From an uncultured virus (IMG/VR IMGVR_UViG_3300033463_000092) (taxonomy: Duplodnaviria > Heunggongvirae > Uroviricota > Caudoviricetes): 64,000 bases of DNA. The stretch's first letter is position 1, and the number at the start of each line of letters is the position of its first letter. The stretch lies in the IMG/VR virus record IMGVR_UViG_3300033463_000092; one strand, 5' to 3'. The notes under the pieces were generated by a model that did no database searches, was not told the origin of the DNA, and saw nothing but the letters and a program-made list of their open reading frames with translations. This document shows positions 1 to 64,000 of this stretch, piece after piece. The position numbers and the translations under genes were made by a program.

Positions 1-903
1 ACCAGGGATTAATCTACTCATCTTAATCACTTCATTCATTTTTTCCTGAAGGTCTAAAATTTTTCTTTGATATTCATCAGCAGCATTAGCAGAAAGTTTG
101 GAGTATTTTTCTTTGAGGGCGGTAACCTCTTCCATTTCTTGAGAATTTAGATCCTCTCTCACAACAGTAAAATTATCCAAGACTTTTATGACATCTTCTT
201 TGATACCTTCAATAACATTGAGAATAGATTGATCTTCAATCTTTTTTCCTATCATTATGTTGTAAGCTTTCTCTCCATGATCTTTGATGATCTGTTCTTT
301 TGAATAGTCCTTAAAGTAATCACAGAGAGTATTGAATTCTTCTTTAGAAATTTCAATGTACTTCTGACCTTTATCGGATTTGACTATTAAAGAATCATCA
401 ATATTAAGAAATTCGAATTTGAATTTCCGATCATCATTTTTGTATTTTCCACAATATTCAGTCCTTCCAAGATATTCAACCGGAAGAGGCAAAATTTTAC
501 CTTCTTCTCCATTGTTATAATACCACATATCTTTCAGCTCTTTAACAAGCTTTCCAAAGATAGCTTTCCGAAGATCTTCTTTCATAGGACCAGGAATTCT
601 AATAAAGTCATTAACTTTCCATCCAAGCTGGAAATAAATTCCCACATTATTCAAATCCGTGATGGTAATCCTTGGTTCAGCTTTCACAAAGAGGCCACCG
701 CCAACAACGGAGTCGCAAGTTTTTTTGCATCCAACATATCAGCGTTTTCTTGGACAATTATTAAGCTTAAATTCAAGAAAAAAGTTGAGAAGAATCGCGG
801 TTTTGACTGAAGTGATTCCAAGATCGAAGAAATCAAAGATATAAGATCTTCTTTTGAATTCATCTTCTTCTTGGAAGTCCAACTTTCTTATAATATTAGA
901 CAT
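1..903 (-). pseudogene. Paralog of the ~297-aa coiled-coil-tail family, with an in-frame TGA at codon 55; 3' end runs off the window
   Basis: ATG at 903 with AAGGAG upstream. Translation gives LGITSVKTAILLNF...VGGGLFVKAEPRITI...MIGKKIEDQ, matching 1011..1904 and 23596..24492. TGA at 739..741, then the frame is open to the edge. Confidence 0.75.
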
Positions 904-1010
904 TTCGTTTCTCCTTTTATCACTTCTAGATGAATGAAACCTTTCACTGATGGAAATATAGAGGGCGGTAAGAATCTCTTCCTATCACCCTCTATCAGAG
1001 ATCTGAAAGA

Positions 1011-1904
1011 TTAAACCGCCGCCATAGCGGTCATCTGCTTCATATTGGTCTGAAGTTCGGAGATCTTTGCCGCCTTCCGAGCATCAGCCTCAACGAGCAA
1101 ATTGTGGTACTTCGCCTTGATCTCATTGATCTCCGCCTGTTCCTGTTCACTCAGGCTCTTCTTGGTAGCGACATATTCATCGGTGGCCTGCTTAATCTCT
1201 CCACGGATGACCTCAATGGCACTGAGGAGGAACTGATCTTCAATCTTTTTACCGACCATGGTGTCAAAGGCGATCTGACCATACCGACTGACGATCTTAT
1301 CCTTGTCCCGGCCTTTGAAGTATTCATAAATAGCACGGTATTCGTTATAGTCGATGATCAAAACCTGATCTCCATTTTCCTTGGTCTCAACCTTCATCGT
1401 AGGATCCAACTCCAGATAAACCTCATTGGAGTAAGTGGATTCACTGGTCCTGGTGTAATCCTTGATAGGAATGGAGAGCTTTGCATTTTCCTCAGCTTTG
1501 ACTCCACGCCGCTCTTCCACGATGAGATTCACCTTCCACAGCTTTTTGATCTCATTGCCGATCTTGTCCATGATGGAACTGATCATTTCGGTCTTGCTGT
1601 TGGCAACTCTGAGGAAGGAGCTGACCTTCCACTCATTCCGAAAATAGATTCCCACCTCATTCAGATCGTTGATGGTGATCCGAGGATCCGCCTTCACCAA
1701 CAGACCGCCGCCGACCTTCCCGTCAGCCTCATCACGGCTATACCAACTCCGGACCTTGCCTCTGCAGGAGTCCAACTTCATGGAGATCAGGTAATTGAGA
1801 AAGATCGCAGTCTTCATTGAGGTGATGCCGAGAGTATAAAAACTGGGCTTAGCCTGGAAGTTAGCCTCTTCAGCGGGGACGATTTTTTGAATTTCACGAG
1901 CCAT
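1011..1904 (-). CDS. Hypothetical protein, 297 aa, C-terminal coiled coil (three-member family)
   Basis: Own promoter and AAGGAG SD; clear paralog of 23596..24492. Confidence 0.85.
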   Translation of the reverse strand: MAREIQKIVPAEEANFQAKPSFYTLGITSMKTAIFLNYLISMKLDSCRGKVRSWYSRDEADGKVGGGLLVKADPRITINDLNEVGIYFRNEWKVSSFLRVANSKTEMISSIMDKIGNEIKKLWKVNLIVEERRGVKAEENAKLSIPIKDYTRTSESTYSNEVYLELDPTMKVETKENGDQVLIIDYNEYRAIYEYFKGRDKDKIVSRYGQIAFDTMVGKKIEDQFLLSAIEVIRGEIKQATDEYVATKKSLSEQEQAEINEIKAKYHNLLVEADARKAAKISELQTNMKQMTAMAAV

Positions 1905-1976
1905 AATTTTTTTCTCCTTATATTTGGTGGTTGTTCGATATTAAAATATAACAGTGGTTTTCAAAAAGTAAACCGT

Positions 1977-3368
1977 TTACTTCTTGTCAATATGAATCTT
2001 TTCACCAACATTGAGGTTGTTGCAATGATAATTACCGGTGATCATCCACATGATGGGGAGATCAAAGACTTCATTCTTATCAAAGTTCTCACACATACCA
2101 TCCGTAAATATCACAGCCGCATCCACATCAATGTCATTGAGATCCAAGTAGCTGAAGATAGGATGAAGTTTGGTACCGCCAAATCCTTTGAACTCAATCG
2201 GATTAGTAGGATCCAAAGGATTGTTCTGGTCATAGACTTGATAATCTTTGACTTCCGTATCACACTGAATAACATGGAGTTCATAAGAATCAAAGTTCTT
2301 AGCAATGGCATTAAGTTCGGTCAAAAACTTTTCACAGTCCTGCTCACAAGATCCACTCGTATCAATGCCAACTGCGATCCTCATCATATCACCATTATGA
2401 CTGGGAAGATAAGTACCACGATATGCAAATCTCCGATTGGGAATGTTCCAATTGGTTTTGCTCTGAAAACCGGAAGTTATGAACGCCGCTAACAGCTCTC
2501 TCCAAGGAAGCTTGGAATCCAAGAGCTTGTCCACCTGCTTTTTGATATAAGCAGGGAGTTCACCGCGAGTCCGTTCATAACTCTGTGCGGAACTGACGAC
2601 CATTTCCCGGACCTTTTCCGTGGCTTCCCGCTGTTCGGATTCATTCTTGATGATCACAGGCTTATAGTCCTCATCGGCACCTTTTGATCCATACTTATCC
2701 TCAGCACCCTGACTCATAGCATCTTTCAGAGCCTTGTCCTGGTCTTCATTTTTATCAAAGTGCTTATCAAACTGACCGCCGCACTTTTGAGTGTTCCGAT
2801 CTTTCTTAGGCTTCTTCCGAGATTCCGTCTGTTTGGTCTGACTCTGATTATCAGATCCATTTCCTTTGCCGTTGTCATCGTTGTCCGCAACAGCACGGTT
2901 CTTCATCCAATTCTGAATGAGATCATAATATTCTTCAGCGGAGAGACCATCATCAAAAGTGAACTGACATTTCCGAGAGTGCCGAGAGTTGGGAAAGATC
3001 GCATCAGCCGGAGGCATGAATCCATCATTATCCAAGATCTGATTGACTTCCATATCACAAGCGATGTTGAAGATATCATGCTCTTTCTTATCTCCGCGGA
3101 GAAAATGGAGCATAATGACGTGCCAAATTTCATGACCGAGAACGAACTGAATCTCATCGGGGTTGAGCCGAGAAAGGAAGTCAATGTCAAAGTAAATGGT
3201 CTTCCCATCGGTCATAGCAGTGTCACACCTTGCATCACGGGTTGGAACAATATCCAGATTCATGGCAATGTTTCCGATGAAAGGATGCTTGTTCAAAAGT
3301 TGCATTCTGTTGTACGAAAGAATTTTCCGTGCGGTTTCTTTGAGTTCGGTGAGCTTGGTCTCAGTCAT
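1977..3368 (-). CDS. VWA-like domain protein with N-terminal HExxH metallopeptidase (DUF2201-like)
   Basis: HEIWH motif, NIACDMEVN, MIDAS-like DTSGS, GGGT-like FGGT and FTDG; lies near a MoxR-like ATPase. Confidence 0.85.
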   Translation of the reverse strand: MTETKLTELKETARKILSYNRMQLLNKHPFIGNIAMNLDIVPTRDARCDTAMTDGKTIYFDIDFLSRLNPDEIQFVLGHEIWHVIMLHFLRGDKKEHDIFNIACDMEVNQILDNDGFMPPADAIFPNSRHSRKCQFTFDDGLSAEEYYDLIQNWMKNRAVADNDDNGKGNGSDNQSQTKQTESRKKPKKDRNTQKCGGQFDKHFDKNEDQDKALKDAMSQGAEDKYGSKGADEDYKPVIIKNESEQREATEKVREMVVSSAQSYERTRGELPAYIKKQVDKLLDSKLPWRELLAAFITSGFQSKTNWNIPNRRFAYRGTYLPSHNGDMMRIAVGIDTSGSCEQDCEKFLTELNAIAKNFDSYELHVIQCDTEVKDYQVYDQNNPLDPTNPIEFKGFGGTKLHPIFSYLDLNDIDVDAAVIFTDGMCENFDKNEVFDLPIMWMITGNYHCNNLNVGEKIHIDKK

Positions 3369-3428
3369 TTTTATTTCCTCCTTGGTTATATTAAAATATA
3401 ACAGTGGAATTCAAAAAGTAAACAAGAA

Positions 3429-3773
3429 TTAGTAGGGTTCAACGATTTCTCTATCAGACAGCTGCTGCCACATATCGTCTTCATAGACATAGGTATAGCT
3501 AAAATTTCCAGCCTCATTGCAAAGATCATTGAAGCTGAGATTCTTTCTTTTCTTCAGCACACCGAGAAACCCTGCATAAAATTCTGTCAGATCAAAATCA
3601 GAATCAAGACCTCTGATCTCTTTAGCATGGCAAAGCTCTTTTGCCTTTTCGGCTTCATCCCAATAAGTCTGAAGCTTTTTGCCAACTCCATCAATATAGC
3701 CATCAAAATTGATGCAGTTGATATCATAGGTTCCATCTTCATTTTGAAAAGCAATCAAAGCAGTTGTACTCAT
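3429..3773 (-). CDS. Hypothetical protein (MSTxAxI...DGY family)
   Basis: Own promoter; similar to 5980..6435 and 23188..23541. Confidence 0.75.
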   Translation of the reverse strand: MSTTALIAFQNEDGTYDINCINFDGYIDGVGKKLQTYWDEAEKAKELCHAKEIRGLDSDFDLTEFYAGFLGVLKKRKNLSFNDLCNEAGNFSYTYVYEDDMWQQLSDREIVEPY

Positions 3774-3846
3774 TTTTTACCTCTTTATTTTTTATTTATG
3801 TTGTTCCGTATTATAATATAACATTTGAATTCAAAAAGTAAACAAG

Positions 3847-3930
3847 AAAAAAAGAAGCCTCCTGAGGAGAGACTTCCAAAGGAGGATAGAAATATCTGTC
3901 AGGCCAACCACTGCCCTATCAGGAGGCTTC
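3847..3930 (-). ncRNA. 3'-UTR structured RNA motif, copy A (anti-leader loop, anti-SD loop, terminator-like closing stem)
   Basis: GAAGCCTCCTGA/TCAGGAGGCTTC stem plus U7 encloses TAGG-GCAGTGGTTGG-CCTG and a hairpin with loop TCCTCCTT. Confidence 0.65.
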
Positions 3931-3940
3931 TAACACTCTT

Positions 3941-5074
3941 TTACAGAGTACCAGCCGCCTGACTCATTCCACCAATGAACTTCTTAGCGGCTGCCGCATA
4001 GTTCCTATTGGTCATGATGAGCTTCATGGCTTCCATGGGTTTGATCTTCTTATTGCCGAGCATCGCCGCACGGATCATCATGGCACCGAAGTCATTCGGC
4101 ATCTTATCGAGGACCTTGTAGAATCCGTTGACCCTCTTTTCGGTGTCCTTCTCATCGGCACCATTCCACAGATGATAGATCACGGCGGAGGCCACAGCGT
4201 ACCGACGATCGGCCTTGTCCGGGAGCTCAAACTCAGCCTTGTCGTTGGTCATGACTTCCAGGATGGAGTCAAATTCGGAACTCATCTTGAAGAATTCCAT
4301 GAACTCAAGTCCGACACCATTGCCAATCAGACCGTAGACCACCTTCCGAAGAAGGTCGGAATTTCCGTTGAACATATGAATAACATTGCTCACCCGTTCC
4401 CAGGACCGAGGACTCGGCCAACCCTGCTCAAGGTTCTGACCTTCCATCTTAAAGAGAAGATTCGGACGGTAGTTGATGAATCCGATGACCGCGGGGTTGA
4501 TATCATTCATCACAGCCCACTTGACCCAGTCTTCGGAATTGGCTTCCATCTCAAAGTGGACAAACCGGTTAGCCAAGGCGGAACTCATCGTCTTCACCAC
4601 GGCACGGTCACAGGTCCTGTTTCCCGCTGCGACGATCAACCAACCATTCGGGAGCTTGTAATTGGAGTTGGGAATCCGACGGTCCAGGACCACGGAATAA
4701 GCAGCCACCTGACAATCGGAAGGTGCCGAGGTAATCTCGTCAAGAAGAATGATCCCCTTGGACTTCATATCGCGAGGCCAAAAACTCGGAACATTCCACT
4801 CGGTCATCCCTTCACGGACCGAAGGCAGACCAGCAAAGTCCACTCGTTCCATCTGAGCCAAACGAACATCGATGAATCCGATGCCAAGATTCTGAGCCAC
4901 AGTACGGACGATGGTGGACTTACCAACCCCAGGCGCTCCACGAAGCATGATAGCGGGAAGAGAACCGGCCATCTCAGGATTGCCGATCAAGGTTTCCGCG
5001 GAGGTCTTGATGATGTTGTAAGCTTCATCACTGGAGACCAGGTTGTGCATGTCAATGGTGATTCCGTTCGTCAT
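3941..5074 (-). CDS. MoxR-like AAA+ ATPase
   Basis: Walker A GAPGVGKS, Walker B ILLDE, IVAAGN, ALANRF, PSPRSW. Confidence 0.9.
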   Translation of the reverse strand: MTNGITIDMHNLVSSDEAYNIIKTSAETLIGNPEMAGSLPAIMLRGAPGVGKSTIVRTVAQNLGIGFIDVRLAQMERVDFAGLPSVREGMTEWNVPSFWPRDMKSKGIILLDEITSAPSDCQVAAYSVVLDRRIPNSNYKLPNGWLIVAAGNRTCDRAVVKTMSSALANRFVHFEMEANSEDWVKWAVMNDINPAVIGFINYRPNLLFKMEGQNLEQGWPSPRSWERVSNVIHMFNGNSDLLRKVVYGLIGNGVGLEFMEFFKMSSEFDSILEVMTNDKAEFELPDKADRRYAVASAVIYHLWNGADEKDTEKRVNGFYKVLDKMPNDFGAMMIRAAMLGNKKIKPMEAMKLIMTNRNYAAAAKKFIGGMSQAAGTL

Positions 5075-5156
5075 TTTTTCTTCTCCTTATTTATTGGTGG
5101 TTGTTCGATATTAAAATATAACAGTGGAATTCAAAAAGTAAACCGTTTTCACACTC

Positions 5157-5516
5157 TTAATTGGAATAATTCTTAAGGTAGTAGTCAAATTTCTCTTTCT
5201 CTTCGGCATCTTTGATCAGATTGACGGTATTCTCAAGGTTTTCTTCCAGATGATTCTTAAGATCGGTGATCGCCTTCGTGAAAGCTTCCCTCATGGTTCC
5301 GAAAAGTTCATCTTCAGGGTAGATTCCACCAGCTTCAGAACAATACTTGATCCCATCTTTATCAAAGGTGATAGATTCAATCATGATTTCTCGGATCCCA
5401 GAGTAAATGCTGTCAAACAGCTCCTCATCTCTATAATCAGCTTCATCAAGTTCAGCTCTGTCGCGAATGACGAATGCAGTGTTTCCGACATTGAATTTGG
5501 TATTGAGTGATGCCAT
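5157..5516 (-). CDS. Hypothetical protein (TKFNxG N-terminus; paralog of 25441..25809)
   Basis: Own promoter and SD. Confidence 0.75.
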   Translation of the reverse strand: MASLNTKFNVGNTAFVIRDRAELDEADYRDEELFDSIYSGIREIMIESITFDKDGIKYCSEAGGIYPEDELFGTMREAFTKAITDLKNHLEENLENTVNLIKDAEEKEKFDYYLKNYSN

Positions 5517-5597
5517 TTTGTTTTCTCCTTTGTTCTTGTTTTTATTTGTGGCATATATTAAAATATAACATTTGACTTGGAAAAGTAAACAAGCTTC

Positions 5598-5936
5598 TCA
5601 GTTCCAATAAAGTCTGAGAGCTTTGATAAGTCTATTGTAAGATTCTTCAGTAAGGTAAATCAAAGTGGTGAATCCATTGATTCCACGGCCTTCAAGACGG
5701 TTGAGGAAGCAGCGAGAAGTCTTCACAACGTCTACCACCTCACTGGAATATTCACTTCTCATGATTTTGACTTCTTCAAGTTCATCAATTTGAATAAAGG
5801 CATCCAATCTGATAAAAGTGCGGATAGTTCTGGCATTCTGTTCAAGGATTCCACTTTTTCCGCCGGTGGCGAGCTCAGCTCTGTTGGACATATGATAGGT
5901 GGAATAAATGTCGACGTCAATAAAATTTTCATTCAT
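5598..5936 (-). CDS. Hypothetical protein
   Basis: AAGGA SD before MNENF; start revised from the ORF track. Confidence 0.7.
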   Translation of the reverse strand: MNENFIDVDIYSTYHMSNRAELATGGKSGILEQNARTIRTFIRLDAFIQIDELEEVKIMRSEYSSEVVDVVKTSRCFLNRLEGRGINGFTTLIYLTEESYNRLIKALRLYWN

Positions 5937-5979
5937 TTCTTGCTTTTCCTTTTTGTTGATTGATATTGAATTGTGAATC

Positions 5980-6435
5980 TTAATACCAAAAATCATCCGT
6001 ATCACAAAAACGTTCAGGATCTTCATAATCCATGAAACAACTCAGACTAAGCATTGTTCCTTTATGCTGATTGGAATCAGGCTTCAGAACACCCCAACAT
6101 CCGTATTTAGCATCCTCTCTGAAGACGTACACATAGGAATATCCCAATTCCTTGAGTTCATCAAAGGTCAAATTGTCCAGACCTTTCTGCCTCCAATTAT
6201 AATGTTCGGTATTGTAAAGATCTTCTCCAAGAGTCCTTACAGCCTTTCCGTAAGCCAACTTTTTGACATCCTCAGCATCCTGCCAATACCTTTCAAGAAG
6301 CCAACCAGCACCGAACCCATATGGACGATTTAGCTGGTAAGGATGAACAAGTTCAATATATCCGTCACTACAGATTTCAGTACCAGTGAAAGTTCCATCT
6401 TCGTTTTTGTAAAACACAGCAGCATGAGTAGACAT
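5980..6435 (-). CDS. Hypothetical protein (MSTxA...SDGY family)
   Basis: GAAAGGA SD; paralog of 3429..3773. Confidence 0.75.
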   Translation of the reverse strand: MSTHAAVFYKNEDGTFTGTEICSDGYIELVHPYQLNRPYGFGAGWLLERYWQDAEDVKKLAYGKAVRTLGEDLYNTEHYNWRQKGLDNLTFDELKELGYSYVYVFREDAKYGCWGVLKPDSNQHKGTMLSLSCFMDYEDPERFCDTDDFWY

Positions 6436-6457
6436 AATTTATATCCTTTCTTTTTGT

Positions 6458-6841
6458 TCAGTTAGTAAATCCAAATTTCAATTCAGGAAACTTCACCATG
6501 AGACACTCAATGATCTTTTCCTTCATGGTGATCTCATCATCGTAATTTCCCGCGAAGCAAAGGCTATTGTTATCGGAATAATTGATCGAGATCGGGGAAT
6601 CTTTGTCGAATTCAGAATGGAACATTTCCATCGCCTGCTCCATAGCATTTTTGCTGCCGTTCGGACCTTTATACCAAGATCCTCCTTCCGCATGGCAGTG
6701 CCAAAGATCGGAAGGCTTCCACTTCAGATAGATCCTCGGATGATAGCGACAATCCATATCGGTCGCCAAAGCAACCATAATCATGCATTCGGTAGTCTGA
6801 AAGAACTTCTTGTCGCAAAGCCAAACTTTATTCTTCGCCAT
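6458..6841 (-). CDS. Hypothetical protein
   Basis: Own promoter; leader nearly identical to that of the AAA ATPase. Confidence 0.75.
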   Translation of the reverse strand: MAKNKVWLCDKKFFQTTECMIMVALATDMDCRYHPRIYLKWKPSDLWHCHAEGGSWYKGPNGSKNAMEQAMEMFHSEFDKDSPISINYSDNNSLCFAGNYDDEITMKEKIIECLMVKFPELKFGFTN

Positions 6842-7164
6842 TTTTCTTCTCCTTATTTATTGGTGGTTGTTCGATATTATAATATAACTGTTGAATTCAA
6901 AAAGTAAACCTTAACAGGAAACATTTTCATCAAAATATTCAAGTGCTTCGATTTCATTCTTTGCTGGTATTTCTTCCCAATATCCATTCTTAGAGCGCCT
7001 TACAAAGTAAATGCCATCCTCAGATATACCAAGAGATCTACCAAGAAGATCGGTGATCAAAATTTCAATTTCCATTTTCAAACCTCCTTTTCATCTATTG
7101 TCAATATTAAAATATAACATTTGACTTTAAAAAGTAAACACTTTTTGAAAATAAAATCTTTGAT

Positions 7165-7269
7165 CACTATGAACACTTTTCCCCGCCCCCATGGGACAGA
7201 CAGGAAAATGAAATCTCTCCTTTTCTCTGGTTGATATTAAAATATAACAGTGGAATTCAAAAAGTAAAC
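7165..7269 (-). repeat. Promoter-driven hairpin/G-tract element, copy 1
   Basis: CACTATGAACACTTTTCCCCGCCCC..TGGGACAGACAG...CTGGTTGATATT plus promoter; six copies in the window. Confidence 0.9.
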
Positions 7270-7286
7270 CGCATCATCACTCTTAA

Positions 7287-7985
7287 TCAAAGTTTTCTTT
7301 GGCTTTGATCAAACCTTTTTGAAAATTCAATAGAATTATCAGCAGGATATTGATCACCGTCTTTTGCATATTTGGACATATCTTCAATTTCAAACTTTGC
7401 AATTTCTTCTTCAGCTTTATCGAGCATTTTGATCATAACACGATCGGAAATCCCAATTTTGATTTTTTTGATAAAGGCGCATTTTACAGCTCCAGAAGTT
7501 GCAGTCAAAATTTCATAGCTTTCAGGAATTTCAACCCCATAATCATTGACCTTCTGATAATTTTTAGTCATTTCCATTCTGTACGAAACATTCGTTGGGC
7601 CAGGATGATATAATACATCAATCCTCAAAGAAGAGTTTGCATCTGTTCCATTGTGACGGAAAACTTCAGTAATACAAATGGATTTATAACATTCAGCAAA
7701 ATGATCTTTCCAAAGAAGAATTGGATCACGGAAAGAATAAGGATTGACAAATGTGCCAAGGTAAGCAGTAGACACAAATTCAGATTTGCTAAAAGAAATT
7801 TTGCCATGAGACCCATTTCGAAAAACACGATATCCACGTTTGAACAACTCATCGGTTATTCTTTTCACTTGTTCGGCAATTTCAGGAGTGGACCAAGAAG
7901 ATTTAATGATGTTTCCATTAGAATAACGAGGTGCATCAATTTCGGTGAATTCATCTTGAAACATTTTGTCAATACGGGTATTCAT
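7287..7985 (-). CDS. Hypothetical protein flanked by ~99-bp direct repeats
   Basis: GAAAGGA SD before MNTRID; own promoter. Confidence 0.75.
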   Translation of the reverse strand: MNTRIDKMFQDEFTEIDAPRYSNGNIIKSSWSTPEIAEQVKRITDELFKRGYRVFRNGSHGKISFSKSEFVSTAYLGTFVNPYSFRDPILLWKDHFAECYKSICITEVFRHNGTDANSSLRIDVLYHPGPTNVSYRMEMTKNYQKVNDYGVEIPESYEILTATSGAVKCAFIKKIKIGISDRVMIKMLDKAEEEIAKFEIEDMSKYAKDGDQYPADNSIEFSKRFDQSQRKL

Positions 7986-8068
7986 AAGTTTCCTTTCTTT
8001 TATTTTGTTATTAAAATATAACATTTGATTTTAAAAAGTAAACACTTTTTGAAAGGAAAATCTTTGAT

Positions 8069-8166
8069 CACTATGAACACTTTTCCCCGCCCCTTTGGGA
8101 CAGACAGCGATTAAATAAATCGTCTGGTTGATATTAAATTATAACATCTCAATTCAAAAAGTAAAC
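8069..8166 (-). repeat. Promoter-driven hairpin/G-tract element, copy 2
   Basis: Same core as 7165..7269. Confidence 0.9.
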
Positions 8167-8216
8167 GGAAAAAAGAAAAAAAAAATGGAGTCTAAAAAAC
8201 TCCATGATCATTAAAA

Positions 8217-8307
8217 TGGCGGAGGCAACTGGATTCGAACCAGTGGGCAGCTTTCGCCACCGGATGTTTTCGAGACATCTGCCTTAAACCAACTCAGCCA
8301 TGCCTCC
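8217..8307 (-). tRNA. tRNA-Ser(CGA)
   Basis: Cloverleaf; GATGT-CT CGA AA-ACATC, long variable arm, encoded CCA. Confidence 0.95.
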
Positions 8308-8347
8308 GTTTATTTTTAATATAACATCATTTATTTATTCGTAAACT

Positions 8348-8998
8348 TTAGTCCCCATTTCCGCTTATCGAAGGAAGTTTTCCCATAGCTGCAACAATTG
8401 CTCTATTAAAACTCCTAATAATTGGAACTAAAGGAACTACAAACATAATAGTAAATGGAATTGACAACAGTACAAGTTTAATAATCATCATTGGGACCGG
8501 AAGTACTTCAGTAGGAGCTGCCATCATAACTCCATTTTGCCAAGGATAATATGCAACCATAAACGACGATCCACCCCAAATACATTGCATATAATCATAA
8601 TACCATCTAACGATGATCATTCCGTAGTGAAAATCGGTTTCCCAGGGGACAACATAATTTTGAATAAAATTTTTACAAAATACAGAATTTGCTGCTCCAT
8701 GAAAAGTAAGAATACCCATCAAAACTGTCTGAAAGTATGCCCATAAGGAAAGAACAGTAGATACTCCAGCGAAAGGAAGCATAATAATAAAAGCCAAAAC
8801 CTTTCCAAGAAATCCAAAAACTCCTTCACCCTTTGCAAGTAAATTGATTAAATTGTTAAAGGTTAAATACATAAACCCTTCCCAAATTAGCCAAGGAATG
8901 TAAACGGAACAAAAAAATACAGGTAGTGCAATTACAGCCCAAAGAATCCAAGAAAAGATGAAAGTGATTGCAGCTCCAATGAATACTATCAGTGGCAT
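8348..8998 (-). CDS. Multi-pass membrane protein
   Basis: Several long hydrophobic segments; promoter and AAGGAG. Confidence 0.8.
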   Translation of the reverse strand: MPLIVFIGAAITFIFSWILWAVIALPVFFCSVYIPWLIWEGFMYLTFNNLINLLAKGEGVFGFLGKVLAFIIMLPFAGVSTVLSLWAYFQTVLMGILTFHGAANSVFCKNFIQNYVVPWETDFHYGMIIVRWYYDYMQCIWGGSSFMVAYYPWQNGVMMAAPTEVLPVPMMIIKLVLLSIPFTIMFVVPLVPIIRSFNRAIVAAMGKLPSISGNGD

Positions 8999-9062
8999 TT
9001 TAATCTCCTTTATTTTTAAGGTTATTAAAATATAACTTTTTTGAAATAAAAGTAAACTGATA

Positions 9063-9505
9063 AAAAAGAAAGGGTGTTTTAATACCCATCATTTACTCTA
9101 CACCCAATTTCAATGACTTTGCCATGTTTAATTAAATTGTAAAAGAAAAAACATAAAAACTTCTTTAACAATAAGATTTTGGAATGACCTTTATACCATT
9201 TTATAAAATGGAGGTAAAATCTCATTACCTAACGTCTTGATTCAAATTTATGTATTCGGATCAACCGTTTAACCCGTCCAAGGAATGACCTTGAATATTA
9301 AATCTCTAAATTTTAATCCGCCACCAATTCCCTCCAAAAGGTTGCTCGCCAGAATTACCCTCAGCATTGCAAATCAAAGAAATGAATCAAAATACCATTT
9401 AACAAACCAAACCACTGAAAGAAAGGAAAACAATGATTGTTTGCAATCTGCAATCCCTCAACTCTGAGATTAAAAATTATATGATTTTCAAATCATCTTG
9501 TAATC
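9063..9505 (-). ncRNA. Putative late non-coding RNA carrying an antisense copy of the early leader-SD-AUG
   Basis: TATAAATA at 9508..9515, boxA-like 9485..9497, no credible ORF, ends in GGGT...ACCC hairpin plus U tract. Confidence 0.45.
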
Positions 9506-9545
9506 TATATTTATATTTTAACTTGATTTGTTAAAACGTAAACTT

Positions 9546-9821
9546 TTATTTAAGATTTTTCTTAATGTTTGGATTCACATATGGATCAGCTTTATATTCA
9601 TTTGTATAAAGCACACAAGAAGCAAGGACTTTAGCAAGTGCTTCCATTGCAGTATGACCATCCATAGAAGGATCTCCATTATCGCGGGTGATATTTTCAA
9701 TAGCTTCAAAATGACCAATATGCTCATCAAGCTTTGAAATCATTCCTGCAATATCATTTGCAGCTTCTTCAAATTCAGCAACGATATCTTCATTCCTCAT
9801 GTCTTCAAATGTAAATGGCAT
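9546..9821 (-). CDS. Hypothetical protein
   Basis: GAAAGGA SD. Confidence 0.7.
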   Translation of the reverse strand: MPFTFEDMRNEDIVAEFEEAANDIAGMISKLDEHIGHFEAIENITRDNGDPSMDGHTAMEALAKVLASCVLYTNEYKADPYVNPNIKKNLK

Positions 9822-10059
9822 TTTTAATTCCTTTCCAAACTTAATTTTTTGTAATTTCTATAAATTCTTTAAGAAATTCTGTTGGAAGTTTTTCTCCATA
9901 TTTCAAAATTAAATCAGTAATGTCTTGAACTTTCATTGCGTTTTTAGTATTTAAATCAACCAGTTTTGAAATTTGATCCTTTGTATATTGTAGATCTTTC
10001 TGATATCCTCTTAGAACTTTATTCATTTTAGTTACCCATAAACAATCCAAAAATTAAAA

Positions 10060-10357
10060 TGGTGCGCCGACCGGGACTTGAACCCGGGACCACCGCCTTA
10101 ACAAATTGTTCAACCGCAATATTTTGAACAATCCCGACTATACCTACACCCGTTCTGGGTGGCTGCCGTCTAGTCTGTACACATTCCCATATTTCTATGG
10201 TTAGCTCTGCGATAATCATTGGGCATTTATCTCCAATGCGTCCCCAGAATTTGACAGCCTTTCATATAAATATTCCTATTCATAAGCTCCATGTTCTAAC
10301 TTATTAAAAGCGAGTTAGTTACGAAGGGCGATGCTCTACCAACTGAGCTACCGGCGC
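10060..10357 (-). tRNA. tRNA-Lys(TTT) interrupted by a group I intron (exons 10324..10357 and 10060..10101)
   Basis: Splicing restores a 76-nt cloverleaf with TCGCC-CT TTT AA-GGCGG, discriminator A and CCA. Confidence 0.85.
10102..10323 (-). ncRNA. Group I intron, 222 nt, no ORF
   Basis: Exon ends in U, intron ends in G; P1 CTT|CGT pairs with ATGGAG giving U.G at the splice site; P3 GGCTGTC/GGCAGCC; P7 GACTA/TAGTC. Confidence 0.85.
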
Positions 10358-10430
10358 AATATTAATTTCAATCAACCACTGATCTTCCATCAGTATATTT
10401 TAATATAACACCTAAATTAAAAATATAAAC

Positions 10431-11657
10431 TTACATTTTAGAAATATAAGATTCCCAAAGTTTGTCAAATACATTCACAGACTTTCCAATCTGATATTCT
10501 ATCAACTGATCAAAAGTTTTGATGAAAGATTTCAACATGAAGAAAAACAGGTTCTTATACTTTGAATCTTTAATCTTCATAGCAAAATCTTTTTTCAATT
10601 CAGGATGATCAATGAACTTCTGAGGATCATTTAATTCATCAGAGATTAGCTTCAAATCAGTATTGAATTCTTCTAGAAATTTATTATACTTTTCTTTGAC
10701 TTCATCAAAGTAAGGCTTCATATGAGGAAGGCTTGAAAGAACTTCAGCATCTTCTTTATTGTAAATCAAAGTAAGAATTCTTTCATATTGAGGAGTTCCA
10801 TTTTCCAATGAACCTCTCAAATGATGCAAAGCAACATAAGCAGAATTTTTTACTTTAACTCTAGGGAATGAATTAGTTACTTTATCATAAGAACTAAAGT
10901 CTACAACAACAAAACCTTCATCTTGAGAATTTCCAGTTTCTGCAAGCATTTTCATTTTTTCAAACCCAACAAAATCGTCAGATTCTTTATCATACAATGA
11001 AATCACTTTAGGAATTCGGATGATATTTCTCATTGCAGAATCCATAGAATCATAAAGATCAGTATATTTCAGTTCTTCATAATCTTTATTTCTTCCACCG
11101 ATCAAATAAAGATGAGCAGCATCCCACTGAGTGACAATTTGATTGAATGGACTAACAATTTCAAAAATGTAAGTAATGTCAGAAGAAAGTCTTTCAAAGA
11201 ATTCTTCGCGAGTCATTGGATAGATTGCCATATCAAAAATATTGTTAACAGTAGTACCCAAAGCATTAATAGCATTGTCTCCGCCGATCATCGAACGAGT
11301 AGACAAAAGCCATTCTCCTTTGTAATTGAAAACTTCAAGAAGTGAGCCATCAATCTTTTCGGTTGCCATTGAGTTTTTCCAATTGAATTTCAGACGTTCT
11401 TCAGGCACTTCTTCAAAATTGTAGAAACGATAAAAAGGAAATGAAACTATTTCCCAAGTATTCATTTCAAGAACCAATCCTCTACACATTCTAACAATAG
11501 GATTGATTTTAGGAGAATCAATCTGAGAATATGAAAGAATAACAAGATCACCATTCTTTGTATTGAAAATACGATAAGAAATACCAAGTTCCTCTTTCAA
11601 AGTATCAAGTGACTTGTCTGCTTTATTCAGATATTCTTTGACAAAATTCTTAAACAT
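10431..11657 (-). CDS. RNA ligase, T4 Rnl1 family
   Basis: CRGLV, FYRFYN, motif I EKIDGS, FEIVSP, EGFVV, RVKVK. Confidence 0.9.
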   Translation of the reverse strand: MFKNFVKEYLNKADKSLDTLKEELGISYRIFNTKNGDLVILSYSQIDSPKINPIVRMCRGLVLEMNTWEIVSFPFYRFYNFEEVPEERLKFNWKNSMATEKIDGSLLEVFNYKGEWLLSTRSMIGGDNAINALGTTVNNIFDMAIYPMTREEFFERLSSDITYIFEIVSPFNQIVTQWDAAHLYLIGGRNKDYEELKYTDLYDSMDSAMRNIIRIPKVISLYDKESDDFVGFEKMKMLAETGNSQDEGFVVVDFSSYDKVTNSFPRVKVKNSAYVALHHLRGSLENGTPQYERILTLIYNKEDAEVLSSLPHMKPYFDEVKEKYNKFLEEFNTDLKLISDELNDPQKFIDHPELKKDFAMKIKDSKYKNLFFFMLKSFIKTFDQLIEYQIGKSVNVFDKLWESYISKM

Positions 11658-11718
11658 TATACCGCCTGTTTTTATTCTTAATATTTAAAATATAACAGTC
11701 AAATTTAAAAAGTAAACT

Positions 11719-12117
11719 TTATTTTAAATGGTCTGAAATTTTAGAAACATTAGTATTATAAGTATTTAATTGATTTCTTATAAAAGTTCTTTCATTTAAT
11801 CCACTATATCCATGTTGTGGTTCTACATCTATCGCCACTTCCACTCCATTATCATTAATTATTGTAGTTTTTTTACCAGTTGTACTAGTAGTTCCATCAA
11901 ACAAAAACTCATTTAAAAAATTATTTTCTGCAGTTATTTTAGCATTAAGTGCTTTTAAAAGTTGAGAATAAATTTGATCCATAACCTCTTCAATTAAAGC
12001 ACTAAGATCTGATTTACTGTTAATTGTGGCTCCTGGTAAATCATTTATAAAATTAGTAATTTTATTCTCTATAGCAGTGGTTATGTGTTTATCAAGTGAA
12101 GATCCGGTAGTTGCCAT
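11719..12117 (-). CDS. Hypothetical protein, AT-rich
   Basis: GAGGA SD; TAAATA upstream. Confidence 0.65.
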   Translation of the reverse strand: MATTGSSLDKHITTAIENKITNFINDLPGATINSKSDLSALIEEVMDQIYSQLLKALNAKITAENNFLNEFLFDGTTSTTGKKTTIINDNGVEVAIDVEPQHGYSGLNERTFIRNQLNTYNTNVSKISDHLK

Positions 12118-12226
12118 ATTTTCCTCTTTATTATATTTTAATTATTTAATATATAAATTTTAAGTCTTAAAATTAAAAAAGCTGAGTAATGAATAACATA
12201 ATCATTACCCAGCATATGTATTTAAA

Positions 12227-12302
12227 TGGTACTCCGGGGTGGAATTGAACCACCGACCTACAGCTTATAAGGCAGTTGCTCTAACCGCTGAGCTACCGGA
12301 GT
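12227..12302 (-). tRNA. tRNA-Ile(TAT)
   Basis: Cloverleaf; ACTGC-CT TAT AA-GCTGT (U29.U41 mismatch); CCA. Confidence 0.9.
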
Positions 12303-12440
12303 ATATAACTCAGTTTAAGCCTAATCCATCGCAACCTTTTCAGGCAATCGGCTTATTCCAATCCGAACTTAGGCGATGCTGTATGTCTCTAATCAATTTT
12401 TTATATTTTTAATATAACTTTCTAAACAGAAAAGTAAACT

Positions 12441-12983
12441 TTACTTCATCACAAACGTAAAGAAGGAATTATTGATAAATTTTGTCTGTTCAACAGTAAA
12501 TCCATTGAAATTTTCAAGAATCTTCTGCCAAACCTCTTCTGCAAAATCTTTCATTCCAACTTCTCTACCACGAAGTTCAAGTACAATCTTTACTTTACAA
12601 TTATCCGCAATAAACTTCTTTACATGTTCAACTTTTGTATTAAGGTCATTGTCTGCAATATTTACATGAAATTTGATTTCTTTCATTTTCTGCTGAAATG
12701 CTTTTTGTCTCTTTTCTTGATCCTTTTTAGCTTTCTTTTGTTCATACAGAAATTTTTGCATATCAACAAGCTTGACGATTTCGAGATTTTCAGAAGGCCT
12801 TGCATTGACAACAAGAATGTCTTTTTCATAATTATCAGCAAGATCATTCATTGCACTGTACGAATGTCTTACATCACCCGAATTCTGAAAGTCTCCAACA
12901 ATTTGAAACTTTTCATTTCCAAATTCTTTGAAAGTAAAATCTTTTTCAATGTAACCATTTCCAGACTTGAAGAAAATCTTCAT
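12441..12983 (-). CDS. infC: Translation initiation factor IF-3
   Basis: KEIKFHVNIADNDLNTKVEHVKKFI...KVKIVLELRGRE matches the IF3 C-domain; basic linker present. Confidence 0.9.
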   Translation of the reverse strand: MKIFFKSGNGYIEKDFTFKEFGNEKFQIVGDFQNSGDVRHSYSAMNDLADNYEKDILVVNARPSENLEIVKLVDMQKFLYEQKKAKKDQEKRQKAFQQKMKEIKFHVNIADNDLNTKVEHVKKFIADNCKVKIVLELRGREVGMKDFAEEVWQKILENFNGFTVEQTKFINNSFFTFVMK

Positions 12984-13070
12984 ACTAAATAATTTGTTCC
13001 TTTTCTTTTTAAGTTAATGTTTTTCATATTTGTAATATAACATCTTATTTTCACCTGTAAACTTCTAAAG

Positions 13071-13412
13071 AAAAAAAAAATCCAGGTGTTGAATTAACCT
13101 GGATTTTGGAAAAATGTTTGGCAATAATCATTCATTTTAATTAGTTCTCCTCGATTAAAATGATATATGTATTACGTTAAATTGATCTCCTATTAGGCAC
13201 CTAACATCCGCTTCTACTGGCGAAATCTCTCGAGATGTTTTCCTTTATCCGGGAAACCGTAACCAAATACGGCTGGCGTTCGAATTATTGCGCATTTATG
13301 AAACTACCGAGAACTATCCAAAGATAAAGCAACTTAACATAAATATTTTACGCTAACACAAATTTAAAATACCAAACATTTTTCAAATCAACTGCAGATA
13401 TTTCCATCCGCT
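13071..13412 (-). ncRNA. Putative ~300-nt structured RNA
   Basis: TATAAATA at 13415..13422, hairpin plus boxA-like leader, 12-bp terminal stem AAAAATGTTTGG/CCAAACATTTTT, intrinsic terminator. Confidence 0.55.
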
Positions 13413-13426
13413 TATATTTATAATAA

Positions 13427-13738
13427 TTACTTCCTCTTCTTTTTACAACCGAAATAAGAATTAAATTCATCTTTAGTCAAAGGAGAGATTTCGTCTGAAA
13501 AAATATCAAGAACAGGGGTGCGGTTCTTTTTATCAAGCCTTTCACTGCGAATATACTCAGACTTATACCATTTCTTATCATCGCCAAGAATAAGCTTAAC
13601 GAGCCTATCATTTACAGTAATCACTCCAAGCAAAGTATAAGGAACCTTCTTTTTCGCTTTCTGAGCTTCTTCTCGCTTTTTCATTTCCTGCATTTCAGAA
13701 AAAGTCATTGGTACATTTTGATCGGATGTCATACCCAT
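13427..13738 (-). CDS. Hypothetical protein
   Basis: Promoter and AAGGAG. Confidence 0.7.
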   Translation of the reverse strand: MGMTSDQNVPMTFSEMQEMKKREEAQKAKKKVPYTLLGVITVNDRLVKLILGDDKKWYKSEYIRSERLDKKNRTPVLDIFSDEISPLTKDEFNSYFGCKKKRK

Positions 13739-13828
13739 TTTTTAAGTCTCCTTTTTTATTTTAAATTTAACATCATTTAATATAATGTAAACTTCACTTC
13801 CGACTATTTTACTATAATAGAAGTAAAC

Positions 13829-14539
13829 TTATGTCCAAAGATATAAACGAACTTCTATAGCAAGGTGCAAATAAAATTGAATTTGTTCTCTAATCAATTT
13901 ATCTAGATTAGATTTTGCATTTTTTATTATATCTTCTTTTAAAAGATCTTCTTTCTTCTCAATATATTTCAACACAATGTTCCAATTGATCTTATCATTA
14001 ATCTGTTCTAAAGTAACATTAATTGGATCTCTAACAATTTTAAAAATAGAATCATCACCTGACCCACTAATATGTTCTAAATGAGCTCTATAAATATATT
14101 CATTCCAAATTGTTAAAAGATAATCCCTATCATTTTCCATTTCCGGTAAATCTTTTGTATAAAATTTGTAGATTTCTTTAATGATATCCATGATGTATTT
14201 TCCTTTTAATCTTGGAATTAACACATCTTCATCATGATCTCCATATTTTAATCCATCATCATCTTTTAAATTTTTATCAGGGTACCATTTAATATGTTCT
14301 TCAGGTTTGTCTTTTTCTATATATTCTTTTATTAACTCAAAAATAGCAAACTTCATTCTATCTGATACATCTGAATATTCATATGGTTTAAACATTGGCA
14401 ATTTAATTTTATTATAATTATGAAATAAAATGTTCTTTAAACAATATCCTGGATAAATCCAATCATCAAAAAAGTTTTGAATCTTCCACCATACTTTTTC
14501 AATTAATTTCGGTTCTTCGTTTTCAAAAAGAGATTTCAT
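13829..14539 (-). CDS. Hypothetical protein
   Basis: 236-aa ORF with SD. Confidence 0.75.
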   Translation of the reverse strand: MKSLFENEEPKLIEKVWWKIQNFFDDWIYPGYCLKNILFHNYNKIKLPMFKPYEYSDVSDRMKFAIFELIKEYIEKDKPEEHIKWYPDKNLKDDDGLKYGDHDEDVLIPRLKGKYIMDIIKEIYKFYTKDLPEMENDRDYLLTIWNEYIYRAHLEHISGSGDDSIFKIVRDPINVTLEQINDKINWNIVLKYIEKKEDLLKEDIIKNAKSNLDKLIREQIQFYLHLAIEVRLYLWT

Positions 14540-14616
14540 TCTTTAAATTCCTTATATTAAAATAAAAAAGGGAGGATTTCCTCCCTTCTAGATTATCTAG
14601 TTTCTCTTGTTTTTCT

Positions 14617-14952
14617 TTACTGCTTCTTTTTAATAGTTTTACCGACCTGCATCTTGTCCACCATCCAGACCTTTCCAGAAGCTTTCTTTTCTGCATGAAT
14701 ATCCTTCACAACACTTCCATTGAAAATAACCTGAATGTTGTCTTTCATATTCTTCTCATCAGCATAATGATTCTTAATGAATTTCCACACCTGGCACATG
14801 TTTTTTATAGTGCATTCAGTTGAATCATTTTCATGAGAAACCTTAACGGTTAGATTCTTTACAGAAGTATTCTTGGTCTTCTTCACCTGCTCAATAATCG
14901 CTTTAGAAACTCCGCCATTAGTATTTTCCTTCATAGTCTCAACTTTATTCAT
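14617..14952 (-). CDS. Lys-rich hypothetical protein
   Basis: AGGAG SD before MNKVET; followed by terminator. Confidence 0.7.
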   Translation of the reverse strand: MNKVETMKENTNGGVSKAIIEQVKKTKNTSVKNLTVKVSHENDSTECTIKNMCQVWKFIKNHYADEKNMKDNIQVIFNGSVVKDIHAEKKASGKVWMVDKMQVGKTIKKKQ

Positions 14953-15039
14953 TTTTCTCTCCTGTTTTGTTTGTTTTGTTTTCCGATATTTCAAATATAA
15001 CTCATTCTTTCAAAAAGTAAACTATTAATTTGAATTTTT

Positions 15040-15462
15040 TCAAATATTTAATTCATCCTTTGAAAAAGGAACAAACTTCTTTTTCATTTTTTCAATAACT
15101 TCAGGTGGAACTCCGTGAATGTTTTCAAAATTTCCATTACAAGTAATTACTTCTATTTCAGCTCCGTTCTTTTTTGCCATTTTAATATAAGGTCTTCTTT
15201 CGGAAGGAGTTAAATTGGTATTTGAAACAATAGTATTTTTTTCTCTAGCAAGATCGAAGTTCACTTTAAGTTGACACCATTCATGAGCTTGTCTAAGCTT
15301 AAAAGGATCCCATTTATATTCTTTAGTTTTATTATCAATGAAGAATTGATCAGCTTCCCAAATATTTGCAAACTTAAAATTGGGATGATCTTCGCGATAT
15401 TTCTTTGCAGCGGTACTTTTTCCAGATCCAGGTATTCCAATGAACATTACAAGTTTTGCCAT
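15040..15462 (-). CDS. P-loop kinase, polynucleotide kinase-like (AAA_33-like)
   Basis: GIPGSGKST, EADQFF, IVSNTN, NIHGVP. Confidence 0.85.
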   Translation of the reverse strand: MAKLVMFIGIPGSGKSTAAKKYREDHPNFKFANIWEADQFFIDNKTKEYKWDPFKLRQAHEWCQLKVNFDLAREKNTIVSNTNLTPSERRPYIKMAKKNGAEIEVITCNGNFENIHGVPPEVIEKMKKKFVPFSKDELNI

Positions 15463-15465
15463 ATT

Positions 15466-15729
15466 TCAATTCCTTTCATTTAAAGATTTAAGGCTAATTA
15501 CACCCATACCAGAACACTCATGACAATCATGAACATCAAAAAATGTTTGATATCCGGTTCCTTCACATTCAGGACAAATAATATGTTCCTCCCCACAATT
15601 TTCACATTTATAAATCTGAATTTTAATATTCAAACCTAATTCAGATTTTGAATCAATAAATTTAAAAGTAGGTTTACAATCAGCTCCACATTTCTGACAG
15701 CTAAGTTGTTTTTCAATCATTTTTTCCAT
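15466..15729 (-). CDS. Cys-rich zinc-binding protein
   Basis: Four CxxC pairs, including CxxCxGxG repeats. Confidence 0.75.
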   Translation of the reverse strand: MEKMIEKQLSCQKCGADCKPTFKFIDSKSELGLNIKIQIYKCENCGEEHIICPECEGTGYQTFFDVHDCHECSGMGVISLKSLNERN

Positions 15730-15746
15730 TTCAATTTATTTCTCCT

Positions 15747-15992
15747 TTAATTAAAAAATTTCTTCATTTTATCAAAAACTATCCATATCCCAATTAAAAC
15801 AATAACGGGCAGCCAAAAAATTGAAAATAAAATTGTTAAAGAATCAATTTTCGATTTTCTATATGACCCAAATTTTCTGTCTTCTTTAAAATTAAAAGTT
15901 TTATCAAATATGACTAAGAAAATGAATGCAAACGCAAAATATATGATCATTAATTGAATTCCAAAATGATCAAAAAACTCTACCATTTTCAA
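15747..15992 (-). CDS. Small membrane protein
   Basis: Two hydrophobic segments. Confidence 0.6.
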   Translation of the reverse strand: MKMVEFFDHFGIQLMIIYFAFAFIFLVIFDKTFNFKEDRKFGSYRKSKIDSLTILFSIFWLPVIVLIGIWIVFDKMKKFFN

Positions 15993-16360
15993 TTCTCCTT
16001 AACCAAGTTGAATTCTTCAAAAAGAGGAATAATTTTGATGCCACGTTTCTTTGCAATGGATGCACAGGTTTTACATGGATGAATTGGAAGATAATTTCCT
16101 TGGCCACCTACACGAAGAATATAAATCGTATCAATTCTATTTCCATACAAATGAATCAAATCCTGTTCGGCATGAAGGCCAGCTCCTTTTCGATGAGACA
16201 TAAAATTGCGATGATTATTATATCTAATATCAATAAAATTACCTTTTTTAGTAAAAGCCACAGCCGCAATCCTATATACAAGTCCTCGTTCTTGCAAACA
16301 TTTGTTTCTCATCCTCGGAATAATTTCATACTTCAGTTTCTTCGAGCCAATCTGCGACAT
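15989..16360 (-). CDS. Zn-dependent cytidine/nucleotide deaminase-fold protein
   Basis: HAE and PCxxC motifs. Confidence 0.8.
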   Translation of the reverse strand: MSQIGSKKLKYEIIPRMRNKCLQERGLVYRIAAVAFTKKGNFIDIRYNNHRNFMSHRKGAGLHAEQDLIHLYGNRIDTIYILRVGGQGNYLPIHPCKTCASIAKKRGIKIIPLFEEFNLVKEN

Positions 16361-16457
16361 AAATATTTAAGTTCCTTTTGATTATTAAAAATCTTTTCTT
16401 TTTTAATTATAACATCTTTTTGAAATAAATAAACTTAATACTAAAGAATTTTTTGAA

Positions 16458-16739
16458 ATGTTAAATAAATTTAATTCAATTATTTCAGAAACATTTGATC
16501 TTAGTCCAAAATATATTGACAAAGATTTTCAATGTTCATTTAATAATGTTGATCTTTTCACTTCAAAAATTTTCTTCAAAGGAATAAACAATGAGTCATT
16601 CATTGGTCAAGAATTTTTAAAAGAACTGTTGAATAAAATAAATCTAAAATCAATAAATAAAGAAACTCCAATAATAATTTATTTGACAAAATTAAACTCT
16701 GTTTATTCTGGAATAATTTTTTCAACACCTCGGAAATAG
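16458..16739 (+). CDS. Hypothetical protein (isolated + strand ORF)
   Basis: 93-aa ORF with TAAATA upstream. Confidence 0.45.
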   Translation: MLNKFNSIISETFDLSPKYIDKDFQCSFNNVDLFTSKIFFKGINNESFIGQEFLKELLNKINLKSINKETPIIIYLTKLNSVYSGIIFSTPRK

Positions 16740-16870
16740 GTATAATTTAATTTTGACAAATTCATGGAAATCAGACCATATTCCTCATTTAGAAATAACT
16801 GGTCAAAAAAGAATTATTTTATAAAATAAAAGGCTCCTTCTACAGGAGCCAATTATGTTTAAAATTTGTT

Positions 16871-17362
16871 TTACTTATTCTCAGAAAGATTTTCCACACC
16901 AGTATCAGTTAGATACCATCTAGAACCAACCTTCTCATTCCAAGCAGATATTGCCTTCTCAACAAGATTGGGATCATCAACAAGAAAAGTTTCCATAACC
17001 TGAACAGTTTCAGTAATTAGATTTAGAACAAATTCACCACGATTGAATCTCTCCATCTGACGAGGAGTCGGACGATGACCCTTAGTAGTCTCATAGAAAA
17101 TCCTTCGCCATTCCTTATGTTCAGGATTGTAAACAATCTCAACTTCATTCATAATATCTTCAGCACCAATTTTCCAACGTTCATCACATTCATCAAATGC
17201 AACTAGAATTGCGGTTTCAGGATCCTTGACAAACTTTCTATTATAATTACGATAAATCCCCGTAGTAACCATATCACCGATAGTTCCAGTTTTAACCTCA
17301 ATATCCATTACACCAATAAAATGCCGATTCTTTAGATCACGAGTTGGAGTAGTCTTAGCCAT
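16871..17362 (-). CDS. Hypothetical protein
   Basis: Promoter, SD and terminator. Confidence 0.8.
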   Translation of the reverse strand: MAKTTPTRDLKNRHFIGVMDIEVKTGTIGDMVTTGIYRNYNRKFVKDPETAILVAFDECDERWKIGAEDIMNEVEIVYNPEHKEWRRIFYETTKGHRPTPRQMERFNRGEFVLNLITETVQVMETFLVDDPNLVEKAISAWNEKVGSRWYLTDTGVENLSENK

Positions 17363-17440
17363 TTTGTTTTTCCTTTTCTTTTATTATTTTAAAATTGATT
17401 TTTGTTTTAATTATAACAGCCAATCTTTCAAAGTAAACTA

Positions 17441-17809
17441 TTACTTAAGATTTAAACGGAAATCTTCAGGAATTTCTTCTTCATTCCCTTCAGGATTATG
17501 ATCAAGTTCGCCGTTCAAATCAGCTTCATACCAAAATTTTCTAAAAGGTTTTTTCAGGCCCTTCGGATCAACCTTAGGAAAAGTAACGTGATCAGCGAGA
17601 AAATCCAAACTACCATCAATAGCATCTTCTTTAGTATCATATCTAAAATCTCCACTAGTTTTTGAATTTGTTCCATCAAAAAATCTGATCTTAAAAGAAT
17701 AAGATGGATTATCTGAATTAATGTTTTTACCTAAAATAGAAATTAAAATAGGATTTTCCTTTCCTAAATAGAAAGATCTCACAACTTCGATTTTCGTTTC
17801 ATCTGACAT
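17441..17809 (-). CDS. Hypothetical protein
   Basis: Promoter and SD. Confidence 0.7.
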   Translation of the reverse strand: MSDETKIEVVRSFYLGKENPILISILGKNINSDNPSYSFKIRFFDGTNSKTSGDFRYDTKEDAIDGSLDFLADHVTFPKVDPKGLKKPFRKFWYEADLNGELDHNPEGNEEEIPEDFRLNLK

Positions 17810-17863
17810 TTTAATTCCCTTATAATTTTTCTTTGAATAATTATTAAATTATAACAGAATTTT

Positions 17864-18304
17864 TCACTTAGTAAACTGCTCTTGAACTTCTTCAGATAAA
17901 TTTTCAAATAAATTTATAATTAAAAAATAATGAAAGTCTGCATAAAATTTCACTGAAATATCTTCAACAAGTTGTTCATCTTTTACATTCTTAAGTAACA
18001 CTTTACCTATTATCAATTCCATTTTTCCATTTACTTTAGTATGGTGTATACATCTTGAGTCATATGCAATCAATTCAATCTCTTTATAATTTTCTTTAAG
18101 CCAAGCACTTAATACATCTTTTACTGATTTTTCTGAAAGTTCAATTTCAATTGCTAATTTTTGTTGAACATCCAAATAATTTTGATTTGACGGAAGTTTA
18201 TATCCATTTTCATTTCGTGATCTATTTAATACATAAAGATTATATTTATTGTATAAACCTTGAAGTTCACGTGTTAAACGTTTTTCTGTAATTGTATCAA
18301 CCAT
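17864..18304 (-). CDS. Hypothetical protein
   Basis: Operon member; 3' end overlaps the next promoter -35. Confidence 0.7.
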   Translation of the reverse strand: MVDTITEKRLTRELQGLYNKYNLYVLNRSRNENGYKLPSNQNYLDVQQKLAIEIELSEKSVKDVLSAWLKENYKEIELIAYDSRCIHHTKVNGKMELIIGKVLLKNVKDEQLVEDISVKFYADFHYFLIINLFENLSEEVQEQFTK

Positions 18305-18514
18305 TTTTAATACTCACTAATCTTTATTCAAAATATAAAATAAAAAAATAACAATTAATAAAAAAACTGAAAAAATTATTGGAGAAAAAATTAAAAGCCA
18401 TGAAATGTTTTGAAAATAATTAAAAAATAATTTGCAAATGCTAATTATTATTAAAATTATCCAAAATGAAAGAAATCCTAAAAAATTAAAAAATATTTTT
18501 ATTTTTTCCATGTT

Positions 18515-19054
18515 TCAATTTTTTCTTAAAAATTTTAAAATGTTATTTGAAATTTTTTCAGTCAAACCAAACTCCATTGATGTTTTAAAAAACTTTAGTT
18601 TAATATCTAAGTATTCTTTCATCATTGGATCTGCATCTTTATCATCATCAATAATTATGGCTTTACTTATACTATATAAATTGTTATGATCATCTAACCA
18701 ATTTAAAATTTCATTGTATCTTAATCCATTACTTAATGTTGGTGTATATCCTAAAAAACTTTCTTTAGGTAAACCAACATTATAAAATAAAGCTTCAATG
18801 AATGGTTTTGAGTTTCTACCTGCAGTATGCCTCCATGAAGAGGACCAAACAATTTTACATTCTTCAATTTTATTGATCTGTTCAAAAAGATTATGAAATC
18901 TTTCCATAAGTTCTGGAACTATGAAATACATATTTTGAATACAATACTTCTTTCTGAATTCATTTACTGAATTAGATCCATGTTCTTCTTTCCATTTCTT
19001 AACAAATGAAGAACAATTTAAAACTCCATCCATGTCTAAAAATATAATGAACAT
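18515..19054 (-). CDS. HAD-family phosphatase (RNA-repair-associated HAD type)
   Basis: FLDMDGVLN, IVWSSSWR, IIIDDD. Confidence 0.85.
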   Translation of the reverse strand: MFIIFLDMDGVLNCSSFVKKWKEEHGSNSVNEFRKKYCIQNMYFIVPELMERFHNLFEQINKIEECKIVWSSSWRHTAGRNSKPFIEALFYNVGLPKESFLGYTPTLSNGLRYNEILNWLDDHNNLYSISKAIIIDDDKDADPMMKEYLDIKLKFFKTSMEFGLTEKISNNILKFLRKN

Positions 19055-19518
19055 TAATTTATCTCTTTCAAATTAGAGGAAATATGAGCTTCTTCCTCTT
19101 CATGCTGTTCTTCTTCATTTTTATTATTCATTTCTGCAATTTTTCTACCAACTTCTTCAACAATAGCATTTCGTCTCCTTTCAGCGAGTTGATTTGAATA
19201 ACGATCTTCAAAAGAAATGGGGTCATTTGAAAGAATATATTTAAGCTTTTCTGGATCATTCGTAATAGTAGGAGTCTTATTCTTCTTACCTCTTCCTTTT
19301 GGCAAATCAACAACTTGTCCAGAAAACATACTAAACCAATGTGTTTCAACAGTATTAGTTTTAGAATTAGTAAAAGTGACTTGGCCAATTCCTAAATCAG
19401 GATCAACTTTTTCTATTTTACCGATATAAACATCAAAATCAATAATTGAACGAACTTTTACTTTAACAAATGCTTGATGCATTAAATCAAATACAATAGG
19501 TTGAGAATTTATATCCAT
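19054..19518 (-). CDS. Hypothetical protein
   Basis: TAATG overlap with the HAD gene. Confidence 0.7.
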   Translation of the reverse strand: MDINSQPIVFDLMHQAFVKVKVRSIIDFDVYIGKIEKVDPDLGIGQVTFTNSKTNTVETHWFSMFSGQVVDLPKGRGKKNKTPTITNDPEKLKYILSNDPISFEDRYSNQLAERRRNAIVEEVGRKIAEMNNKNEEEQHEEEEAHISSNLKEIN

Positions 19519-19546
19519 TTTATTTTCCCTTTAAATTTTAATATTA

Positions 19547-21115
19547 TTATAATTCAAAAAGGTTTGAAAAACACTCTTGATCATATCTTAGCTGTAAACT
19601 TTGATAAAACATTTTTGTAATTCTATTTCTTTTACTTCCTGTTTCTAGATTTGTTTCAGTTAAATATGGAACAAATACTTCTGGAACATAAACTGCATCA
19701 TGAACAGTAAAAGCAGGAATTCCTTCTGCGGCTAAATTATGAAATAAATAATCTGACATAATTTTAAATTCGCGTTTTGCACTTTCAAGCCAAATGTCAT
19801 TATGATTTCTAATGAAAGATTGAATAGCAGGATATTTTTTTTCAAAATAATTATTGATTTTCTGAACAATTTTTCCTGTTCTAAAATGATCATATTTTCC
19901 AGGACTTTGAAGATTTAAATAAATTTTAAATGCTCTTTTCACCCAGCCTAAACATTTTCCATCTTTTTTCCTTGTTCCAAAATCTTTTCTAAAATCTCTT
20001 AAAACATCTAGTTCAAATTCTTTCAATGTTTTCTGATAATAACTAGTTTCCGGATCAACTTCAAGTATTTTTGCTAAAGTATGAAGATCAGCAGCAGGGA
20101 TATCAAATACTTCAACAAGTTTCATTCCTTTGAATCTTAATACTTTTTCTCTAAATTTATGTGGAAATTGATGGAATGCATGATAGTATCTTCCTTTAAC
20201 CCATAAAGGATCTTTAAACATTTCATCAATTTTCTTTTTGCATTTCATGTATTCAAGAGTATCGCCTCTGCACCATTTTTTCAATGATTCGTCGTCATAA
20301 TCAAGATATTTATATAAATGTTCTTCTTTACTACCAATTATTTTAATAGCTTTTGATACTTCATTAATTTCGTATAATTGTTTTAATTCTTTTTTACTAA
20401 AATGTTTTTTCTGATTTATTCTTTTATCAATAAATTTCTGAAGTTGTGGTATCCACTCAATTAATTTCACATTCTTTGTTGTCAAAAAATTAGGATCTAT
20501 TTTTGAATTGACTTCTTCATTTTTTTTTACTTCATTTATTTGATTATCAAGTCTTTGTTTAGCTAAAAAGTACTGTTCATCTTCATCTATTGTTCTAGTT
20601 TTTATGATAAGATTTTTATAATATTTTAGAAATACATTTGTAACTTTTTTTGGAAGAATTACAGTTTCCATTTTGCATTCCCATCTGCCTTTTTGTTTTT
20701 TGATTTTGTTGCTCATGTCCCAATGAAGTAAATACGATTTTGAAAATCCCCATTGATGACCGCGTTCTCTTGCAGCAGATGTTGGACAAAATTTATGATT
20801 TATTTTAAAAATTTTATGTTCTTCTAAATCAGTTAAAATTCTTTTTGCATATAATCTTGAAAATGAATTATAAAATATTTTTGCAAGAATATTATTGTTT
20901 ACAAATGAAGATTTATTCCATGAAAGCTTTTGAGTAAAACAATAAAGAAATAATGCAATAGAGCGATAACAATCATATGTATTATTGTAACATATTGTTG
21001 CGCATCTTCCTTCTTTTGATCCAGACATTTTTTTAGCAAATTGAATCGCTAAATCATCAATTTCATCTAAAAAAATCTTTGGTATAATTTCTGAAAACTG
21101 TTCAAAATTTTCCAT
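19547..21115 (-). CDS. Protein with a C-terminal family A polymerase-like palm domain
   Basis: GRYYH, VFDI (motif A-like), WVKRAF (motif B-like), TVHDAVY (motif C-like); function inferred. Confidence 0.5.
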   Translation of the reverse strand: MENFEQFSEIIPKIFLDEIDDLAIQFAKKMSGSKEGRCATICYNNTYDCYRSIALFLYCFTQKLSWNKSSFVNNNILAKIFYNSFSRLYAKRILTDLEEHKIFKINHKFCPTSAARERGHQWGFSKSYLLHWDMSNKIKKQKGRWECKMETVILPKKVTNVFLKYYKNLIIKTRTIDEDEQYFLAKQRLDNQINEVKKNEEVNSKIDPNFLTTKNVKLIEWIPQLQKFIDKRINQKKHFSKKELKQLYEINEVSKAIKIIGSKEEHLYKYLDYDDESLKKWCRGDTLEYMKCKKKIDEMFKDPLWVKGRYYHAFHQFPHKFREKVLRFKGMKLVEVFDIPAADLHTLAKILEVDPETSYYQKTLKEFELDVLRDFRKDFGTRKKDGKCLGWVKRAFKIYLNLQSPGKYDHFRTGKIVQKINNYFEKKYPAIQSFIRNHNDIWLESAKREFKIMSDYLFHNLAAEGIPAFTVHDAVYVPEVFVPYLTETNLETGSKRNRITKMFYQSLQLRYDQECFSNLFEL

Positions 21116-21247
21116 TGAATAAACTCTTTATTATTACTAAAATATTTATTCAAAAATATAAACTTATTTTCAATTATTTTTAACTATAATGAAAAAAAAG
21201 TTGCAACAATTTTACTGTTGCAACTTAAGTATTTGGTAATGAAGAAT

Positions 21248-23113
21248 TCAAAAAGTTCCATCCAAAAAATTTTTTTCGGAAATGATCTTCGTTCCATACT
21301 TTGCAGCCTTCTGAAGTTTTCCAGAACCGCTATTAGGATCTGCACAGACCAGAATTGAAAGATTCTTATCCACATGATCGACTGGAGTAAATCCTCTTTC
21401 AGCCGCAATCTGTTCCATGACTGATCTCTTATTCTCCATTTTTCCAGTAAAGCAAATCGTCATTCCATTTGAATTTTCAGATTTCTTTTCATCCTTTTTC
21501 TCAAAGACGAATTGCTTTGTCATTTTCTTGAGCATATAAGAAACGTTTGATCCGCGTCCAATGTAAGTTTTAATTGAATCGGCAATAATATGTCCAATGC
21601 CTTCAATTTCTTCAAGATCTGTGATACTAAAGTTTCCTTCAATAATATCATCCCAAGAAAAATTCTCAACAAGAATCTTTGCAACAGTTTTTCCAACATT
21701 AGGAATATTCATTGCAGCAATGACCATGTCAGGAGTAGCATTTCTTTTTGCCTTTTCAATTTCTTCAAAGAAAATTTCTTTCTTTCTTGTACCATACTCT
21801 TTCAGCTTCAGATCTTCAGGTTTCAGATCAAAGAGATCGGCGATGTAACGAACTTTGAGGTTGGGATCATTAGCAAGAAGTCGAATGTAAGCTTCACCAA
21901 CATTCTTAAATCCAAGAGTGACGATAGAACAGTAGAGTTCCTGGACTTCTGTTTCAATGCAGCGACCATTCAAAGCTCCACACTGGACATTCGTATCATT
22001 GATGAAGGTGTCTGAACCACAGAAAGGACACTTGTCAATATACACTCTCTTTCTATTCTCTCCAGGTGAGGAGGAAATGATATGAGGTATAATATCTCCC
22101 GCTCGTTCAACAACCACCGTATCGCCTATCTGGAGGCTCCCATCAATCAGACAAGTTTCAACAGCAGAACTCTTCGGCTTTGTAAGCTGAAGTTTGACTC
22201 GCTTGATGGTGATTCCGGAAATCTCAACCGGCTCAATAATTCCAATTGCAGATATCTGCTGCTTTCCCATACCCCATTCAACATCAATGAGTTTGGAAGT
22301 AGCCTTCTGATTTGTGAACTTGAATGCCACAGCACCACGAGGATGATGAGTGGTATATCCAAGAGATTCAGCATATGCCTGATCTTTGAGTTTGACGACG
22401 ATTCCATCAAGAGGATAATCAGTATTGTTGAGAATATGTTCCACGACTTTATCCCAGGCTTCGGAAAAGTAGAAGCAGTTGGTCGTCGTTGAATTTTTGT
22501 CGTAATCCACGAAAGTGATCTTGGCTCCCTGACTGTAGTAGAAGTCCGCATCATCAGTTCCAAGGATTCCAGCAATTCCGTTTCGCTGATTCTTAAACGG
22601 AATACCAGATTTTGACTTCACTTCACCAAAGATGCTTTTGAAATAACTGTTTCTGATTATAATCTCTCCAAGTAGACTGTCACGGCTTGGATCAATTTTC
22701 TTATCGGTATCAAATTCAATAAGCTTCAGCTTATCAGTATAATCCTGACCAAATACACCATCACCACGAGAACTCAATGTTCCATTCTCCAGGAGTCCGG
22801 ACATTCCATCATACTTCGGCTGAATTAGAAACTCTTCTTGATTTGTCCTGGAGACCTTCTGAACCCATTTAAGCAGTTCCTCTTTAGAATAAATCTTTCC
22901 AAGACTTAACATCTTTTTGGAGTGCTTGATGAGCTTTTCATTACCGGTTACATCCTTCTTTCCAAAATTCTGAAGGAGCTCATTTTCAGGATCAAGTTTC
23001 TCAAGTTCTCGACAAAGGGCATCATATTCAACATCAGAAATCTCAAGTTCCTTTCCATTCCAGTACAAATCATTATGATGCTTAATTGCAGCTTCAAGTT
23101 CTTGGATTGTCAT
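21248..23113 (-). CDS. ligA: NAD-dependent DNA ligase
   Basis: ISDVEYD, MLSL, KYDG, DGIVVK, RAGDIIP, Cys Zn finger, HhH repeats, C-terminal BRCT. Confidence 0.95.
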   Translation of the reverse strand: MTIQELEAAIKHHNDLYWNGKELEISDVEYDALCRELEKLDPENELLQNFGKKDVTGNEKLIKHSKKMLSLGKIYSKEELLKWVQKVSRTNQEEFLIQPKYDGMSGLLENGTLSSRGDGVFGQDYTDKLKLIEFDTDKKIDPSRDSLLGEIIIRNSYFKSIFGEVKSKSGIPFKNQRNGIAGILGTDDADFYYSQGAKITFVDYDKNSTTTNCFYFSEAWDKVVEHILNNTDYPLDGIVVKLKDQAYAESLGYTTHHPRGAVAFKFTNQKATSKLIDVEWGMGKQQISAIGIIEPVEISGITIKRVKLQLTKPKSSAVETCLIDGSLQIGDTVVVERAGDIIPHIISSSPGENRKRVYIDKCPFCGSDTFINDTNVQCGALNGRCIETEVQELYCSIVTLGFKNVGEAYIRLLANDPNLKVRYIADLFDLKPEDLKLKEYGTRKKEIFFEEIEKAKRNATPDMVIAAMNIPNVGKTVAKILVENFSWDDIIEGNFSITDLEEIEGIGHIIADSIKTYIGRGSNVSYMLKKMTKQFVFEKKDEKKSENSNGMTICFTGKMENKRSVMEQIAAERGFTPVDHVDKNLSILVCADPNSGSGKLQKAAKYGTKIISEKNFLDGTF

Positions 23114-23187
23114 TTATTCTCTCCTTTAGTAAAATGAATTTAAGTTATTTAATTATAACTTTTTAAAAGTAAAAGTAAACTGATTTT

Positions 23188-23541
23188 TTATTTTAAAGTT
23201 CTTTTACGTCCTTGTTTATCTAAATAATACCAAGAATCTTTGAATATATATGTTTTATCAAAGTCTTTTGCTTTTGTTTTTAACATTTCTTCTTTTATGT
23301 TTTTAAGTGATCGGATAGTAAAATTTTCTACATCGTTCGGTATTGTAAAGAAGGTAGAATAAAAATTTGTTCCAAGTTTTTGAATGCATCTATTATCTTT
23401 ACAAAGTTTATCTATTTCAGATTTATTTGTCCAAGATGTCTTTAAAATATCATCAATTTCTTCAGTTGATGTTTTTTCTGATATTATAATTCCGTTGTAA
23501 TTTTTTTGATCTGTTTCTATTGCAATAATGACAAAGTCCAT
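23188..23541 (-). CDS. Hypothetical protein (divergent member of the 3429..3773 family)
   Basis: Similar length and pattern; TATAAATA upstream. Confidence 0.6.
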   Translation of the reverse strand: MDFVIIAIETDQKNYNGIIISEKTSTEEIDDILKTSWTNKSEIDKLCKDNRCIQKLGTNFYSTFFTIPNDVENFTIRSLKNIKEEMLKTKAKDFDKTYIFKDSWYYLDKQGRKRTLK

Positions 23542-23595
23542 TTTTTCAAACTCTCTTTTTGTTTTCTATCTTTATTTATATCAAATCGTTTTTGA

Positions 23596-24492
23596 TTAAA
23601 TATTGGCCATAGCAGTCATCTGCTTCATATTGGACTGCAATTCAGTAAGCTTTGCTTCTTTTTGAGCATTGGCGGCTTCACGAAGATCTTGATACTTCTT
23701 TCTAATTTCATTGATCGCAACCTGTTCCTGTTCAGATAAAGATTTTTTTGTAGCTTCACATTCATTGATGGCTTGTTTGATCTCGCTATGGATGACTTCA
23801 ATGGCACTGATGAGAAATTGATCTTCGATCTTTTTTCCAATCATAGCGCTATAAGCGGCTTTACCGTATTTTTTAATTGTTTTATCCTTGTCCCGCCCTT
23901 TAAGATACTCATACAGAACACGGTATTCATTGTATGTGATGATCATATATGCATCACCATTTTTATTCATCTCATCATTTTCCTCAGGACCTAAGGTGAT
24001 GTAATCATCCTTCATATACGTAGACTCGTTAGTCTTTGTATAATCTTTGATAGGAATACGAATGATAGCATCTTTTTCATCATTGATTTTCTGATGACGC
24101 TTCATGTAAGAAAAGTTGGCCTGCCACATTTTTTTGAGTTCATTACTGACCTTATCAAAAACGGAATGAGTAATTTCAGATTTACTTTTAGCAGCTCGAA
24201 TAAGAGACCAAAGTTTCCACTCATTTTTGAACCAAATTCCAATTTCATTCAGATCATTAATGGTGATCCGAGGATAAGCTTTCACCAGTAGACCTCCACC
24301 GATCTTGGAATCAGGATCATTGCCGTTATTAAAATAACGGGCCTTAATAGGGCAGGAATCCAGCTTTATAGAGATCAAATAATTGAGAAGAATTGCAGAC
24401 CTTATTGAAGTAATTTTAAGGGGGAAGAAGTTATTCTTTGCCTGAAATTCAAATTCTTCAGCTGGGACAATTTTACGAATTTCGCAAGCCAT
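23596..24492 (-). CDS. Hypothetical protein, 298 aa, paralog of 1011..1904
   Basis: High similarity over the full length. Confidence 0.85.
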   Translation of the reverse strand: MACEIRKIVPAEEFEFQAKNNFFPLKITSIRSAILLNYLISIKLDSCPIKARYFNNGNDPDSKIGGGLLVKAYPRITINDLNEIGIWFKNEWKLWSLIRAAKSKSEITHSVFDKVSNELKKMWQANFSYMKRHQKINDEKDAIIRIPIKDYTKTNESTYMKDDYITLGPEENDEMNKNGDAYMIITYNEYRVLYEYLKGRDKDKTIKKYGKAAYSAMIGKKIEDQFLISAIEVIHSEIKQAINECEATKKSLSEQEQVAINEIRKKYQDLREAANAQKEAKLTELQSNMKQMTAMANI

Positions 24493-24625
24493 TTTTTCTC
24501 CTTATAATTTATGGTTGGTTGTTATTATAATATAACGGCGGAATTCAAAAAGTAAACTTAAATTTAGAAAAACTCCTTTTCTCTGGTTGATATTGAAATA
24601 TAACATCTTAACTTAAAAAGTAAAC

Positions 24626-24722
24626 AAAAAAAGCCTCCTGACTCTATGAAAGAACTAATTCCACAAGGAGGAAATGGAATTATGGAAGAAGGGCCAACCA
24701 ACAACCCCGAGTCAGGAGACTT
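24626..24722 (-). ncRNA. 3'-UTR structured RNA motif, copy B
   Basis: GTCTCCTGACTC/GAGTCAGGAGGC stem plus U7 encloses GGG-GTTGTTGGTTGG-CCC and a hairpin with loop TTCCTCCTT. Confidence 0.65.
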
Positions 24723-24729
24723 TGAATTT

Positions 24730-25065
24730 TTATTCCACGAAAGTTACACCAATAATATCAATACTCTTGAAATAATTATCAGGAACAATCATAACGGAAT
24801 CAGTTTCTGCATTGAAAAGAGTCTGAGCTCCAATACGATACTGCTTAGTGCCGGAAGGGGTCTTCCATCCATTAATTTTTCCAATTAGATTACCTTCAGA
24901 ACCATCCTGAGTTAGAACAACATGATTATCAGATACTCGCTTGATGTATACCGTATTATCAGTATTGAACTTGGCTTCTCTGATAGCATCAGCGGGAATG
25001 TTTAGAGTCTTTGTAAAAGATCTATAATCTTCGTTGAAAAACCTGTGAAATGCATCTTTCTTCAT
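24730..25065 (-). CDS. Hypothetical protein
   Basis: AGGAG SD. Confidence 0.75.
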   Translation of the reverse strand: MKKDAFHRFFNEDYRSFTKTLNIPADAIREAKFNTDNTVYIKRVSDNHVVLTQDGSEGNLIGKINGWKTPSGTKQYRIGAQTLFNAETDSVMIVPDNYFKSIDIIGVTFVE

Positions 25066-25089
25066 TGTTTTGTTCTCCTATTTTAATTT

Positions 25090-25380
25090 TTAATCAACAA
25101 CTTCTTCAAAATCTTCACCAATCTTCACACTCAGAATGTTCTCAAGTTTTGCAGATCTGTATGCTTCAGATTTAATATCATAATACTGAAATACATTCTT
25201 TTCTTTCATCTTAGTTTCCCGATTCATTCCAGTTCCTTTGACTCCAAGATCTGCTACAGCGTCATGGAGTTTGCACTTTGCTTTTCGAATTTCACCGTTC
25301 TTTTTCTTATAAATCATTTCAAATGGTTTTTCACCTTTACAAGATTCAGTGATAATCCGATAAAAATCCTGTCGCTTCAT
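25090..25380 (-). CDS. Small SH3/WYL-like beta-barrel protein
   Basis: YKKKNGEIR...YYDIKSEAYRS pattern. Confidence 0.65.
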   Translation of the reverse strand: MKRQDFYRIITESCKGEKPFEMIYKKKNGEIRKAKCKLHDAVADLGVKGTGMNRETKMKEKNVFQYYDIKSEAYRSAKLENILSVKIGEDFEEVVD

Positions 25381-25440
25381 TTTTATTTCTCCTTATTTTT
25401 AATCATATTTCATTATAACATATGAAAGGAAAAAGTAAAC

Positions 25441-25809
25441 TTATTTCATGAGATTCACAATTTTTTCATTCATCATTTTCAGTTCCGCGATATGAATATC
25501 ATGGAGCGTTTTTTCAAGTTCTTCACGATTATTTGAAACAAGTTCTTCACTATACTTTGCTCCAGCACACTCCAACATTGCAATATCATCAGCATCGGCG
25601 TTCACCTCGTCATTGATAATATACTTAATTATTGGCTTTTTATCAATGACATCAAAAGAAGTTCTAATACCAACGACAAATCCTTCTCCATAGCAATGAT
25701 CAAATATCTCTTTATCAGTGAAAAGAGGATGGTTTTTTACAACAGTAAGAATACTATGAAGGGTGTAAAAAACTTTTTCTCCAATATTAAATTTTGTCTT
25801 AATTTCCAT
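25441..25809 (-). CDS. Hypothetical protein (TKFNIG)
   Basis: AAGGAGG SD. Confidence 0.75.
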   Translation of the reverse strand: MEIKTKFNIGEKVFYTLHSILTVVKNHPLFTDKEIFDHCYGEGFVVGIRTSFDVIDKKPIIKYIINDEVNADADDIAMLECAGAKYSEELVSNNREELEKTLHDIHIAELKMMNEKIVNLMK

Positions 25810-25846
25810 AATTTATTCCTCCTTAATCCAAAAAGTAAACTTACTT

Positions 25847-26800
25847 TCAAAATCTATCACGAGCATCTGCAGGAATGTAGCAGCCCATCAATTCATATAT
25901 GATGTTTTCCTCAGTATCTGCAACAAGCTCCCTGGTATCCCTTTTGAAGAGGCCATACTCATTCAAAATCATATTCTTACTGATAGCGATTTTTCTGAGC
26001 TTAATGTTCCAATTCATTGGACCTGTAGCATGGAGAAGAAGAGCTCCATAATGATTCCTTGTCACAATGCGGAAGTCAATCTGTCTTCCATTTTTGACCC
26101 CAGAAACTTTCTTTTCACCTTCCATGACCACTTCATCAAGATATTTTGGAAGATTCTTATAGAAAGCTTTTTCTTCTCCTTCAGGAACACCTATAATGAT
26201 GTCAATATCTCCGACGGTATAATTCTGATCAAGCTGGTTCCACCGCCTTCTAGACCCTGCAAATGAAACAAGAATATTTGCATGTTTTCTGAGCAAATCT
26301 ACAATGATCGGATCAGCAATCTCATCATGTTCCTGAATGGTCATTCTGGTTTTTTCAGTATGGGCTTCAAATTCAAGTCCAACTTTGATAGAGTTGATAT
26401 ACTTGACGGTGGAGGTTCCAATCATATCCCCAATAGCAAGCGACTTAACAGCTTCTTTGAGTTCTTGGAGAGTTCTGATTCCAGCTTTTGCAAGCTCTTT
26501 GGCTTTATTGACTCCAATGCCTTTGATTTTGGAAATTTCAATGAGATTGGCAAAGTCGGAATTTTTGAACTCTTCATATCTTTTGAAGGTCCCGGTTTTC
26601 AAGAAGGAGTCAACTTTTTCAATAAGTCCTTTTCCAAAACCAGAAAGCCCTTTGACCTGTTCAACATCAGTAATATCAAAGGGCAATTTTTTGATTGTGG
26701 CAATTGCATTGAGGTAAGCCTTGGCAGGAAAGACCCGCTTCAAAGATTCTTCATAGAGGCTAAGGTCTTTGAACATCTTAATCAGTTTATCGTTATTCAT
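25847..26800 (-). CDS. DNA polymerase X family
   Basis: KAYLNA lyase domain, HhH GIG, AGSRRR, GDIDII, QIDFR, HATG, LNEYGL. Confidence 0.92.
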   Translation of the reverse strand: MNNDKLIKMFKDLSLYEESLKRVFPAKAYLNAIATIKKLPFDITDVEQVKGLSGFGKGLIEKVDSFLKTGTFKRYEEFKNSDFANLIEISKIKGIGVNKAKELAKAGIRTLQELKEAVKSLAIGDMIGTSTVKYINSIKVGLEFEAHTEKTRMTIQEHDEIADPIIVDLLRKHANILVSFAGSRRRWNQLDQNYTVGDIDIIIGVPEGEEKAFYKNLPKYLDEVVMEGEKKVSGVKNGRQIDFRIVTRNHYGALLLHATGPMNWNIKLRKIAISKNMILNEYGLFKRDTRELVADTEENIIYELMGCYIPADARDRF

Positions 26801-26853
26801 TTGAATCTCCTTTGGTTATATTTAATTATAACACCTGAATTCAAAAAGTAAAC

Positions 26854-27087
26854 TTAAAAACGAACTTCAATGTATTTTTCAAAAACCATAAGATGGACAT
26901 CATCAGTGGTGAGTTTTTTTCCCATCATCGTTTCATACATAAATTTGATATGATTCCAAATATCCCAGGAATGTGCATATCGATATCCAGGCTTATAAAA
27001 AATTCTCCAGCATCCAAAGCGATTCATTTTCTTGCAAAAAACATTCGGCAATCCGGCACAAAAAGAAATAAATTGAACATCCCACAT
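26854..27087 (-). CDS. Hypothetical protein
   Basis: Own promoter and SD. Confidence 0.65.
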   Translation of the reverse strand: MWDVQFISFCAGLPNVFCKKMNRFGCWRIFYKPGYRYAHSWDIWNHIKFMYETMMGKKLTTDDVHLMVFEKYIEVRF

Positions 27088-27390
27088 AATATTCTCCTTT
27101 GGTTGTTAATGGATATTAAAATATAACACCTGAATTCAAAAAGTAAACTTATTTTAACCTTTAAGAGGGAAACTGTCGCAGTCCATTTCAATAATTTTTT
27201 TGAACCATTCTGAACAAATCTCTTAAGAGACCATTTCCAAGTAGACCAACTTCATCAATATGAAGAAGGGCTTCATAAAGTTTAGACCTATCTTCTTTCG
27301 TCATTGAAATTATCATTTCAGATACGGTCATATCTTGAATTATTTCTTTTGCTTCTTTTCGATCTTCTTCCATTTCCATAACTCCTTTTA

Positions 27391-27636
27391 TTATCCAGCC
27401 AGAGTTCCGCCTTTTCTTTTCATTTCATCAATTTCATGATCGGCACAAAGTTTTTTGAACAAAGCCAAAGCTTTTTTCCGATCCTTTCTGACTTCATAAT
27501 CACTGATTTCCTTTGTTTTTCCATTCATCCAAATATAATGATTTCCAAATCCATCAGTTGTCAGCAACCCAATAGTTTTATCGGCATTCATTTCAATAAC
27601 TCTGAAAGGAAAGGAAGGAATAGGCGGAACTTTCAT
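27391..27636 (-). CDS. Hypothetical protein
   Basis: Own promoter, GAGGAG SD. Confidence 0.65.
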   Translation of the reverse strand: MKVPPIPSFPFRVIEMNADKTIGLLTTDGFGNHYIWMNGKTKEISDYEVRKDRKKALALFKKLCADHEIDEMKRKGGTLAG

Positions 27637-27698
27637 TTTTAATCTCCTCAATTGTTATTGTATATTTTAATATAACACCTGAATTCAAAAAGTAAACC

Positions 27699-28307
27699 TT
27701 ACAGAAGGTCATACTTGTATTTGAACATATTTTCCACAGCGGCTTTATTTGGATCATCCTCAGCAATTTTTACTTCAAAGTTTCCATCAAGAGTATCATT
27801 GAGAACTGCAAGCATGTTCCAATAATCATTAAAATTGATAACTTTACAATTCAGTGCATCTTCAGCATCATCATAGGTTACTTTAATATTTTTGACTTGA
27901 CCGATCTCAACACCGAAATCTTCAGTCAACATTTTAACAAGTTTAGCTTTACGTTCTGACTTTTTTTCATCTTCATCAGGCCATCTGGTGACTTTTACAT
28001 TCAACGTGAATTTGATACCTTTATTTTTCATAAGGTATTCCAGAACTTCTTTCATGCATTCATACATATCATCACGATCCTGAGGCCACCATCCGAAGAA
28101 TTCTTCATGGTTTACAAAAGCTCCAACGGCTTCATCTCCTTCAACCCATTCGGGATCACCGTTCTCATCAGTATGGTCAAAGTCTTCATAGGAGCAGCGA
28201 CGGAAGATCGTAATCGTATTTTCTCCAACTTCAAATTCACCTTCGTGGGAGTAATAATTGATACATTTTTCAAAAAGTTTTTCAAGATCCATTTTGTAAC
28301 CTTCCAT
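27699..28307 (-). CDS. Acidic hypothetical protein
   Basis: Own promoter and SD; start revised. Confidence 0.75.
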   Translation of the reverse strand: MEGYKMDLEKLFEKCINYYSHEGEFEVGENTITIFRRCSYEDFDHTDENGDPEWVEGDEAVGAFVNHEEFFGWWPQDRDDMYECMKEVLEYLMKNKGIKFTLNVKVTRWPDEDEKKSERKAKLVKMLTEDFGVEIGQVKNIKVTYDDAEDALNCKVINFNDYWNMLAVLNDTLDGNFEVKIAEDDPNKAAVENMFKYKYDLL

Positions 28308-28567
28308 TTTGTAATTTCCTTTGTTGTAGTGGATATTAAAATATAACACCTGAATTCAAAAAGTAAACAGAAAAAAAAAGCCGAAGGTTCGGCTTTTACT
28401 TTCTCTTCTTCCACTCCCAGTTATAAGTCCCACTCATACTTTTGATTCGATCATGCTCTTTTGCCATCCTCACTACCACAGTAATGATCGAAATCATTCC
28501 AATGAGGAATAGCAGAATGACACCTGCAAGTAGAATGATGATTCCTTCGTTCATGAGCTTTCACCTC

Positions 28568-28786
28568 TCAAATACCGAGGAAGTCGAACATTTCAAGCAC
28601 CTTTTCGGAACTCAGGTCGCAGAACCAAGAAAGAAAGTTGCAATTCTTCTGCTCATACTTCTCGTTGATGTAATTGTATCCGGTAAATCCGACATTTTCG
28701 TACATGTCCATGAAATCATCAAAACCCATGCAGTTAATTCTGCGAGCAAATTCCTGGAACTGAGCGGTGGTGAATTCGGTCTTCAT
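28568..28786 (-). CDS. Hypothetical protein (FQEFARxINCM; paralog of 35650..35883)
   Basis: Own promoter and SD. Confidence 0.75.
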   Translation of the reverse strand: MKTEFTTAQFQEFARRINCMGFDDFMDMYENVGFTGYNYINEKYEQKNCNFLSWFCDLSSEKVLEMFDFLGI

Positions 28787-28855
28787 ATTTTCTTCTCCTT
28801 TTGTTTGGTTTTTTACTGATATTAAAATATAACAAGCGTTTTCAAAAAGTAAACC

Positions 28856-29683
28856 TTATCTGTAAAATTGCAGATCATTGATATTCAGATCTTGATCAAC
28901 ATTAAAGATCATTCCATCAATTTTTCCAGTTTTGAAATAATAATCATTACCAAGATTCAGACAAGGAATGTCATAGATGTACTTATGAACGAACCTATGA
29001 GTATGTCCACAGAATACAAATTTGAAATTCTTATCTTTTAACTGCACAAGGAAATCTTCACAACCAGAATATGCATTATAAGGTGAAAGAGGATCTTCAA
29101 CACTAAACAAATTCAATTCCTCATGGGGAACTGTGTGAGTAAGTAGAATATGATTTTTATTTTTGTCAATTGAATTGAGAATGTTGTTTTTGCAAACTTC
29201 ATGTTCCTTCATAGGATCAAAATCTTCAATGCTTACATCAAGCCACCCATTAATGATTTCACCTTTCATTAGAAGTCTGCTGTGATTCAAAGACCAATCA
29301 TACCAAAAAGCATTCCCAACAATTCTGGTATTATCCACATCAAAATAATGATCAATGTCTAAACATGAAACATTTGATCCAGCAAATTCCTTCTTCATCT
29401 TTTGATATTCTTGAAGAACTTTAGGATAACTTTGGTAAGCGAACTCATGATTCCCAAGACAGAAAACAACAGTCTTTCCATCAAAAAGATAATCAAGTGC
29501 ATCAAACACATTAATGAAAGCAGGAGCAGTACTTTCAAAAACATCCCCTGAAATAAGAACTAAATCATAATTAGCAGGAATGTTGTTCTTCAGAATTCTT
29601 TTGTATTTATCAAGATAGAATCTTGACGAATAGTAATTTTTGTTGATATGCAAATCAGAAAGTACGAGGATCTTCATAATCAA
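28856..29683 (-). CDS. Calcineurin-like metallophosphoesterase
   Basis: SDLH, GD, GNHE, LTH, GHTH motifs. Confidence 0.9.
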   Translation of the reverse strand: MIMKILVLSDLHINKNYYSSRFYLDKYKRILKNNIPANYDLVLISGDVFESTAPAFINVFDALDYLFDGKTVVFCLGNHEFAYQSYPKVLQEYQKMKKEFAGSNVSCLDIDHYFDVDNTRIVGNAFWYDWSLNHSRLLMKGEIINGWLDVSIEDFDPMKEHEVCKNNILNSIDKNKNHILLTHTVPHEELNLFSVEDPLSPYNAYSGCEDFLVQLKDKNFKFVFCGHTHRFVHKYIYDIPCLNLGNDYYFKTGKIDGMIFNVDQDLNINDLQFYR

Positions 29684-29982
29684 TACTCCAATTTGTAAAC
29701 TCCACGACTGATTCTGTGGAGATGACGATGTTCCACTTTGGAAGGCTTCATCAGATATCCGATCTCCCAGTGCTCACACTGACAATCAATATAACTGTGA
29801 GAAAGGAAACTCCACTTCTTGGTCATAACCTGGAGAGCACAAGAATAAAAACCTCTGTGAGCAATGGGATCAAAAGTCATCCCTTTATATTCCACAATGA
29901 ATTTAACCAAATCGGTGCGACGAATCACTCCGCCTTTAGATTCAACAAAATTCATGATAATGCTTTTGAAAGTTTTCTTCAT
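29680..29982 (-). CDS. Hypothetical protein (IMxFVE...RR family)
   Basis: Paralogs at 38001..38264 and 54245..54493. Confidence 0.75.
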   Translation of the reverse strand: MKKTFKSIIMNFVESKGGVIRRTDLVKFIVEYKGMTFDPIAHRGFYSCALQVMTKKWSFLSHSYIDCQCEHWEIGYLMKPSKVEHRHLHRISRGVYKLEY

Positions 29983-30048
29983 TTCAATCTCCTTTTGAAT
30001 TTATATTAAAATATAACATTTGAATTCAAAAAGTAAACTTACAAAATG

Positions 30049-30687
30049 AAAAAAGCCGAGAGGTAAGAATACCTTCGGCCTTAATCTATCCCGCAGATCG
30101 AATCCTCAACTAGCTCCGTCGGAGCTGTCTCCGAGAGGACTGGCCGCTTCCGGGCAACCACGGCCAACAGATCAATGTCGGAGTCATTTCACTGCTCACT
30201 AATACTAATGACCTTCAATTTTCCGGAAACTGAAGGGAGTTTTAGGAGTCGCGATCTCCTCTTTTGGCTTGTCTAACAACTTTCTTTGCTTCTGCTTTTG
30301 CTTTTTGCTTTGCCGGAAAAGAAACGGACTTACCATGGGCAGTTTCTCCTCTGCCCAGACCATGTTCTAATATTATTAAAACTTCTAAATCTTTTACTCA
30401 TGGCAAAAGATCAGGTACCGCTCTTTCAACGGATTTTATACATCCACAGGTGAAGTAAACCGGTCAAAAAACCTTCTTAACCTGCGATCCTCGTATTCTC
30501 AGTTGAGCTCTTCGCTTTCTGATTCTCCGGGATCTATTATAAAACTGATTTCCTTTTCTCATCTGCTCAGACTAATAAAATCAACAGCGGAATTTCTTTA
30601 TCCGCTCAGTCAACTTTATCAGAGCAAACCTACTTCGGAATCAGCTTATCTCAAAATTTTCAATCATCTAACGGAATCTCTTCCGTA
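30049..30687 (-). ncRNA. Large (~600 nt) ornate structured RNA, possibly ROOL/GOLLD-like
   Basis: Own promoter, boxB/boxA-like leader, at least 8 hairpins, no started ORF, intrinsic terminator 30049..30079; family assignment is inference. Confidence 0.6.
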
Positions 30688-30750
30688 TTTTTAATATAAC
30701 TTTCAACTTGAAAAAGTAAACAAGAAAAAAGAAAAAAGAAAAAAATGTAA

Positions 30751-30883
30751 TTCAACATTCTCGACTAACGATTGGTCGTTCGAAGTCAGAACAGCAATCA
30801 GGATTCATTCGAACGCTTACCTGAATCTCCGGTCTTTCCGGCATCGTTTTAGTTAAACTATTGCTGTCTTATAGAATGTTGAA
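30751..30883 (-). ncRNA. tRNA-like RNA with expanded T-loop inside an 11-bp outer stem
   Basis: ACAGCAA/TTGCTGT acceptor, GTTT/AAAC D arm, CCGG-AAAGA-CCGG arm, TCAGG/CCTGA T stem. Confidence 0.55.
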
Positions 30884-30938
30884 AAATCAAATCTGAACAA
30901 TTTAAGCTCAATAACCGACCAAGTTAATATAAGCTCCA

Positions 30939-31008
30939 CCAAGAAAGTTGGATTTGAACCAACACTCTCCGTTTCTCGCGGTGTTTTCACCATTTAAACT
31001 ACCTCTTG
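30939..31008 (-). ncRNA. tRNA-like RNA with truncated anticodon arm
   Basis: CAAGAGG/TTTCTTG acceptor, D arm, canonical GTTGG-TTCAAAT-CCAAC T arm, 3-bp anticodon stem, no U33, no CCA. Confidence 0.6.
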
Positions 31009-31106
31009 AAACCATCCAGATTTAATCTGTCCATTTTCAAATCAGCTTCGGAATTTTTATTTTCCGTATATTATAGTATAACTTTCAACTTGAAAAAGTA
31101 AACTCT

Positions 31107-31622
31107 TTAGTGATAAAATTTTGGGAGAATTTCCAGAACAAAATGTTGTTCGGCATCTTCATGAATAAATCCACCCAAGAAACCTGCCAAAGTCTTCTTT
31201 GTATCATAAATGATTTTCATTGCTTCTTTGAATGGACGAGGCTGTCCATCAGGATATGCACAGATAAGATTGTATGCCTTAGTAATAAGATCACAGGTTT
31301 TTGTTGCATCCTTTTCAAAATAAATTCTATTGATTACTTCAGCAACTTCCTGAGCGAACTTAAACTTATCAAATTTGTCATTCGCTGACTTCTTTGACTT
31401 TTTAGTCTTACTTACAGTTTCACAATCTTTTAGATATCGATTGACAATTTCATTTCCCATTAAATAAAGATCAGGCCCAACAACTCCAGGAATGCCTGAA
31501 TCTTCAAAAATAAATTCTACCTTATCAATGATATCTTTTGTTAGTCGAACAACAACATGATCCTTTTCTTCTTCAATATCAATAAACTTGTCATTCCCAA
31601 AAGTGATTGTCATTTCTTTCAT
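31107..31622 (-). CDS. Hypothetical protein
   Basis: GAGGAG SD. Confidence 0.7.
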   Translation of the reverse strand: MKEMTITFGNDKFIDIEEEKDHVVVRLTKDIIDKVEFIFEDSGIPGVVGPDLYLMGNEIVNRYLKDCETVSKTKKSKKSANDKFDKFKFAQEVAEVINRIYFEKDATKTCDLITKAYNLICAYPDGQPRPFKEAMKIIYDTKKTLAGFLGGFIHEDAEQHFVLEILPKFYH

Positions 31623-31684
31623 CTTTAGAACTCCTCCTCTATTTGAATCTTCACAATTTACTTTGTCTTTTCACTCGTTCTGCT

Positions 31685-32005
31685 TTAATTTTTATCAGAA
31701 ATTCCGATAAACCCCGGAACACTGAGAATAAATCCATCCTTAGTCCTAACGACATCACTATGTCCAGTAGCAGGACTAATGACATCAGAACGGTTAGCAG
31801 CTTGAGCAACAATTGCACTAACAATATAATAAGTATTTTCCTTAGGCTCTGGAAGCCCTTCAATTTTCCCAAAGGAAACTGATGCAATATTATTTTCATC
31901 AAATTTTGAGTATGTCATAGAAACCCTTGCAACATCACCAGATGCCTTGTAGATTGTTCCATCGTTAAGCCTAATATCATGAGGCGTGAGGTTAATGAAT
32001 TCCAT
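31685..32005 (-). CDS. Phage hypothetical protein (NLTPH...GLPE...YIVS pattern)
   Basis: Recognisable motif; AAGGAG SD. Confidence 0.75.
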   Translation of the reverse strand: MEFINLTPHDIRLNDGTIYKASGDVARVSMTYSKFDENNIASVSFGKIEGLPEPKENTYYIVSAIVAQAANRSDVISPATGHSDVVRTKDGFILSVPGFIGISDKN

Positions 32006-32007
32006 GA

Positions 32008-32394
32008 TTAAAGGTCTCCTTTCATAAGAATGTCAACGTGAAGATAATAGTTACGATCAAAGTAATCCGTCTGAATATCAGAGTTATCATAGTTATATGC
32101 TTCTCCAATCTTAAAGATTTTATTAAGAGCAACATCATCAACCATGTAAGCTCTAGCATCCATTGCAATAACGCACCCGCCATTTGCTTTGGTCTGTTTT
32201 ACAATTTCACTGAAAGATGAAAGAGGACCATCCTTAATACTAATGTTAATTCCATTGCTGGAATTCTTTCTTACAGAAAACTTCCATTCTTTTCCGAATG
32301 CTTCTTTCAGATCTACTCTCAGCTGCTTACAGATCCAAGTACGATTAAAACGTTCTGGATTGTTTTTATCAAATTTCTCTCCAACGAAATTCAT
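32008..32394 (-). CDS. LPD29-like domain protein
   Basis: KFSVR...YNYDNSDIQTDYFD. Confidence 0.7.
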   Translation of the reverse strand: MNFVGEKFDKNNPERFNRTWICKQLRVDLKEAFGKEWKFSVRKNSSNGINISIKDGPLSSFSEIVKQTKANGGCVIAMDARAYMVDDVALNKIFKIGEAYNYDNSDIQTDYFDRNYYLHVDILMKGDL

Positions 32395-32412
32395 CTTTCT
32401 TTTTCTCCTTAT

Positions 32413-33480
32413 TTAACCTTGTAAAATTTTCAGGAAGTAGGGCTGAATAAATTTGGAAACATATTTAGAAGCTTCTTTGCGAACTCTATCAAAATTGAAT
32501 TCCATATTTTCAGAAGCTTCTTTATATACTTCTTCTTCATATTCTTTATTGAAATCATTCCACATATCTTTGAGGTAAGAACCAAGAATCATACCGAACA
32601 TTCTATCATTGAGTTTCGTGGTATCAATTTTGCTCAGAACACTCATAAGTCTGGATTCTGTAACGAATTCAATAATGATGTTGAACCATTTCATTTCCAC
32701 TTCATTCATTGGAAGAACTTCTTTAGGCTCTTTGTTTTTGGAAATACGTTCTTTGAACTTAGTGCCTTTCTTTTTAAGGATAACCCTTTGACCATTGGGT
32801 TTGAAAAGTGCTCTATTAGGTTTGATAACAATACCTTCAGCAATGTTTCCCTCGATAATCGGAAGTCCCCAAAGAATATTGCCAGCTCTATCAACAAAAT
32901 CAATTGGATAATCCATGCATTCCTCTGCAGTTCCTCTTCCAAGAATAATAGGATAAGGAAGATTTACGGCTTTACAATATTTCACCACATCATCTTGAGT
33001 AAGAATTGCATGAGTTTTTCCATCAGGAAGCCTAATGACAATATCGAAAGGAACCCATTTGTTATCAGGATGATAATCCACTCTTCCCTGGATTTTGATA
33101 GCGCCTTTTACTTTTTCCACATCAGGGTGACGATACATACCGCCACAGAGTTCTCCATAGACGGTAAGGACAAATGGAAAGGTCAATTCAGGAAAATCTT
33201 TCTGAATAAGCTCTTTCATCTTGATGAGTTTCTCTTTTGCTCTTTCTTTCATGAAACAAGCAGTAGAACCTTGAAAGTCAGAACCAGGAGCATATACTTG
33301 AGTTCTGGAACCAACAATGAAGTTTCCATTTTCATCAATAGAGCATTGGCAATTACTTCCATCAATTTTCAATTCAATGACATATTCAATGGAAGGATCA
33401 AAGAATCCCTGCTCTTTTAATTCATTGATGAATTTATTGTTATACGTATTTTCAATTTCAGAGTATTTTTTGAAAATCAT
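32413..33480 (-). CDS. RNA ligase, Rnl2 family
   Basis: FKKYSEIEN, LKIDGSN, YGELCG, PFDI, EGIVIKP, ILKKK, RLMSVLSKI. Confidence 0.9.
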   Translation of the reverse strand: MIFKKYSEIENTYNNKFINELKEQGFFDPSIEYVIELKIDGSNCQCSIDENGNFIVGSRTQVYAPGSDFQGSTACFMKERAKEKLIKMKELIQKDFPELTFPFVLTVYGELCGGMYRHPDVEKVKGAIKIQGRVDYHPDNKWVPFDIVIRLPDGKTHAILTQDDVVKYCKAVNLPYPIILGRGTAEECMDYPIDFVDRAGNILWGLPIIEGNIAEGIVIKPNRALFKPNGQRVILKKKGTKFKERISKNKEPKEVLPMNEVEMKWFNIIIEFVTESRLMSVLSKIDTTKLNDRMFGMILGSYLKDMWNDFNKEYEEEVYKEASENMEFNFDRVRKEASKYVSKFIQPYFLKILQG

Positions 33481-33483
33481 TTT

Positions 33484-34080
33484 TCAGCCTTTCATGCTAT
33501 TTTTAATTTCATCAATCAATTTCCAATTTGCTGCTTTGCTGAAGATAACTTCTCTAATGTTTTTATCAGCTCCATTGTTTTCAGAAAATCTGTAGAAACG
33601 ATCAAGACTATAGTCATAATTTTTAAGGAAGGGAGTTTCAATAATTACTTCATATTGAATTTCTTCACGAGTATTGCAAATAACAATCTCAGCTCTGCTC
33701 ATTTCATAAGCATTCATTCCAGTCATAAAAATCTTAAGGAATTCCAGTCTGACGTCCTGCGAAGAAAGATTTTGAGTTTCGTAGAAAAATTCATCATTGT
33801 TTCGATCAATAAAATAAACTGAAAATTTCCAACCCTTTTTCATTTTGTTTTCAAGGCAATTGAAAAGATCGGTAAAAGTTTCAACGGCCTTCATTCTTTC
33901 TTTAGAATGGTCCCAAATCTTCAACTTCCAAGGATTATCGTAATCTTTCACATCAAAGATCTTTTCATCAAGAAAAGCTTTGTAATCTTTCTCTTCATCA
34001 AGTTCGGCAACCGCTTTCTGATGTTTTAGCTCTTCAAGCTGTTCTTCAAGTTCTTTAATTTTTTTATCAAGATCAGTCAT
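33484..34080 (-). CDS. Hypothetical protein with N-terminal coiled coil
   Basis: GAAAGGA SD before MTDLDKK; start revised. Confidence 0.75.
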   Translation of the reverse strand: MTDLDKKIKELEEQLEELKHQKAVAELDEEKDYKAFLDEKIFDVKDYDNPWKLKIWDHSKERMKAVETFTDLFNCLENKMKKGWKFSVYFIDRNNDEFFYETQNLSSQDVRLEFLKIFMTGMNAYEMSRAEIVICNTREEIQYEVIIETPFLKNYDYSLDRFYRFSENNGADKNIREVIFSKAANWKLIDEIKNSMKG

Positions 34081-34186
34081 TTCTTTTTCCTTTCCAGTTG
34101 TATTTCTATTATAATATAACAGAGAACTTGAATTTATAAACTGAAGTATAAACAAAAATGCCTCAAAGATTTGAGGCAAAATAAGA

Positions 34187-34274
34187 TGGTAGCCGGGACG
34201 GGACTTGAACCCGTATGCCTTCATCAGGCGACAGATTTTAAGTCTGTTGCGTCTGCCAATTCCGCCACCCGGCC
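34187..34274 (-). tRNA. tRNA-Leu(TAA)
   Basis: ACAGA-CT TAA AA-TCTGT, long variable arm, CCA. Confidence 0.95.
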
Positions 34275-34359
34275 ATAAAATTTATTTTTTAAATCAGCTT
34301 CTGAAGTTTCCTTCTGTATTTTTATTATAACTTTTTTTCTTAAAAAGTAAACTCTTTAA

Positions 34360-34740
34360 TTATCTGTTATTCTTCCAAAGATTTTCCATCTCTTCAAAAG
34401 TAAGATTACGAAGTTCTGAAATGGAAAGTTCATATTCTACATTCCAAAGATTGATTTCATTATTTTCCCAAAGCTCAAGTTCTTCTTTAGATGCAGCATG
34501 AAAACCATATTCATCCATTTGCTGCAAAGGATAGGAACTAATGATTTTTGCTTCTTTACCATAATCAATAACTTCAATGACCCCGCCGTTATAGGTTTTC
34601 ACAAACCATTGATAGGCTTCTTCAGGGGTGTTGAAAATTTTTTCATCAGCTTTGATTCTTGTAAAGGTTCCACTAATCTCTCCATTCGTATAATTGTCTT
34701 TGAAATAATTTTGATTGACAACAACAAGATATTTCATCAT
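34360..34740 (-). CDS. Hypothetical protein (DNYTxGE...INLW; paralog of 39625..39990)
   Basis: AAGGAG SD; start revised. Confidence 0.75.
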   Translation of the reverse strand: MMKYLVVVNQNYFKDNYTNGEISGTFTRIKADEKIFNTPEEAYQWFVKTYNGGVIEVIDYGKEAKIISSYPLQQMDEYGFHAASKEELELWENNEINLWNVEYELSISELRNLTFEEMENLWKNNR

Positions 34741-34756
34741 TTTTCTCCTTGTTACC

Positions 34757-35110
34757 TCAATTCTGATCTTTTCTGAGATTAAAATTATAAACAAGTTGTT
34801 CAGGTTTAAATTCAAGGAAAATTGTTTCAGGATCATACCATGTGAGGTGAAGATCATACTTTTTCATGAAATTTTTCAATTCAGGAGACCCATCAAAAAG
34901 ATCTTCATTATAATAATCAGCAATGGGCTTGCCATGAATAGTACATTCATTAGAAGTCCAAAGACCGTTTACTCCAAAAACACAACACTCATTTTTATCT
35001 GAGCCTCTCCAAAATTCAGAAAGAGGTTTTACAAAATTATGTCCTTCATCCATCAATCCTTTAAGCAATTCAACAAGTTCAAACTCTTTTTCAACTTTCT
35101 TATTCAACAT
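34757..35110 (-). CDS. Hypothetical protein
   Basis: Promoter and SD. Confidence 0.7.
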   Translation of the reverse strand: MLNKKVEKEFELVELLKGLMDEGHNFVKPLSEFWRGSDKNECCVFGVNGLWTSNECTIHGKPIADYYNEDLFDGSPELKNFMKKYDLHLTWYDPETIFLEFKPEQLVYNFNLRKDQN

Positions 35111-35649
35111 TTCTAAATCCTTCCTTTCTTTTTATATTATAACATTTTGAAATGAATAATAAACTAAAAAGCATTCAGAGCCAGATTCAATTCAAAGGAG
35201 AGAAAAATCAAATCCAGGTTTAGGTTAACCAGACCATTATCTGAATGCGTATATTTTTATTTTAATCATTTTTAAGAATAATTAAAAATTTGTAAAATTA
35301 CTGAATGTTCCATATTTAATAAACTTTACAATATCTAAAAAATTTTGATATTTATCAATAAGTTCTTTATCACTGTTTGCTTTTGCTGTTGCTAATTTTT
35401 TTGCAAAGTATTCTTCTAGTTCATTAAGTCTTTTTAGTTGTTCATCTGTCATTTTTATCTTAGTGCTTTCCTATTTTGACTTTGAATTTTCAACTTCAAC
35501 TTTGAATTTTCAACTTTAAATTTGTATAGACTATTTCAACTTAAAGTTTGAAACTTCAACTTCAATTTGAATAAGTTAAAGTAATTTTCTATTCTGATTG
35601 TTATTTATAACTTCTAAATAACAAATAAACAATTCAAAAATAAAATTGA

Positions 35650-35883
35650 TCAATTATTTTGACAATACTTCATCATCGCTTCAAGAGTTTTAGCATCAAG
35701 GTTGCAAAACCAATTGAGGAAAGATTCACGACAAAGATTAAACTTTTCGTTAATGTAATCCTTCGAAGGATTGCCAAAAATCTCAACATACATATCGGCA
35801 AAATCAAAATCGGACATACAATTGATATGACGGGCGAATTCCTGAAATTCATGAGCGGTGAAACAGGTCTGAGTGTCATTCAT
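35650..35883 (-). CDS. Hypothetical protein (paralog of 28568..28786)
   Basis: AAGGAG SD. Confidence 0.75.
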   Translation of the reverse strand: MNDTQTCFTAHEFQEFARHINCMSDFDFADMYVEIFGNPSKDYINEKFNLCRESFLNWFCNLDAKTLEAMMKYCQNN

Positions 35884-35918
35884 TTTTATTTTCTCCTTGT
35901 TTTTAGGTAATTTATAAA

Positions 35919-35995
35919 TGGTACTTCGGGCGAGACTCGAACTCGCGACCCTCTGCTTAGAAGGCAGATGCTCTATCCATCTGAGCTACCGAAGC
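35919..35995 (-). tRNA. tRNA-Arg(TCT)
   Basis: TCTGC-CT TCT AA-GCAGA; CCA. Confidence 0.95.
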
Positions 35996-36068
35996 ATTTT
36001 TCTCATATTTCAATATAACTTATTCATTCATCTTGTAAACCTTTTATTGAAAATTGATAATATAAAAA

Positions 36069-36163
36069 TATTGACATTTAAAGTTGTTTTTCATTCACCT
36101 TCTTTTTTTTTGATAGTATAAAAATTATTGACATTTAAAGTTGTTTTTCATTCACCTTCTTTT
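36069..36163. repeat. Perfect 38-bp direct repeat, two copies, in the AT-rich strand-switch region
   Basis: TATTGACATTTAAAGTTGTTTTTCATTCACCTTCTTTT at 36069..36106 and 36126..36163. Confidence 0.9.
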
Positions 36164-36508
36164 ATATTATATAATAAGGTAACAGTAGAAAATTTGAATT
36201 GAATTACTTCTTTATTTAATGTGTTTTAATTAATGAAGTTACACCAAGTATTGATGGAATTTTATTTTGAATTATTTTGAATTCAATTCAAAATTTGATT
36301 TGTAGCAATGAGAAAGTGATTTTGGAAATGATCAATGGTATTCTTTGATACCATGTTTTCATTTGAAAAATAAAGGATGCTGATATTAAAAATATAACAT
36401 GCAAAGTGAAAAAGTAAACTGAAAATCAAAGAAAAATCAAAAATAAATGCAAAATAAAAATCAGGATCAAGTTTACTTTTCCATTGTATATGTTAAAGAA
36501 ACTTTGTA

Positions 36509-36613
36509 CACTATGAACACTTTTCCCCGCCCCTTTGGGACAGACAGGAAAATGAACTCTCTCCTTTTCTCTGGTTGATATTAAAATATAACACGATCGA
36601 TGTGATAGTAAAC
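36509..36613 (-). repeat. Promoter-driven hairpin/G-tract element, copy 3 (at the transcription divergence point)
   Basis: Same core as copy 1. Confidence 0.9.
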
Positions 36614-36684
36614 TTAAGTTTACTTTTAAGTGATCTTAGTTATATTCATAATAGTTAATTCATTAAACGAAAGGAATACGAAAA

Positions 36685-36975
36685 ATGAAGAAGCTTGTTT
36701 TGATCGGTTTTGTTGGTGTTGTTATGCTCGGACTTGCTGGCTGTACTTATACTAATGTTTATGCTCCTACAGAAGTTGTTCGTGTATTTCCTCCTCCGAA
36801 GCCGCTTCCTATTATGTTCAGGCATGAAGGATATCCTGAGACCTATCACCTTCCTTCTCCTAAGCCTTTTCCCCGTCATCACCGTCCTATTGATCGCTCC
36901 ACCTCTCCGAGGAATCTTTGTCCGGAATGCAGGCATAAGCTTTCTCATCCGAAGTGTTCGCTTTGCGGTAAGTGA
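36685..36975 (+). CDS. Putative Pro-rich lipoprotein
   Basis: MKK plus hydrophobic stretch plus lipobox LAGC. Confidence 0.7.
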   Translation: MKKLVLIGFVGVVMLGLAGCTYTNVYAPTEVVRVFPPPKPLPIMFRHEGYPETYHLPSPKPFPRHHRPIDRSTSPRNLCPECRHKLSHPKCSLCGK

Positions 36976-37048
36976 AGTTTATTTTTTTGAAAAAGGTGTT
37001 ATATTTTTTAAAAGATATAACACTTTTTTTATTTTGAAAGGAGAAAAA

Positions 37049-37285
37049 ATGAAAGAGTCTGTTTTCGTTGCAAAATTTTTCAACAATAAAGATGAAGAAC
37101 TTATTATTGATGGACTTATAGATTGCATTGAGGCGGCAAAAAGATCAACTGTTGAATCAAGTTTTCTTTGGGAAGTTATTTCCATTTTTGATACTGATGA
37201 TAAACTTGTAGCGAAAATCGATTTTAAGAGAGATATGTTTTCTAATGGCTATAAGTTTAAAATGTTGGAAATCAATCACTTGTAA
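37049..37285 (+). CDS. Hypothetical protein
   Basis: AAAGGAG SD; start revised. Confidence 0.65.
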   Translation: MKESVFVAKFFNNKDEELIIDGLIDCIEAAKRSTVESSFLWEVISIFDTDDKLVAKIDFKRDMFSNGYKFKMLEINHL

Positions 37286-37701
37286 AGGAGAATCAAAATG
37301 AAACACATTATTTTTATATGCTTTATGCTTTCAATGACTATTATTGGATTTATCATTCTGTATCATGTTGTTTATGAAGACGGATATAAAGCAGCATGTG
37401 GAGATTTTTACAAAGGCAAATTAAAGTATGATCTCGTGACTAATCCTGATGGCACACGAGTTTGGAAAAAGATTAAAAAATAAAAATAAGGAAAATTAGA
37501 ATATGAAATGTCCAAAATGTAAAAAGAAATTGACAAGAACGCCTGCTTCATTAGGCGGAGATCAGAATTCTACTAAAGAAGATTTTTGCATTAAGTGTTG
37601 GCATCGTTATACTGATGATGAACTGAAAAAACTTAATGAGAAAAATGAAAAGAATAAGTAAGTTTACTTTAAAATGTTAGATTAAATAGGAGAACTAAAA
37701 A

Positions 37702-37929
37702 ATGATGGAACAGTCAAAAATCAATATGATTCAGGACATGATCAATGAAGAAATTTCAAATCGTGGTTTGATTACTAAAGATGGGAAGATTGTTTTTGCT
37801 ATCAATAATTTAACAGTTTCATTTCCAATTGATAAAAATAAGCCTGCTTGGAAGATTCTGAATGAAAGCTATCCCTATATGTATCGTGCACTTGAAGATG
37901 CAATTTTTGATGAACTTCATCCTTACTAA
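37702..37929 (+). CDS. Hypothetical protein ending IFDELHPY (shared with 45096..45314)
   Basis: AGGAG SD. Confidence 0.7.
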   Translation: MMEQSKINMIQDMINEEISNRGLITKDGKIVFAINNLTVSFPIDKNKPAWKILNESYPYMYRALEDAIFDELHPY

Positions 37930-38000
37930 TTGGTTTACTTTTTGAATTCCGGTGTTATATTTTAATATTGAACAACCACCAAAAAGAAAGGAAACACGTC

Positions 38001-38264
38001 ATGATCAAATCTGAAATCATGGATTTCGTTGAATCCAAAGGTACCGCTACTCGCCGGGAAATTGTTCAGTTTTATGTTGAAAAAATTAAGGGAAGAATCT
38101 TTGATCCTATTAAAGATCGGAATGTTTTAACTGTTGCATTAGGTGGTCCGGAAAAGTATTCTAAAGGGTACACTCGAGGCTATCTTAGGAAATCTGCTGG
38201 GAAAGACAAAAGATTCCTCGCCAAGAAGAAAAGAAATGAGTATTATGTTGAAAAGGGACTCTAA
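38001..38264 (+). CDS. Hypothetical protein (IMxFVE...RR family)
   Basis: Promoter and SD. Confidence 0.75.
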   Translation: MIKSEIMDFVESKGTATRREIVQFYVEKIKGRIFDPIKDRNVLTVALGGPEKYSKGYTRGYLRKSAGKDKRFLAKKKRNEYYVEKGL

Positions 38265-38342
38265 TCCCTTTTTTAAGTTTACTTTTTGAATTCAAGTGTT
38301 ATATTATAATAACAACCGCAACAACTTGATGGAGAACAAAAA

Positions 38343-38594
38343 ATGAACTATGTAGTGATTCACAAAACTCAGCTGAATGAGAATGCCGAAGTTTTTGGAC
38401 CTTTTGAAAGTATTGCAGCTGCTAAATCTTGGATGGCGCAGGATCTTGGAGATGCTGTCAAAGCTCTTGAAAGTCGCGGTGACAAAGTTAAAGATTTTTG
38501 GATCGACGGCGGAACTGAGAACGGAAAATTTGCAAACTGTGGAATTGAGCATACAAATGAAACTTGGGAAGTTGCTGAATTCTTTGGAAGATAA
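38343..38594 (+). CDS. Hypothetical protein (FGPFxxxxxAK family)
   Basis: Tandem paralog at 38680..38919. Confidence 0.75.
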   Translation: MNYVVIHKTQLNENAEVFGPFESIAAAKSWMAQDLGDAVKALESRGDKVKDFWIDGGTENGKFANCGIEHTNETWEVAEFFGR

Positions 38595-38679
38595 GTTTAC
38601 TTTTTGAATTCAGGTGTTATATTTTAATATCGATAACAAAATGAAAGAAGAAGTAAACAAATAAAGAGGAGATAAAAAT

Positions 38680-38919
38680 ATGAAATCGTTCATCGTTCTT
38701 TATACCCCTGAATCCGGCCACCTTGAATCTTTTGGCCCCTTTGAAACCTATGCTTCCGCCAAGGAATGGATGGCACAAGATTTTAATGACAATATGAAAG
38801 TTGCAAAAAAGTTTGATGTTGATCCTCAGTGGACTTGGAATGAAAGATCCTATGGAAATCTTGGCTCTTGTACTATTGAAGGTGTAGGCAGTTGGCAAAT
38901 TGTGGAACTCACAAAATAA
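38680..38919 (+). CDS. Hypothetical protein (FGPF family)
   Basis: Promoter and GAGGAG SD. Confidence 0.75.
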   Translation: MKSFIVLYTPESGHLESFGPFETYASAKEWMAQDFNDNMKVAKKFDVDPQWTWNERSYGNLGSCTIEGVGSWQIVELTK

Positions 38920-38981
38920 GATTTACTTTTTCTCGTCAAGTGTTATATTTCAATATACAAATCAAATAAAAGGAGATTCAA

Positions 38982-39554
38982 ATGAATAAGCTTACCAAGA
39001 TTGTTGATATCATTCACAATGATGAAGATAGTGTTATCCTTCGGGTTCAGGAAGGTAAACGAGTGGAACTCCTTACGACTGGATGCTTTAGTGGTAATGA
39101 GGAAATGATCATCATTTCCAAGCAGACCAAACGACATGATGGCATTGCTTTTCGAATTATGGAAGCCAATGGCAATAGTTTTTCCTTCACGGACAACACT
39201 CTCGTTTCCTCAACCCTCGCTGCAATGAAGAGCCTCATCAAAGAAACCGTGGTCATGGATTTTGGCATTCCGATTGAGGATCTCAGTTATGTGGAACTCC
39301 TGAAGCAGTTCAGCTACATCAAATCCCTTGAAGATGATCTGAATGCTCAGCATGCTTTTAAGATCAGTGGATTCTCCAAGGATGATATGGTTCTCAGAAA
39401 AGATGGTGCTTATATGTGTCATATCTCTCTGGACAATGCTATGGATTACCTTGAAGAACGGTATCATATTGTTTCAAAGACTCATAGTAATTCCAAGAGC
39501 ACCGGTTGTGACATCTACACTGTGGAAACTTCTCCGAAGAGTGAGGAAAAATAA
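38982..39554 (+). CDS. Hypothetical protein
   Basis: Promoter and SD. Confidence 0.8.
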   Translation: MNKLTKIVDIIHNDEDSVILRVQEGKRVELLTTGCFSGNEEMIIISKQTKRHDGIAFRIMEANGNSFSFTDNTLVSSTLAAMKSLIKETVVMDFGIPIEDLSYVELLKQFSYIKSLEDDLNAQHAFKISGFSKDDMVLRKDGAYMCHISLDNAMDYLEERYHIVSKTHSNSKSTGCDIYTVETSPKSEEK

Positions 39555-39624
39555 TACGGTTTACCTTTTTCCTCAAAATGTTATAATATAACAACCATTA
39601 AACTTCAACCAAAAAGGAAAGAAA

Positions 39625-39990
39625 ATGAAGATCATTGCCAAAATTTATGAATACTCCTTTGAAGATAATTACACCGAAGGAGAAGTGGATGGAAGGTCCA
39701 ATTATGTTGAAATTGAGCGAAGGACTTATTCTTCCATTGAAGAGGCTATCAATGATTTCAAAAAGCGGTATGAAGATTCAAAATACGGTGTTGAATTTGT
39801 TGGAGACAATCTGATTGTTGCTCCGAAAGGAATGAAGAAGGGCGGAGAATACGGTTGGAATGATCCTACTGAGAAAGAAATTGAAGCATGGAAAGCCGGA
39901 AAGATCAACCTCTGGGATGTGGAAACTCAGCTCAAGCTCTTCAAAGAGGAAGAGGTCTCTGATGATGAACTTGAAAAATTCTTCAAATGA
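39625..39990 (+). CDS. Hypothetical protein (paralog of 34360..34740)
   Basis: Promoter and SD. Confidence 0.8.
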   Translation: MKIIAKIYEYSFEDNYTEGEVDGRSNYVEIERRTYSSIEEAINDFKKRYEDSKYGVEFVGDNLIVAPKGMKKGGEYGWNDPTEKEIEAWKAGKINLWDVETQLKLFKEEEVSDDELEKFFK

Positions 39991-40044
39991 AGTTTACTTT
40001 TTTAAAACTGATGTTATATTTTAATATCAATCAAATGAAGGAGA

Positions 40045-40446
40045 ATGAAAATGAATTTTGAAATCGGAGATGTCGTTAAAACTAAAGGTGGGAATCTCGG
40101 AATTTTTGCGGGCTTGAATGCAAAAGGGGATGCAATGATTAAGATTGCATATGTCCGTCCTGGCGAGGGCCTTAGATTCATTCACAATAAGGGGAAGGTT
40201 GAAAACCTCACATTGATGGAAAATCCTTCCTGTGTAGGATGTGTCTATAATCGTTATATTAGCTATTATGAGGCTTCCTATGGGAAATATCAGCCGATCA
40301 CTGATTACAGCAACATTGATATGTCAAAGCTTGGTCAAGGATGTCCGAAGGTTGCGAATGAATTCAGAAAAAGGTATGCAAAGTTTTTTACAGCTGATGG
40401 ACATTTTGATGAAAAACTTGTTCAGTGTCCAGAAAAGAAAGATTAA
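40045..40446 (+). CDS. Hypothetical protein
   Basis: Promoter and SD. Confidence 0.75.
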   Translation: MKMNFEIGDVVKTKGGNLGIFAGLNAKGDAMIKIAYVRPGEGLRFIHNKGKVENLTLMENPSCVGCVYNRYISYYEASYGKYQPITDYSNIDMSKLGQGCPKVANEFRKRYAKFFTADGHFDEKLVQCPEKKD

Positions 40447-40510
40447 CGGTTTACTTTTTCAGTCAGCCTGTTATATTTCAATATCACCACCAAACAAAAG
40501 GAGAATAAAA

Positions 40511-40795
40511 ATGAGTCAGTATACCCGTCTTGCTTCCAATGATGAACAGGAAAAAGTGATTGCCACCATCGAACGTTGGGCAAAGAAGATCGGAAAGCCG
40601 ATCTGCGGAGCGGATCTCATCGGTAAGTATCATGATTGTGTGATTCTTGATCTCACCTATCAGGGCTGTGAAATTTACGTTCATGCCAATGGGTGGGAAG
40701 ATACCGAACATGGATATCCCGGTGTTACCTGCAAGAATGTCCATATCCAGGGTCCTGATTGTTTCGAAACATTCAAGACTGCCGCCTTGAGTTAA
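40511..40795 (+). CDS. Hypothetical protein
   Basis: Promoter and AAGGAG SD; start revised. Confidence 0.75.
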   Translation: MSQYTRLASNDEQEKVIATIERWAKKIGKPICGADLIGKYHDCVILDLTYQGCEIYVHANGWEDTEHGYPGVTCKNVHIQGPDCFETFKTAALS

Positions 40796-40832
40796 TCGGT
40801 TTACTTTTAAAGAAAGGGTGTTATATTAAAAT

Positions 40833-41178
40833 ATAAACGAAAGGAACCAACCACTGATCAAAAGGTCTGCAGTTCGGTAAGGAAGACGTATTGAAGGTGG
40901 TGGTGTTTCCTGGAGTTAGAAACAAGTCTCGTTGAACCTTCAGAGTAGTACGTCCGCGGCGTCGGTAAGGTTCATGGAGCCAGGGATCATTATCGGAAGT
41001 AATGTGTTCTGGTATGCCAAATGTGGTAGAGCAGCCGAGTTTAAACTCGTTCGAGTTCGGTGCGTTGGAGGTTCGACTCCTCCTCAGAACATGGAAGTCT
41101 TCGGCCAAAGCTCCTTCCCTTCTGTGATATGGCCCTGAAATGGAAGTTCCGGTATTGGCCTATCGGAACTTCTTTTTT
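40833..41178 (+). ncRNA. Structured RNA containing a degenerate tRNA-like domain (41006..41091)
   Basis: Own promoter and terminator (41143..41178); GTTCTGG/TCAGAAC acceptor and GGAGG-TTCGACT-CCTCC T arm; non-canonical anticodon loop. Confidence 0.55.
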
Positions 41179-41221
41179 TGTTTATTTTCTCAAGAAAGAT
41201 GTTATATTATAAATAGAAGAT

Positions 41222-41293
41222 GGTTTGTTAGTTCATCGGCTAGAACAGCTGGTTGTCGCCCAGCAAAGAGGAGTTCGATTCTCCTACAGACCG
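41222..41293 (+). tRNA. tRNA-Asp(GTC), CCA not encoded
   Basis: GCTGG-TT GTC GC-CCAGC cloverleaf. Confidence 0.9.
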
Positions 41294-41301
41294 AATTTTA
41301 T

Positions 41302-41376
41302 CGCGGGATAGAGCAGCGGTAGCTCGGCATGCTCATAACTTGCAGGTCGGTGGTTCGACTCCACCTCCCGCTACCA
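41302..41376 (+). tRNA. tRNA-Met(CAT), initiator-like
   Basis: C1.U72 mismatch, GAGC/GCTC D stem, GCATG-CT CAT AA-CTTGC, CCA. Confidence 0.9.
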
Positions 41377-41382
41377 TTTTAT

Positions 41383-41457
41383 GCGGGTGTAGCATAGTGG
41401 CTCATGTCCTGGCCCTCCAAGCCAGTTACGCCGGTTCGATTCCGGTCACCCGCTCCA
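41383..41457 (+). tRNA. tRNA-Gly(TCC) with C33
   Basis: CTGGC-CC TCC AA-GCCAG; U73 and CCA. Confidence 0.9.
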
Positions 41458-41671
41458 TTTTTTGAATTGAGTGAAGCATATCAAATAAATAATTCTAGAA
41501 AAGAATTTTCAATTTTTATGCTATACACCAAGAAGCTCCGTCTTTACCAATTTTACCTTTGTGTGATCATGGCAATTCTAACAATCTTGACCATGATCAC
41601 TATTGCTTCATGCATTTAATTTCAATCATTTTTTATTATATTTTGAATAACTAATTGAAAGGCAAAACAAA

Positions 41672-41896
41672 ATGGATCCTGTTTCAGATTTAGCTATTAG
41701 TTTGTCATGTGAAGTGGAAAAGCTAAAAAGTATGTTAGAAAGAGAACGAAAGTTTGTAAGAAATTATTCTTTCTTTGTTGTCATTTTTTTAATTGTTCTA
41801 TGCTTTACTATAGGATTTCGTTATGGAACTAGATACGGGTACAATAAAGCCATCAATGATTATTCTCAGGGAATATTGAAGATAGATCAAAAATAA
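41672..41896 (+). CDS. Small membrane protein (similar to 37298..37483)
   Basis: One TM segment followed by GYxxAxxDxxxGxLK. Confidence 0.65.
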   Translation: MDPVSDLAISLSCEVEKLKSMLERERKFVRNYSFFVVIFLIVLCFTIGFRYGTRYGYNKAINDYSQGILKIDQK

Positions 41897-42297
41897 TTCT
41901 GTTTACTTTTTGAATTCCATTGTTATATTATAAAAAGGAGGATTAGAACATGATTTACCAATTTCCTAATGGAGATGTTTATCGAATCAGAAAATCCATT
42001 TCATCTCCTGGAGCAGTTCTTGAAAAAATTGATTCTATAGGTGGATATCCTGAATGGGTTATAGAATGTGAAAGCTATAAAGATGCAAAAATCATGTTGT
42101 GTGACCTTCTTGGTTATTCCACTTTTGCTTTATGGAAGTTGGAACAGTTTCAAAAGAGATGAAGTTAACTTCAAGTCTACAACTTCGACTTCACTTCAGC
42201 TAAAACAGAGTTGACTACTTAGTAGACTAAAGTGAAGATCGGTTTACTTTTTCAGTCAGTCTGTTATATTTTAATATACAAAAAACAACAAGAAAGG

Positions 42298-42711
42298 ATG
42301 AAACTTATGATTTCCCCGAACTTCAACATTCGCCCTGTCAAAGACGTGTTCAAGGAAGTTCTTCCGAAATGCTATGATATGCTCAGCATTGACTATGATG
42401 ATCAGATCATCGAAAGGAATGCCGAAAATCTTTGGTCCGAATATGGCAATGACATCATGGAATGGATGGAAGGTTTCTTCGGCATTTTTTATTGGGATGA
42501 GGAATACAGTGTGGCAATGACTGTCATGGAAAATTACATTGCCATGTTGGAATCTCAGAATAAGAGGGGAAATCACATTGAGATCAGTGTGGAAGATTGG
42601 TGGGCTGAACTGATTCAGGAAGCCATGATGGCCAATGCTGAAAACCTCTTTGATGCCGAAGGACCGTTGAACTTCTACGGTGAACCTCTTTTTGATAAGG
42701 AGGAAAACTGA
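42298..42711 (+). CDS. Acidic hypothetical protein
   Basis: Promoter; TGATG coupling to the next gene; exact start uncertain. Confidence 0.7.
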   Translation: MKLMISPNFNIRPVKDVFKEVLPKCYDMLSIDYDDQIIERNAENLWSEYGNDIMEWMEGFFGIFYWDEEYSVAMTVMENYIAMLESQNKRGNHIEISVEDWWAELIQEAMMANAENLFDAEGPLNFYGEPLFDKEEN

Positions 42712-43016
42712 TGAAAGATCTGCTTTGCAAATTCAAAGGCTACGAGGTAGAAGGAATTGCTTGGATCCTTTGTTGGGGAGGTCAGGAAGGCCATATCCGC
42801 ATGGATAAGAGATTCATTGAGTCTGAAAAAGATATCAATAAGGCGATCAATGATGCCGGTTTTGGCTGCCAACGAATCATGTATGCATGGGTCCATGTTT
42901 ATGCAATCTTCGATCATGAAGCTCGTCTGTTTCTCTACGATAAGTATGTCAATCTTTTGAATCCTGATGAAGAAGTTCCAGCCGAATGCAAAGAAAATAT
43001 GGAACGCTTTTATTGA
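42711..43016 (+). CDS. Hypothetical protein
   Basis: AAGGAGG SD. Confidence 0.75.
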   Translation: MKDLLCKFKGYEVEGIAWILCWGGQEGHIRMDKRFIESEKDINKAINDAGFGCQRIMYAWVHVYAIFDHEARLFLYDKYVNLLNPDEEVPAECKENMERFY

Positions 43017-43083
43017 GGTTTACTTTTTCAGTCAGCCTGTTATATTTTAATATACAACAACCACCAACGAAAGGAACTCCACA

Positions 43084-43383
43084 ATGAAGAAAGAATACAC
43101 CAACCCTCTGTTTCAGAACTGCAAAATTTCTCAGATCTACGTCGGCAAGGATCATTATTGCCGCTGTGGCTGCGGCGGGGAGTATTATGGTTTCAATCCC
43201 AACTCTCCGTTCATCCGTAGGACTCTCACTCGTGCGTACAACACTTACAAGAAGGATCCCTCCAGCTGTGAGATCTTCAACGGCGACGGAACTCAGGAGA
43301 GTTGGATCAACATTCCCACCTCCCTCATCGGTCCCGGTCGTTGCATCTGCGTTTATTTCAAAGGCGAACTGATGACCAAGTAA
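43084..43383 (+). CDS. Hypothetical protein with CRCGC motif
   Basis: Promoter and SD. Confidence 0.75.
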   Translation: MKKEYTNPLFQNCKISQIYVGKDHYCRCGCGGEYYGFNPNSPFIRRTLTRAYNTYKKDPSSCEIFNGDGTQESWINIPTSLIGPGRCICVYFKGELMTK

Positions 43384-43680
43384 AGAAAGGGGAAGTTCAA
43401 ATGGAAAAAAGAGATTTCATTTATAAGTATCTGTCTTGGGTCGATGATCCTTCCATTCTTTTGATTACAAGTGCAATATTCTTTATTCTTTTTTTCGGGG
43501 GTATATCCATTCTTCCTAATAAGGATAAAATCAATATGAATAAAGAAAAAAGTTATATGAATGTCAAAGGGAATTTGATCGTAAATATTGAAAAGAAATG
43601 ACCAAGTAATTCAGTTTACTTTTTCAGTCAGTCTGTTATATTTCAATATACAACAACTCCAAAAGAAAAGGAATTCTCAA

Positions 43681-44016
43681 ATGGAAAAAGCTCGCGAAAA
43701 AACCAACGAATCTGTCAGGGAAGCCGTCAAGGTTGTTCTCTTTGTGGTCACCAATGTGGACATCGGACAGAACTCGGACTTCGCTCCCCACTGTCTCGGA
43801 ATCTTCCCCACTTACGAAGCTGCCAAGACCTTCGTCAAGGAGGATATCTTTGATTTCAAGGATGATCTCTACAACAACTTCGGAGAAGAGCCGGATACGG
43901 ATTACGAAAAATTTGTCTGTCAGACGGTCGATGGTATGTACGGCTCTCAGTGGTCCATCGATGAGGTCGAAATGGACCCCATCATTCCCGGTCGCGGATA
44001 TCCCAAGGAATTCTAA
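43681..44016 (+). CDS. Hypothetical protein
   Basis: Promoter and SD; start revised. Confidence 0.75.
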   Translation: MEKAREKTNESVREAVKVVLFVVTNVDIGQNSDFAPHCLGIFPTYEAAKTFVKEDIFDFKDDLYNNFGEEPDTDYEKFVCQTVDGMYGSQWSIDEVEMDPIIPGRGYPKEF

Positions 44017-44095
44017 TTCTTGGTTTACTTTTCAGAAGATTAAGTTATAATTTAATAACCCCACAAACAAAAAACAAAAACAAGGAGAAAAAACA

Positions 44096-44476
44096 ATGAA
44101 GACTCTCACCATCAACTTCGAAAACGTCGCTCGTGAAACCCTCACCGTCAAGTCCGAATGTGCTATGTGGAATGCTCTGCGGAAGGTCCGCGATGAGCTG
44201 ACCGATGCCGATCTTGAGGCTAAGGCTCGTGTCCTGGTCACCGATGCCGACGGCAATCTGTTCAAGGACATCACCTTCAAGCGGAATGCCAAGGGCAAGA
44301 TCGAGATGCCCAATGCCGTGAAGGAGACCAACCGGGTCCGCACCAAGAAGACCGCTCTCGCTGCGGAGGCTGCTGAGGAAGCCGTTGCTCCCAGTGGTGC
44401 CACCGAGGCTGAAATGTCCAATGTCCTCGCGGATGCTCAGAATCTCGCTGAGGTGAGTGAAGCCGCCGGCGAGTAA
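44096..44476 (+). CDS. Hypothetical protein (KSExAMWN...FxxNxKGKIE family)
   Basis: Paralogs at 47248, 48284, 60769 and 62926. Confidence 0.8.
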   Translation: MKTLTINFENVARETLTVKSECAMWNALRKVRDELTDADLEAKARVLVTDADGNLFKDITFKRNAKGKIEMPNAVKETNRVRTKKTALAAEAAEEAVAPSGATEAEMSNVLADAQNLAEVSEAAGE

Positions 44477-44521
44477 GCCAAATAAAGGATGGAGATGGAA
44501 CCTCCATCCTCTTCCTAAGAT

Positions 44522-44633
44522 TGGCTTCGGCCTTCAGATGGTTGAATAGGGATTGTTGTTGGCCTGAATGATTTAAGATCCGTTACCTCCTTTCAATCTT
44601 AGATCAGCTTCAACCATCTGAAGGCCGAAGCCA
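44522..44633 (+). ncRNA. 3'-UTR structured RNA motif, copy C, closed by a perfect 25-bp inverted repeat
   Basis: 44522..44546 and 44609..44633 are exact reverse complements; they enclose TAGG-GATTGTTGTTGG-CCTG and a hairpin with loop containing CCTCCTTTC. Confidence 0.65.
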
Positions 44634-44756
44634 CTTTACAAACTTTACAGTAGCTGAAACAGAAATGAAGTCAATGCAGTCTATGCGGACTTTGAATATT
44701 CAACTTTAAGTTCAAATTTTCAACTTTAAGTTCAAAACATATAAGGAGAAAATAAA

Positions 44757-45032
44757 ATGAATCCAACTGAAGTTCCTTTTTCAATCAATGAAAATTTTGA
44801 TCCTCTTAAGCAGTCACCTGAATTTCGTTACCGTCTTTTGGATCGTCTTCGTTCAGACTGCGAATACTTTTTTGGAAACGGTCATCGAAATGTCAAATAC
44901 CTTTGGGGACAAGATCCTCGTACTCACATCTCTTTGATGAGGAAGCTCTATTCTTCTTTTGATATTACTGAAAGACCTGAATGGATTGATCTTGATCTCA
45001 TTTCAGAATATGAAAATCGTTTCCTTGACTGA
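44757..45032 (+). CDS. LPD11-like domain protein
   Basis: YRLLDRLRSDCEYF...LWG...HISLMRKLY...PEWI. Confidence 0.75.
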   Translation: MNPTEVPFSINENFDPLKQSPEFRYRLLDRLRSDCEYFFGNGHRNVKYLWGQDPRTHISLMRKLYSSFDITERPEWIDLDLISEYENRFLD

Positions 45033-45095
45033 GTTTACTTTTTAGTCATTCCTGTTATATTTTAATATCACCACCAAATAAAAGGAGAATATATT

Positions 45096-45314
45096 ATGGA
45101 ATTCAGAATCAACGACTACATTTATCAGGAAATGATCAACCGTACCACGCTTCATGAAAACGGCCTTGCTGAAATTCGTGCAAAATCCGGCGAACGTATT
45201 ATTATCTACTGTGGAAAGAACATCAAAGATTTTCCTGCAAAACTTTGTCATCTGGCTTATGATTTTTTTGAGCAGATCTATGATGAGATCTTTGACGAAC
45301 TTCATCCCTATTAA
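45096..45314 (+). CDS. Hypothetical protein ending IFDELHPY
   Basis: Promoter and SD. Confidence 0.7.
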   Translation: MEFRINDYIYQEMINRTTLHENGLAEIRAKSGERIIIYCGKNIKDFPAKLCHLAYDFFEQIYDEIFDELHPY

Positions 45315-45647
45315 GTTACATTCAAAGGAGATAAAGCTATGCTTAACAAAGACACTTTGGAACCCGGTCAGCCGTTTTACTACATTTTGAATGGAATTCA
45401 GGAATGGGAAAAGTGCAATTACGAAATTGCAAAGTTCTATTGGAATCCGAGATGTGGTGATCTCTTTGATGATCGGAAAATGTTCATCACCTTTGAGGAA
45501 GCTCTCTCAAAAGTGAAAGGTCTTCAGTCGGTTCATTAAACCGCCTTATTAGAATATAACATTGACCATGAAAAAGTAAACCAAAAATCAAAGACAATTC
45601 AAAGAAAAATGCATATTTTTTCACTTGGTCAAAACATGGGCTTGGTG

Positions 45648-45745
45648 CACTTTTCCCCGCCCCTCTGGGACAGACAGGATTAAAAGGTCCTCCTTGTAAC
45701 CTCTGGTTGATATTAAAATATAACATAAATGACAAAAAAGTAAAC
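45648..45745 (-). repeat. Promoter-driven hairpin/G-tract element, copy 4
   Basis: Same core; distal end diverged. Confidence 0.88.
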
Positions 45746-45780
45746 CCGGATTACTTCGGGTTTTTCTCTTTTTCTGAGGT

Positions 45781-46179
45781 TTAGAAGGAGGGATCGCGGT
45801 ATTCGTCGCGGCAGTTGAAGGCGAGGTTGATAGGCTCTCCGTGCTTCTTCGCATCATAGTCGATCCAATTGCTGGGGAGATGAGCTCTCCACTTGCCACG
45901 GAACCACCGAACGTACCGAGTGTAGTCCTTGTGGAGGAGAGGCTGTCCGTTCTCGTCGGTGTAGCGATAGGTCTCATCTCCGTATCCCTTACCGATGTTG
46001 ACTGCAGCATAACGGGCCATGGTGAAGCCTTTGTGGTCGGGGTCCACTTCGATGATCCGCCAAGCACTGCGGTCGGTCCAGTGGAGCTCGGTAACATCCA
46101 TGCCGACTTTCGGCTCCGTGAATCCGGGATTGTTCATCATCCAGTTGGTTAGGGAGCCTGTGTCTTTCATGAGCTTCAT
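45781..46179 (-). CDS. Hypothetical protein ending YRDPSF (paralog of 46455..46823)
   Basis: GAAAGGA SD and own promoter. Confidence 0.8.
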   Translation of the reverse strand: MKLMKDTGSLTNWMMNNPGFTEPKVGMDVTELHWTDRSAWRIIEVDPDHKGFTMARYAAVNIGKGYGDETYRYTDENGQPLLHKDYTRYVRWFRGKWRAHLPSNWIDYDAKKHGEPINLAFNCRDEYRDPSF

Positions 46180-46269
46180 TAGCAATCCTTTCTTTTTGAT
46201 TGGTGGTTTGTATTATAGTATAACAGAAAACTTGAGTTTGTAAACCGAGCAAAGCTAAAAAACTTTGAT

Positions 46270-46376
46270 CGCTATGAACACTTTTCCCCGCCCCTCTGGG
46301 ACAGACAGGATTAAAAGGTCCTCCTTGTAACCTCTGGTTGATATTTTAATATAACAGAGATCAGTGCTTTGTAAAC
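46270..46376 (-). repeat. Promoter-driven hairpin/G-tract element, copy 5
   Basis: Core identical to copy 4. Confidence 0.9.
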
Positions 46377-46454
46377 TAAAGTAACGATCGGTTTACTTTT
46401 TCAGTCAGCCTGTTATATTTCAATATCACCACCAAATAAAAGGAGATCATCACC

Positions 46455-46823
46455 ATGAAAAACGCCATCACCCCCGCCTTCCTGAAGAAGCATCCCAACT
46501 TCACCGTTCCCCAGGTCGGGATGGACTTCACCGTCTCTTATGGCTCCGATTGCTACGCTTGGCGAATTGTCAAGGTAGACGAGGATTGCAAAGGCTTCTT
46601 TGCTCAGGCCTATCGGCCTATCAACAAAGCGGTTTGGCCGGTTCAGGATTGGCAGTTCGAGGACGAGAACGGCAATCCCCGCCTTTGTGGAGAACCGATT
46701 CACTGCAAATACTTTTATGGCCATTGGATCAAGGACCAAGATAGTCGGTATTTCGGAGAAGTTCGGGAACGGATCAATCCCCACTTCGGCAGCCGCTGCT
46801 ACTATCAGGACCCCTCCTTCTAA
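46455..46823 (+). CDS. Hypothetical protein ending YQDPSF
   Basis: Promoter and SD; shares PxVGMD and AWRI with 45781..46179. Confidence 0.8.
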   Translation: MKNAITPAFLKKHPNFTVPQVGMDFTVSYGSDCYAWRIVKVDEDCKGFFAQAYRPINKAVWPVQDWQFEDENGNPRLCGEPIHCKYFYGHWIKDQDSRYFGEVRERINPHFGSRCYYQDPSF

Positions 46824-46918
46824 ACCTCGGAAAAAAAGAAAAACCCGGAGCAATCCGGGTTTACTTTTCGGTCATTCCTGTTATATTTCAATACAACCAA
46901 ACGAAAGGACCACCTACC

Positions 46919-47185
46919 ATGAGAATCGTCGTCGTAAAAGAATCCTCCAATTCAGGTCGTGAAATTTTCGGTCAGTTCAAAACTATCGCCGATGCTCAAG
47001 CCTTCATCAAAGCCTCCGCCGAAGAGACCAAAGAGATGTACAAACATTCCGACCCTACCATCATGGAGTCCTGGGAACACGCCGACACGGTTCTGGAACT
47101 GTTCATCCACGATCGGTTCGAATCCACGGACCACAAGTTTTCTTGGACCATCGAAAATCTGATGAAACCTCAGTTTACTTTTTGA
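46919..47185 (+). CDS. Hypothetical protein (FGxFKT family)
   Basis: Promoter and SD; last codons FTF come from the next promoter. Confidence 0.75.
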   Translation: MRIVVVKESSNSGREIFGQFKTIADAQAFIKASAEETKEMYKHSDPTIMESWEHADTVLELFIHDRFESTDHKFSWTIENLMKPQFTF

Positions 47186-47247
47186 ATCCAGGTGTTATAT
47201 TATAATATCAAAACCACCACAACAACCAATCTGAAAGGAAACACACC

Positions 47248-47667
47248 ATGAAGAAACTCACCATCAAGTTTGCCGACACCACCACCGAAGCCCGTTCCGA
47301 AGCCAATATGTGGACCATCCTCCGCGGCTTCAGGGACAAACTCGCCACTCTCGTCGCCGATGACGAAGGTCCCGGAACCGAATGCCCCGACCACGCCCTG
47401 GTCACCGATGAGGAAGGGAACCTCTTCAAAGAGATCGTCTTCCGCCTCAACAGCCATCGCAAAATTGAAATGGTCAATCTTGTGAAGGCTACCTGCCGCA
47501 GGGCGGTCGAAAAGGCCCGGAAAGCCGCCAAGGAAGCCGCCGAAAAGTTGGCCGCCAAGAAAGCCCGTAAGGCCGAGGCCAACCGTCGGTACCGTGAACG
47601 GAAGAAGGCTGCCGCGTCCGCCGCGGCTGTAGTTCCGACCGAAGAGGCTGCTCCGACCGAAGCCTAA
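47248..47667 (+). CDS. Hypothetical protein with Ala/Lys-rich tail (family of 44096)
   Basis: 3' half nearly identical to 60769..61200. Confidence 0.8.
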   Translation: MKKLTIKFADTTTEARSEANMWTILRGFRDKLATLVADDEGPGTECPDHALVTDEEGNLFKEIVFRLNSHRKIEMVNLVKATCRRAVEKARKAAKEAAEKLAAKKARKAEANRRYRERKKAAASAAAVVPTEEAAPTEA

Positions 47668-48283
47668 TGCCCAACATCACCGAGGACCGGACTGCGGAAT
47701 CCCGGTTTACTTTCCGGGATTCTTGGTTATAATATAATATCCGCTACCACTCCAACCAACAGAAAGGAATCTTCAGCATGAAGAAGTATCGCATCGCCGC
47801 CTACGAACGGTCCTACGGCCGCACTCGGGTCTATTCCGAGATCGTGGAAGCTCCTAATCCCGCCGCCGCCCGTGCCATCTTCGAACAGCGGAATCGGAGG
47901 TCCTGGATCACCCACATCACCGAGCTCTAATCAGCTTTTCGGTAAACCGAGAAACCGGGAGGTTTCTCGGTTTACTTTTCAGTCATTCGTGTTATATTAT
48001 AATACAATCAAAATCGAAAGGACTGCACCAATGAAGCTCTTCAACGTTATCTATACTGTCGCCGATGCCAATTACCGTACCTGCATCCTGACCGTCTATG
48101 CCAAGAACGAAACCGAGGCCGAGGCTTCTGCTCGTGTTTACCTTCAGGAGGAGCTCGGAGTCCGCAAGGGTCAGCTCACCGTAGTCTCAATTCTTCCCAC
48201 GCTCTGCTGAAAAATTGGTTTACGAATCACCAATCCCAGTTATATTATAATATCAACAACCACCAACGAAAGGACCACTCACC

Positions 48284-48658
48284 ATGATCACTCTCCTCAC
48301 CTCCCTCGTTTCCGACAACATCGGCCTCTCCGACGAAGACATCCAGGTCAAATCCGTCTCGGCGGCTTGGAATCGGATCCGTGAGATCAGGGACACCACC
48401 GATCCTCAGATCCTCAACGGAGTCGAACTTCGGATCACCCAGGACGAACCCTCGGATCGGCTTCCCAACATCATTCGATTCACCCTGAATTCCAAGGGAA
48501 AGATCGAATTCAAGGATGCGGCCAAAGTGAAAAAGACCGAGGCGGAACTCACCGGCGGGACGATCACCTTCATCAACCCCGAAACGGGAAAGACCAAAGA
48601 AGTTCAGTGTGTGGATCCTTCCACCTTTCCCAAGCCCAAGGTGGCGGAAGTTCGGTAA
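48284..48658 (+). CDS. Hypothetical protein (QVKSxSAAWN subfamily)
   Basis: Paralog of 62926..63351. Confidence 0.8.
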   Translation: MITLLTSLVSDNIGLSDEDIQVKSVSAAWNRIREIRDTTDPQILNGVELRITQDEPSDRLPNIIRFTLNSKGKIEFKDAAKVKKTEAELTGGTITFINPETGKTKEVQCVDPSTFPKPKVAEVR

Positions 48659-48958
48659 CTAACTGACTCAAAGGGAGGCTAACAACCTCCCTTTCCAAAA
48701 GGTTTACATTCCTCTCTATCCTGTTATATTATAATATCGACAACAGAAAGGAACATCTCAATGAAGCACTACACCATCACTTATTCCGCGGCCTTCGCCA
48801 TCGGCAAGTTTATCCACGGTCAGTATAAGACGGATGCTTATTCCGAGTATGATGCAATCGACAATCTCGTCGGTTTTGTGTCCTGTTTCGGACTGCTCCG
48901 CAAGCTGGATATTCAGACCGTTTTCGCCCGCTAATTCAAACTGAAAGGAACATATATC

Positions 48959-49243
48959 ATGAACGAACTTCCTCCTCCCCAATACATCATCCTTATCAAG
49001 GAAGGTGACGAAGAACTTCATCCTCTTTTCATCGGCACCCGGGAAGAATGCAAGTCCATAATGTTCGATGTCGTCCGTCCTCATCCTTCCGAGCTCATCA
49101 TGAATGTCAAGGATCTTGACTCCGACTTCGGTTGGCATTACACCTACGAAAAGCTGAAAGGCGGAAAGATGGTCAAAATGGAAATTGCTTGTTACAATCT
49201 TCCCGGAAAGACCGTTGATGAAGCCGCCTCTTGTATCTATTGA
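48959..49243 (+). CDS. Hypothetical protein
   Basis: GAAAGGA SD. Confidence 0.7.
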   Translation: MNELPPPQYIILIKEGDEELHPLFIGTREECKSIMFDVVRPHPSELIMNVKDLDSDFGWHYTYEKLKGGKMVKMEIACYNLPGKTVDEAASCIY

Positions 49244-49692
49244 TCCTTTCTGTTGGAGTTGAAGAGAATGATGAATCCAACTTACAGACCAAGGCCACCG
49301 CCTTAACCGATCCAAATTAAGTCGTAGTGTTTAGAAGGAGCCGTAATGATCGAGGCTCCTTCTTTTTGTTTACTTTTTAGACTTCCGTGTTATAATTAAA
49401 TACAAGAAGAAAGGAAGATTCAATGAAATATCTTGTAGACATAATGATCTATCGTCATCAGCCAACTCATCGAGTGATAGACGCGGAAGAACTTCCTATG
49501 CTGATAATGGAAGCTAAGAAAACCTTAGGAGCAGAACTCATCGTCCACAAACAGAATCAAAAAGGGAACTTCATTCGCATCGGGTGTTTTCAAATCGGAA
49601 AGCAGCCTATCCATGTCCGTAGGGCTTATGGTCTCGGAGTGGATTATTCAGCGGACGATGTAATTTTGAATTAGGAAGAAAGGAACTTTAAT

Positions 49693-49980
49693 ATGATAGA
49701 GCAAAAAGCCACCTTGAGAGTAGGGACCAAAAGCAGGGTCACCATTCCGGAGAGATTCTTTGACTCTATTAACGAAAACGGTGGATTCGAGAAGAAAGCT
49801 TACCTCGTTCTGAAATCATCCGCAAGAAAGAGGTTCTATCAGCATCCAGTGAGGAGGGTCTCCCTGACGGAATTCAATCCCGGCGATTTTCTTGTCATCA
49901 GCTACATCCCTTCCAGAGGTGCCTTCTTTAAGGTGGAAAAGCATGTCCTTTCTGACGTTTTGGTTTACTTTTTGAATTGA
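49693..49980 (+). CDS. Hypothetical protein
   Basis: GAAAGGA SD; C-terminus overlaps the next promoter. Confidence 0.65.
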   Translation: MIEQKATLRVGTKSRVTIPERFFDSINENGGFEKKAYLVLKSSARKRFYQHPVRRVSLTEFNPGDFLVISYIPSRGAFFKVEKHVLSDVLVYFLN

Positions 49981-50050
49981 GATGTTATAATATAATATCT
50001 GAAACAATAAACGAAGTTGTGATTACTCTAATAACGAAGGAGCTTTAAAA

Positions 50051-50404
50051 ATGTACATCATTGGAAAAAAGATGAATGAACAAGCAACCTCCATGGGTTG
50101 GTTTTGTGCATGGTTGAAGGAACAATATCAAAATAACCTTGTTTTCCTTGACCATCGGAATGATGCTAAGATTAAAATGTTGAAAACTGACGATCATGGA
50201 AAAAATATCGGCTATTTTTCTGGAAAGTACGTTGAAAGTTTTCTCTACAATGAATGGATTAATTATAATCGATTCATGGTTTATTATAATGAAATTAAAG
50301 ATATTGGACCTGATGCCTTCCTAAAGATGATTCATGATGAATGGAAAAATATGATGTCCGTTGTCACCATTGAGGATGATGGATTGAGGATAAAAAAATA
50401 CTAA
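50051..50404 (+). CDS. Hypothetical protein
   Basis: Promoter and AAGGAG SD. Confidence 0.7.
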   Translation: MYIIGKKMNEQATSMGWFCAWLKEQYQNNLVFLDHRNDAKIKMLKTDDHGKNIGYFSGKYVESFLYNEWINYNRFMVYYNEIKDIGPDAFLKMIHDEWKNMMSVVTIEDDGLRIKKY

Positions 50405-51111
50405 AAGTAAAAGATAAAAAATTGTCTTTTAAAGATGTTTAAACATCATATTAGACAAAAAAATAACTTTTATTTTTAAGTTTACTTTTTGAATTGAGAT
50501 GTTATAATATAATATCTGAAACAACAAACGAAAGGAACTCTTCAACATGGCTCAGTTCACCGTAGATACTCTCGATCACAACCGTCATCAGCTCACTCGG
50601 TCTGCCAAGAGGTTCGGAAGCTTCTTGGAGGCTCAGAACTTTGCCAAGAAGCTGGCGGACATGCAAATCCTCGCCGCGGAAGTCAAAGGGAAGACTCTCA
50701 AGCTTCAGCACACCGAGAGCGGCTTCAGAGCAGGAAACATGGAATTCATCGCTGTGGAGCTCTGAACAATGAAAAGTTTCATCGTCAAAACTGAAGTAGG
50801 AGAATTGATCCTTACTCTTCGGTACTTCCCCGTTTCTGAAAAGATCAAACTTTATCTTCATGGAGTTGTGATCAATGAATCGAATCAGATCACCTTTTAT
50901 GAAGATAATGCTACTCTTTTTCTCAACCCAAACTACGAATCAGTTCTCAAAGGTGCTAAGAATCTAATCAATTATCATTTCATATGGGAGTCATCCTCTC
51001 AGGAGGAATTTGCTCAGTGGCTGTCTCATTTACTTTCAACTGAAAGTTTAGAAGGAATTTAAGTTTACATTCACAAGAATCGTGTTAAATTATAAATACG
51101 AAAAGAAACGT

Positions 51112-51377
51112 TCCATCGTAGCTCAATGGTAGAGTCACCGGCTGTAAAAACATCATTGGTGTATAGGCAGCTCCAGAAGGAAACTTTTGGATGGACAAGG
51201 CGCTAAGTCGGGGAAGCCCAATGGAATCCCGAGCTAGCAAGGATGCAAATCCTGGGCAAGTGTAGAGACTTTACACGCCTCACCTAAATCGAAAGACATG
51301 GTGAAGAGAAAGTCCAATTCAACGAAAGTTGATATGTAACCGGTTGGTTGCTGGTCCGAGTCCAGCCGATGGAGCCA
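51112..51377 (+). tRNA. tRNA-Asn(GTT) interrupted by a group I intron (exons 51112..51145 and 51337..51377)
   Basis: Splicing gives ACCGG-CT GT|T AA-CCGGT, TCCATCG/CGATGGA acceptor, G73 and CCA. Confidence 0.88.
51146..51336 (+). ncRNA. Group I intron, 191 nt, no ORF
   Basis: U|...G boundaries; P1 GCTGT/GCAGC with U.G; P3 AGGCG/CGCCT; P4 TCGGG/CCCGA; P7 GACTTT/AAAGTC; P8 TCACC/GGTGA. Confidence 0.88.
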
Positions 51378-51517
51378 TTTTTATATATGCTGGGTGTCAA
51401 GCTGCTAACTTGACTTTATTATAAATTCTATTCCTTGAATTTATAAACTAGCATTTTAATTTATAAATATAATTGTTGTTAGCAGCAACGATAAAGGTAA
51501 AATAAGGAAAAATTAAA

Positions 51518-52264
51518 ATGAAGAAGTGCAAATTTTGTAAGTCTGAATTCGATGGTTCAGGCTCTTTTTGTTCTAGTGAATGTCATGGGAAATATGCTGC
51601 ATCTTTTGTAGAAAATCATAAATGCAATTTTAAAAGAAAGTGTGCACCTTATGGAAGATGGACATGTTCAAGATGTGGAATGATATTCGAAACACGAGCA
51701 AAATTATTTGAACATACTAAAAGCCATAGATTGAATCCTAATGAAAAAAGCGCATGGAATAAAGGTTTAACTAAAGAAACCGATCCTAGAATAATGAAAG
51801 GAGCGGAGACTTTTTCAAAAAGATATAAAGAAGGTATTATCGTTCCATCATTTTTAGGAAAACATTTTACAGAGGAACAAAGAAAAAAGATTTCAGACTC
51901 AATGAAACAGGCTCATGCTGAAGGAAGAGCTCATAATATTGGACAAAGTCGTTGGAATAATGAGCCATCATATCCTGAAAAGTTTTTTATAAAAGTAATT
52001 GACAATGAGTTTGAAAATAAAAATTATCAAAGAGAGTTTCCTTTCTTTAAATATTCATTAGATTTTGCATGGGTTGAAGAGAAAAAAGTTCTTGAGATAG
52101 ATGGAGAACAACATGAAAGATTTGAGGAATACAAAGAACGTGATAAAAAGAAAGACGAACTTTTACTGAAAAATGGTTGGAAAGTATTAAGAATAAAATG
52201 GAAAGATGTAATGAATGATTCAAAGTATTGGATCAAAGTTGCAAAATCTTTCATTGATTCTTAA
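51518..52264 (+). CDS. Free-standing putative homing endonuclease (Zn fingers, NUMOD3-like repeat, DUF559/Vsr-like nuclease)
   Basis: CxxC motifs, WNKGLTKETD, GKHFTEEQRKKIS, LDFA...LEIDGEQH...RDxxKD...GWKVLRIKW; TATAAATA at 51462..51469. Confidence 0.8.
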   Translation: MKKCKFCKSEFDGSGSFCSSECHGKYAASFVENHKCNFKRKCAPYGRWTCSRCGMIFETRAKLFEHTKSHRLNPNEKSAWNKGLTKETDPRIMKGAETFSKRYKEGIIVPSFLGKHFTEEQRKKISDSMKQAHAEGRAHNIGQSRWNNEPSYPEKFFIKVIDNEFENKNYQREFPFFKYSLDFAWVEEKKVLEIDGEQHERFEEYKERDKKKDELLLKNGWKVLRIKWKDVMNDSKYWIKVAKSFIDS

Positions 52265-52309
52265 TTCTTATTTACTTTTTCATAAATGAAGTTATATTAA
52301 AAATATTAA

Positions 52310-52384
52310 CGGGGTGTGGGCCAGTCTGGTTAGGTCGCCTGCCTTGGGCGCAGGATGTCGGAAGTTCGAATCTTCTCGCCCCGA
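52310..52384 (+). tRNA. tRNA-Pro(TGG), CCA not encoded
   Basis: CCTGC-CT TGG GC-GCAGG cloverleaf. Confidence 0.92.
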
Positions 52385-52398
52385 TATTTGTTTTACAG

Positions 52399-52473
52399 TG
52401 CGGGATAGAGCAGCGGTAGCTCACGATCCTCATAAGTTCGTTGTCGGTGGTTCGACTCCATCTCCCGCTACCA
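52399..52473 (+). tRNA. tRNA-Met(CAT), initiator-like, second copy
   Basis: U1.U72 mismatch; CGATC-CT CAT AA-GTTCG; CCA. Confidence 0.9.
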
Positions 52474-52895
52474 TTTTTTATACCACTTTTTCATTTCCTC
52501 TTTCCTTTTACGATTCTCTTTGATATTATTCTTGATTCTTTGCACTATAAGAGGGCTGAACAAAATAAGATCCAAAACAATGGAAATGATTAGGTAATAT
52601 AGTATGATCTTTAGTAGCATGCACTTCTCCTTTTGGTTCTTCAATTCAAAAAATTATTTATCGGTTTAGGTTTACTTTTTGAATCTTGTTGTTATATTTT
52701 AATATCAGAAAGGAGAATTTGAATATGTCAACTCGTGAATACAAAACTCAAGCTTTTCAGGCCTATTGGAAAAACTACAACAGACTCTTCAAACCTTGCG
52801 GCCTCGTCTTCAACATTTTCACCATCTTTTTGCTGTTCCTCTTCGGCCTTTTCATTCTGATGCTTTTCATCTAACTTTCAAAGGAGACTCCAATC

Positions 52896-53240
52896 ATGGC
52901 TACCATCACAGATGCCAACGCTGCTCTGGTCCTCGACCTCAAGAAAACTTACACCATCGTCTATCGTAACCTTCGGAAGGAACAGACCGACGAGGAAAGG
53001 CAGAAAGGACTTCGTCATCCCAAACCGATGAAGATCAAGATCTTGAACGGTCTCTATCACAACTATCCTCAGGACAGTTGGATCGGTCACGACAGTGAAG
53101 ATGGCTTTTGTGATCCTCTGGGTGAAAGGGTCTACTTCGATGGAGAAAAAGTCCCGGACTACATCCCTCAGAAGGAGATTCTTTGGATCGGCACAGATGA
53201 GGATTGGCAGAATTTTCTCAAAGCAGAGTTTACTTTTTGA
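52896..53240 (+). CDS. Hypothetical protein
   Basis: AAGGAG SD; ends FTF inside the next promoter. Confidence 0.75.
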   Translation: MATITDANAALVLDLKKTYTIVYRNLRKEQTDEERQKGLRHPKPMKIKILNGLYHNYPQDSWIGHDSEDGFCDPLGERVYFDGEKVPDYIPQKEILWIGTDEDWQNFLKAEFTF

Positions 53241-53574
53241 GCCTCTCAGTTATACTATAATATCACCGCCAATCAAAAAGAAAGGATTTGAAATGAAGGT
53301 CAAAGAACTCAAAGATATGCTCTCCCAATACCCCGATGACATGGAGGTAGAATTCTACACTTTTCTCAAGGAACCTCTTGACATCATATGGGACAACGGT
53401 CCCGGACAGGTCATCATGGAGGACATCAGCTTGGACCAACGTGAGACAAGAGATGGGAAGAAGGAAAAGTTCGTTTCCATTTTGGTAGGATGATTAGGAA
53501 TAGTTGACTTGGTTTACTTTTCAGTCATCCTTGTTATATTTTAATAATCACTGACAATTGAAAGGAACTTAGAT

Positions 53575-53814
53575 ATGGATCAGCTTACCCCTCATGAAAC
53601 AGACACCCTCGATCTCTCCCCTTACTTTCTCACCACTGCGGCGGCATTCTTGCTCCTCAAGCTTTTCGGGGTAGTCAATTGGAGTTGGTGGATCGTCTTG
53701 GCTCCTTTTTATGCTCCTTTCGTCATCGTTCTCCTCACGGCAGGCATACTTTACCTTACCACTTGGATGATATACGGCCGCCCAATGGTCAGCTTCTCCT
53801 TCACTTGGAAGTGA
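53575..53814 (+). CDS. Small membrane protein (LLKLxGxxNWSWWxVxAP pattern)
   Basis: Two TM segments; promoter and SD. Confidence 0.7.
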   Translation: MDQLTPHETDTLDLSPYFLTTAAAFLLLKLFGVVNWSWWIVLAPFYAPFVIVLLTAGILYLTTWMIYGRPMVSFSFTWK

Positions 53815-54244
53815 GTTTACTTTTCAGACATCCTTGTTATAATTAAATACAACAAGAAAGGATTTCTATCATGGCTCTCACTCTCACCATTCTTTTCTAC
53901 GGCAACCTCATTCTCGGAGGTCTGTTCCTCATCGGCTGTTTCATCTACGGATTCATGGAAGAAGTTTAAGATAAGGAGATAAAAAATGAAAAAGTTCATC
54001 ATCTCGGCTCATACTTTCCCCACCACCGGCGGCACAACTTGGTTCGTCCGAACCATCCCGGCTAAGACCAAAGAGCTTGCCATCAAGGCCTTCTTCGCTC
54101 ACTTTGGCAAACTGAATGCCATCGATCGGATCGTCGAAGCCAAAGAAAACGGTGATCCGAGGAACGACTGATCTTGGTTTACTTTTCGGTCATCTCTGTT
54201 ATATTTTAATATAACCACCAACCAAAAAGAAAGGAATTTCCACC

Positions 54245-54493
54245 ATGACCAAGAAGACCGCAATCATGAATTTCGTCGAAGAAAACGGTGGGACCGTTCG
54301 CCGTAAGGACCTGGTCCGCTTCATCTGCGAACTCAACGGAAATGTTTATGATCCCATCCTTCACCGCGGATATTACTCCGCCGCTCTCTGCCCCACTTCC
54401 ATTTGGAGAGACGGTCATCTTCTCAAACCCTCCAAGAACGAACCCAGGTATTTGATCCGTTCCGGGCGTGGTCTCTACACCGTCTGCCGTTAA
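54245..54493 (+). CDS. Hypothetical protein (IMxFVE...RR family)
   Basis: Promoter and SD. Confidence 0.78.
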   Translation: MTKKTAIMNFVEENGGTVRRKDLVRFICELNGNVYDPILHRGYYSAALCPTSIWRDGHLLKPSKNEPRYLIRSGRGLYTVCR

Positions 54494-54844
54494 TCACACA
54501 GTTAACTGGGAACTCAAAAGAGTTCCCAGTTCTTTCACTTTTACAAAGAAAGGGATCTCTTTATTATGCTTTACAAAGTGTTTCTTGAATTTGATCATAC
54601 CAAGACCTGGCTTCCTTACTCCAAAGAGGCTTTTGTGGAATTTGATCCTTCTTTACCCATAAGTGTTCCAACTCAGTTTTGGCGGTGGGTTTGGAAGCAG
54701 CATGGCAGCGATGTGGTCTCCGGAATGTGTTGGCCGGCCAAAGAAGAAGACAAACTTTCCGTAGGATAATTCGGTTTACTTTCTCGGACTTTTGGTTATA
54801 CTATAATATCAACCACAACCAATCAAACCGAAAGGAAACTAAAT

Positions 54845-55102
54845 ATGATGTACTGTGTCGTCAAGAGCTGTCCCGGCGGGGATGTTTTTTACGGTCCCTA
54901 TTCCTCTGTGGAGGATGCCGAAGCCTTCATCAAGGATGATGCCAAGGCGGAAAAGGCTTCCCTGATGGAGTATACTGTCAACGAGGAGACCGAGACCCAC
55001 TTCCCCTTCTATCGGCTCACCCTGAAGCTCACCCAGCTCTGGGACGGAAAGCCCTTCTCCTGGAATTGGAATGTCCGTTTTCTCCTCCCTTCGGAGAAGT
55101 GA
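54845..55102 (+). CDS. Hypothetical protein (xGPY/F family)
   Basis: Promoter and SD. Confidence 0.72.
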   Translation: MMYCVVKSCPGGDVFYGPYSSVEDAEAFIKDDAKAEKASLMEYTVNEETETHFPFYRLTLKLTQLWDGKPFSWNWNVRFLLPSEK

Positions 55103-55370
55103 TTCTGCCAGAAAGGACTACAGAATGCATACCTACCGCTTTATCTTCACCCTAGATGATGCTCCTTCTACCTACCATAGCGACATCCTTGCTTTCGACC
55201 GCAAAGAGGCTGGAAAGATGTGGAAGGAAGTCAAAGCCATGATACCTTTCAGCCGCCGCAGAGTCCACATCGTCAAAGTCATTCCTCTGTCTTGATATCT
55301 CTAAACTTGGTTTACTTTTTGATGGTTGAGGTTATATTATAATACAACCACTAATGAAAGGAACCTCAAA

Positions 55371-55511
55371 ATGAAGAAGACCAAAGAGCACATCATGATC
55401 GACCTGGAAGTTCGTCACAGTTGGGGAAGCTGCCGTCCCTACACTCGGATTCACAAATCAAAGAAAGCCTACAACCGCAAGGACCATTCTTGGCGGAACA
55501 TGGAGGACTGA
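55371..55511 (+). CDS. Small basic protein, possibly ArfA-like
   Basis: Promoter and SD; RPYTRIHKSKKAYNRK. Confidence 0.55.
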   Translation: MKKTKEHIMIDLEVRHSWGSCRPYTRIHKSKKAYNRKDHSWRNMED

Positions 55512-55763
55512 AAAATGGTAAAAATTGTTATCAATACCGAAGGAGCTGCTTTCGCCGATGCCGCAGGCAATTACACGAACTTCTCTGTCAATTTGGAAGT
55601 AGCTGACATCCTCCGCAAGTTGGCGGATCGCTTGACTCTCGTCCCGGATGCCATGACAGGAAGAGAGGTTCCCATCATGGATGGAAACGGAAACAAGATC
55701 GGGACTTTCATCTCCACCAAAGAAGAATAGTTTACTTCTAAACAACTTCTGTTATAATAAAAT

Positions 55764-56037
55764 AAATCGGAATTCACTGAGTAGGTGGGATGGCCACTGG
55801 AAGGTGATTAAGAGAAAGTATCGCTCGTCTCATTAAAAGAGAGACCGTGACGTCCGCCATAAAGAGTGGAATGATTCGACCAAGAGCCTCTACAGATTCT
55901 CTCCGATCTTTTTATCGGCAAAAGAGAGACCCGGGTCTCTTGAGCAGCGATTAGTGTAACGAAGAGAGCACACCAGTTCGGAAGCTGGAGGCGGAGGCGC
56001 AAACCCTTCATCGCATTTACGCTCTTGCCGATTTTTT
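55764..56037 (+). ncRNA. Putative ~270-nt multibranched structured RNA
   Basis: Own promoter; nested long-range stems AAATCGG/CCGATTT, GTAGGTG/CATTTAC, GAAGG/CCTTC, TCCGCC/GGCGGA; ends in U tract; no SD-led ORF. Confidence 0.6.
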
Positions 56038-56095
56038 TGTTTACTTTTCAGTCATTCTTGTTATATTATAATACAACAAATAAAAGGATATCAAA

Positions 56096-56368
56096 ATGAA
56101 TCAGAAGCTCGCCGAAAGAATCCAATCCGAATTGCTGGAAAAAGAAAATCTTTTCAAATCCATTGACTCGCCATCCGATCTCGTTCCTCTCCCTGTCCGC
56201 AAAGTTCTTTTCGACCAAGCTTGGTCAGACGGCCATGCTTACGGAGATCATGAAGTCACGGCTCTCTACGACAAGTACTTGGAGCTGCAGGAACATATCC
56301 AAGCATGGTATGCGGACTACGAGGACACTTGCAAAAAACTTCAAGCCGCTTCGGATCTGTGGAAGTAA
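56096..56368 (+). CDS. Hypothetical protein
   Basis: Promoter and SD. Confidence 0.72.
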   Translation: MNQKLAERIQSELLEKENLFKSIDSPSDLVPLPVRKVLFDQAWSDGHAYGDHEVTALYDKYLELQEHIQAWYADYEDTCKKLQAASDLWK

Positions 56369-56696
56369 GTTTACTTTTCGGACAAGTCTGTTATATTATA
56401 ATATACCCAACGGAAAGGAATCTAAAATGGCTAAGATCAAACGAATTTGCGGAAACTGCTGCTACATGGACACGAACAACCACTGCTTCGCAGAAGGTAC
56501 CGAAGGTTCTTCCGGCCCTTATCAGTGTGCTTGCGGTCTGTTTGATCCCTGGGACAATCCGAAGTACAGGGAGCAGCCCAAGGAAAAGTAATCAGCTCTT
56601 TAGGACCGATCTAACCAATCGGTCCTTTTTCTTGGTTTACTTTTCAGATAAATCCGTTATATTATAATATCAACAACAACCGAAAGGAATCTAAAA

Positions 56697-56987
56697 ATGC
56701 TTCTCGCCAACAAAGCTTACATTCTCTTCAAAGCCACCTTCTCCGCCGATCCTTCGGTCACTCTGGAAGATCGGGAATATCTTCCGCTCATCCGCCGTGC
56801 CAAACGGTACATTCTCGACCATTTGGCCAAGGAAAAGTCCTCTTTCACCATCACCGCTTCGGTTTGTTTCACTCCTCCCACCCCGTCTCAGCCTCTGACC
56901 AAGATGTCCACCTTCGTCTATTACCCCGAGGGCAACCCCGCGGCGGTCAGTCTCCGCCAGCGTTTCTTCCTCGTCCCCGAACTTTAA
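56697..56987 (+). CDS. Hypothetical protein
   Basis: Promoter and SD. Confidence 0.72.
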   Translation: MLLANKAYILFKATFSADPSVTLEDREYLPLIRRAKRYILDHLAKEKSSFTITASVCFTPPTPSQPLTKMSTFVYYPEGNPAAVSLRQRFFLVPEL

Positions 56988-57344
56988 GGTTTACTTTTCG
57001 GACAATCCTGTTATATTTTAATACAACTAACGGAAAGGATTACTTCAATGCTTCACAAATTCGTCCTCACCTTCCACGTCAACACGGAATTCGGCAAGCG
57101 TCGTGACCATGCTATCGTCCTCGCTCTCAATCCTCAGGATGCCATCGAAAAGTTCAAAGAAAGGGTCCCCGGCATGGGGTACCTCTGGGGAAGCCATCAC
57201 GTGGAGTCTTACTCCGCCTTCCTCGTCCTTCCCATTGAAAAGACCAGATTTGCCAAATGGGCCTGAGGAATCGGTTTACTTCCCAGACAATCCTGTTATA
57301 TTGTAATATCCACAACAACCACCCCAACCGAAAGGAAACACACC

Positions 57345-57632
57345 ATGATCACCGCAAAATTCTATGTCATCACCAGGTTCTCCGTCATCAGAGACACCGT
57401 CTACAAGGTCAGCAGCGAACAGACCCCTTACTCCGACTTCGGTGAGGCCTACGAAGCCATGCGGCAGGAGGCAATGGAGTGGTTCAAAGCATTCTCCAAT
57501 CCCACCGCTTGTTTGGAGAGTACGACCAACGGAATCATCTTCAAGTACCGGCTCCAGGGTATGAATCCCCGGGAGTGGGTGACCCACTCCGAGCAGTGGG
57601 TCCTTTCAGAGGTCGAAGCCCGCCTCTTTTGA
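57345..57632 (+). CDS. Hypothetical protein
   Basis: Promoter, SD and terminator. Confidence 0.72.
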   Translation: MITAKFYVITRFSVIRDTVYKVSSEQTPYSDFGEAYEAMRQEAMEWFKAFSNPTACLESTTNGIIFKYRLQGMNPREWVTHSEQWVLSEVEARLF

Positions 57633-57739
57633 AAGAGACCAACCGAGGAGATCGGCTCCCCAACCGATCTCCTTGTTTACTTTTCGAACATCTCTGTTAT
57701 ATTATAATACAACCAACCGCCTAAACGAAAGGAGACTCT

Positions 57740-57988
57740 ATGGCTACCAACTATACCCGTCTCGAACGTTACATGATCGAAGCTTGTTTGAACGATGAAC
57801 TTGATGTGATGTACGGCAACTTCACCGTAAACCAAGTGGAACGGATCACCGTGGATGCCTCTGACATCATCAAGAAGTGCACCCCGGAACTGTACGAGCG
57901 GTACTTCAAGGATTACTGCGAACGGAACTCCATCCTCATCAAAAGAGAATCCAATCAGACCATTTATCTGGAAGTCAACCCAGATTGA
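57740..57988 (+). CDS. Hypothetical protein
   Basis: Promoter and SD. Confidence 0.72.
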   Translation: MATNYTRLERYMIEACLNDELDVMYGNFTVNQVERITVDASDIIKKCTPELYERYFKDYCERNSILIKRESNQTIYLEVNPD

Positions 57989-58707
57989 GTTTTACTTTTT
58001 GAATTCAGGTGTTATATTATAACATCCACCAACCAAAAGGAAAAAGTGAAAATGAGTGAAAAGATTCTTACCGTGAACCTGGATTCTTGTTGGTCCAACT
58101 CTGCTCGTGTGAAAATGTTTGTCGACCAGCTGAAGGACAAAAATGTCGAAGGGTCCTTCCACGATGGCGGAGATGACGGTTCCTCCTGGACTTTGAAAGG
58201 CACCAAAGAGAATCTGGTGAAAGCCATCAATGCCCATTGGCTTCTTAACGGTTTTTTATCCTCCAGAAGATGTGATGGACCAAGAGACGATGAGTCTCCT
58301 CGGTTTTGAGGTTTCCAAAGAAGGCAAAATTGATCTGATGTAAGGAGTATCTTTCAATGCACTTCATCATCATCTTTGCCGTTATCCTCGCTGCCGCTGC
58401 TATCATCTCCGTTGGAGTTAAAATGTATCAAGTCGAGAAGGCTTTTCGGCAGCAAACCAAAGAGAGCTCAATTCTCCATTATTGAAGTTCTAAATCTAGA
58501 CTTCGGCTTCACTTCAACCAAAGTGAAGCCGTTTCAGCTAACTTAAAGTTGAAACATCAAAGCTTAAGACACTAACTTTGTAGTTGTGATTGAAGTTTTC
58601 AACTTCTCTTTGAAATAGATTACTCCAAATTAAGTTCAGTGAAGCTTAAGTTCTGTCATCTATTTTAGAATAAATAATTTCATGTTTTGAACTGAAGGAA
58701 AACTTAT

Positions 58708-59235
58708 ATGAAAGTTGATGACATATTCAAAAAAGTTTATTTGGAAAGCATTATCAAAGAATCTGCTGAAGAAGATGAAAACATGCACGGTGATATGGAT
58801 GATGTTGATTTCAAGAATGGCAAAGATGAAGGCATAAAAGAGATAGATGCTAAATCAGGGTTTCGTTTTGGAGTTGACAACTTTGGCAGATATTATATGA
58901 CTGATAAGGATGGTCTTTGGAAGGATATGAAGATTGAACCTAAGACCAAAACTCAACTTGACGTCCAGAAAATTTTTGATCAGAAAGTGAAAGAGCTTAC
59001 AGAAGAAGATACTTGCTGTGAAGATGTGGATGATAGTAAAATCAACGTTGTGACATCAAGAAGCCTCGATGGTAAAGAATACTTCTTAGGCAGCGATGGG
59101 GAGGATAACTTTTACTTTGCTGAATTTAGTCCAGATGGCTGGAAACAAATTTATGGAGTTAAAACCACTTTAGATGCTGAAAGCATGTTTGATAGAATGA
59201 TTGAAAACTGCCACAAGCCTTGGGGGGGCAGATGA
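58708..59235 (+). CDS. Acidic protein with an internal repeat, possible late/virion-internal protein
   Basis: TAAATA upstream, no early promoter; FGVDNFGRYY and LGSDGEDNFY repeats. Confidence 0.65.
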   Translation: MKVDDIFKKVYLESIIKESAEEDENMHGDMDDVDFKNGKDEGIKEIDAKSGFRFGVDNFGRYYMTDKDGLWKDMKIEPKTKTQLDVQKIFDQKVKELTEEDTCCEDVDDSKINVVTSRSLDGKEYFLGSDGEDNFYFAEFSPDGWKQIYGVKTTLDAESMFDRMIENCHKPWGGR

Positions 59236-59394
59236 CGAAGGTGATGATGAAAGTTATGGAGATGATGACGATGATTATGATCCATATGAAGAATTAGCCA
59301 GTCAAGGTATCTTCCCAGGCCGTCATGATGATTGGTGATAAAGTCAAAAATACGGATATAAAAAAGGACCGGGTTCTTCCCGGTCCTTTTTTGT

Positions 59395-59601
59395 TTAGAT
59401 TGCGTTGGAAGGGATGACGATGTCACCCCAGACGATGGTAGGAGAGTCGGTCCGGACGGCGGAGAGCAGGGTGGGTTTCCCGAAGGATGCCTTGACGGCA
59501 TTCCATTTTTTGGTGGCCTCCCGTTTGTTGGGAGCGAGGATGTCCTGCCAGTGGGTGGCCTTGGTGGTAGGGAGGGTGAAGAAGAAGCGGTAGAGTTTCA
59601 T
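59395..59601 (-). CDS. Small protein (YxFxFTL...DIxAxxxxEA family; paralogs at 55125 and 61786)
   Basis: Own promoter and SD on the minus strand. Confidence 0.75.
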   Translation of the reverse strand: MKLYRFFFTLPTTKATHWQDILAPNKREATKKWNAVKASFGKPTLLSAVRTDSPTIVWGDIVIPSNAI

Positions 59602-59687
59602 GAGGAGGTTCCTTTCGGTTGGTGGTTGATATTAAAATATAACGGGGAATCCAAGAAAGTAAACCAAGTTGTCTGAACTTTCAGGTT

Positions 59688-59794
59688 TACTATGAACACT
59701 TTTGGCCGCCCCTCGGGGTCGGCAGGGATTAAAAGGTCCTCCTTTGTTCCACTGGTTGATATTTTAATATAACAGATAGATCAAAAAAGTAAAC
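59688..59794 (-). repeat. Promoter-driven hairpin/G-tract element, copy 6 (divergent, compensatory changes)
   Basis: ACTATGAACACTTTTGGCCGCCCCTCGGGGTCGGCAG...CTGGTTGATATT plus promoter. Confidence 0.85.
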
Positions 59795-59848
59795 TGAAAA
59801 AAAAGGGACCGCCGCGGCGGTCCCTTTTGGAGAGCGGAGAGTTGGGCC

Positions 59849-60121
59849 TTAAAAGGAGATGAGACCCTCTTCGGCGAGATTGCGGCCGTCGACCCTCACC
59901 AGGAGATAAATCTCCCTGGGGCCCACAAAAAAGTGAGACCGCCAAATTTCCGTGGGATTGGAGTTTTTGAGAGAGTTACGGAGACTGAAGAGGGCTCTCC
60001 CGGCCTCGCGGAATCCCTTGATGGGCTCGCTCACCCATTTGAACTCCCTGTCCCAAAAGCCGCCGTTTTCGGGGAGAGTGATGTGGGAGATCCGATAGGT
60101 GTGAGTGTGAGTGTGTCTCAT
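59849..60121 (-). CDS. Hypothetical protein
   Basis: AAGGAG SD before MRHTHTH; own promoter and terminator. Confidence 0.7.
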   Translation of the reverse strand: MRHTHTHTYRISHITLPENGGFWDREFKWVSEPIKGFREAGRALFSLRNSLKNSNPTEIWRSHFFVGPREIYLLVRVDGRNLAEEGLISF

Positions 60122-60768
60122 GTGAGTGACTCCTTTGTGTTGGTGATTGGTGGGAACCGATATTATATTATAACAGGGAGATCCGAAAAATAAACCAAGA
60201 TCCCATACAAATTTTAGCGGCGATGATCGGTTTACGAACCCCGTATGTCTGTTATATTTCAATATCAACCACCCCAACCGAAAGGACTGCCACATGGAAT
60301 TCCGCATTCTCTACTCCACCCCGCTCCTCGCCGCCGCCAATCAGCGCATCGAGGCCTACGTGAAGGCCGGCACCGAAGAGGCCGCGATGGCCGAACTTCG
60401 GTCTTGGTTCACCCCCGCTGAATGGTCCGAAGTGAAAATTCACAGGGTCAGGGTGGCCTAACCCAACTTGGAAAAGACCAGGGGCTGCCCGCTTCGGCTC
60501 CTGGTCCACCTCTCAGACAATCTTATCGAAAGGAACCTCAACATGAAACGCATTCTCTTTGTCCTCCTGCTCATCGCTGCCGCTGTCTTCATCCAGACCG
60601 CTCCTCACTGCCTCACTTGGTTCGAAGCCATCCGTACTTGGGGTCTCGGTCTCTTGGCCGTGGTCTGCGGCTTCCTCGGAACGATCGGTGCCTAAGAAAC
60701 TCAGTTTACTTTTCCAACTTCTCAGTTATATTTCAATATCAACCACCACCAACGAAAGGAACACCAAA

Positions 60769-61200
60769 ATGAAGAAGCTCAACATCACCGTTCTCACCAC
60801 TCTCTCCGTCGACGTCCGCCCCGCCGTCCAGGCCACCGTCAAGTCCGAAGCCGCCATGTGGAACTACCTTCGTCAGGTCCGGGACAACATCACGGACGAG
60901 GACCTCAAGGTCGGCATCCAGGCCATCGTCACCACCGAGGACGGGGCGGAATTCAAGAACATCATCTTCCGCCGCAACTCCAAGGGCAAGATCGAAATGC
61001 CGAACTCGGTCAAGGCCACTTGCCGCCGCCAGGTCGAAAAGGCCCGTAAGGCCGCCAAGGAAGCTGCCGAAAAGGCCGCCGCCAAGAAGGCCCGGAAGGC
61101 CGAGGCCAACCGTCGGTACCGCGAACGGAAGAAGGCTGCTGCCGCTGCCGCGACCGCCGCGGCGGTCGCTGCTGAAGAGGCTGTTCCGACCGAAGCCTAA
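60769..61200 (+). CDS. Hypothetical protein with Ala/Lys-rich tail (family of 44096)
   Basis: Promoter and SD; start revised. Confidence 0.8.
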   Translation: MKKLNITVLTTLSVDVRPAVQATVKSEAAMWNYLRQVRDNITDEDLKVGIQAIVTTEDGAEFKNIIFRRNSKGKIEMPNSVKATCRRQVEKARKAAKEAAEKAAAKKARKAEANRRYRERKKAAAAAATAAAVAAEEAVPTEA

Positions 61201-61430
61201 TACCTCCCCGCCTCCCAGAGGACCGACTCACCGTCGGTCCTCTTTTTGACATAATAGTGAACTTGCACTCTATGGGAGAAACTTAGAAACTTCTCTTGCA
61301 TCTTCATTGTAAGCTACTTAGATTACATGGGAGAAACTTAGAATTTTTTCTTATGAATCTCAGTTTACTTCTTAGTCCTATCTGTTATATTTCAATATCA
61401 ACAACAACCACCAACGAAAGGAACCCCATC

Positions 61431-61721
61431 ATGGCTTACTCCATCCTCGAGACTCGGAACACCACCACCACCGTCATCGGCCCTTTCAAAACCCCCGAAA
61501 TGGCCGTGAAATTCATCAAGAAGTTGGCGGACGATATCAAGGCGGAACACCACCACGATCCCCGCTCCTATGTTCCTGAAGCCATCATCTCCGAGCTCGA
61601 ATACTGCGACTACGGCCCGGAACAGTATCGCCTCGACATGAGTGTTGTGGATCGGTTCATGCATGTGAATTCCACCTTCCGCTGGGAAGTGAAATACCTC
61701 CTGAATCCGAAGAAAATCTAA
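61431..61721 (+). CDS. Hypothetical protein (xGPFKT family)
   Basis: Promoter and SD; start revised. Confidence 0.75.
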   Translation: MAYSILETRNTTTTVIGPFKTPEMAVKFIKKLADDIKAEHHHDPRSYVPEAIISELEYCDYGPEQYRLDMSVVDRFMHVNSTFRWEVKYLLNPKKI

Positions 61722-61785
61722 ATCTCGGTTTACTTTCTCGGTCCTTTGGTTATATTTTAATATCACCAACAGAAAGGTCAACACA

Positions 61786-61992
61786 ATGCACACTTATCAC
61801 ATCGTCTTCAGCCTCAACAACGATCCCACTCACTATTGGTATGACATCCCCGCCGCCGACCAGAAGGATGCCATCAGGGCCTGGAACGAGATCCGTCGTG
61901 TCATTCCGGGTAAGACCACTCGGCTTTATGTGGCTCGCCATAACCCCAAGGATCTTCATTGGAATGACGGTCTGACCGAATATCAGATCTAA
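61786..61992 (+). CDS. Small protein (paralog of 59395..59601)
   Basis: Promoter and SD. Confidence 0.75.
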   Translation: MHTYHIVFSLNNDPTHYWYDIPAADQKDAIRAWNEIRRVIPGKTTRLYVARHNPKDLHWNDGLTEYQI

Positions 61993-62087
61993 GCTCCTTC
62001 CGACGGCGGGAATCCCAGTTTACTTTCTGGGATTCCCTGTTATACTATAATACAAATACAATCAATCCAACCGAAAGGACCGCACCC

Positions 62088-62855
62088 ATGAAGCTCTTCA
62101 TCCACTCTGTCGCTTCCTACTCCCCTCGCTGCAATCAGGTCATCCTCTCCTTCGCGGACGACGTACCGGCCCTTCCCAAGGAGGTTTACTCCTTCTCTCT
62201 CTTCATGCCCAAATCGGTCCAGCTGACCGCAGGTCAAGTCAACGAAGTTCCCTCCTGGATCGCCAAGAACATCTGGCATTCCCAGTCCACTGCCTACATC
62301 CTCAAGGACCTCTTCAAGCAGGGAAAGGCCACGGTCCATAAGAGAGCCGAGAAGATCGAGATCGTCATCGCGATCGAGGAAGCCTTCAAGGCGGCGGAAG
62401 CCCTGAATGTGGAGGAGCCCATCGTCGAGAGCGGCGAATTCATCGGAAAGCCCGGTGACACCATCATCACCACCTTCAAGGTGGACAAGCTTCTCAAGAG
62501 CTGGGAGAACTACTACGAAGGAGTCTGGCGGCACAACGGACATGGGTGGGAGCATCCGACCGCTGCGGTCTGTCTGTGGCAGCTCTCTGACGAGGAAGGC
62601 CATACCTTCATCCTCCGCTGCACCAACGACGGCATCAACTCCGACATCGCTGAGGCGAAGTCCGCCGGAAAGTCCTTCCAGATGGAGGCGAAGATCGTCG
62701 GCCATCAGACCTTCCGTGGTCTCAAACAGACCAACATCAAGGTGAAGAAGCAGAAGATCGTGATGATCGGCAGCGACGGCCAGCCTACCCTGGAGGAACC
62801 GAAGGTGGAAGCACCGGTGGAAGAGCAGGAATACACCGATGAAGTCCCGTTCTGA
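62088..62855 (+). CDS. Putative OB-fold protein with an SSB-like acidic C-terminal tail
   Basis: FIGKPGD...KIVGHQTFRGLKQT; ends EEQEYTDEVPF. Confidence 0.6.
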   Translation: MKLFIHSVASYSPRCNQVILSFADDVPALPKEVYSFSLFMPKSVQLTAGQVNEVPSWIAKNIWHSQSTAYILKDLFKQGKATVHKRAEKIEIVIAIEEAFKAAEALNVEEPIVESGEFIGKPGDTIITTFKVDKLLKSWENYYEGVWRHNGHGWEHPTAAVCLWQLSDEEGHTFILRCTNDGINSDIAEAKSAGKSFQMEAKIVGHQTFRGLKQTNIKVKKQKIVMIGSDGQPTLEEPKVEAPVEEQEYTDEVPF

Positions 62856-62925
62856 GGTTTACTTTCTGGGATTCTCGGTTATATTTCAATATCAACAACA
62901 ACCACCAACGAAAGGACCACCCACC

Positions 62926-63351
62926 ATGATCACCCTCGTCACCACCGCTCTCCCCGCTCCCTTCACCACCGAGACCGATCTCCAGGTCAAATCCATCTCC
63001 GCCGCCTGGAATGCCATCCGGGCGCTCCGGGACGGAGCCGACCCTGCCGTTCTCAACGGAGTCACCCTCAAGGTTCTCTTGGACGAGCCCTCCGACCGCA
63101 TCCCCGCCACCATCCGCTTCACCCTGAACTCCAAGGGAAAAATCGAATTCAAGGATGCCGCCAAGGTGTCCGCTCCCAAGGCTCCCAAGAAGGCCCAGAA
63201 GGCCGCCGCCACCGTCGTCGAGGAGGACGAAGACGACAGCTGGGACGACGAGCGGGGTCTCCGTCAGATGGAGGAAATGGCCGCCTACATCCACTCCGGG
63301 GCGGGCTTGGACAACTACTTCGCCGACCGAGATGCGGGGTTCGTGGAATAA
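62926..63351 (+). CDS. Hypothetical protein (QVKSxSAAWN subfamily)
   Basis: Promoter and SD; start revised. Confidence 0.8.
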   Translation: MITLVTTALPAPFTTETDLQVKSISAAWNAIRALRDGADPAVLNGVTLKVLLDEPSDRIPATIRFTLNSKGKIEFKDAAKVSAPKAPKKAQKAAATVVEEDEDDSWDDERGLRQMEEMAAYIHSGAGLDNYFADRDAGFVE

Positions 63352-63747
63352 GTTTCCACACACCGAGGGGAGTCCGCGGCCTCCCCTTTTTCTTCACATT
63401 AGAATGCATCCTCTGGATAGCTTCCTTTCCTGTCATATATTCCTTCGCCCTGTAGATCGGACAGCATCCTGGCTTTCTAGCAGCAGAGGTCATTTCCCAG
63501 TTTACGAACCTCTCATGCCTGTTATATTATAATACAATCAAACGAAAGGAACCCACAATGCACACCTACCTCATCCCCTACGTCGCCAAGAATGCCCGCA
63601 CCAACAAGAAGGTGGAAGCCGTCTTTCGGATCCAGACCGTCAGCAAGGAAGCAGCGATGGATGCCTTCTCCGACTTCTACTTCCAGCACCCCACCCTCGT
63701 CCAGGGAATGATCAAGCAGATCATCGAGGCCTGAAGGAGAGGAAAAG

Positions 63748-64000
63748 ATGCCAACTTTCTTGATCATAGTCGTCTCCGTCTTCTTTCTCATCCTGTTCGC
63801 AAGCTTAAGAAGATGCTTTACCACATATAAGAACGTTTATGAAGATAAGACGAAGAGTGCTGTCCAACAACGGGCATCTTATCACGGACCTCACCCCAAA
63901 GAAAAACCCTATTTGAGTGGAGACATTGTGGAGTTCAAGCTGACCGTAAGGTCTGATCTTCAGATGAAAAGAATGACCGAGCTTGAAAAGAAGTTCTATT
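63748..64000 (+). CDS. Partial membrane-anchored hypothetical protein
   Basis: GAGGA SD, N-terminal TM segment, open to the window edge. Confidence 0.55.
   Translation, partial: MPTFLIIVVSVFFLILFASLRRCFTTYKNVYEDKTKSAVQQRASYHGPHPKEKPYLSGDIVEFKLTVRSDLQMKRMTELEKKFY

Follow-up and report, generated by a model that had tools for sequence, protein, structure and literature searches.

A branched RNA fold is found at the 3' end of several early genes of an uncultured rumen phage. The fold is supported by covariation. The early leaders have two stereotyped parts to which its apical loops are complementary, and this points to control of translation at the RNA level by anti-leader loops. The explanation preferred here, which is judged a little short of probable, is that terminator-embedded 3' UTR loops pair with leaders, the leader of the same mRNA being the first candidate. 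The window, that is, the whole stretch of DNA analyzed, is 64,000 nucleotides in length. Three copies (A, B, and C) are located where the original prediction had placed them, each behind a coding-strand TAA stop codon. A second covariance model also recovered a fourth one, D, which has decayed (16.4 bits, E 0.05). The copies and the features around them are as follows.

3847..3930, minus strand: copy A, closing helix P1 formed by 3930-3919 with 3865-3854
3918-3900, minus strand: copy A hairpin 1, loop 3914-3904, GCAGUGGUUGG
3897-3868, minus strand: copy A hairpin 2, loop 3886-3879, UCCUCCUU
3853-3847, minus strand: copy A U-run
3817..3843, minus strand: early-type promoter after copy A, GTTTAC-N14-TGTTATA
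3941..5074, minus strand: MoxR-like AAA+ ATPase gene (TAA at 3941-3943), the mRNA of which ends in copy A
About 5075-5116, minus strand: ATPase leader, with CAACCAC and AAGGAG
24626..24723, minus strand: copy B, P1 24722-24709 with 24644-24631, then an 11-nt junction and a U-run ending at 24626
24705-24694, minus strand: copy B hairpin-1 loop, on a GGG/CCC stem
24673-24665, minus strand: copy B hairpin-2 loop, UUCCUCCUU
24599-24625: equivalent promoter after copy B
24730..25380, minus strand: two-gene unit ending in copy B (TAA at 24730-24732)
25090-25380, minus strand: gene for a 96-aa WYL_2 (Sm-like fold) protein in that unit
24730-25065, minus strand: 111-aa ORF in that unit
35168..35251, minus strand: copy D, decayed, three-way architecture as in A-C plus a U-run; hairpin-1 loop ..UGGUUAACC.., hairpin-2 loop UUCUCUCCUUU
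35138-35164: equivalent promoter after copy D
44096..44476, plus strand: 126-aa ORF (TAA at 44474-44476), which stops before copy C
About 44488-44511: separate small hairpin between the 126-aa ORF and copy C
44522..44633, plus strand: copy C, P1 of 25 bp, 44522-44546 with 44609-44633
44551-44562, plus strand: copy C hairpin-1 loop
44580-44595, plus strand: copy C hairpin-2 loop, CCUCCUU at 44586-44592

The pair GTTGGCC-N5-35-CCTCCTT, which captures the three-copy motif originally described, has an expected count of 0.01 but occurs three times in the window, a number reached in none of 100 shuffles. When the covariance model is trained on copy A only, it finds C (E 4e-5) and B (E 0.026). Two further copies are present in relative L118, the ATPase of which is 87% identical. 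Among the genomes searched, the three-way form is confined to the window phage and this one close relative; it is missing at 20 of 22 related ATPase loci and in 94 kb searched without filters. Comparison of the whole window with Rfam gave 11 tRNA matches and nothing else. Around A and C the best non-tRNA scores, for snoRNA and miRNA models, fall far under gathering (27.8 vs 80 and 30.2 vs 79 bits).

Copies A, B, and C are all predicted to form a three-way junction composed of the closing helix, hairpin 1, and hairpin 2. The minimum free energies of A, B, and C are -34.5, -38.9, and -58.0 kcal/mol, with z-scores of -2.8, -6.0, and -8.6. In all three cases the predicted fold of the sense strand is more stable than that of the complementary strand (-33.6/-32.4, -37.5/-26.1, and -57.3/-53.8). 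In a model-fitted alignment of six true copies and three reverse-strand rows, 95.7% of the cells are paired and both sides have changed in 19 of 26 pairs; 0 of 500 shuffles get as far, and slid controls reach 33-53% pairing. The shared fold, the strand preference, and the conservation of loops over varying stems had all been proposed from the letters alone and are borne out; the hairpin-2 stems, described then as unrelated, are instead diverged homologues. The loop cores are retained in 5/6 copies each: GUUGG in the hairpin-1 loop and CCUCCU in the apical loop of hairpin 2, where D has CUCUCCU instead. The CCUCCU loop is predicted to be open (P(unpaired) 0.85-0.99), and the hairpin-1 loop partly self-pairs via G.U pairs (P(unpaired) 0.5-0.8). 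The long perfect P1 helix of copy C may be a substrate for RNase III. The 3' arm of the same helix resembles a leader.

Pairing of the two loops with each other (GG..GG with CC.CC), which would lock a compact nuclease-resistant fold, is very improbable. As read from the sequences, GGUUGG and CCUCC could make two G-C dinucleotide contacts, but at most two contiguous pairs are possible, copy C has one GG only, and linear anti-leader forms in relatives (see below) are incapable of such pairing.

The leaders are as stereotyped as had been supposed: downstream of 81 of the 98 promoter copies there is a CA-rich stretch, then a Shine-Dalgarno (SD) sequence of the form AAGGAG/GAAAGGA, and then a start codon. 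The CCUCCU loop is the complement of the SD. At least 6 nt of complement to the loops of A, B, and C is present in 35-54% of the 81 leaders for hairpin 1 and in 38-91% for hairpin 2. Exact complements of at least 7 nt to the hairpin-1 loops occur in 23% (A) and 26% (B) of these leaders. At the 6-nt threshold, 3/200 shuffles of loop A and 0/200 of loop B do as well; the hairpin-1 loop of C and the hairpin-1 region of D do not beat their own shuffles (31/200 each). The complementarity between loops and leaders claimed initially is present, but for hairpin 1 it is largely compositional (GU-rich against CA-rich), and specificity beyond composition is weak.

Copy A corresponds to the leader of its own ATPase gene, where CAACCAC/GUGGUUG and AAGGAG/CUCCUU can pair as first noted, with a predicted duplex energy of -19.5 kcal/mol against -13 kcal/mol for the downstream leader. 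The 3' UTR of this mRNA thus contains an anti-SD sequence complementary to its own SD region, as in icaR-type regulation. When the ATPase leader is reverse-complemented, the 5' half of A runs collinear with it (CUCCU, 9 nt, GUGGUUG). Copies B, C, and D match the leaders of their own transcription units little beyond the SD.

A free, trans-acting antisense RNA family, in which the processed or terminated element forms kissing contacts with the CA-rich box and SD of a large number of early leaders and imposes a global shut-off of early translation as an RNA counterpart of T4 RegA, appears rather unlikely. Both loops are predicted to be exposed, the near-uniform leaders would allow one loop pair to reach many of them, a 3' fragment would be shielded by the terminator helix, and the phage invests in translation control otherwise, an IF3 homologue gene being present in the window. 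Against these points, four copies face about 100 leaders, specificity beyond composition is weak, and the three-way form is missing at most related ATPase loci and in the 94 kb. Furthermore, the elements form the ends of early mRNAs, and no promoter motif was seen between stop codon and element. None of the RNA runs checked for the phage contains it.

For A, B, and D, three of the four window copies, a G+C-rich helix is followed by a U-run: 12-13 bp and U7 in A, 14-15 bp and U7 in B, and 9 bp and U5 in D. The first copy in L118 has a U6 tail, and copy C has no U-run 3' of P1. In place of the short loop of an ordinary terminator hairpin, P1 encloses 53-70 nt made into two hairpins. An early-type promoter starts at most 4 nt past A, B, and D. 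The early promoter form GTTTAC-N17-TATAtt is present in about 100 copies in the window, and GTTTAC-N14-TGTTATA was observed 103 times against 1.3 expected. The closing stem and U-run of A, B, and D are thus predicted to be an intrinsic terminator that abuts the next early promoter. Promoter-early stem-loop (PeSL) cassettes of T4-type phages are described as a stem-loop terminator adjoining a strong early sigma-70-like promoter, which is repeated many times in the small-gene region and linked to indels between close relatives (PMC2839356, PMC4122927). Since a helix with a U-run directly precedes the next repeated early promoter at A, B, and D, the elements are, by this sequence context, the putative stem-loop half of PeSL-like terminator/promoter cassettes. 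Indels between close relatives are likewise seen. In L118 the second copy lies between the stop codon of a VWA gene and the promoter, where the window has the stop codon, 3 nt, and the promoter; in a 95%-identical contig from run X9, homology ends at 24713, the start of B. Membership of the phage in the T4-type group is hinted at only by Rnl1, Rnl2, the tRNAs, and the promoter form. Nucleotide comparison with a phage collection gave no match for the phage, and the best protein match of the ATPase in that collection is 35% identical.

The presence or absence of the element at orthologous sites among relatives would also be expected if it were an evolutionary by-product, that is, a mobile PeSL-like module made of inverted leader fragments with no role beyond termination and recombination. 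The collinearity of copy A with the inverted ATPase leader and the leader-like 3' arm of P1 in copy C fit this account, and PeSLs are known to shuffle (PMC2839356). In relative L132, the 3' UTR also resembles the antisense of part of a -10 box, which would not be transcribed in a leader. Unselected loops should decay faster than stems, yet 19 of 26 stem pairs changed and the loop cores stayed, and a purely incidental origin is considered decidedly unlikely.

Anti-leader sequence in some form was found in 13 of 22 ATPase 3' UTRs; in the other 9 relatives an ordinary ATPase terminator is present and no anti-leader was found. Four forms were distinguished: a three-way-junction loop; a linear antisense tract ahead of the terminator; a UUGGUAC hairpin with the terminator loop UUUCUCCU, in relatives where the leaders read GUACCAAAC..AGGAGAAA; and a GU tract within the terminator loop. 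The sequence recurs at the ATPase gene over 47-100% ATPase identity in differing shapes, which further argues against an unselected by-product. GU tracts of at least 12 nt are present in 5 of 19 non-redundant relatives. A control list from the window holds only three such tracts, one being in copy B and the other two at oppositely facing promoters (60195 and 60230). Exact complements of 9-11 nt to the ATPase's own ribosome-binding region were detected in relatives with other leader types (L156, L157, L158, L160, L146/147, and L140). Of 45 loci, which are not independent because related ones are included (L140/141, L146/147, and L158/160), 9 show complementarity that beats dinucleotide shuffles of the leaders (p < 0.05), where 2.25 would be expected. 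The mean longest complement is 7.3 nt for own and 6.2 nt for cross leaders, a modest contrast, and the duplex-energy matrix of own versus cross leaders is not diagonal. Anti-SD-like loops occur in 7 of 109 terminator-like hairpins, 4 of the 7 being from near-identical loci (L148-151), against 1.2 in shuffles, and 0 of 500 shuffles reach 7; the complementary AGGAG loop was found in 0 of the 109. Taken together, the evidence from relatives speaks for pairing with the leader of the element-bearing mRNA no less than for a global switch.

The conserved loops might instead bind a protein or the ribosome, the element being a terminator and mRNA-stabilizing structure; candidates are the phage IF3 homologue, S1, an Sm-like/WYL protein, or a factor that recognizes the 16S 3' end mimicked by the CCUCCU loop. 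The loops are conserved and predicted to be single-stranded, CCUCCUU is identical to the 16S rRNA anti-SD, and the window encodes both IF3 and WYL_2, the latter in the operon ending in copy B. This account is nevertheless considered unlikely, because the element varies with leader type in relatives. L146/147 lack both an SD and CUCC, and their 3' UTR is complementary to their own leader instead, a tracking more readily explained by RNA-RNA pairing than by a fixed site for a protein.

Under the preferred reading of anti-leader pairing, the elements would be branched 3'-end structures of early phage transcripts. P1 and the U-run (in A, B, D, and the first L118 copy) would act as an intrinsic terminator just upstream of the next sigma-70/T4-early-like promoter, in cassettes gained and lost between relatives. 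The unusual feature would be a terminator "loop" enlarged into two hairpins, with apical loops kept by selection: one G/U-rich and ending in GUUGG, the other the anti-SD CCUCCU. These complement the CA-rich stretch and AAGGAG/GAAAGGA, respectively, and the 3' UTR would pair antisense with a translation-initiation region, the leader of the element-bearing mRNA being the first candidate, probably in the manner of icaR. Alternatively, other leaders may be targeted by the element as a terminator-protected 3' fragment. The predicted outcome either way is less translation, or a duplex marked for RNase III.

A wider proposal, to which we assign a low probability, is that a large clade of uncultured rumen phages operates an RNA translation circuit, with CA-rich and SD leaders on nearly every early gene, its own IF3, and anti-leader terminators on selected mRNAs, above all that of the MoxR-type ATPase. 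The module would co-evolve with the leader, even an SD-less one, and the multi-copy three-way junction found here would serve as a trans feedback brake on early translation. To our knowledge, only a few cases of regulation by bacterial 3' UTRs have been described, with phages rarely among them. The present motif covaries, is outside Rfam, lies within predicted terminators, and presents two anti-leader loops, one of them anti-SD. Should the pairing prove real, phages can time or limit early translation by 5'-3' UTR pairing or 3' UTR-derived antisense, terminator loops can carry regulatory information, and mobile terminator/promoter cassettes can spread such regulators.

Several known systems provide points of comparison. 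T4 RegA is a protein translational repressor that shuts off many early messages post-transcriptionally. In the long transcripts of T4 e, soc, 49, and I-TevI, the ribosome-binding site is sequestered by hairpins that act on the gene just downstream. What these systems and the one proposed here would have in common is post-transcriptional shut-off or gating, applied to many early messages in a phage whose early promoters are dense; in contrast to the T4 hairpins, copy A matches its downstream leader poorly (-13 vs -19.5 kcal/mol for its own). The C-rich apical loops of the Firmicutes sRNAs RsaE/RoxS target G-rich SD sequences, and in RNAIII-rot and OxyS-fhlA two hairpin loops contact two target sites. 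Each of these sRNAs has a separate gene and a promoter of its own, whereas the phage elements are mRNA 3' ends.

The T4/PST promoter quoted for PeSLs, TTTACW-N17-TAYWAT, fits the GTTTAC-N17-TATATT of this phage (PMC2839356, PMC4122927). The PeSL stem-loops depicted there are simple hairpins, whereas the terminator loop here holds two hairpins with conserved loops. In icaR mRNA of Staphylococcus aureus, a pyrimidine-rich anti-SD motif in the 3' UTR complements the SD region of its own mRNA, and the pairing blocks initiation and makes a substrate for RNase III (PMC3868564). An anti-SD sequence in the 3' UTR facing the SD of the same mRNA is what is predicted for copy A. Relative to icaR, the phage elements add an anti-CA loop, show both motifs on a three-way junction that is itself the putative terminator, and occur in several paralogous copies, with the pairing predicted from sequence.

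The branched RNA element occupies the following places in the window.

3847..3930, minus strand: copy A, preceded by the gene of a MoxR-like ATPase (3941..5074, minus strand)
24626..24723, minus strand: copy B
44522..44633, plus strand: copy C
35168..35251, minus strand: copy D, decayed

Copies A, B and C were found on re-reading as originally predicted, each starting a short way past a stop codon of the coding strand, and folding bore out their common architecture, in which a long closing helix (P1) surrounds hairpin 1 (loop core GUUGG) and hairpin 2 (anti-SD loop CCUCCU). The minimum free energies of A, B and C are -34.5, -38.9 and -58.0 kcal/mol, with z scores of -2.8, -6.0 and -8.6, respectively, against dinucleotide shuffles. 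The predicted preference for the sense strand was reproduced: G·U pairs give the transcribed strand of all three copies a more stable fold than the complementary strand. The pair GTTGGCC...CCTCCTT appears exactly three times in the window, with 0.01 occurrences expected.

The element matches no described family in Rfam, as had been anticipated; the search over the whole window returned 11 tRNA matches and nothing else, and scans at relaxed settings near A and C came nowhere close to a gathering score. Covariance model R1, derived from copy A only, recovered C at 30.1 bits (E 4e-5) and B at 18.8 bits (E 0.026), and nothing further in the window exceeded 14 bits except the palindromic reverse match of A itself. 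Model R2, for which A, C and the two copies of a relative (locus L118) were combined, lifted B to E 0.003 and revealed copy D at 16.4 bits (E 0.05). Copy D has the architecture of A–C and a U-run, and its loops read ..UGGUUAACC.. and UUCUCUCCUUU.

MAFFT alignments of the copies were structurally incoherent, and model-fitted alignments were used in their place. Covariation, the check proposed with the original prediction, was evaluated on an alignment of six true rows and three reverse-strand rows confined to P1. Standard pairs make up 95.7% of the cells, a value biased towards the model by the fitting to structure and nonetheless obtained with a large margin. Changes on both sides are present in 19 of 26 pairs, none of 500 shuffles matched the observed values, and sliding the partners by 1–3 columns lowered the pairing to 33–53%. 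The loops are conserved over these varying stems, with CCUCCU in the apical loop of hairpin 2 and GUUGG in the 3′ part of the hairpin-1 loop, each in five of six copies. A less likely alternative holds that the element is a functionless relic, consisting of inverted leader fragments on mobile cassettes; conservation of the loops over diverged stems argues against it. In the ensemble the anti-SD loop is open (probability unpaired 0.85–0.99), and the GUUGG segment is only partly open (0.5–0.8) because G·U pairs can extend hairpin 1. Pairing of the two loops with each other is a weak alternative.

The window carries a promoter-like motif, GTTTAC-N14-TGTTATA, which appears 103 times in the window with up to two mismatches (1.3 expected) and precedes almost every small ORF on the strand of that ORF. 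It corresponds to a -35 GTTTAC, a 17-bp spacer and a -10 TATAtt; the promoter form described for T4/PST is TTTACW-N17-TAYWAT (PMC4122927). Examples are as follows.

1947-1973, minus strand: promoter-like motif
5117-5143, minus strand: promoter-like motif
37933-37959, plus strand: promoter-like motif
62857-62883, plus strand: promoter-like motif

A stereotyped leader follows within 75 nt of 81 of the 98 copies having at most one mismatch, in the order CA-rich stretch (such as CAACAACCACCAAC), AAGGAG or GAAAGGA, and start codon. About 100 motif copies across the window, with near-uniform short leaders behind them, make it an extreme case of an early region with one promoter per gene.

A U-run follows P1 in three copies (U7 in A, U7 in B and U5 in D), and the next promoter begins at most 4 nt on; P1 and the U-run therefore have the anatomy of an intrinsic terminator, at which transcription would be expected to end. 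The arrangement is a terminator/promoter cassette of the PeSL (promoter-early stem-loop) kind described in T4-type phages (PMC4122927, PMC2839356). In copy C, P1 is a 25-bp perfect helix, with no U-run and no standard promoter nearby. Repeated, partly palindromic words of the TTCAACTTTAAGTTGAA type occur at 44690-44740 (plus strand) and 35480-35640 (minus strand), and just past the ATPase stop codon in two relatives (L127 and L129). Such words take the place of the standard promoter before the gene after C and upstream of the small gene before D, and could represent a second kind of regulatory site. The majority of genes in the window have no terminator. The simple terminators among the listings inspected have ordinary loops without CUCC, and none of the 26 terminator-like hairpins called in the window has an anti-SD-like loop. 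The intergenic sense-strand tract CCUUUCUUUCAGUGGUUUGGUUUGUU at 9380-9440 (minus strand) is antisense to a leader-like sequence (SD and ATG on the opposite strand) and represents a further anti-leader or else a small gene on the plus strand that lacks the standard promoter.

The hairpin-1 loops were compared with the 81 leaders of the window and with 200 shuffled loops each.

Exact complements of the hairpin-1 loops in 81 leaders (shuffle values refer to the measure of at least 6 nt)
Loop A: at least 6 nt in 38%, at least 7 nt in 23%; shuffles, mean 6%, 3/200 as good
Loop B: at least 6 nt in 54%, at least 7 nt in 26%; shuffles, mean 26%, 0/200 as good
Loop C: at least 6 nt in 35%, at least 7 nt in 16%; shuffles, mean 21%, 31/200 as good
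Loop D: at least 6 nt in 11%, at least 7 nt in 5%; shuffles, mean 6%, 31/200 as good

The scores of the shuffled loops indicate that much of the match is a matter of composition, GU-rich against CA-rich. As had been noted, both parts of the leader of the ATPase gene that copy A follows are matched by this copy, at a predicted -19.5 kcal/mol; its match to the leader of the downstream gene is poor (-13.2 kcal/mol). Copies B, C and D have little match to the leaders of their own units beyond the SD. The hairpin-1 loop of L118 (UUGUGGUUGG) is exactly complementary over 10 nt to part of the leader of the VWA gene ended by copy b, which is suggestive only, given the base composition. The original prediction was that the element could repress many early mRNAs in trans, or fold back in cis. 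The observation behind it was confirmed and extended, and the interpretation is supported in part; action as a free, global repressor in trans is a less likely possibility, at odds with a ratio of four copies to about 100 leaders and with elements that lack a promoter of their own.

The strongest predicted loop partners in the window are repeated promoter-proximal units with AAGGAGG. Pairing with these units is not claimed, the matches of 9–10 nt being within chance for 28 comparisons.

7140-7242, 8044-8139, 36498-36586, 45582-45718, 46246-46349 and 59665-59767, minus strand: promoter-proximal units of about 85–100 nt, no ORF
24558-24598, minus strand: promoter-proximal unit, truncated start

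Each unit consists of AUCAACCAG, a variable hairpin often with AAGGAGG, a conserved hairpin CUGUCCC-NNN-GGGGCGG and then AAAAGUGUUCAUAG, with compensatory changes in the copy at 59.7 kb. The units have no Rfam match and are candidates for a new small RNA or a leader decoy.

Further copies were sought in 80 loci around relatives of the ATPase, fetched from metagenome contigs. The search of relatives advised with the original prediction yielded two near-identical three-way copies in L118 and none elsewhere in the 80 loci, L117 being the same phage as the window. No three-way copy outside L117 and L118 was detected in the 80 loci (460 kb, default filters) or in the 22 closest loci (94 kb, filters off). 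The L118 ATPase is 87% identical; one copy follows it and the other lies 2 kb further, directly after a VWA gene. At the VWA site the window has only the stop codon, 3 nt and a promoter, and the element is therefore an optional cassette of about 95 nt. In a comparison of DNA contigs from four sequencing runs with the B region, a 95%-identical relative (run X9) keeps the gene upstream of B, and its homology ends at 24713, the first bases of B. The three-way form is thus restricted to a narrow lineage, and its presence or absence has the character of an indel.

None of the sequencing runs listed for the phage is an RNA run. Two sequencing runs carry B unchanged, and one short contig of run X6 has a similar, gapped hairpin-1 region. 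The DNA contigs of the runs mostly cover repeated promoters only and gave no new copies for covariation. In IMG/VR, a loose loop pattern matched at least 115 loci, and R1 applied to 100 of them gave nothing convincing (best 13.1 bits, E 0.34). One strict pattern gave a single match, in a GC-rich coding start and attributed to chance, and the other gave nothing. The promoter pattern had no match in viral_contigs or genome_contigs. A GTTGGCC..CCTCC match after the ATPase of L130 was dropped, as it folds differently (z -1.7).

The main new result is that the ATPase gene carries anti-leader sequence in other shapes across relatives. The ATPase 3′UTRs of 22 loci were sorted by inspection.

Types of ATPase 3′UTR
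Anti-SD-like motif in a hairpin loop: 7 loci (L117, L118, L137, L138, L140, L141, L145)
UUCUCC in the terminator loop, after GUGGUUGGUU: 1 locus (L144)
Unpaired collinear leader antisense (anti-SD, then a GU tract of 12–21 nt) directly before a simple terminator: 3 loci (L122, L132, L134)
Weaker form of the same before a simple terminator: 1 locus (L133)
GU tract within the terminator loop: 1 locus (L136)
Ordinary terminator, anti-leader absent: 9 loci (L120, L123, L125-L130, L142)

The complementarity tracks the leader type. Loci L137-L141 have leaders of the form GUACCAAAC...AGGAGAAA, and their 3′UTRs contain a small hairpin with a UUGGUAC loop (its stem differing between L138 and L140) followed by a terminator with the loop UUUCUCCU, in the order of hairpins 1 and 2 of the window element. 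In more distant loci with other leader types, the start of the 3′UTR is perfectly complementary to the ribosome-binding region of the ATPase itself (over 9 nt in L156 and L157, 10 nt in L158, 11 nt in L160). In L146/147, which have no SD, the UTR complements the 5′ end and the start-codon region of its own leader. The leader word is unique in its 4–9 kb locus in four of five cases and occurs three times in L156.

GU tracts of at least 8 nt are present in 11 of 22 ATPase 3′UTRs. Of the 98 regions upstream of promoters in the window, 12 have such a tract, among them A, B and three that are antisense leaders of divergently oriented promoters. On average, the longest exact complement is 7.3 nt between a 3′UTR and its own initiation region and 6.2 nt for cross pairs; complements of at least 9 nt are found in 12 of 45 own pairs (two being low-complexity or promoter artefacts) and 120 of 1980 cross pairs. 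Against dinucleotide-shuffled leaders, p<0.05 was obtained in 9 of 45 loci (2.25 expected), several of them mutually related, and p<0.01 in 2 (0.45 expected). Anti-SD-like loops occur in 7 of 109 terminator-like hairpins of the window and the 80 loci, four of the seven coming from near-identical loci, with 1.2 in shuffled loops and none of 500 shuffles reaching 7; the complementary loop AGGAG occurs in none of the 109. The signal across relatives is real, though moderate. A matrix of 3′UTR–leader duplex energies across loci was too noisy to be diagonal.

The window belongs to a large uncultured phage (GC 38%, 11 tRNA genes) that encodes Rnl1- and Rnl2-type RNA ligases, an NAD-dependent DNA ligase, a Pol X-like enzyme and the MoxR-like ATPase with a VWA/DUF2201 partner. 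An RNA-repair set lies among the tRNA genes at 10431-11657, 32413-33480, 18515-19054 and 28856-29683, all on the minus strand, its members being an Rnl1-like ligase, an Rnl2-like ligase, a HAD_SAK_2 domain protein and a metallophosphoesterase. The ARAGORN tRNA at 41005-41092 (plus strand) has a four-base anticodon (aaac) and no amino acid assigned, scores 30.4 bits in Rfam (threshold 29) and may be odd or degenerate. Two further genes may bear on the element.

12441..12983, minus strand: IF3 homologue (Pfam IF3_C E 1.7e-17, IF3_N E 3e-5; phrog_9787)
25090-25380, minus strand: WYL_2 protein (Sm-like SH3 beta-barrel, 96 aa), first gene of the two-gene unit ending in B

The WYL_2 protein is a possible RNA-binding partner. 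A less likely alternative, in view of IF3 and of the place of the Sm-like gene in the operon ending in B, is that the element is a protein or ribosome site; a fixed protein site is disfavoured by a module that changes with leader type.

The ATPase has hundreds of relatives in metagenomes, and relatives of the phage are abundant in those of rumen and gut. Neither the ATPase region nor copy C has a nucleotide match in the phage collection, where the best protein match of the ATPase is to Bacillus phage G (35% identity), and IMG/VR gave no relative of the ATPase. The relatives in genome_contigs (L197-L241, 44–61% identity) are mostly in Lentisphaerae, Victivallales and Kiritimatiellae MAGs from rumen and gut and have neither the promoter motif nor the element. 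This binning is a hint, not evidence, as to the hosts of the wider phage group.

The most economical reading of these sequences is that the element would be a 3′UTR anti-leader module; its predicted partner is a translation-initiation region, in the first place the one on the mRNA that carries it, as in icaR. The element is best filed as a new RNA motif of putative function that combines known kinds, the terminator/promoter cassette and 3′UTR anti-SD regulation. Among the literature matches listed, none describes an element of this kind. As described in PMC3868564, an anti-SD motif in the icaR 3′UTR prevents initiation and gives rise to a site for RNase III. The likeness to the icaR 5′–3′ UTR interaction lies in anti-leader pairing of a 3′UTR with its own initiation region, which is predicted here. 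The C-rich-loop sRNAs RsaE and RoxS resemble the element in display on apical loops. RNAIII–rot and OxyS–fhlA are two-loop kissing regulators, and the element resembles them in its display on two apical loops.

Follow-up and report, generated by a model that had tools for sequence, protein, structure and literature searches.

Repeated same-facing structured leader elements in an uncultured phage: candidate transcript-primed origins

The quadruplex primer of the mitochondrial CSB II type has two G-tracts, and in ColE1 the switch from primer to DNA lies in an A-run. The ColE1 primer, RNA II, is ~550 nt long (PMC5043065). T4 origins share no sequence motif and their R-loop needs no specific sequence; oriE, oriF and oriG lie near strand switches, oriF and oriG each consist of a promoter and an AT-rich element, and oriE uses an early promoter (PMC3016281). 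The rules of R-loop formation at origins are an open question in the same T4 review (PMC3016281), and the start of replication in large uncultured phages is largely unknown. Among compact RNAs, HK022 put is ~70 nt with two stem-loops (PMC9378689), and Racr is a solitary CRISPR repeat RNA reported to mimic a CRISPR repeat (PMC10651486).

Here we describe an element that recurs in a 64-kb stretch of DNA (the window) from a phage described as a cattle-gut giant phage. The evidence base is the DNA of this window and its flank (88 kb counted), from which transcription and function are predicted. As the initial annotation had reported, six copies are present, all on the - strand, at 7165, 8069, 36509, 45648, 46270 and 59688; a seventh copy of the same polarity lies 8.3 kb left of the window. 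A GTTTAC-type early promoter precedes every window copy (6/6), with its -10 region 6 nt before the element. In agreement with the annotated lack of an ORF, a ribosome site with a start codon was found in none of the six, and no hidden peptide with a ribosome site was detected. The predicted RNA of 52-65 nt comprises a bulged hairpin 1, a hairpin 2 with a G-rich 3' arm, and AAAAGUG.

Copy 1 (7167..7269) has its promoter at 7269-7236, its RNA core at 7235-7174 (hairpin 1 at 7229-7201, then hairpin 2 and AAAAGTG), a tail reaching 7167 and the next promoter at 7139. Copy 2 (8071..8166; promoter 8166-8133, core 8132-8078, next promoter 8043) lies behind a tRNA-Ser terminator. Of the annotated truncated copy (24558..24625, - strand), the promoter and ATCAACCAG were recovered, followed by a promoter at 24557, but only the first leader part is present, with a different first hairpin and no second one. 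Copy 3 (36511..36613; promoter 36613-36580, core 36579-36518) sits exactly at the strand switch, as had been noted, back-to-back with a divergent + strand promoter (36618..36651). Its spacer (36386..36510, - strand; 22% GC) carries an opposite-strand -35 box and a TCAAAG motif, and then a second promoter (36419) leads into ~340 nt without an ORF. Copy 4 (45641..45745; promoter 45745-45712, core 45711-45648) has a deviant tail and a spacer resembling that of copy 3, and a second promoter at 45581 leads to no ORF and points toward a rightward gene. Copy 5 (46272..46376), whose core is identical to that of copy 4, is back-to-back with a rightward promoter at 46391, and the next leftward promoter (46245) drives ORF 45781-46185. 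Copy 6 (59690..59794; promoter 59794-59761, core 59760-59697) lies behind a strong terminator, and the next leftward promoter (59664) drives ORF 59395-59601. tRNAs and RNA-repair genes abound in the region.

Related elements were found in three other uncultured phages (L062, L102 and L103). Hairpin 1 had been annotated as merely variable; in the alignment its base covaries (21/21 pairs), with four different pair types seen where the pairs first vary, and it is the best-supported structure of the element. Hairpin 1 is thus established by covariation and hairpin 2 by prediction only, the latter with no two-sided change in 7 pairs across 12 sequences. The G-rich 3' arm of hairpin 2 is fixed in sequence in 6/6 window copies while its 5' partner drifts, the invariance of the arm in the six non-window rows being imposed by the search pattern. 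In L062 arm and partner hardly pair (-0.5 kcal/mol). The compensatory change claimed for copy 6 did not hold up: the G it invokes is a closing base of hairpin 1, and the partner change is missing from the seventh copy, whose 5' arm is the same. The tail was annotated as conserved, and its 14 nt are exact in 5/6 copies (1.10 matches expected by chance at up to 2 mismatches), but copy 4 ends AAAAGTGCACC and has no TTCATAG tail. ATCAACC is the ordinary start of many leaders of this phage and is not specific to the element; folding energies are unexceptional (z -0.25 to -2.51 in 8 copies), and GATC enrichment is weak (p 0.016 among related copies).

These features could belong to a trans-acting small RNA, acting as protein decoy or as antisense RNA and made in larger dose through its several copies, in which two bulged stems would bind a host protein and single-stranded AAAAGUG would serve as recognition or seed site. 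Such a diffusible RNA, against which the initial annotation had argued, appears possible although doubtful. It is favoured by the covarying base of hairpin 1, whose G-U pairs favour the transcribed strand, by a possible layout of hairpin 2 in which an A/U bulges as in hairpin 1 (98.6% of cells paired), by an own promoter and protected 5' end at 9/10 loci, and by the tRNA- and RNA-repair-rich surroundings. Copy number also varies: seven copies occur in 88 kb here, and a single exact match was found on each of the two contigs behind L062 and L103, which are 52 kb and 80 kb long. On the other hand, GGA loops are confined to some hairpin-1 types, and this explanation leaves the polarity, the counter-oriented islands and the shared switch position described below unaccounted for. 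A terminator-like end occurs in just 1/10 copies against a background of 48/155, which is a weak argument at p 0.28. By database comparison the element matches no known RNA family: Rfam 15 at gathering score gave 11 matches in the window, all tRNA, and none at the element in L062, L102 or L103, and none of 16 matches in GTDB genomes had the promoter or hairpin 1, so that no host copy was found there. A CRISPR-repeat mimic of the Racr type (PMC10651486) found no support: with E values up to 10 allowed, Rfam CRISPR repeats, an incomplete set, gave no match over copies 3, 4 and 5. Part of the element (14 nt) resembles a CRISPR-type repeat in L091, a likeness that was discarded as pattern-selected and broken in copy 6.

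A cis, template-bound role has modest support, and the best reading, which we hold tentatively and at less than an even chance, is that of a cis-acting, transcript-primed origin of the R-loop type. A decoy or a polymerase-modifying role is nearly as likely. The fixed polarity had been taken to indicate a role at the DNA level. Seven of 52 leftward promoters carry the element compared with 0/65 rightward ones (p 0.0027), and in the right arm it stands behind 3/7 leftward and 0/64 rightward promoters. This p weakens to 0.017 (0.07 for either direction) when linked copies are collapsed, because the copies are not independent; copies 1-2 and copies 4-5 each lie less than 1 kb apart. No + strand copy was found by a descriptor scan of 140 promoter-like sites or by a covariance model, and the sole fuzzy match on that strand (54868, 3 mismatches) has none of the element's other parts. 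The L062 copy sits exactly at a strand switch, as copy 3 does, and the opposite -35 boxes, including the equivalent of that at the divergent promoter, and the second promoter recur there, the spacer of copy 3 being alignable to it. L103, in contrast, faces the other way against homologous genes and has the orientation of the GC-rich gene array, to which the window copies run counter. GC skew, proposed as a reference for orientation, follows the coding strand and marks nothing; it flips at copy 3 and in L062, with no flip at L103. The one-way copies, the copies set against gene flow and the switch position shared with L062 count for the origin reading; the collapsed p, the L103 orientation and the close copy pairs count against it.

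That the copies point leftward where neighbours point right proved only partly true: small leftward islands hold copies 4, 5 and 6, and after each of these copies comes a leftward promoter, with a leftward gene behind 5 and 6. These three copies oppose the local gene flow and have little or nothing to express downstream. The next promoter follows every copy within 32-100 nt. Spacers after copies have 27% GC, against 39% before other promoters, and are just 32-39 nt long in 5/10. A back-to-back -35 box accompanies 4/10 copies compared with 11/161 others, an upstream terminator 5/6 copies compared with 43/149, and downstream of copy 3, copy 6 and L062 an opposite -35 box occurs without a good -10 box. 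Together with the fixed G-rich arm and its hybrid rank (below), the AT-rich spacers, back-to-back -35 boxes and upstream terminators also count for an origin.

The same arrangement bears on a put-like or pause-site leader that would modify RNA polymerase, by antitermination or factor loading, for reading into the promoter-poor left arm. Two adjacent stems within ~65 nt of an early promoter recall HK022 put (PMC9378689); copy 3 and L062 each head a whole arm, and the seventh copy precedes a long stretch free of early promoters. The invariant block ends G-10, G-2, U-1, G+1 with the stem ending 10-11 nt upstream, matching 4/6 positions of the pause consensus GGnnnnnntgYR (PMC9974457), a geometry found in 1/110 other leaders but arising in 12% of tail shuffles. 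With a promoter within 32-100 nt of every copy, however, downstream genes need no read-through; transcription from copies 4, 5 and 6 would find either no gene or one or two small ones before meeting rightward genes head-on, and no NusG-like or other antiterminator domain was detected by Pfam in 103 + 29 ORFs. We regard such a leader as somewhat less likely than an origin.

The copies span 68 kb, and this spread, the fixed polarity and the lack of an ORF would also fit a relay in which processive transcription complexes, all facing the same way, pull the genome into the cell or mark entry stops. Transcription-driven entry occurs in T7 and N4 and is not known from contractile-tailed phages. As ~110 other promoters face both ways and relatives have one exact copy per 52-80 kb contig, a relay is very improbable. 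Comparably remote is the reading that the element has no function and is merely carried along, through recombination, by promoter cassettes of the PeSL type; ~117 near-identical promoters stand in the 88 kb. PeSL recombination yields mini-circles and chimeric elements (PMC2839356), and in strain L086 one such hybrid copy replaces copies 4 and 5. The covariation makes such a passenger unlikely, however: across four phages, the first variable hairpin-1 pair takes four types and no copy has lost its promoter, which points to selection.

The L062 ligase is 74% identical to that of the window phage, and a ligase search for host identification gave best matches of ~29% identity; a search for homologs of IF3 gave 38 proteins, most of them unnamed, and identified no host. 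A metagenome scan placed the element in 11/55 loci, of which 5 overlap the sequence of the window itself, and the other 44 were dropped as unrelated. DNA contigs of 4 runs compared with 35000-48000 gave strain differences, with nothing bearing on function. Pattern searches of a viral collection returned 0, 17, 41, 1 and 6 loci, none with the element, and protein searches of it no relative; BLAST against phages and plasmids matched the promoter or AT-rich flanks only. A candidate landmark at the L103 contig end was not homologous (85/200 shuffles as good), and a similar hairpin in L004, L007, L010 and L011 (E 0.26-0.6) looks like a terminator behind a gene. Titles and abstract openings, in a literature search with most subscription journals outside its coverage, gave no description of such an element.

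Under the origin reading, host RNA polymerase would start at an insulated phage early promoter, as the consensus suggests, and the first 52-65 nt would fold into the two hairpins. The polymerase might slow just past the G-rich stretch, and the G-rich arm of the RNA, weakly held through G-U pairs, could exchange this pairing for a persistent hybrid with the C-rich template. On the model of ColE1 and T4 oriF, this hybrid would open the AT-rich spacer, and RNA cut or released near the A-run would provide a 3' end for leftward DNA synthesis. The strand-switch copy is probably the old one, the others being duplicates that may have spread via recombination between repeated promoters. In a nearest-neighbour estimate of RNA:DNA over DNA:DNA stability, the 10 copies occupy places 1-10 among 170 leaders (-6.3 to -8.1 kcal/mol), a ranking that follows from G content alone; the origin-proximal tract of ColE1 gives -7.85 kcal/mol. 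Competition of hairpin 2 with hybrid formation counts against an origin. The G-tracts of the CSB II type that had been suggested are not kept in all copies, the second being broken in copy 6 and L103, and a quadruplex of that type was rejected.

Conserved, 60 nt long and available in natural variants, the element lends itself to synthesis and to tests with purified polymerase that do not need the phage. Should it prove to be an origin, it would offer a signature by which origins can be searched for, and the smallest primer RNA with a structure. A put-like element would be an antiterminator that works without protein and lies outside lambdoid phages, and a decoy would be a new RNA of phage counter-defence.

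Compared with known systems, the element resembles PeSL cassettes of T4-like phages (PMC2839356, PMC4122927) in its repeated, recombining terminator-promoter units with a TTTACW-type -35 box, a likeness that by analogy explains the surrounding promoter array and the spread of copies. PeSLs, however, place a hairpin before the promoter and a gene after it, whereas here a conserved structured RNA follows the promoter; with a ribosome site and start codon in 0/6 copies, the element itself was rejected as a PeSL. Like ops and Bacteroides opsX pauses (PMC11685472), it has a leader hairpin and then a consensus-like pause ending U|G, but the window has no NusG paralog and three copies have no operon to activate. 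HK022 putL and putR are likewise ~60-70 nt long, with two stems side by side that immediately follow early promoters at a divergence point, while the element forms seven same-facing copies, each followed by another promoter, with no Rfam or phage match; put has a conserved stem I duplex, U28, G35 and A64, and a search of lambdoid phage records gave no match to the element. ColE1 RNA II shares a non-coding host-polymerase transcript, a similar hybrid preference and a G-rich heptamer, occurring once in ColE1, that forms the 3' side of a stem and lies a short way ahead of an A-run. This 7-nt likeness, found post hoc and expected 0.68 times per plasmid, is weak, with 2 nt between tract and A-run in the element and 9 nt in ColE1. 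ColE1 (NC_001371) gave no match to model R1, and a plasmid collection none over the element. RNA II is ~550 nt, single-copy and controlled by antisense RNA I, whereas the element is ~60 nt in seven copies. With T4 origins it shares several copies per genome, a promoter followed by AT-rich DNA and, for some, a position near strand switches. It is conceivable, though on balance doubtful, that this phage family uses a repeated, sequence-conserved structured transcript of ~60 nt as a minimal ColE1-like primer, one-ninth the size of RNA II. Its origins would then form a polar array recognisable by shared sequence and a covarying fold, unlike the motif-less T4 origins, which need no structured RNA.

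All six minus-strand copies of the promoter-driven, ORF-less element described in the initial annotation were confirmed (7167..7269, 8071..8166, 36511..36613, 45641..45745, 46272..46376 and 59690..59794), each 6 nt behind a promoter; the 14-nt tail said to be common to all is present in full in five of six. Overlapping identical contigs, which extend the sequence to 88 kb, contain a seventh copy with the same polarity, about 8.3 kb to the left of the window. No plus-strand copy was detected by a descriptor scan of 140 promoter-like sites or by a covariance model. In a metagenome scan, the element was truly present at 11 of 55 loci: five overlapping the window's sequence, three close strains (L086, L104 and L109) and three distant phages (L062, L102 and L103). 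No match came from Rfam or from collections of viruses, genomes, phages and plasmids. The copies are not independent, because the cores of copies 4 and 5 are identical and strain L086 has a single chimeric copy and lacks the intervening block. Recombination of the PeSL type, as described in PMC2839356, probably spread them. Copy 5 is flanked by a pair of inverted paralogous genes (45781-46185, minus; 46455-46823, plus) whose 3' ends carry inverted repeats.

The window is a portion of a large contractile-tailed phage, with a tail-sheath domain just to its left; on locus L074 (1177-5604, minus), such a domain is C-terminal in a protein of 1475 aa, an unusual length for a sheath. The four sequencing runs with half or more of the tested stretch are all of bovine gut DNA. 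The phage encodes RNA ligases, an NAD ligase and homologs of IF3 and PolX. The IF3 homolog (12441-12983, minus; 38 relatives, mostly unnamed) lies amid Rnl1, Rnl2, kinase and HAD RNA-repair genes, and the family X DNA polymerase homolog (25847-26800, minus) is near the NAD-dependent ligase. Genes point leftward up to 36.6 kb and rightward beyond, where short GC-rich genes, all with promoters of their own, are densely arrayed over 46400-64000; a gene family repeated in this region (44096, 47248, 48284, 60769 and 62839) has expanded in L062 and L103 as well. Across the window there are about 97 early promoters, nearly identical to one another, with -35/-10 boxes resembling the T4-type consensus TTTACW/TAYWAT given in PMC4122927. 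Promoters at 10430, 12439, 30721, 31103, 40799 and 51063 lead into tRNA-like or unknown non-coding sequence. There are 11 tRNA calls, and tRNA look-alikes with insertions at 30938-31009 and 41005-41092 were missed or oddly called by ARAGORN. A promoter-driven, apparently non-coding structured unit (55730-56030, plus), without a match in Rfam, has a counterpart in L103 (14360-14576, minus; 73% over 198 nt).

The RNA core is 52-65 nt long, and its folding energies are ordinary. Hairpin 1 consists of CAG, one bulged A or U, at least three pairs, a free loop and CUG. Among 11 distinct hairpins, the pair that immediately follows the bulge varies (G-C 5, C-G 3, U-A 2, U-G 1). Taken over seven different combinations of arms, 21 of 21 positions were paired, compared with 11.4 in shuffles (p 0.0004, ignoring relatedness). 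Hairpin 2 abuts hairpin 1. Its 3' arm is unchanged among the six window copies; in the other rows the search pattern required this arm, so invariance there is no evidence. The 5' arm varies, but no change affects both sides of a pair, and therefore the compensatory change reported for copy 6 is not upheld. With a U/A bulged, 98.6% of cells are paired, and this register is preferred only in A-type copies. The covariation, together with protected 5' ends and varying copy number, fits a trans-acting decoy RNA, a reading that we consider nearly as likely as the primer origin discussed below but that leaves the positions of the copies unaccounted for.

The element is driven by 7 of the 52 promoters that point left and by 0 of the 65 that point right (p 0.0027); when the copies are collapsed to five events, p becomes 0.017 (0.07 if either direction is allowed). 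GC skew, with which a comparison was proposed earlier as a check, tracks the coding strand. Copy 3 does sit at the strand switch, as originally noted, and the L062 copy does likewise, facing into the ligase arm. These two share a back-to-back -35 box, a downstream opposite -35 box and a second promoter, part of their alignment being common promoter. The L102 copy is one gene away from a strand switch. Copies 4-6 occupy small leftward islands, and in two of these a divergent pair of promoters is recreated. An upstream terminator was found at 5 of 6 loci versus 43 of 149 (p 0.011), and an opposite -35 box at the other four; the element's promoters are thus shielded from upstream reading.

On the 3' side of AAAAGTG, an AT-rich spacer of 32-100 nt is always followed by another same-strand promoter. 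TCAAAG, in either orientation, occurs in the spacer of six of eight lineages (0.82 expected, p 1.3e-5; the lineages are partly related) and may be a DNA site or an arm of a weak third hairpin. A downstream terminator was present at 1 of 10 loci, no different from background. The second promoter of copy 3 is followed by about 340 nt (36040-36385) of very AT-rich, ORF-free sequence, which includes a hairpin (36335-36354) and, near 36060-36160, a direct repeat. Behind copy 4, an ORF-less promoter (45581, minus) runs antisense into ORF 45339-45539, and its transcript has a 12-nt stretch (at 45400-45417) complementary to the G/A-rich tail of copy 4 itself. Size and place match the HK022 put RNA as presented in PMC9378689, and the end resembles the pause sites in PMC9974457 and PMC11685472. 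That the element modifies polymerase as a put-like or pause element is nevertheless doubtful, since 12% of shuffles also give pause geometry, and behind three copies there is nothing to read into.

The element is real, undescribed and under selection in a rumen jumbo-phage group; the open-access literature covered contained no description of it. What the analysis shows is its sequence, repetition and polarity, the covariation of hairpin 1 and the conserved switch site. Its transcription, pausing, hybrid formation and priming are what we infer. Tentatively, it could make a primer for a replication origin via an R-loop, a reading that, compared with the decoy and put-like ones, best explains the polarity, the gene-poor islands and the fixed arm. 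Over 15 nt, ten copies took ranks 1-10 of 170 leaders in hybrid preference, which follows from G content; this ranking shows what selection keeps. Under priming, hairpin 1 has no explanation unless it is read by a protein or the polymerase. The copy in L103 is evidence against priming: it lies inside the GC-rich array and faces the same way, whereas the copies of the window run opposite to that array.

The tests made rejected membership of the ColE1, CSB II or PeSL kind and of any Rfam family, as well as of Racr (PMC10651486); membership of put, to which size and place liken the element, is unproven. The G-rich heptamer of the fixed arm occurs once in the ColE1 record; there it belongs to the 3' arm of a stem and is separated by 9 nt from a following A-run that we take to be the switch point. 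In ColE1, a host-polymerase transcript forms a persistent hybrid and serves as primer, according to PMC5043065. In T4, as PMC3016281 describes, oriF and oriG comprise a promoter and an AT-rich element, and three origins lie near strand switches.

Follow-up and report, generated by a model that had tools for sequence, protein, structure and literature searches.

Stand-alone infC (IF3) genes have been described in jumbo and huge phages of the RaK2/GAP32/BF type (PHROG 9787; PMC7824862, PMC7162821, PMC11895373), large phages that, like the one studied here, also carry tRNAs and RNA repair genes. The open-licence literature searched, in its accessible parts, held no functional test of the role of a phage IF3. 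The 3GC-mutant initiators of E. coli are formylatable, altered at 29-31/39-41, and used according to competition with native tRNA-fMet (accessible parts of PMC5389676 and PMC3017606), and G30 is the sole anticodon-stem base reported as indispensable to the E. coli initiator tRNA (PMC5389676). In settings where VapC-LT2 acts, phages are reported as a rule to avoid carrying a tRNA-fMet gene (PMC10264068). Neither U30·U40 phage initiators nor an IF3-tRNA pairing was the subject of any report returned by the open-licence search. Here we describe phage DNA carrying both an IF3 and two U30·U40 initiator-type tRNAs, which we read, with a rough probability of one half, as two separately acquired parts of a translation-maintenance kit under host attack.

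The DNA analysed (the window) is a stretch of 64,000 nt, was traced to ruminant gut samples and belongs to a 105,915-base contig. A canonical initiator could lie on this contig beyond the window, which counts against the preferred explanation. ARAGORN found 11 tRNAs in the window, two of them with a CAT anticodon, and no close relatives were found when viral_contigs was searched by IF3, DNA ligase and promoter repeat. The features that bear on the argument are as follows.

10431..11657, minus strand: T4 Rnl1-type RNA ligase, second ORF downstream of infC (Pfam PF09511, 63.9 bits)
12227..12302, minus strand: tRNA-Ile(UAU), directly downstream of infC, with its own promoter repeat (ARAGORN)
12441..12983, minus strand: infC (IF3), 180 aa, ATG start (Pfam, fold match, alignment)
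13034..13061, minus strand: sigma-70-type promoter match TTTACA-16-TATATT with TG, upstream of infC (consensus match only)
15040..15462, minus strand: P-loop kinase, polynucleotide-kinase-like (AAA_33, phrog_505)
18515..19054, minus strand: HAD_SAK_2 phosphatase of RNA repair proteins (Pfam PF18143, 77.8 bits)
32413..33480, minus strand: T4 Rnl2-type RNA ligase (Pfam)
41181..41208, plus strand: promoter-repeat variant TTTATT-16-TATATT before an Asp-fMet-Gly tRNA cluster (read from the sequence; below scan threshold)
41302..41376, plus strand: initiator-type tRNA(CAU) 1, with C1·U72, A11-U24 and 29-31/39-41 as A-U / U·U / G-C (ARAGORN, Rfam, read directly)
52271..52298, plus strand: promoter repeat before a Pro-fMet tRNA pair (sequence repeat)
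52399..52473, plus strand: initiator-type tRNA(CAU) 2, with U1·U72, A11-U24 and 29-31/39-41 as A-U / U·U / C-G (ARAGORN, Rfam, read directly)

The two CAT tRNAs scored 55.6 bits (41302-41376) and 53.5 bits (52399-52473) in Rfam. The determinants of Fmt are the 1-72 mismatch, G2-C71, C3-G70, G4-C69 and A73 (accessible part of PMC9976931), and all of them are intact in both tRNAs, together with an encoded CCA; the purine11-pyrimidine24 pair is present as A11-U24. The initiator marks that a first-pass annotation had noticed, namely an unpaired 1:72 and A11-U24, were confirmed along with these determinants. So were, letter by letter, the anticodon stems it had read, GCATG/CTTGC in tRNA 1 and CGATC/GTTCG in tRNA 2, which lack GGG/CCC and share U30·U40. 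A29-U41 is also common to both, compensatory changes separate the two at pairs 27-43, 28-42 and 31-39, and the anticodon loop is unchanged in both. Neither tRNA has the three G-C pairs, or at minimum the G30, of bacterial initiator tRNA-fMet, and on their sequence both are classed as initiator-like variants outside the canonical tRNA-fMet members. In a depth check with run X6 of another study, the T at 41330 and the T at 41340 were left with 4.9 each, which equals the depth of one 1,095-base contig across the tRNA cluster with 56 other letters. A sequencing or assembly error behind U30·U40 was rejected, as we infer from the depth sums, and also by the two independent gene copies.

Among 121 sampled viral initiator-type tRNAs, all three G-C pairs were kept in 32 and missing in 89, and G30 was kept in 119. 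Viral initiators commonly lack the full set of three G-C pairs; what is rare is to lack G30. Phage initiators without G30 were mostly C30-G40 or U30·U40, A30-U40 never occurred in the sample, and two different non-G30 initiators within one record were also seen in G033 and L185. Other phages repeatedly have initiators with U30·U40 in an otherwise paired stem. In an alignment of 21 tRNAs (20 with U30·U40 plus that of the relative L223), the other four anticodon-stem pairs were paired in 21/21, with both-sided changes in 6, 9, 10 and 4 rows; A11-U24 was present in 21/21, and 1:72 was unpaired in 16/21. Pseudogene decay was rejected, since the other stem pairs stay paired in the alignment. A host-type trait was likewise rejected, the exact U30·U40 pattern occurring at 5 loci in 185,579 species genomes, 4 of them in phage-like contigs.

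U30·U40 may be a tolerated mismatch only, because 5/245 phage elongator tRNAs, T5 tRNA-Asn among them, carry it over C31-G39. Such near-neutral variation would have no anti-defence role, and the tRNAs would simply enlarge the initiator pool. The wide variation among viral initiator stems agrees with this, and so does pair 29-41 of tRNA-Ile, which is U·U in the window versus U-A in the 80 kb relative L220. We consider this explanation rather unlikely, because G30 is so widely retained in viral initiators, because U·U is two changes from G-C and yet stands at 24 versus 4 of 119 against A·C and U·C, which are a single change away, and because it is kept in both window copies while three flanking pairs changed. 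Among viral initiators without G30, 21 distinct U·U were counted versus 2 with A-U or U-A, compared with 5 versus 11 in elongators. The excess gave a Fisher p of 0.0003 at 90% clustering and 0.001 at 85% clustering, and was not significant at 80% clustering (5 versus 2, p 0.17).

The claim of a phage IF3 also held up: the gene is intact, IF3_C scored 63.6 bits against a Pfam cut-off of 34.8, and IF3_N scored 24.5 bits, marginally below its cut-off of 26.9. The AlphaFold model (mean pLDDT 90.6) matched T. thermophilus IF3 5lmn (chain 5lmn_X) over 159 columns with a TM of 0.72 and an E of 4e-11. The linker and C-domain are conserved, the N-domain is remodelled and lacks the INxxI motif, and the model predicts a beta-hairpin at the N-terminus. 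The protein matched 47 phage records at E <= 0.01, and an atlas search returned viral IF3 clusters only. Gln27 occupies the position of E. coli Arg25, a residue that contacts the elbow of the initiator tRNA rather than its anticodon stem (accessible part of PMC9723500). In the window's IF3 clade, which includes that of L220, this position is Gln in 35/36 sequences, versus Arg in 119/152 other IF3s and Lys or Arg in 18/20 of the sister group, and Tyr75, Asp106, Lys110 and Arg133 are retained in 36/36. The Gln would weaken a claim of normal proofreading and leaves the IF3 homology intact. In E. coli, IF3 R25A and R25A/Q33A/R66A allow more initiation by a 3GC-mutant tRNA (accessible part of PMC9723500), and by analogy the change in this clade could relax initiator checking.

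The first-pass annotation had gone on to propose that the phage IF3 licenses the non-canonical initiators. In its full form this would be a private initiation pair, in which a clade of IF3 without proofreading passes U30·U40 initiators as a nuclease-proof route. The Gln at Arg25, the effect of the E. coli mutants and the U30·U40 of both window tRNAs agree with this proposal, as does the one initiator known from the sister group, that of L223, which is G30-C40. The R25Q change fits this rival and counts against the preferred explanation. The need for the phage IF3, however, did not stand. IF3_C was found in 0/32 other U30·U40 viral records (9 of them at least 90% complete) by a search that found 5/5 positive controls, and P0001 gave 0/9 against nine near-complete U·U records in a search without a positive control. 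Conversely, G30-C40 was kept in 10/10 phages, L223 among them, that have both an IF3 and an initiator-type tRNA, a count that leaves out BF, XaC1, RaK2 and A4, where the tRNA pattern search was weak; the sequence pattern also missed the Yen9-04 initiator, visible only in a flank. The expected co-occurrence thus fails in both directions, and an obligate IF3-tRNA system is therefore not supported.

Several further observations disagree with a private pair. The match of R25Q with stem state comes from a single lineage and a single contrast, the window having Gln and U·U and L223 having Lys and G30-C40. The CAT tRNAs are on the opposite strand to infC, at distances of 28 and 39 kb, so gene and tRNAs are without physical linkage. 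The Arg25 contact is away from the anticodon stem, and the four other residues are intact throughout the clade. Shine-Dalgarno sites are ordinary and 54/56 scored phage starts are ATG, a count on which unusual start codons in phage genes were also rejected. Because each occurs elsewhere alone, the IF3 and the tRNAs would each counter host defences independently, and would not form a single private system for starting translation. We therefore find a private pair improbable, and give the same low standing to a version in which, in a ruminant-gut clade, a low-proofreading IF3 (Arg25 to Gln) replaces host IF3 and admits nuclease-unreadable U30·U40 initiators.

Formylated tRNAs might instead serve as decoy or jamming RNA that stalls initiation, occupies 30S or absorbs acceptor-stem-reading toxins, and in E. 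coli G30-less mutants are indeed toxic, stalling short of an elongation-competent 70S (PMC5389676). This is quite improbable, since jamming would hit the phage's own ATG genes, bait for an anticodon nuclease should retain a host-like stem, and the anticodon stems remain fully paired around U30·U40. That the CAT tRNAs serve in elongation, either as tRNA-Met or as tRNA-Ile2 following lysidine modification, is very improbable, given the full set of Fmt determinants with A11-U24, the tRNA-Ile(UAU) that the window already has for AUA, and the separate elongator-type CAT tRNAs that stand beside U·U initiators in the related records L012, G034 and G006.

Under the preferred reading of two separately acquired parts, host MetRS would charge both CAT tRNAs and host Fmt would formylate them, the identity elements being seen in both, and formylation would restrict them to the P site. 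Each anticodon stem appears to have been recoded in its own way around the shared U30·U40 and to differ from that of the host, which may hide the tRNAs from nucleases recognising the anticodon stem-loop of tRNA-fMet. They would act as weak initiators that host ribosomes take up when host tRNA-fMet has been cleaved or runs low; a 3GC mutant initiates when host tRNA-fMet alone is low (accessible part of PMC3017606). To judge from the co-occurrence results, such use would need no special IF3. Enteric VapC cuts in the anticodon loop (accessible part of PMC7180214). That cut site is unchanged here, which counts against evasion by stem recoding. The literature search did not turn up a statement of the stem pairs that VapC requires.

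The phage IF3, for its part, would supplement or replace host IF3, keeping free 30S and recycled ribosomes available, and its altered N-domain may incidentally help the use of the CAT tRNAs. It appears to travel with RNA ligases, apart from these tRNAs: an RNA ligase adjoins or lies near infC in the window, L220, L222 and L223, the Rnl2-type orthologue is directly upstream of infC in L222 and L223, and tRNA-Ile(UAU) occupies the same position in L220. The RNA repair set in the window comprises Rnl1, Rnl2, kinase and phosphatases (Pfam), with RNA end healing as a possible role of the kinase.

Compared with the RaK2/GAP32/BF-type IF3s, the window IF3 forms a separate clade, its matches being 25-41% identical. 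Arg25 and the N-x-x-I motif are retained in the RaK2/GAP32/BF-type proteins, whereas the window IF3 has the predicted N-terminal beta-hairpin and a Gln at Arg25 that makes it a natural counterpart of a laboratory fidelity mutant; the initiators of those phages keep G30-C40, unlike the window. T5 tRNA-fMet (NC_005859, T5t14; annotated) shares U1·U72 with window tRNA 2 and the encoded CCA with both, and its stem lacks two of the three G-C pairs, but the middle pair G30-C40 is kept; IF3_C was searched for in phage T5 and was absent. The natural mycoplasma and rhizobial initiator variants named in the accessible parts of PMC5389676 and PMC3017606 also keep G30-C40, unlike the window, and the mutants given there include no U·U mutant. 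G30-less phage initiators offer a natural way to probe which features the ribosomal P site recognises, and may also bear on how phages survive host cleavage of tRNA-fMet. As in the nuclease-evading phage tRNAs of PMC10264068, the anticodon arm in the window differs from the host's; that study scored changes in the loop, whereas it is the stem of the window tRNAs that is recoded, with an unchanged loop.

An IF3 gene and two initiator-type CAT tRNAs are encoded in the window, as the first-pass annotation had described, and both features are real.

12441-12983, minus strand: infC ORF (IF3)
12227-12302, minus strand: tRNA-Ile(UAU), directly after infC
41302 and 52399: CAT tRNAs

The ORF was assigned to IF3 by Pfam, by match to solved IF3 sequences and by fold. 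Both CAT tRNAs showed the claimed initiator marks, an unpaired 1:72 and A11-U24, together with the acceptor-stem determinants of the formyltransferase described in PMC9976931 and an encoded CCA. Their anticodon stems lack the three G-C pairs, as noted before, with pairs 29-31/39-41 reading A-U/U·U/G-C and A-U/U·U/C-G. T at both mismatch positions was kept in a related contig of another study, as deduced from depth sums. The tRNA-Ile(UAU) is conserved in L220, a metagenome contig of a relative, with a U29·U41 mismatch in the window vs U-A in L220; few Ile codons are AUA (41/462 in 18 window ORFs).

Viral contigs were scanned for initiator-type CAT genes with this D-arm. Among the matches listed (at least 121 genes), the stem was GC/GC/GC in 32, AU/GC/GC in 47 and UA/GC/GC in 17, and 119 retained G30. 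Loss of the three G-C pairs is thus ordinary among viral initiators, since only those 32 are all-G-C and the annotated T5 tRNA-fMet likewise misses two of the three; the rare feature is loss of G30, which according to PMC5389676 the E. coli initiator cannot spare. In a scan for viral non-G30 initiators (at least 120 loci, 119 scored), positions 30-40 were C-G in 86, U·U in 24 (21 distinct), U·G in 3, A·C, U-A and U·C in 2 each and A-U in none. The flipped C30-G40 was therefore the commonest state among the loci listed (L298-L417); E. coli is not sustained by the mid-CG mutant. The four other stem pairs were paired in 21/21 aligned genes, and covaried. Outside the anticodon arm, the nearest neighbour was a G-C or C-G gene for 15/32 distinct U·U genes (including L353, a doubtful tRNA), which weakly hints at several origins, the sequences being short.

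Across the genomes of 185,579 bacterial and archaeal species, 5 loci matched the exact pattern, four of them on phage-like contigs of clostridial bins. The fifth, the only candidate cellular case, adjoins a canonical initiator in a small genome bin. There, on a 2.7 kb contig (L184, 1897-2054), the U30·U40 gene stands in tandem with a canonical three-G-C gene; the bin is 0.7 Mb and has infC in the usual infC-rpmI-rplT order.

Host enzymes would charge and formylate both phage tRNAs, which may then serve as initiators once host tRNA-fMet drops, by analogy with the E. coli initiator altered in the three G-C pairs (3GC mutant), which initiates when tRNA-fMet is low (PMC3017606, PMC6393288). Against this, G30-less mutants are described as toxic in E. 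coli (PMC5389676). The recoded stem might also allow escape from tRNA-fMet nucleases. Two differently recoded non-G30 initiators are co-resident in two further loci (G033 and L185), which diversification of stems under attack would predict. The anticodon loop, the cut site of VapC, is unchanged, which speaks against evasion. According to PMC10264068, phages tend not to encode tRNA-fMet where VapC-LT2 is active, and PMC12482277 found no support for evasion in Sf14.

The U·U mismatch is a general phage tRNA motif, since 5 of 245 distinct tRNAs of non-initiator type also carry it; these came from the phage loci compared, a sample drawn partly from U·U carriers. The other states at 30-40 were G-C 140, C-G 76, G·U 8, U-A 6, A-U 5, U·G 4 and A·C 1, and all five U·U cases lay over C31-G39. 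In initiators, U·U was nevertheless enriched against A-U/U-A, with p values of 0.0003 and 0.001 at 90% and 85% clustering; significance was lost at 80% (p 0.17). TruA-type enzymes turn U40 into pseudouridine, which could stabilise a U30·U40 pair.

The first-pass annotation had proposed that phage IF3 and these tRNAs form a private initiation system. The IF3_C search was positive in 0/14 and 0/24 U·U viral records (0/32 distinct records in all, some being copies of one phage, 9 at least 90% complete), while 5/5 known phage IF3s were recovered as positive control. U·U initiators therefore occur in complete phage records without IF3. IF3_C was found in 0/25 other non-G30 viral records searched (49 records from 50 of the at least 120 loci listed), and in 1/50 G30 control records (50 of the at least 121 loci listed). 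Conversely, G30-C40 was kept in 10/10 IF3-bearing phages from which an initiator-type tRNA was recovered: G015, G017/W11, G087, GAP32, CBB, Yen9-04, Kaldavass, XbC2, LR756500 and L223, five of them one jumbo-phage group (four annotated phages with no detected initiator and fragments G016 and G018-G024 were left out). L223 is akin to the window phage (IF3 47%, Rnl2 57%, promoter repeat in common). In its general form, the proposal is not supported.

What speaks for it comes from one lineage. Gln occupies the Arg25 position in 35/36 sequences of the IF3 clade of the window phage, vs Lys or Arg in 18/20 sister sequences and Arg in 119/152 others; Tyr75, Asp106, Lys110 and Arg133 of the C-domain and linker are kept in 36/36. 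As described in PMC9723500, Arg25 is invariant in bacteria and contacts the tRNA elbow, and its loss increases initiation with the 3GC mutant and with AUU. This substitution is the best support for a private system, and a pairing of IF3 with U·U initiators limited to the clade seems improbable.

The window comes from a large phage genome. It encodes NAD-dependent DNA ligase, PolX, a MoxR-type ATPase, end-healing enzymes and two RNA ligases, besides 11 tRNA genes and many short ORFs of no assigned function. Sequencing runs containing its DNA came from ruminant gut, and about half of sampled words were present in two bovine studies besides the possible source study. A sigma-70-type promoter repeat (TTTACT-16-TATATT/TATAAT, often with TG) occurs in at least 70 copies by pattern search, nearly one per gene and divergent from about 36,500, a layout typical of early regions. 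ATG followed a Shine-Dalgarno site in 54/56 scored genes behind the repeat. Other RNA elements are as follows.

7155-7235, 8059-8132 and 36499-36579, minus strand: non-coding unit
45631-45711, 46262-46342 and 59680-59760, minus strand: non-coding unit
L220, about 15520-15600: non-coding unit
41005-41092, plus strand: tRNA-like gene, long variable arm, irregular anticodon loop, Rfam 30.4 bits
41142-41173: terminator-like hairpin, 3' of the tRNA-like gene
30938-31009, minus strand: ARAGORN tRNA-Ser(AGA), short anticodon arm, lacking a long variable arm

The non-coding unit (65-80 bases), a candidate multicopy phage small RNA, lies directly behind the promoter repeat in all six window copies and forms two adjacent hairpins with a conserved 3' tail; some copies contain AAGGAG. 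Both-sided changes were seen at 7/19 predicted pairs (7 sequences). It had no Rfam match at gathering score, and a database search with one copy gave chance-level matches only. The tRNA-like gene is possibly a degenerate tRNA-Leu(UAA), and the Ser(AGA) identity looks doubtful.

RNA ligases neighbour infC in the window and in L220, L222 and L223, contigs of its relatives, which fits the role in ribosome rescue or phage translation support suggested in PMC7824862. Phage IF3 has already been reported in PMC7162821 and PMC11895373. The window infC starts with ATG, unlike that of E. coli, which starts with an Ile codon. An ATG start of infC would abolish autoregulation.
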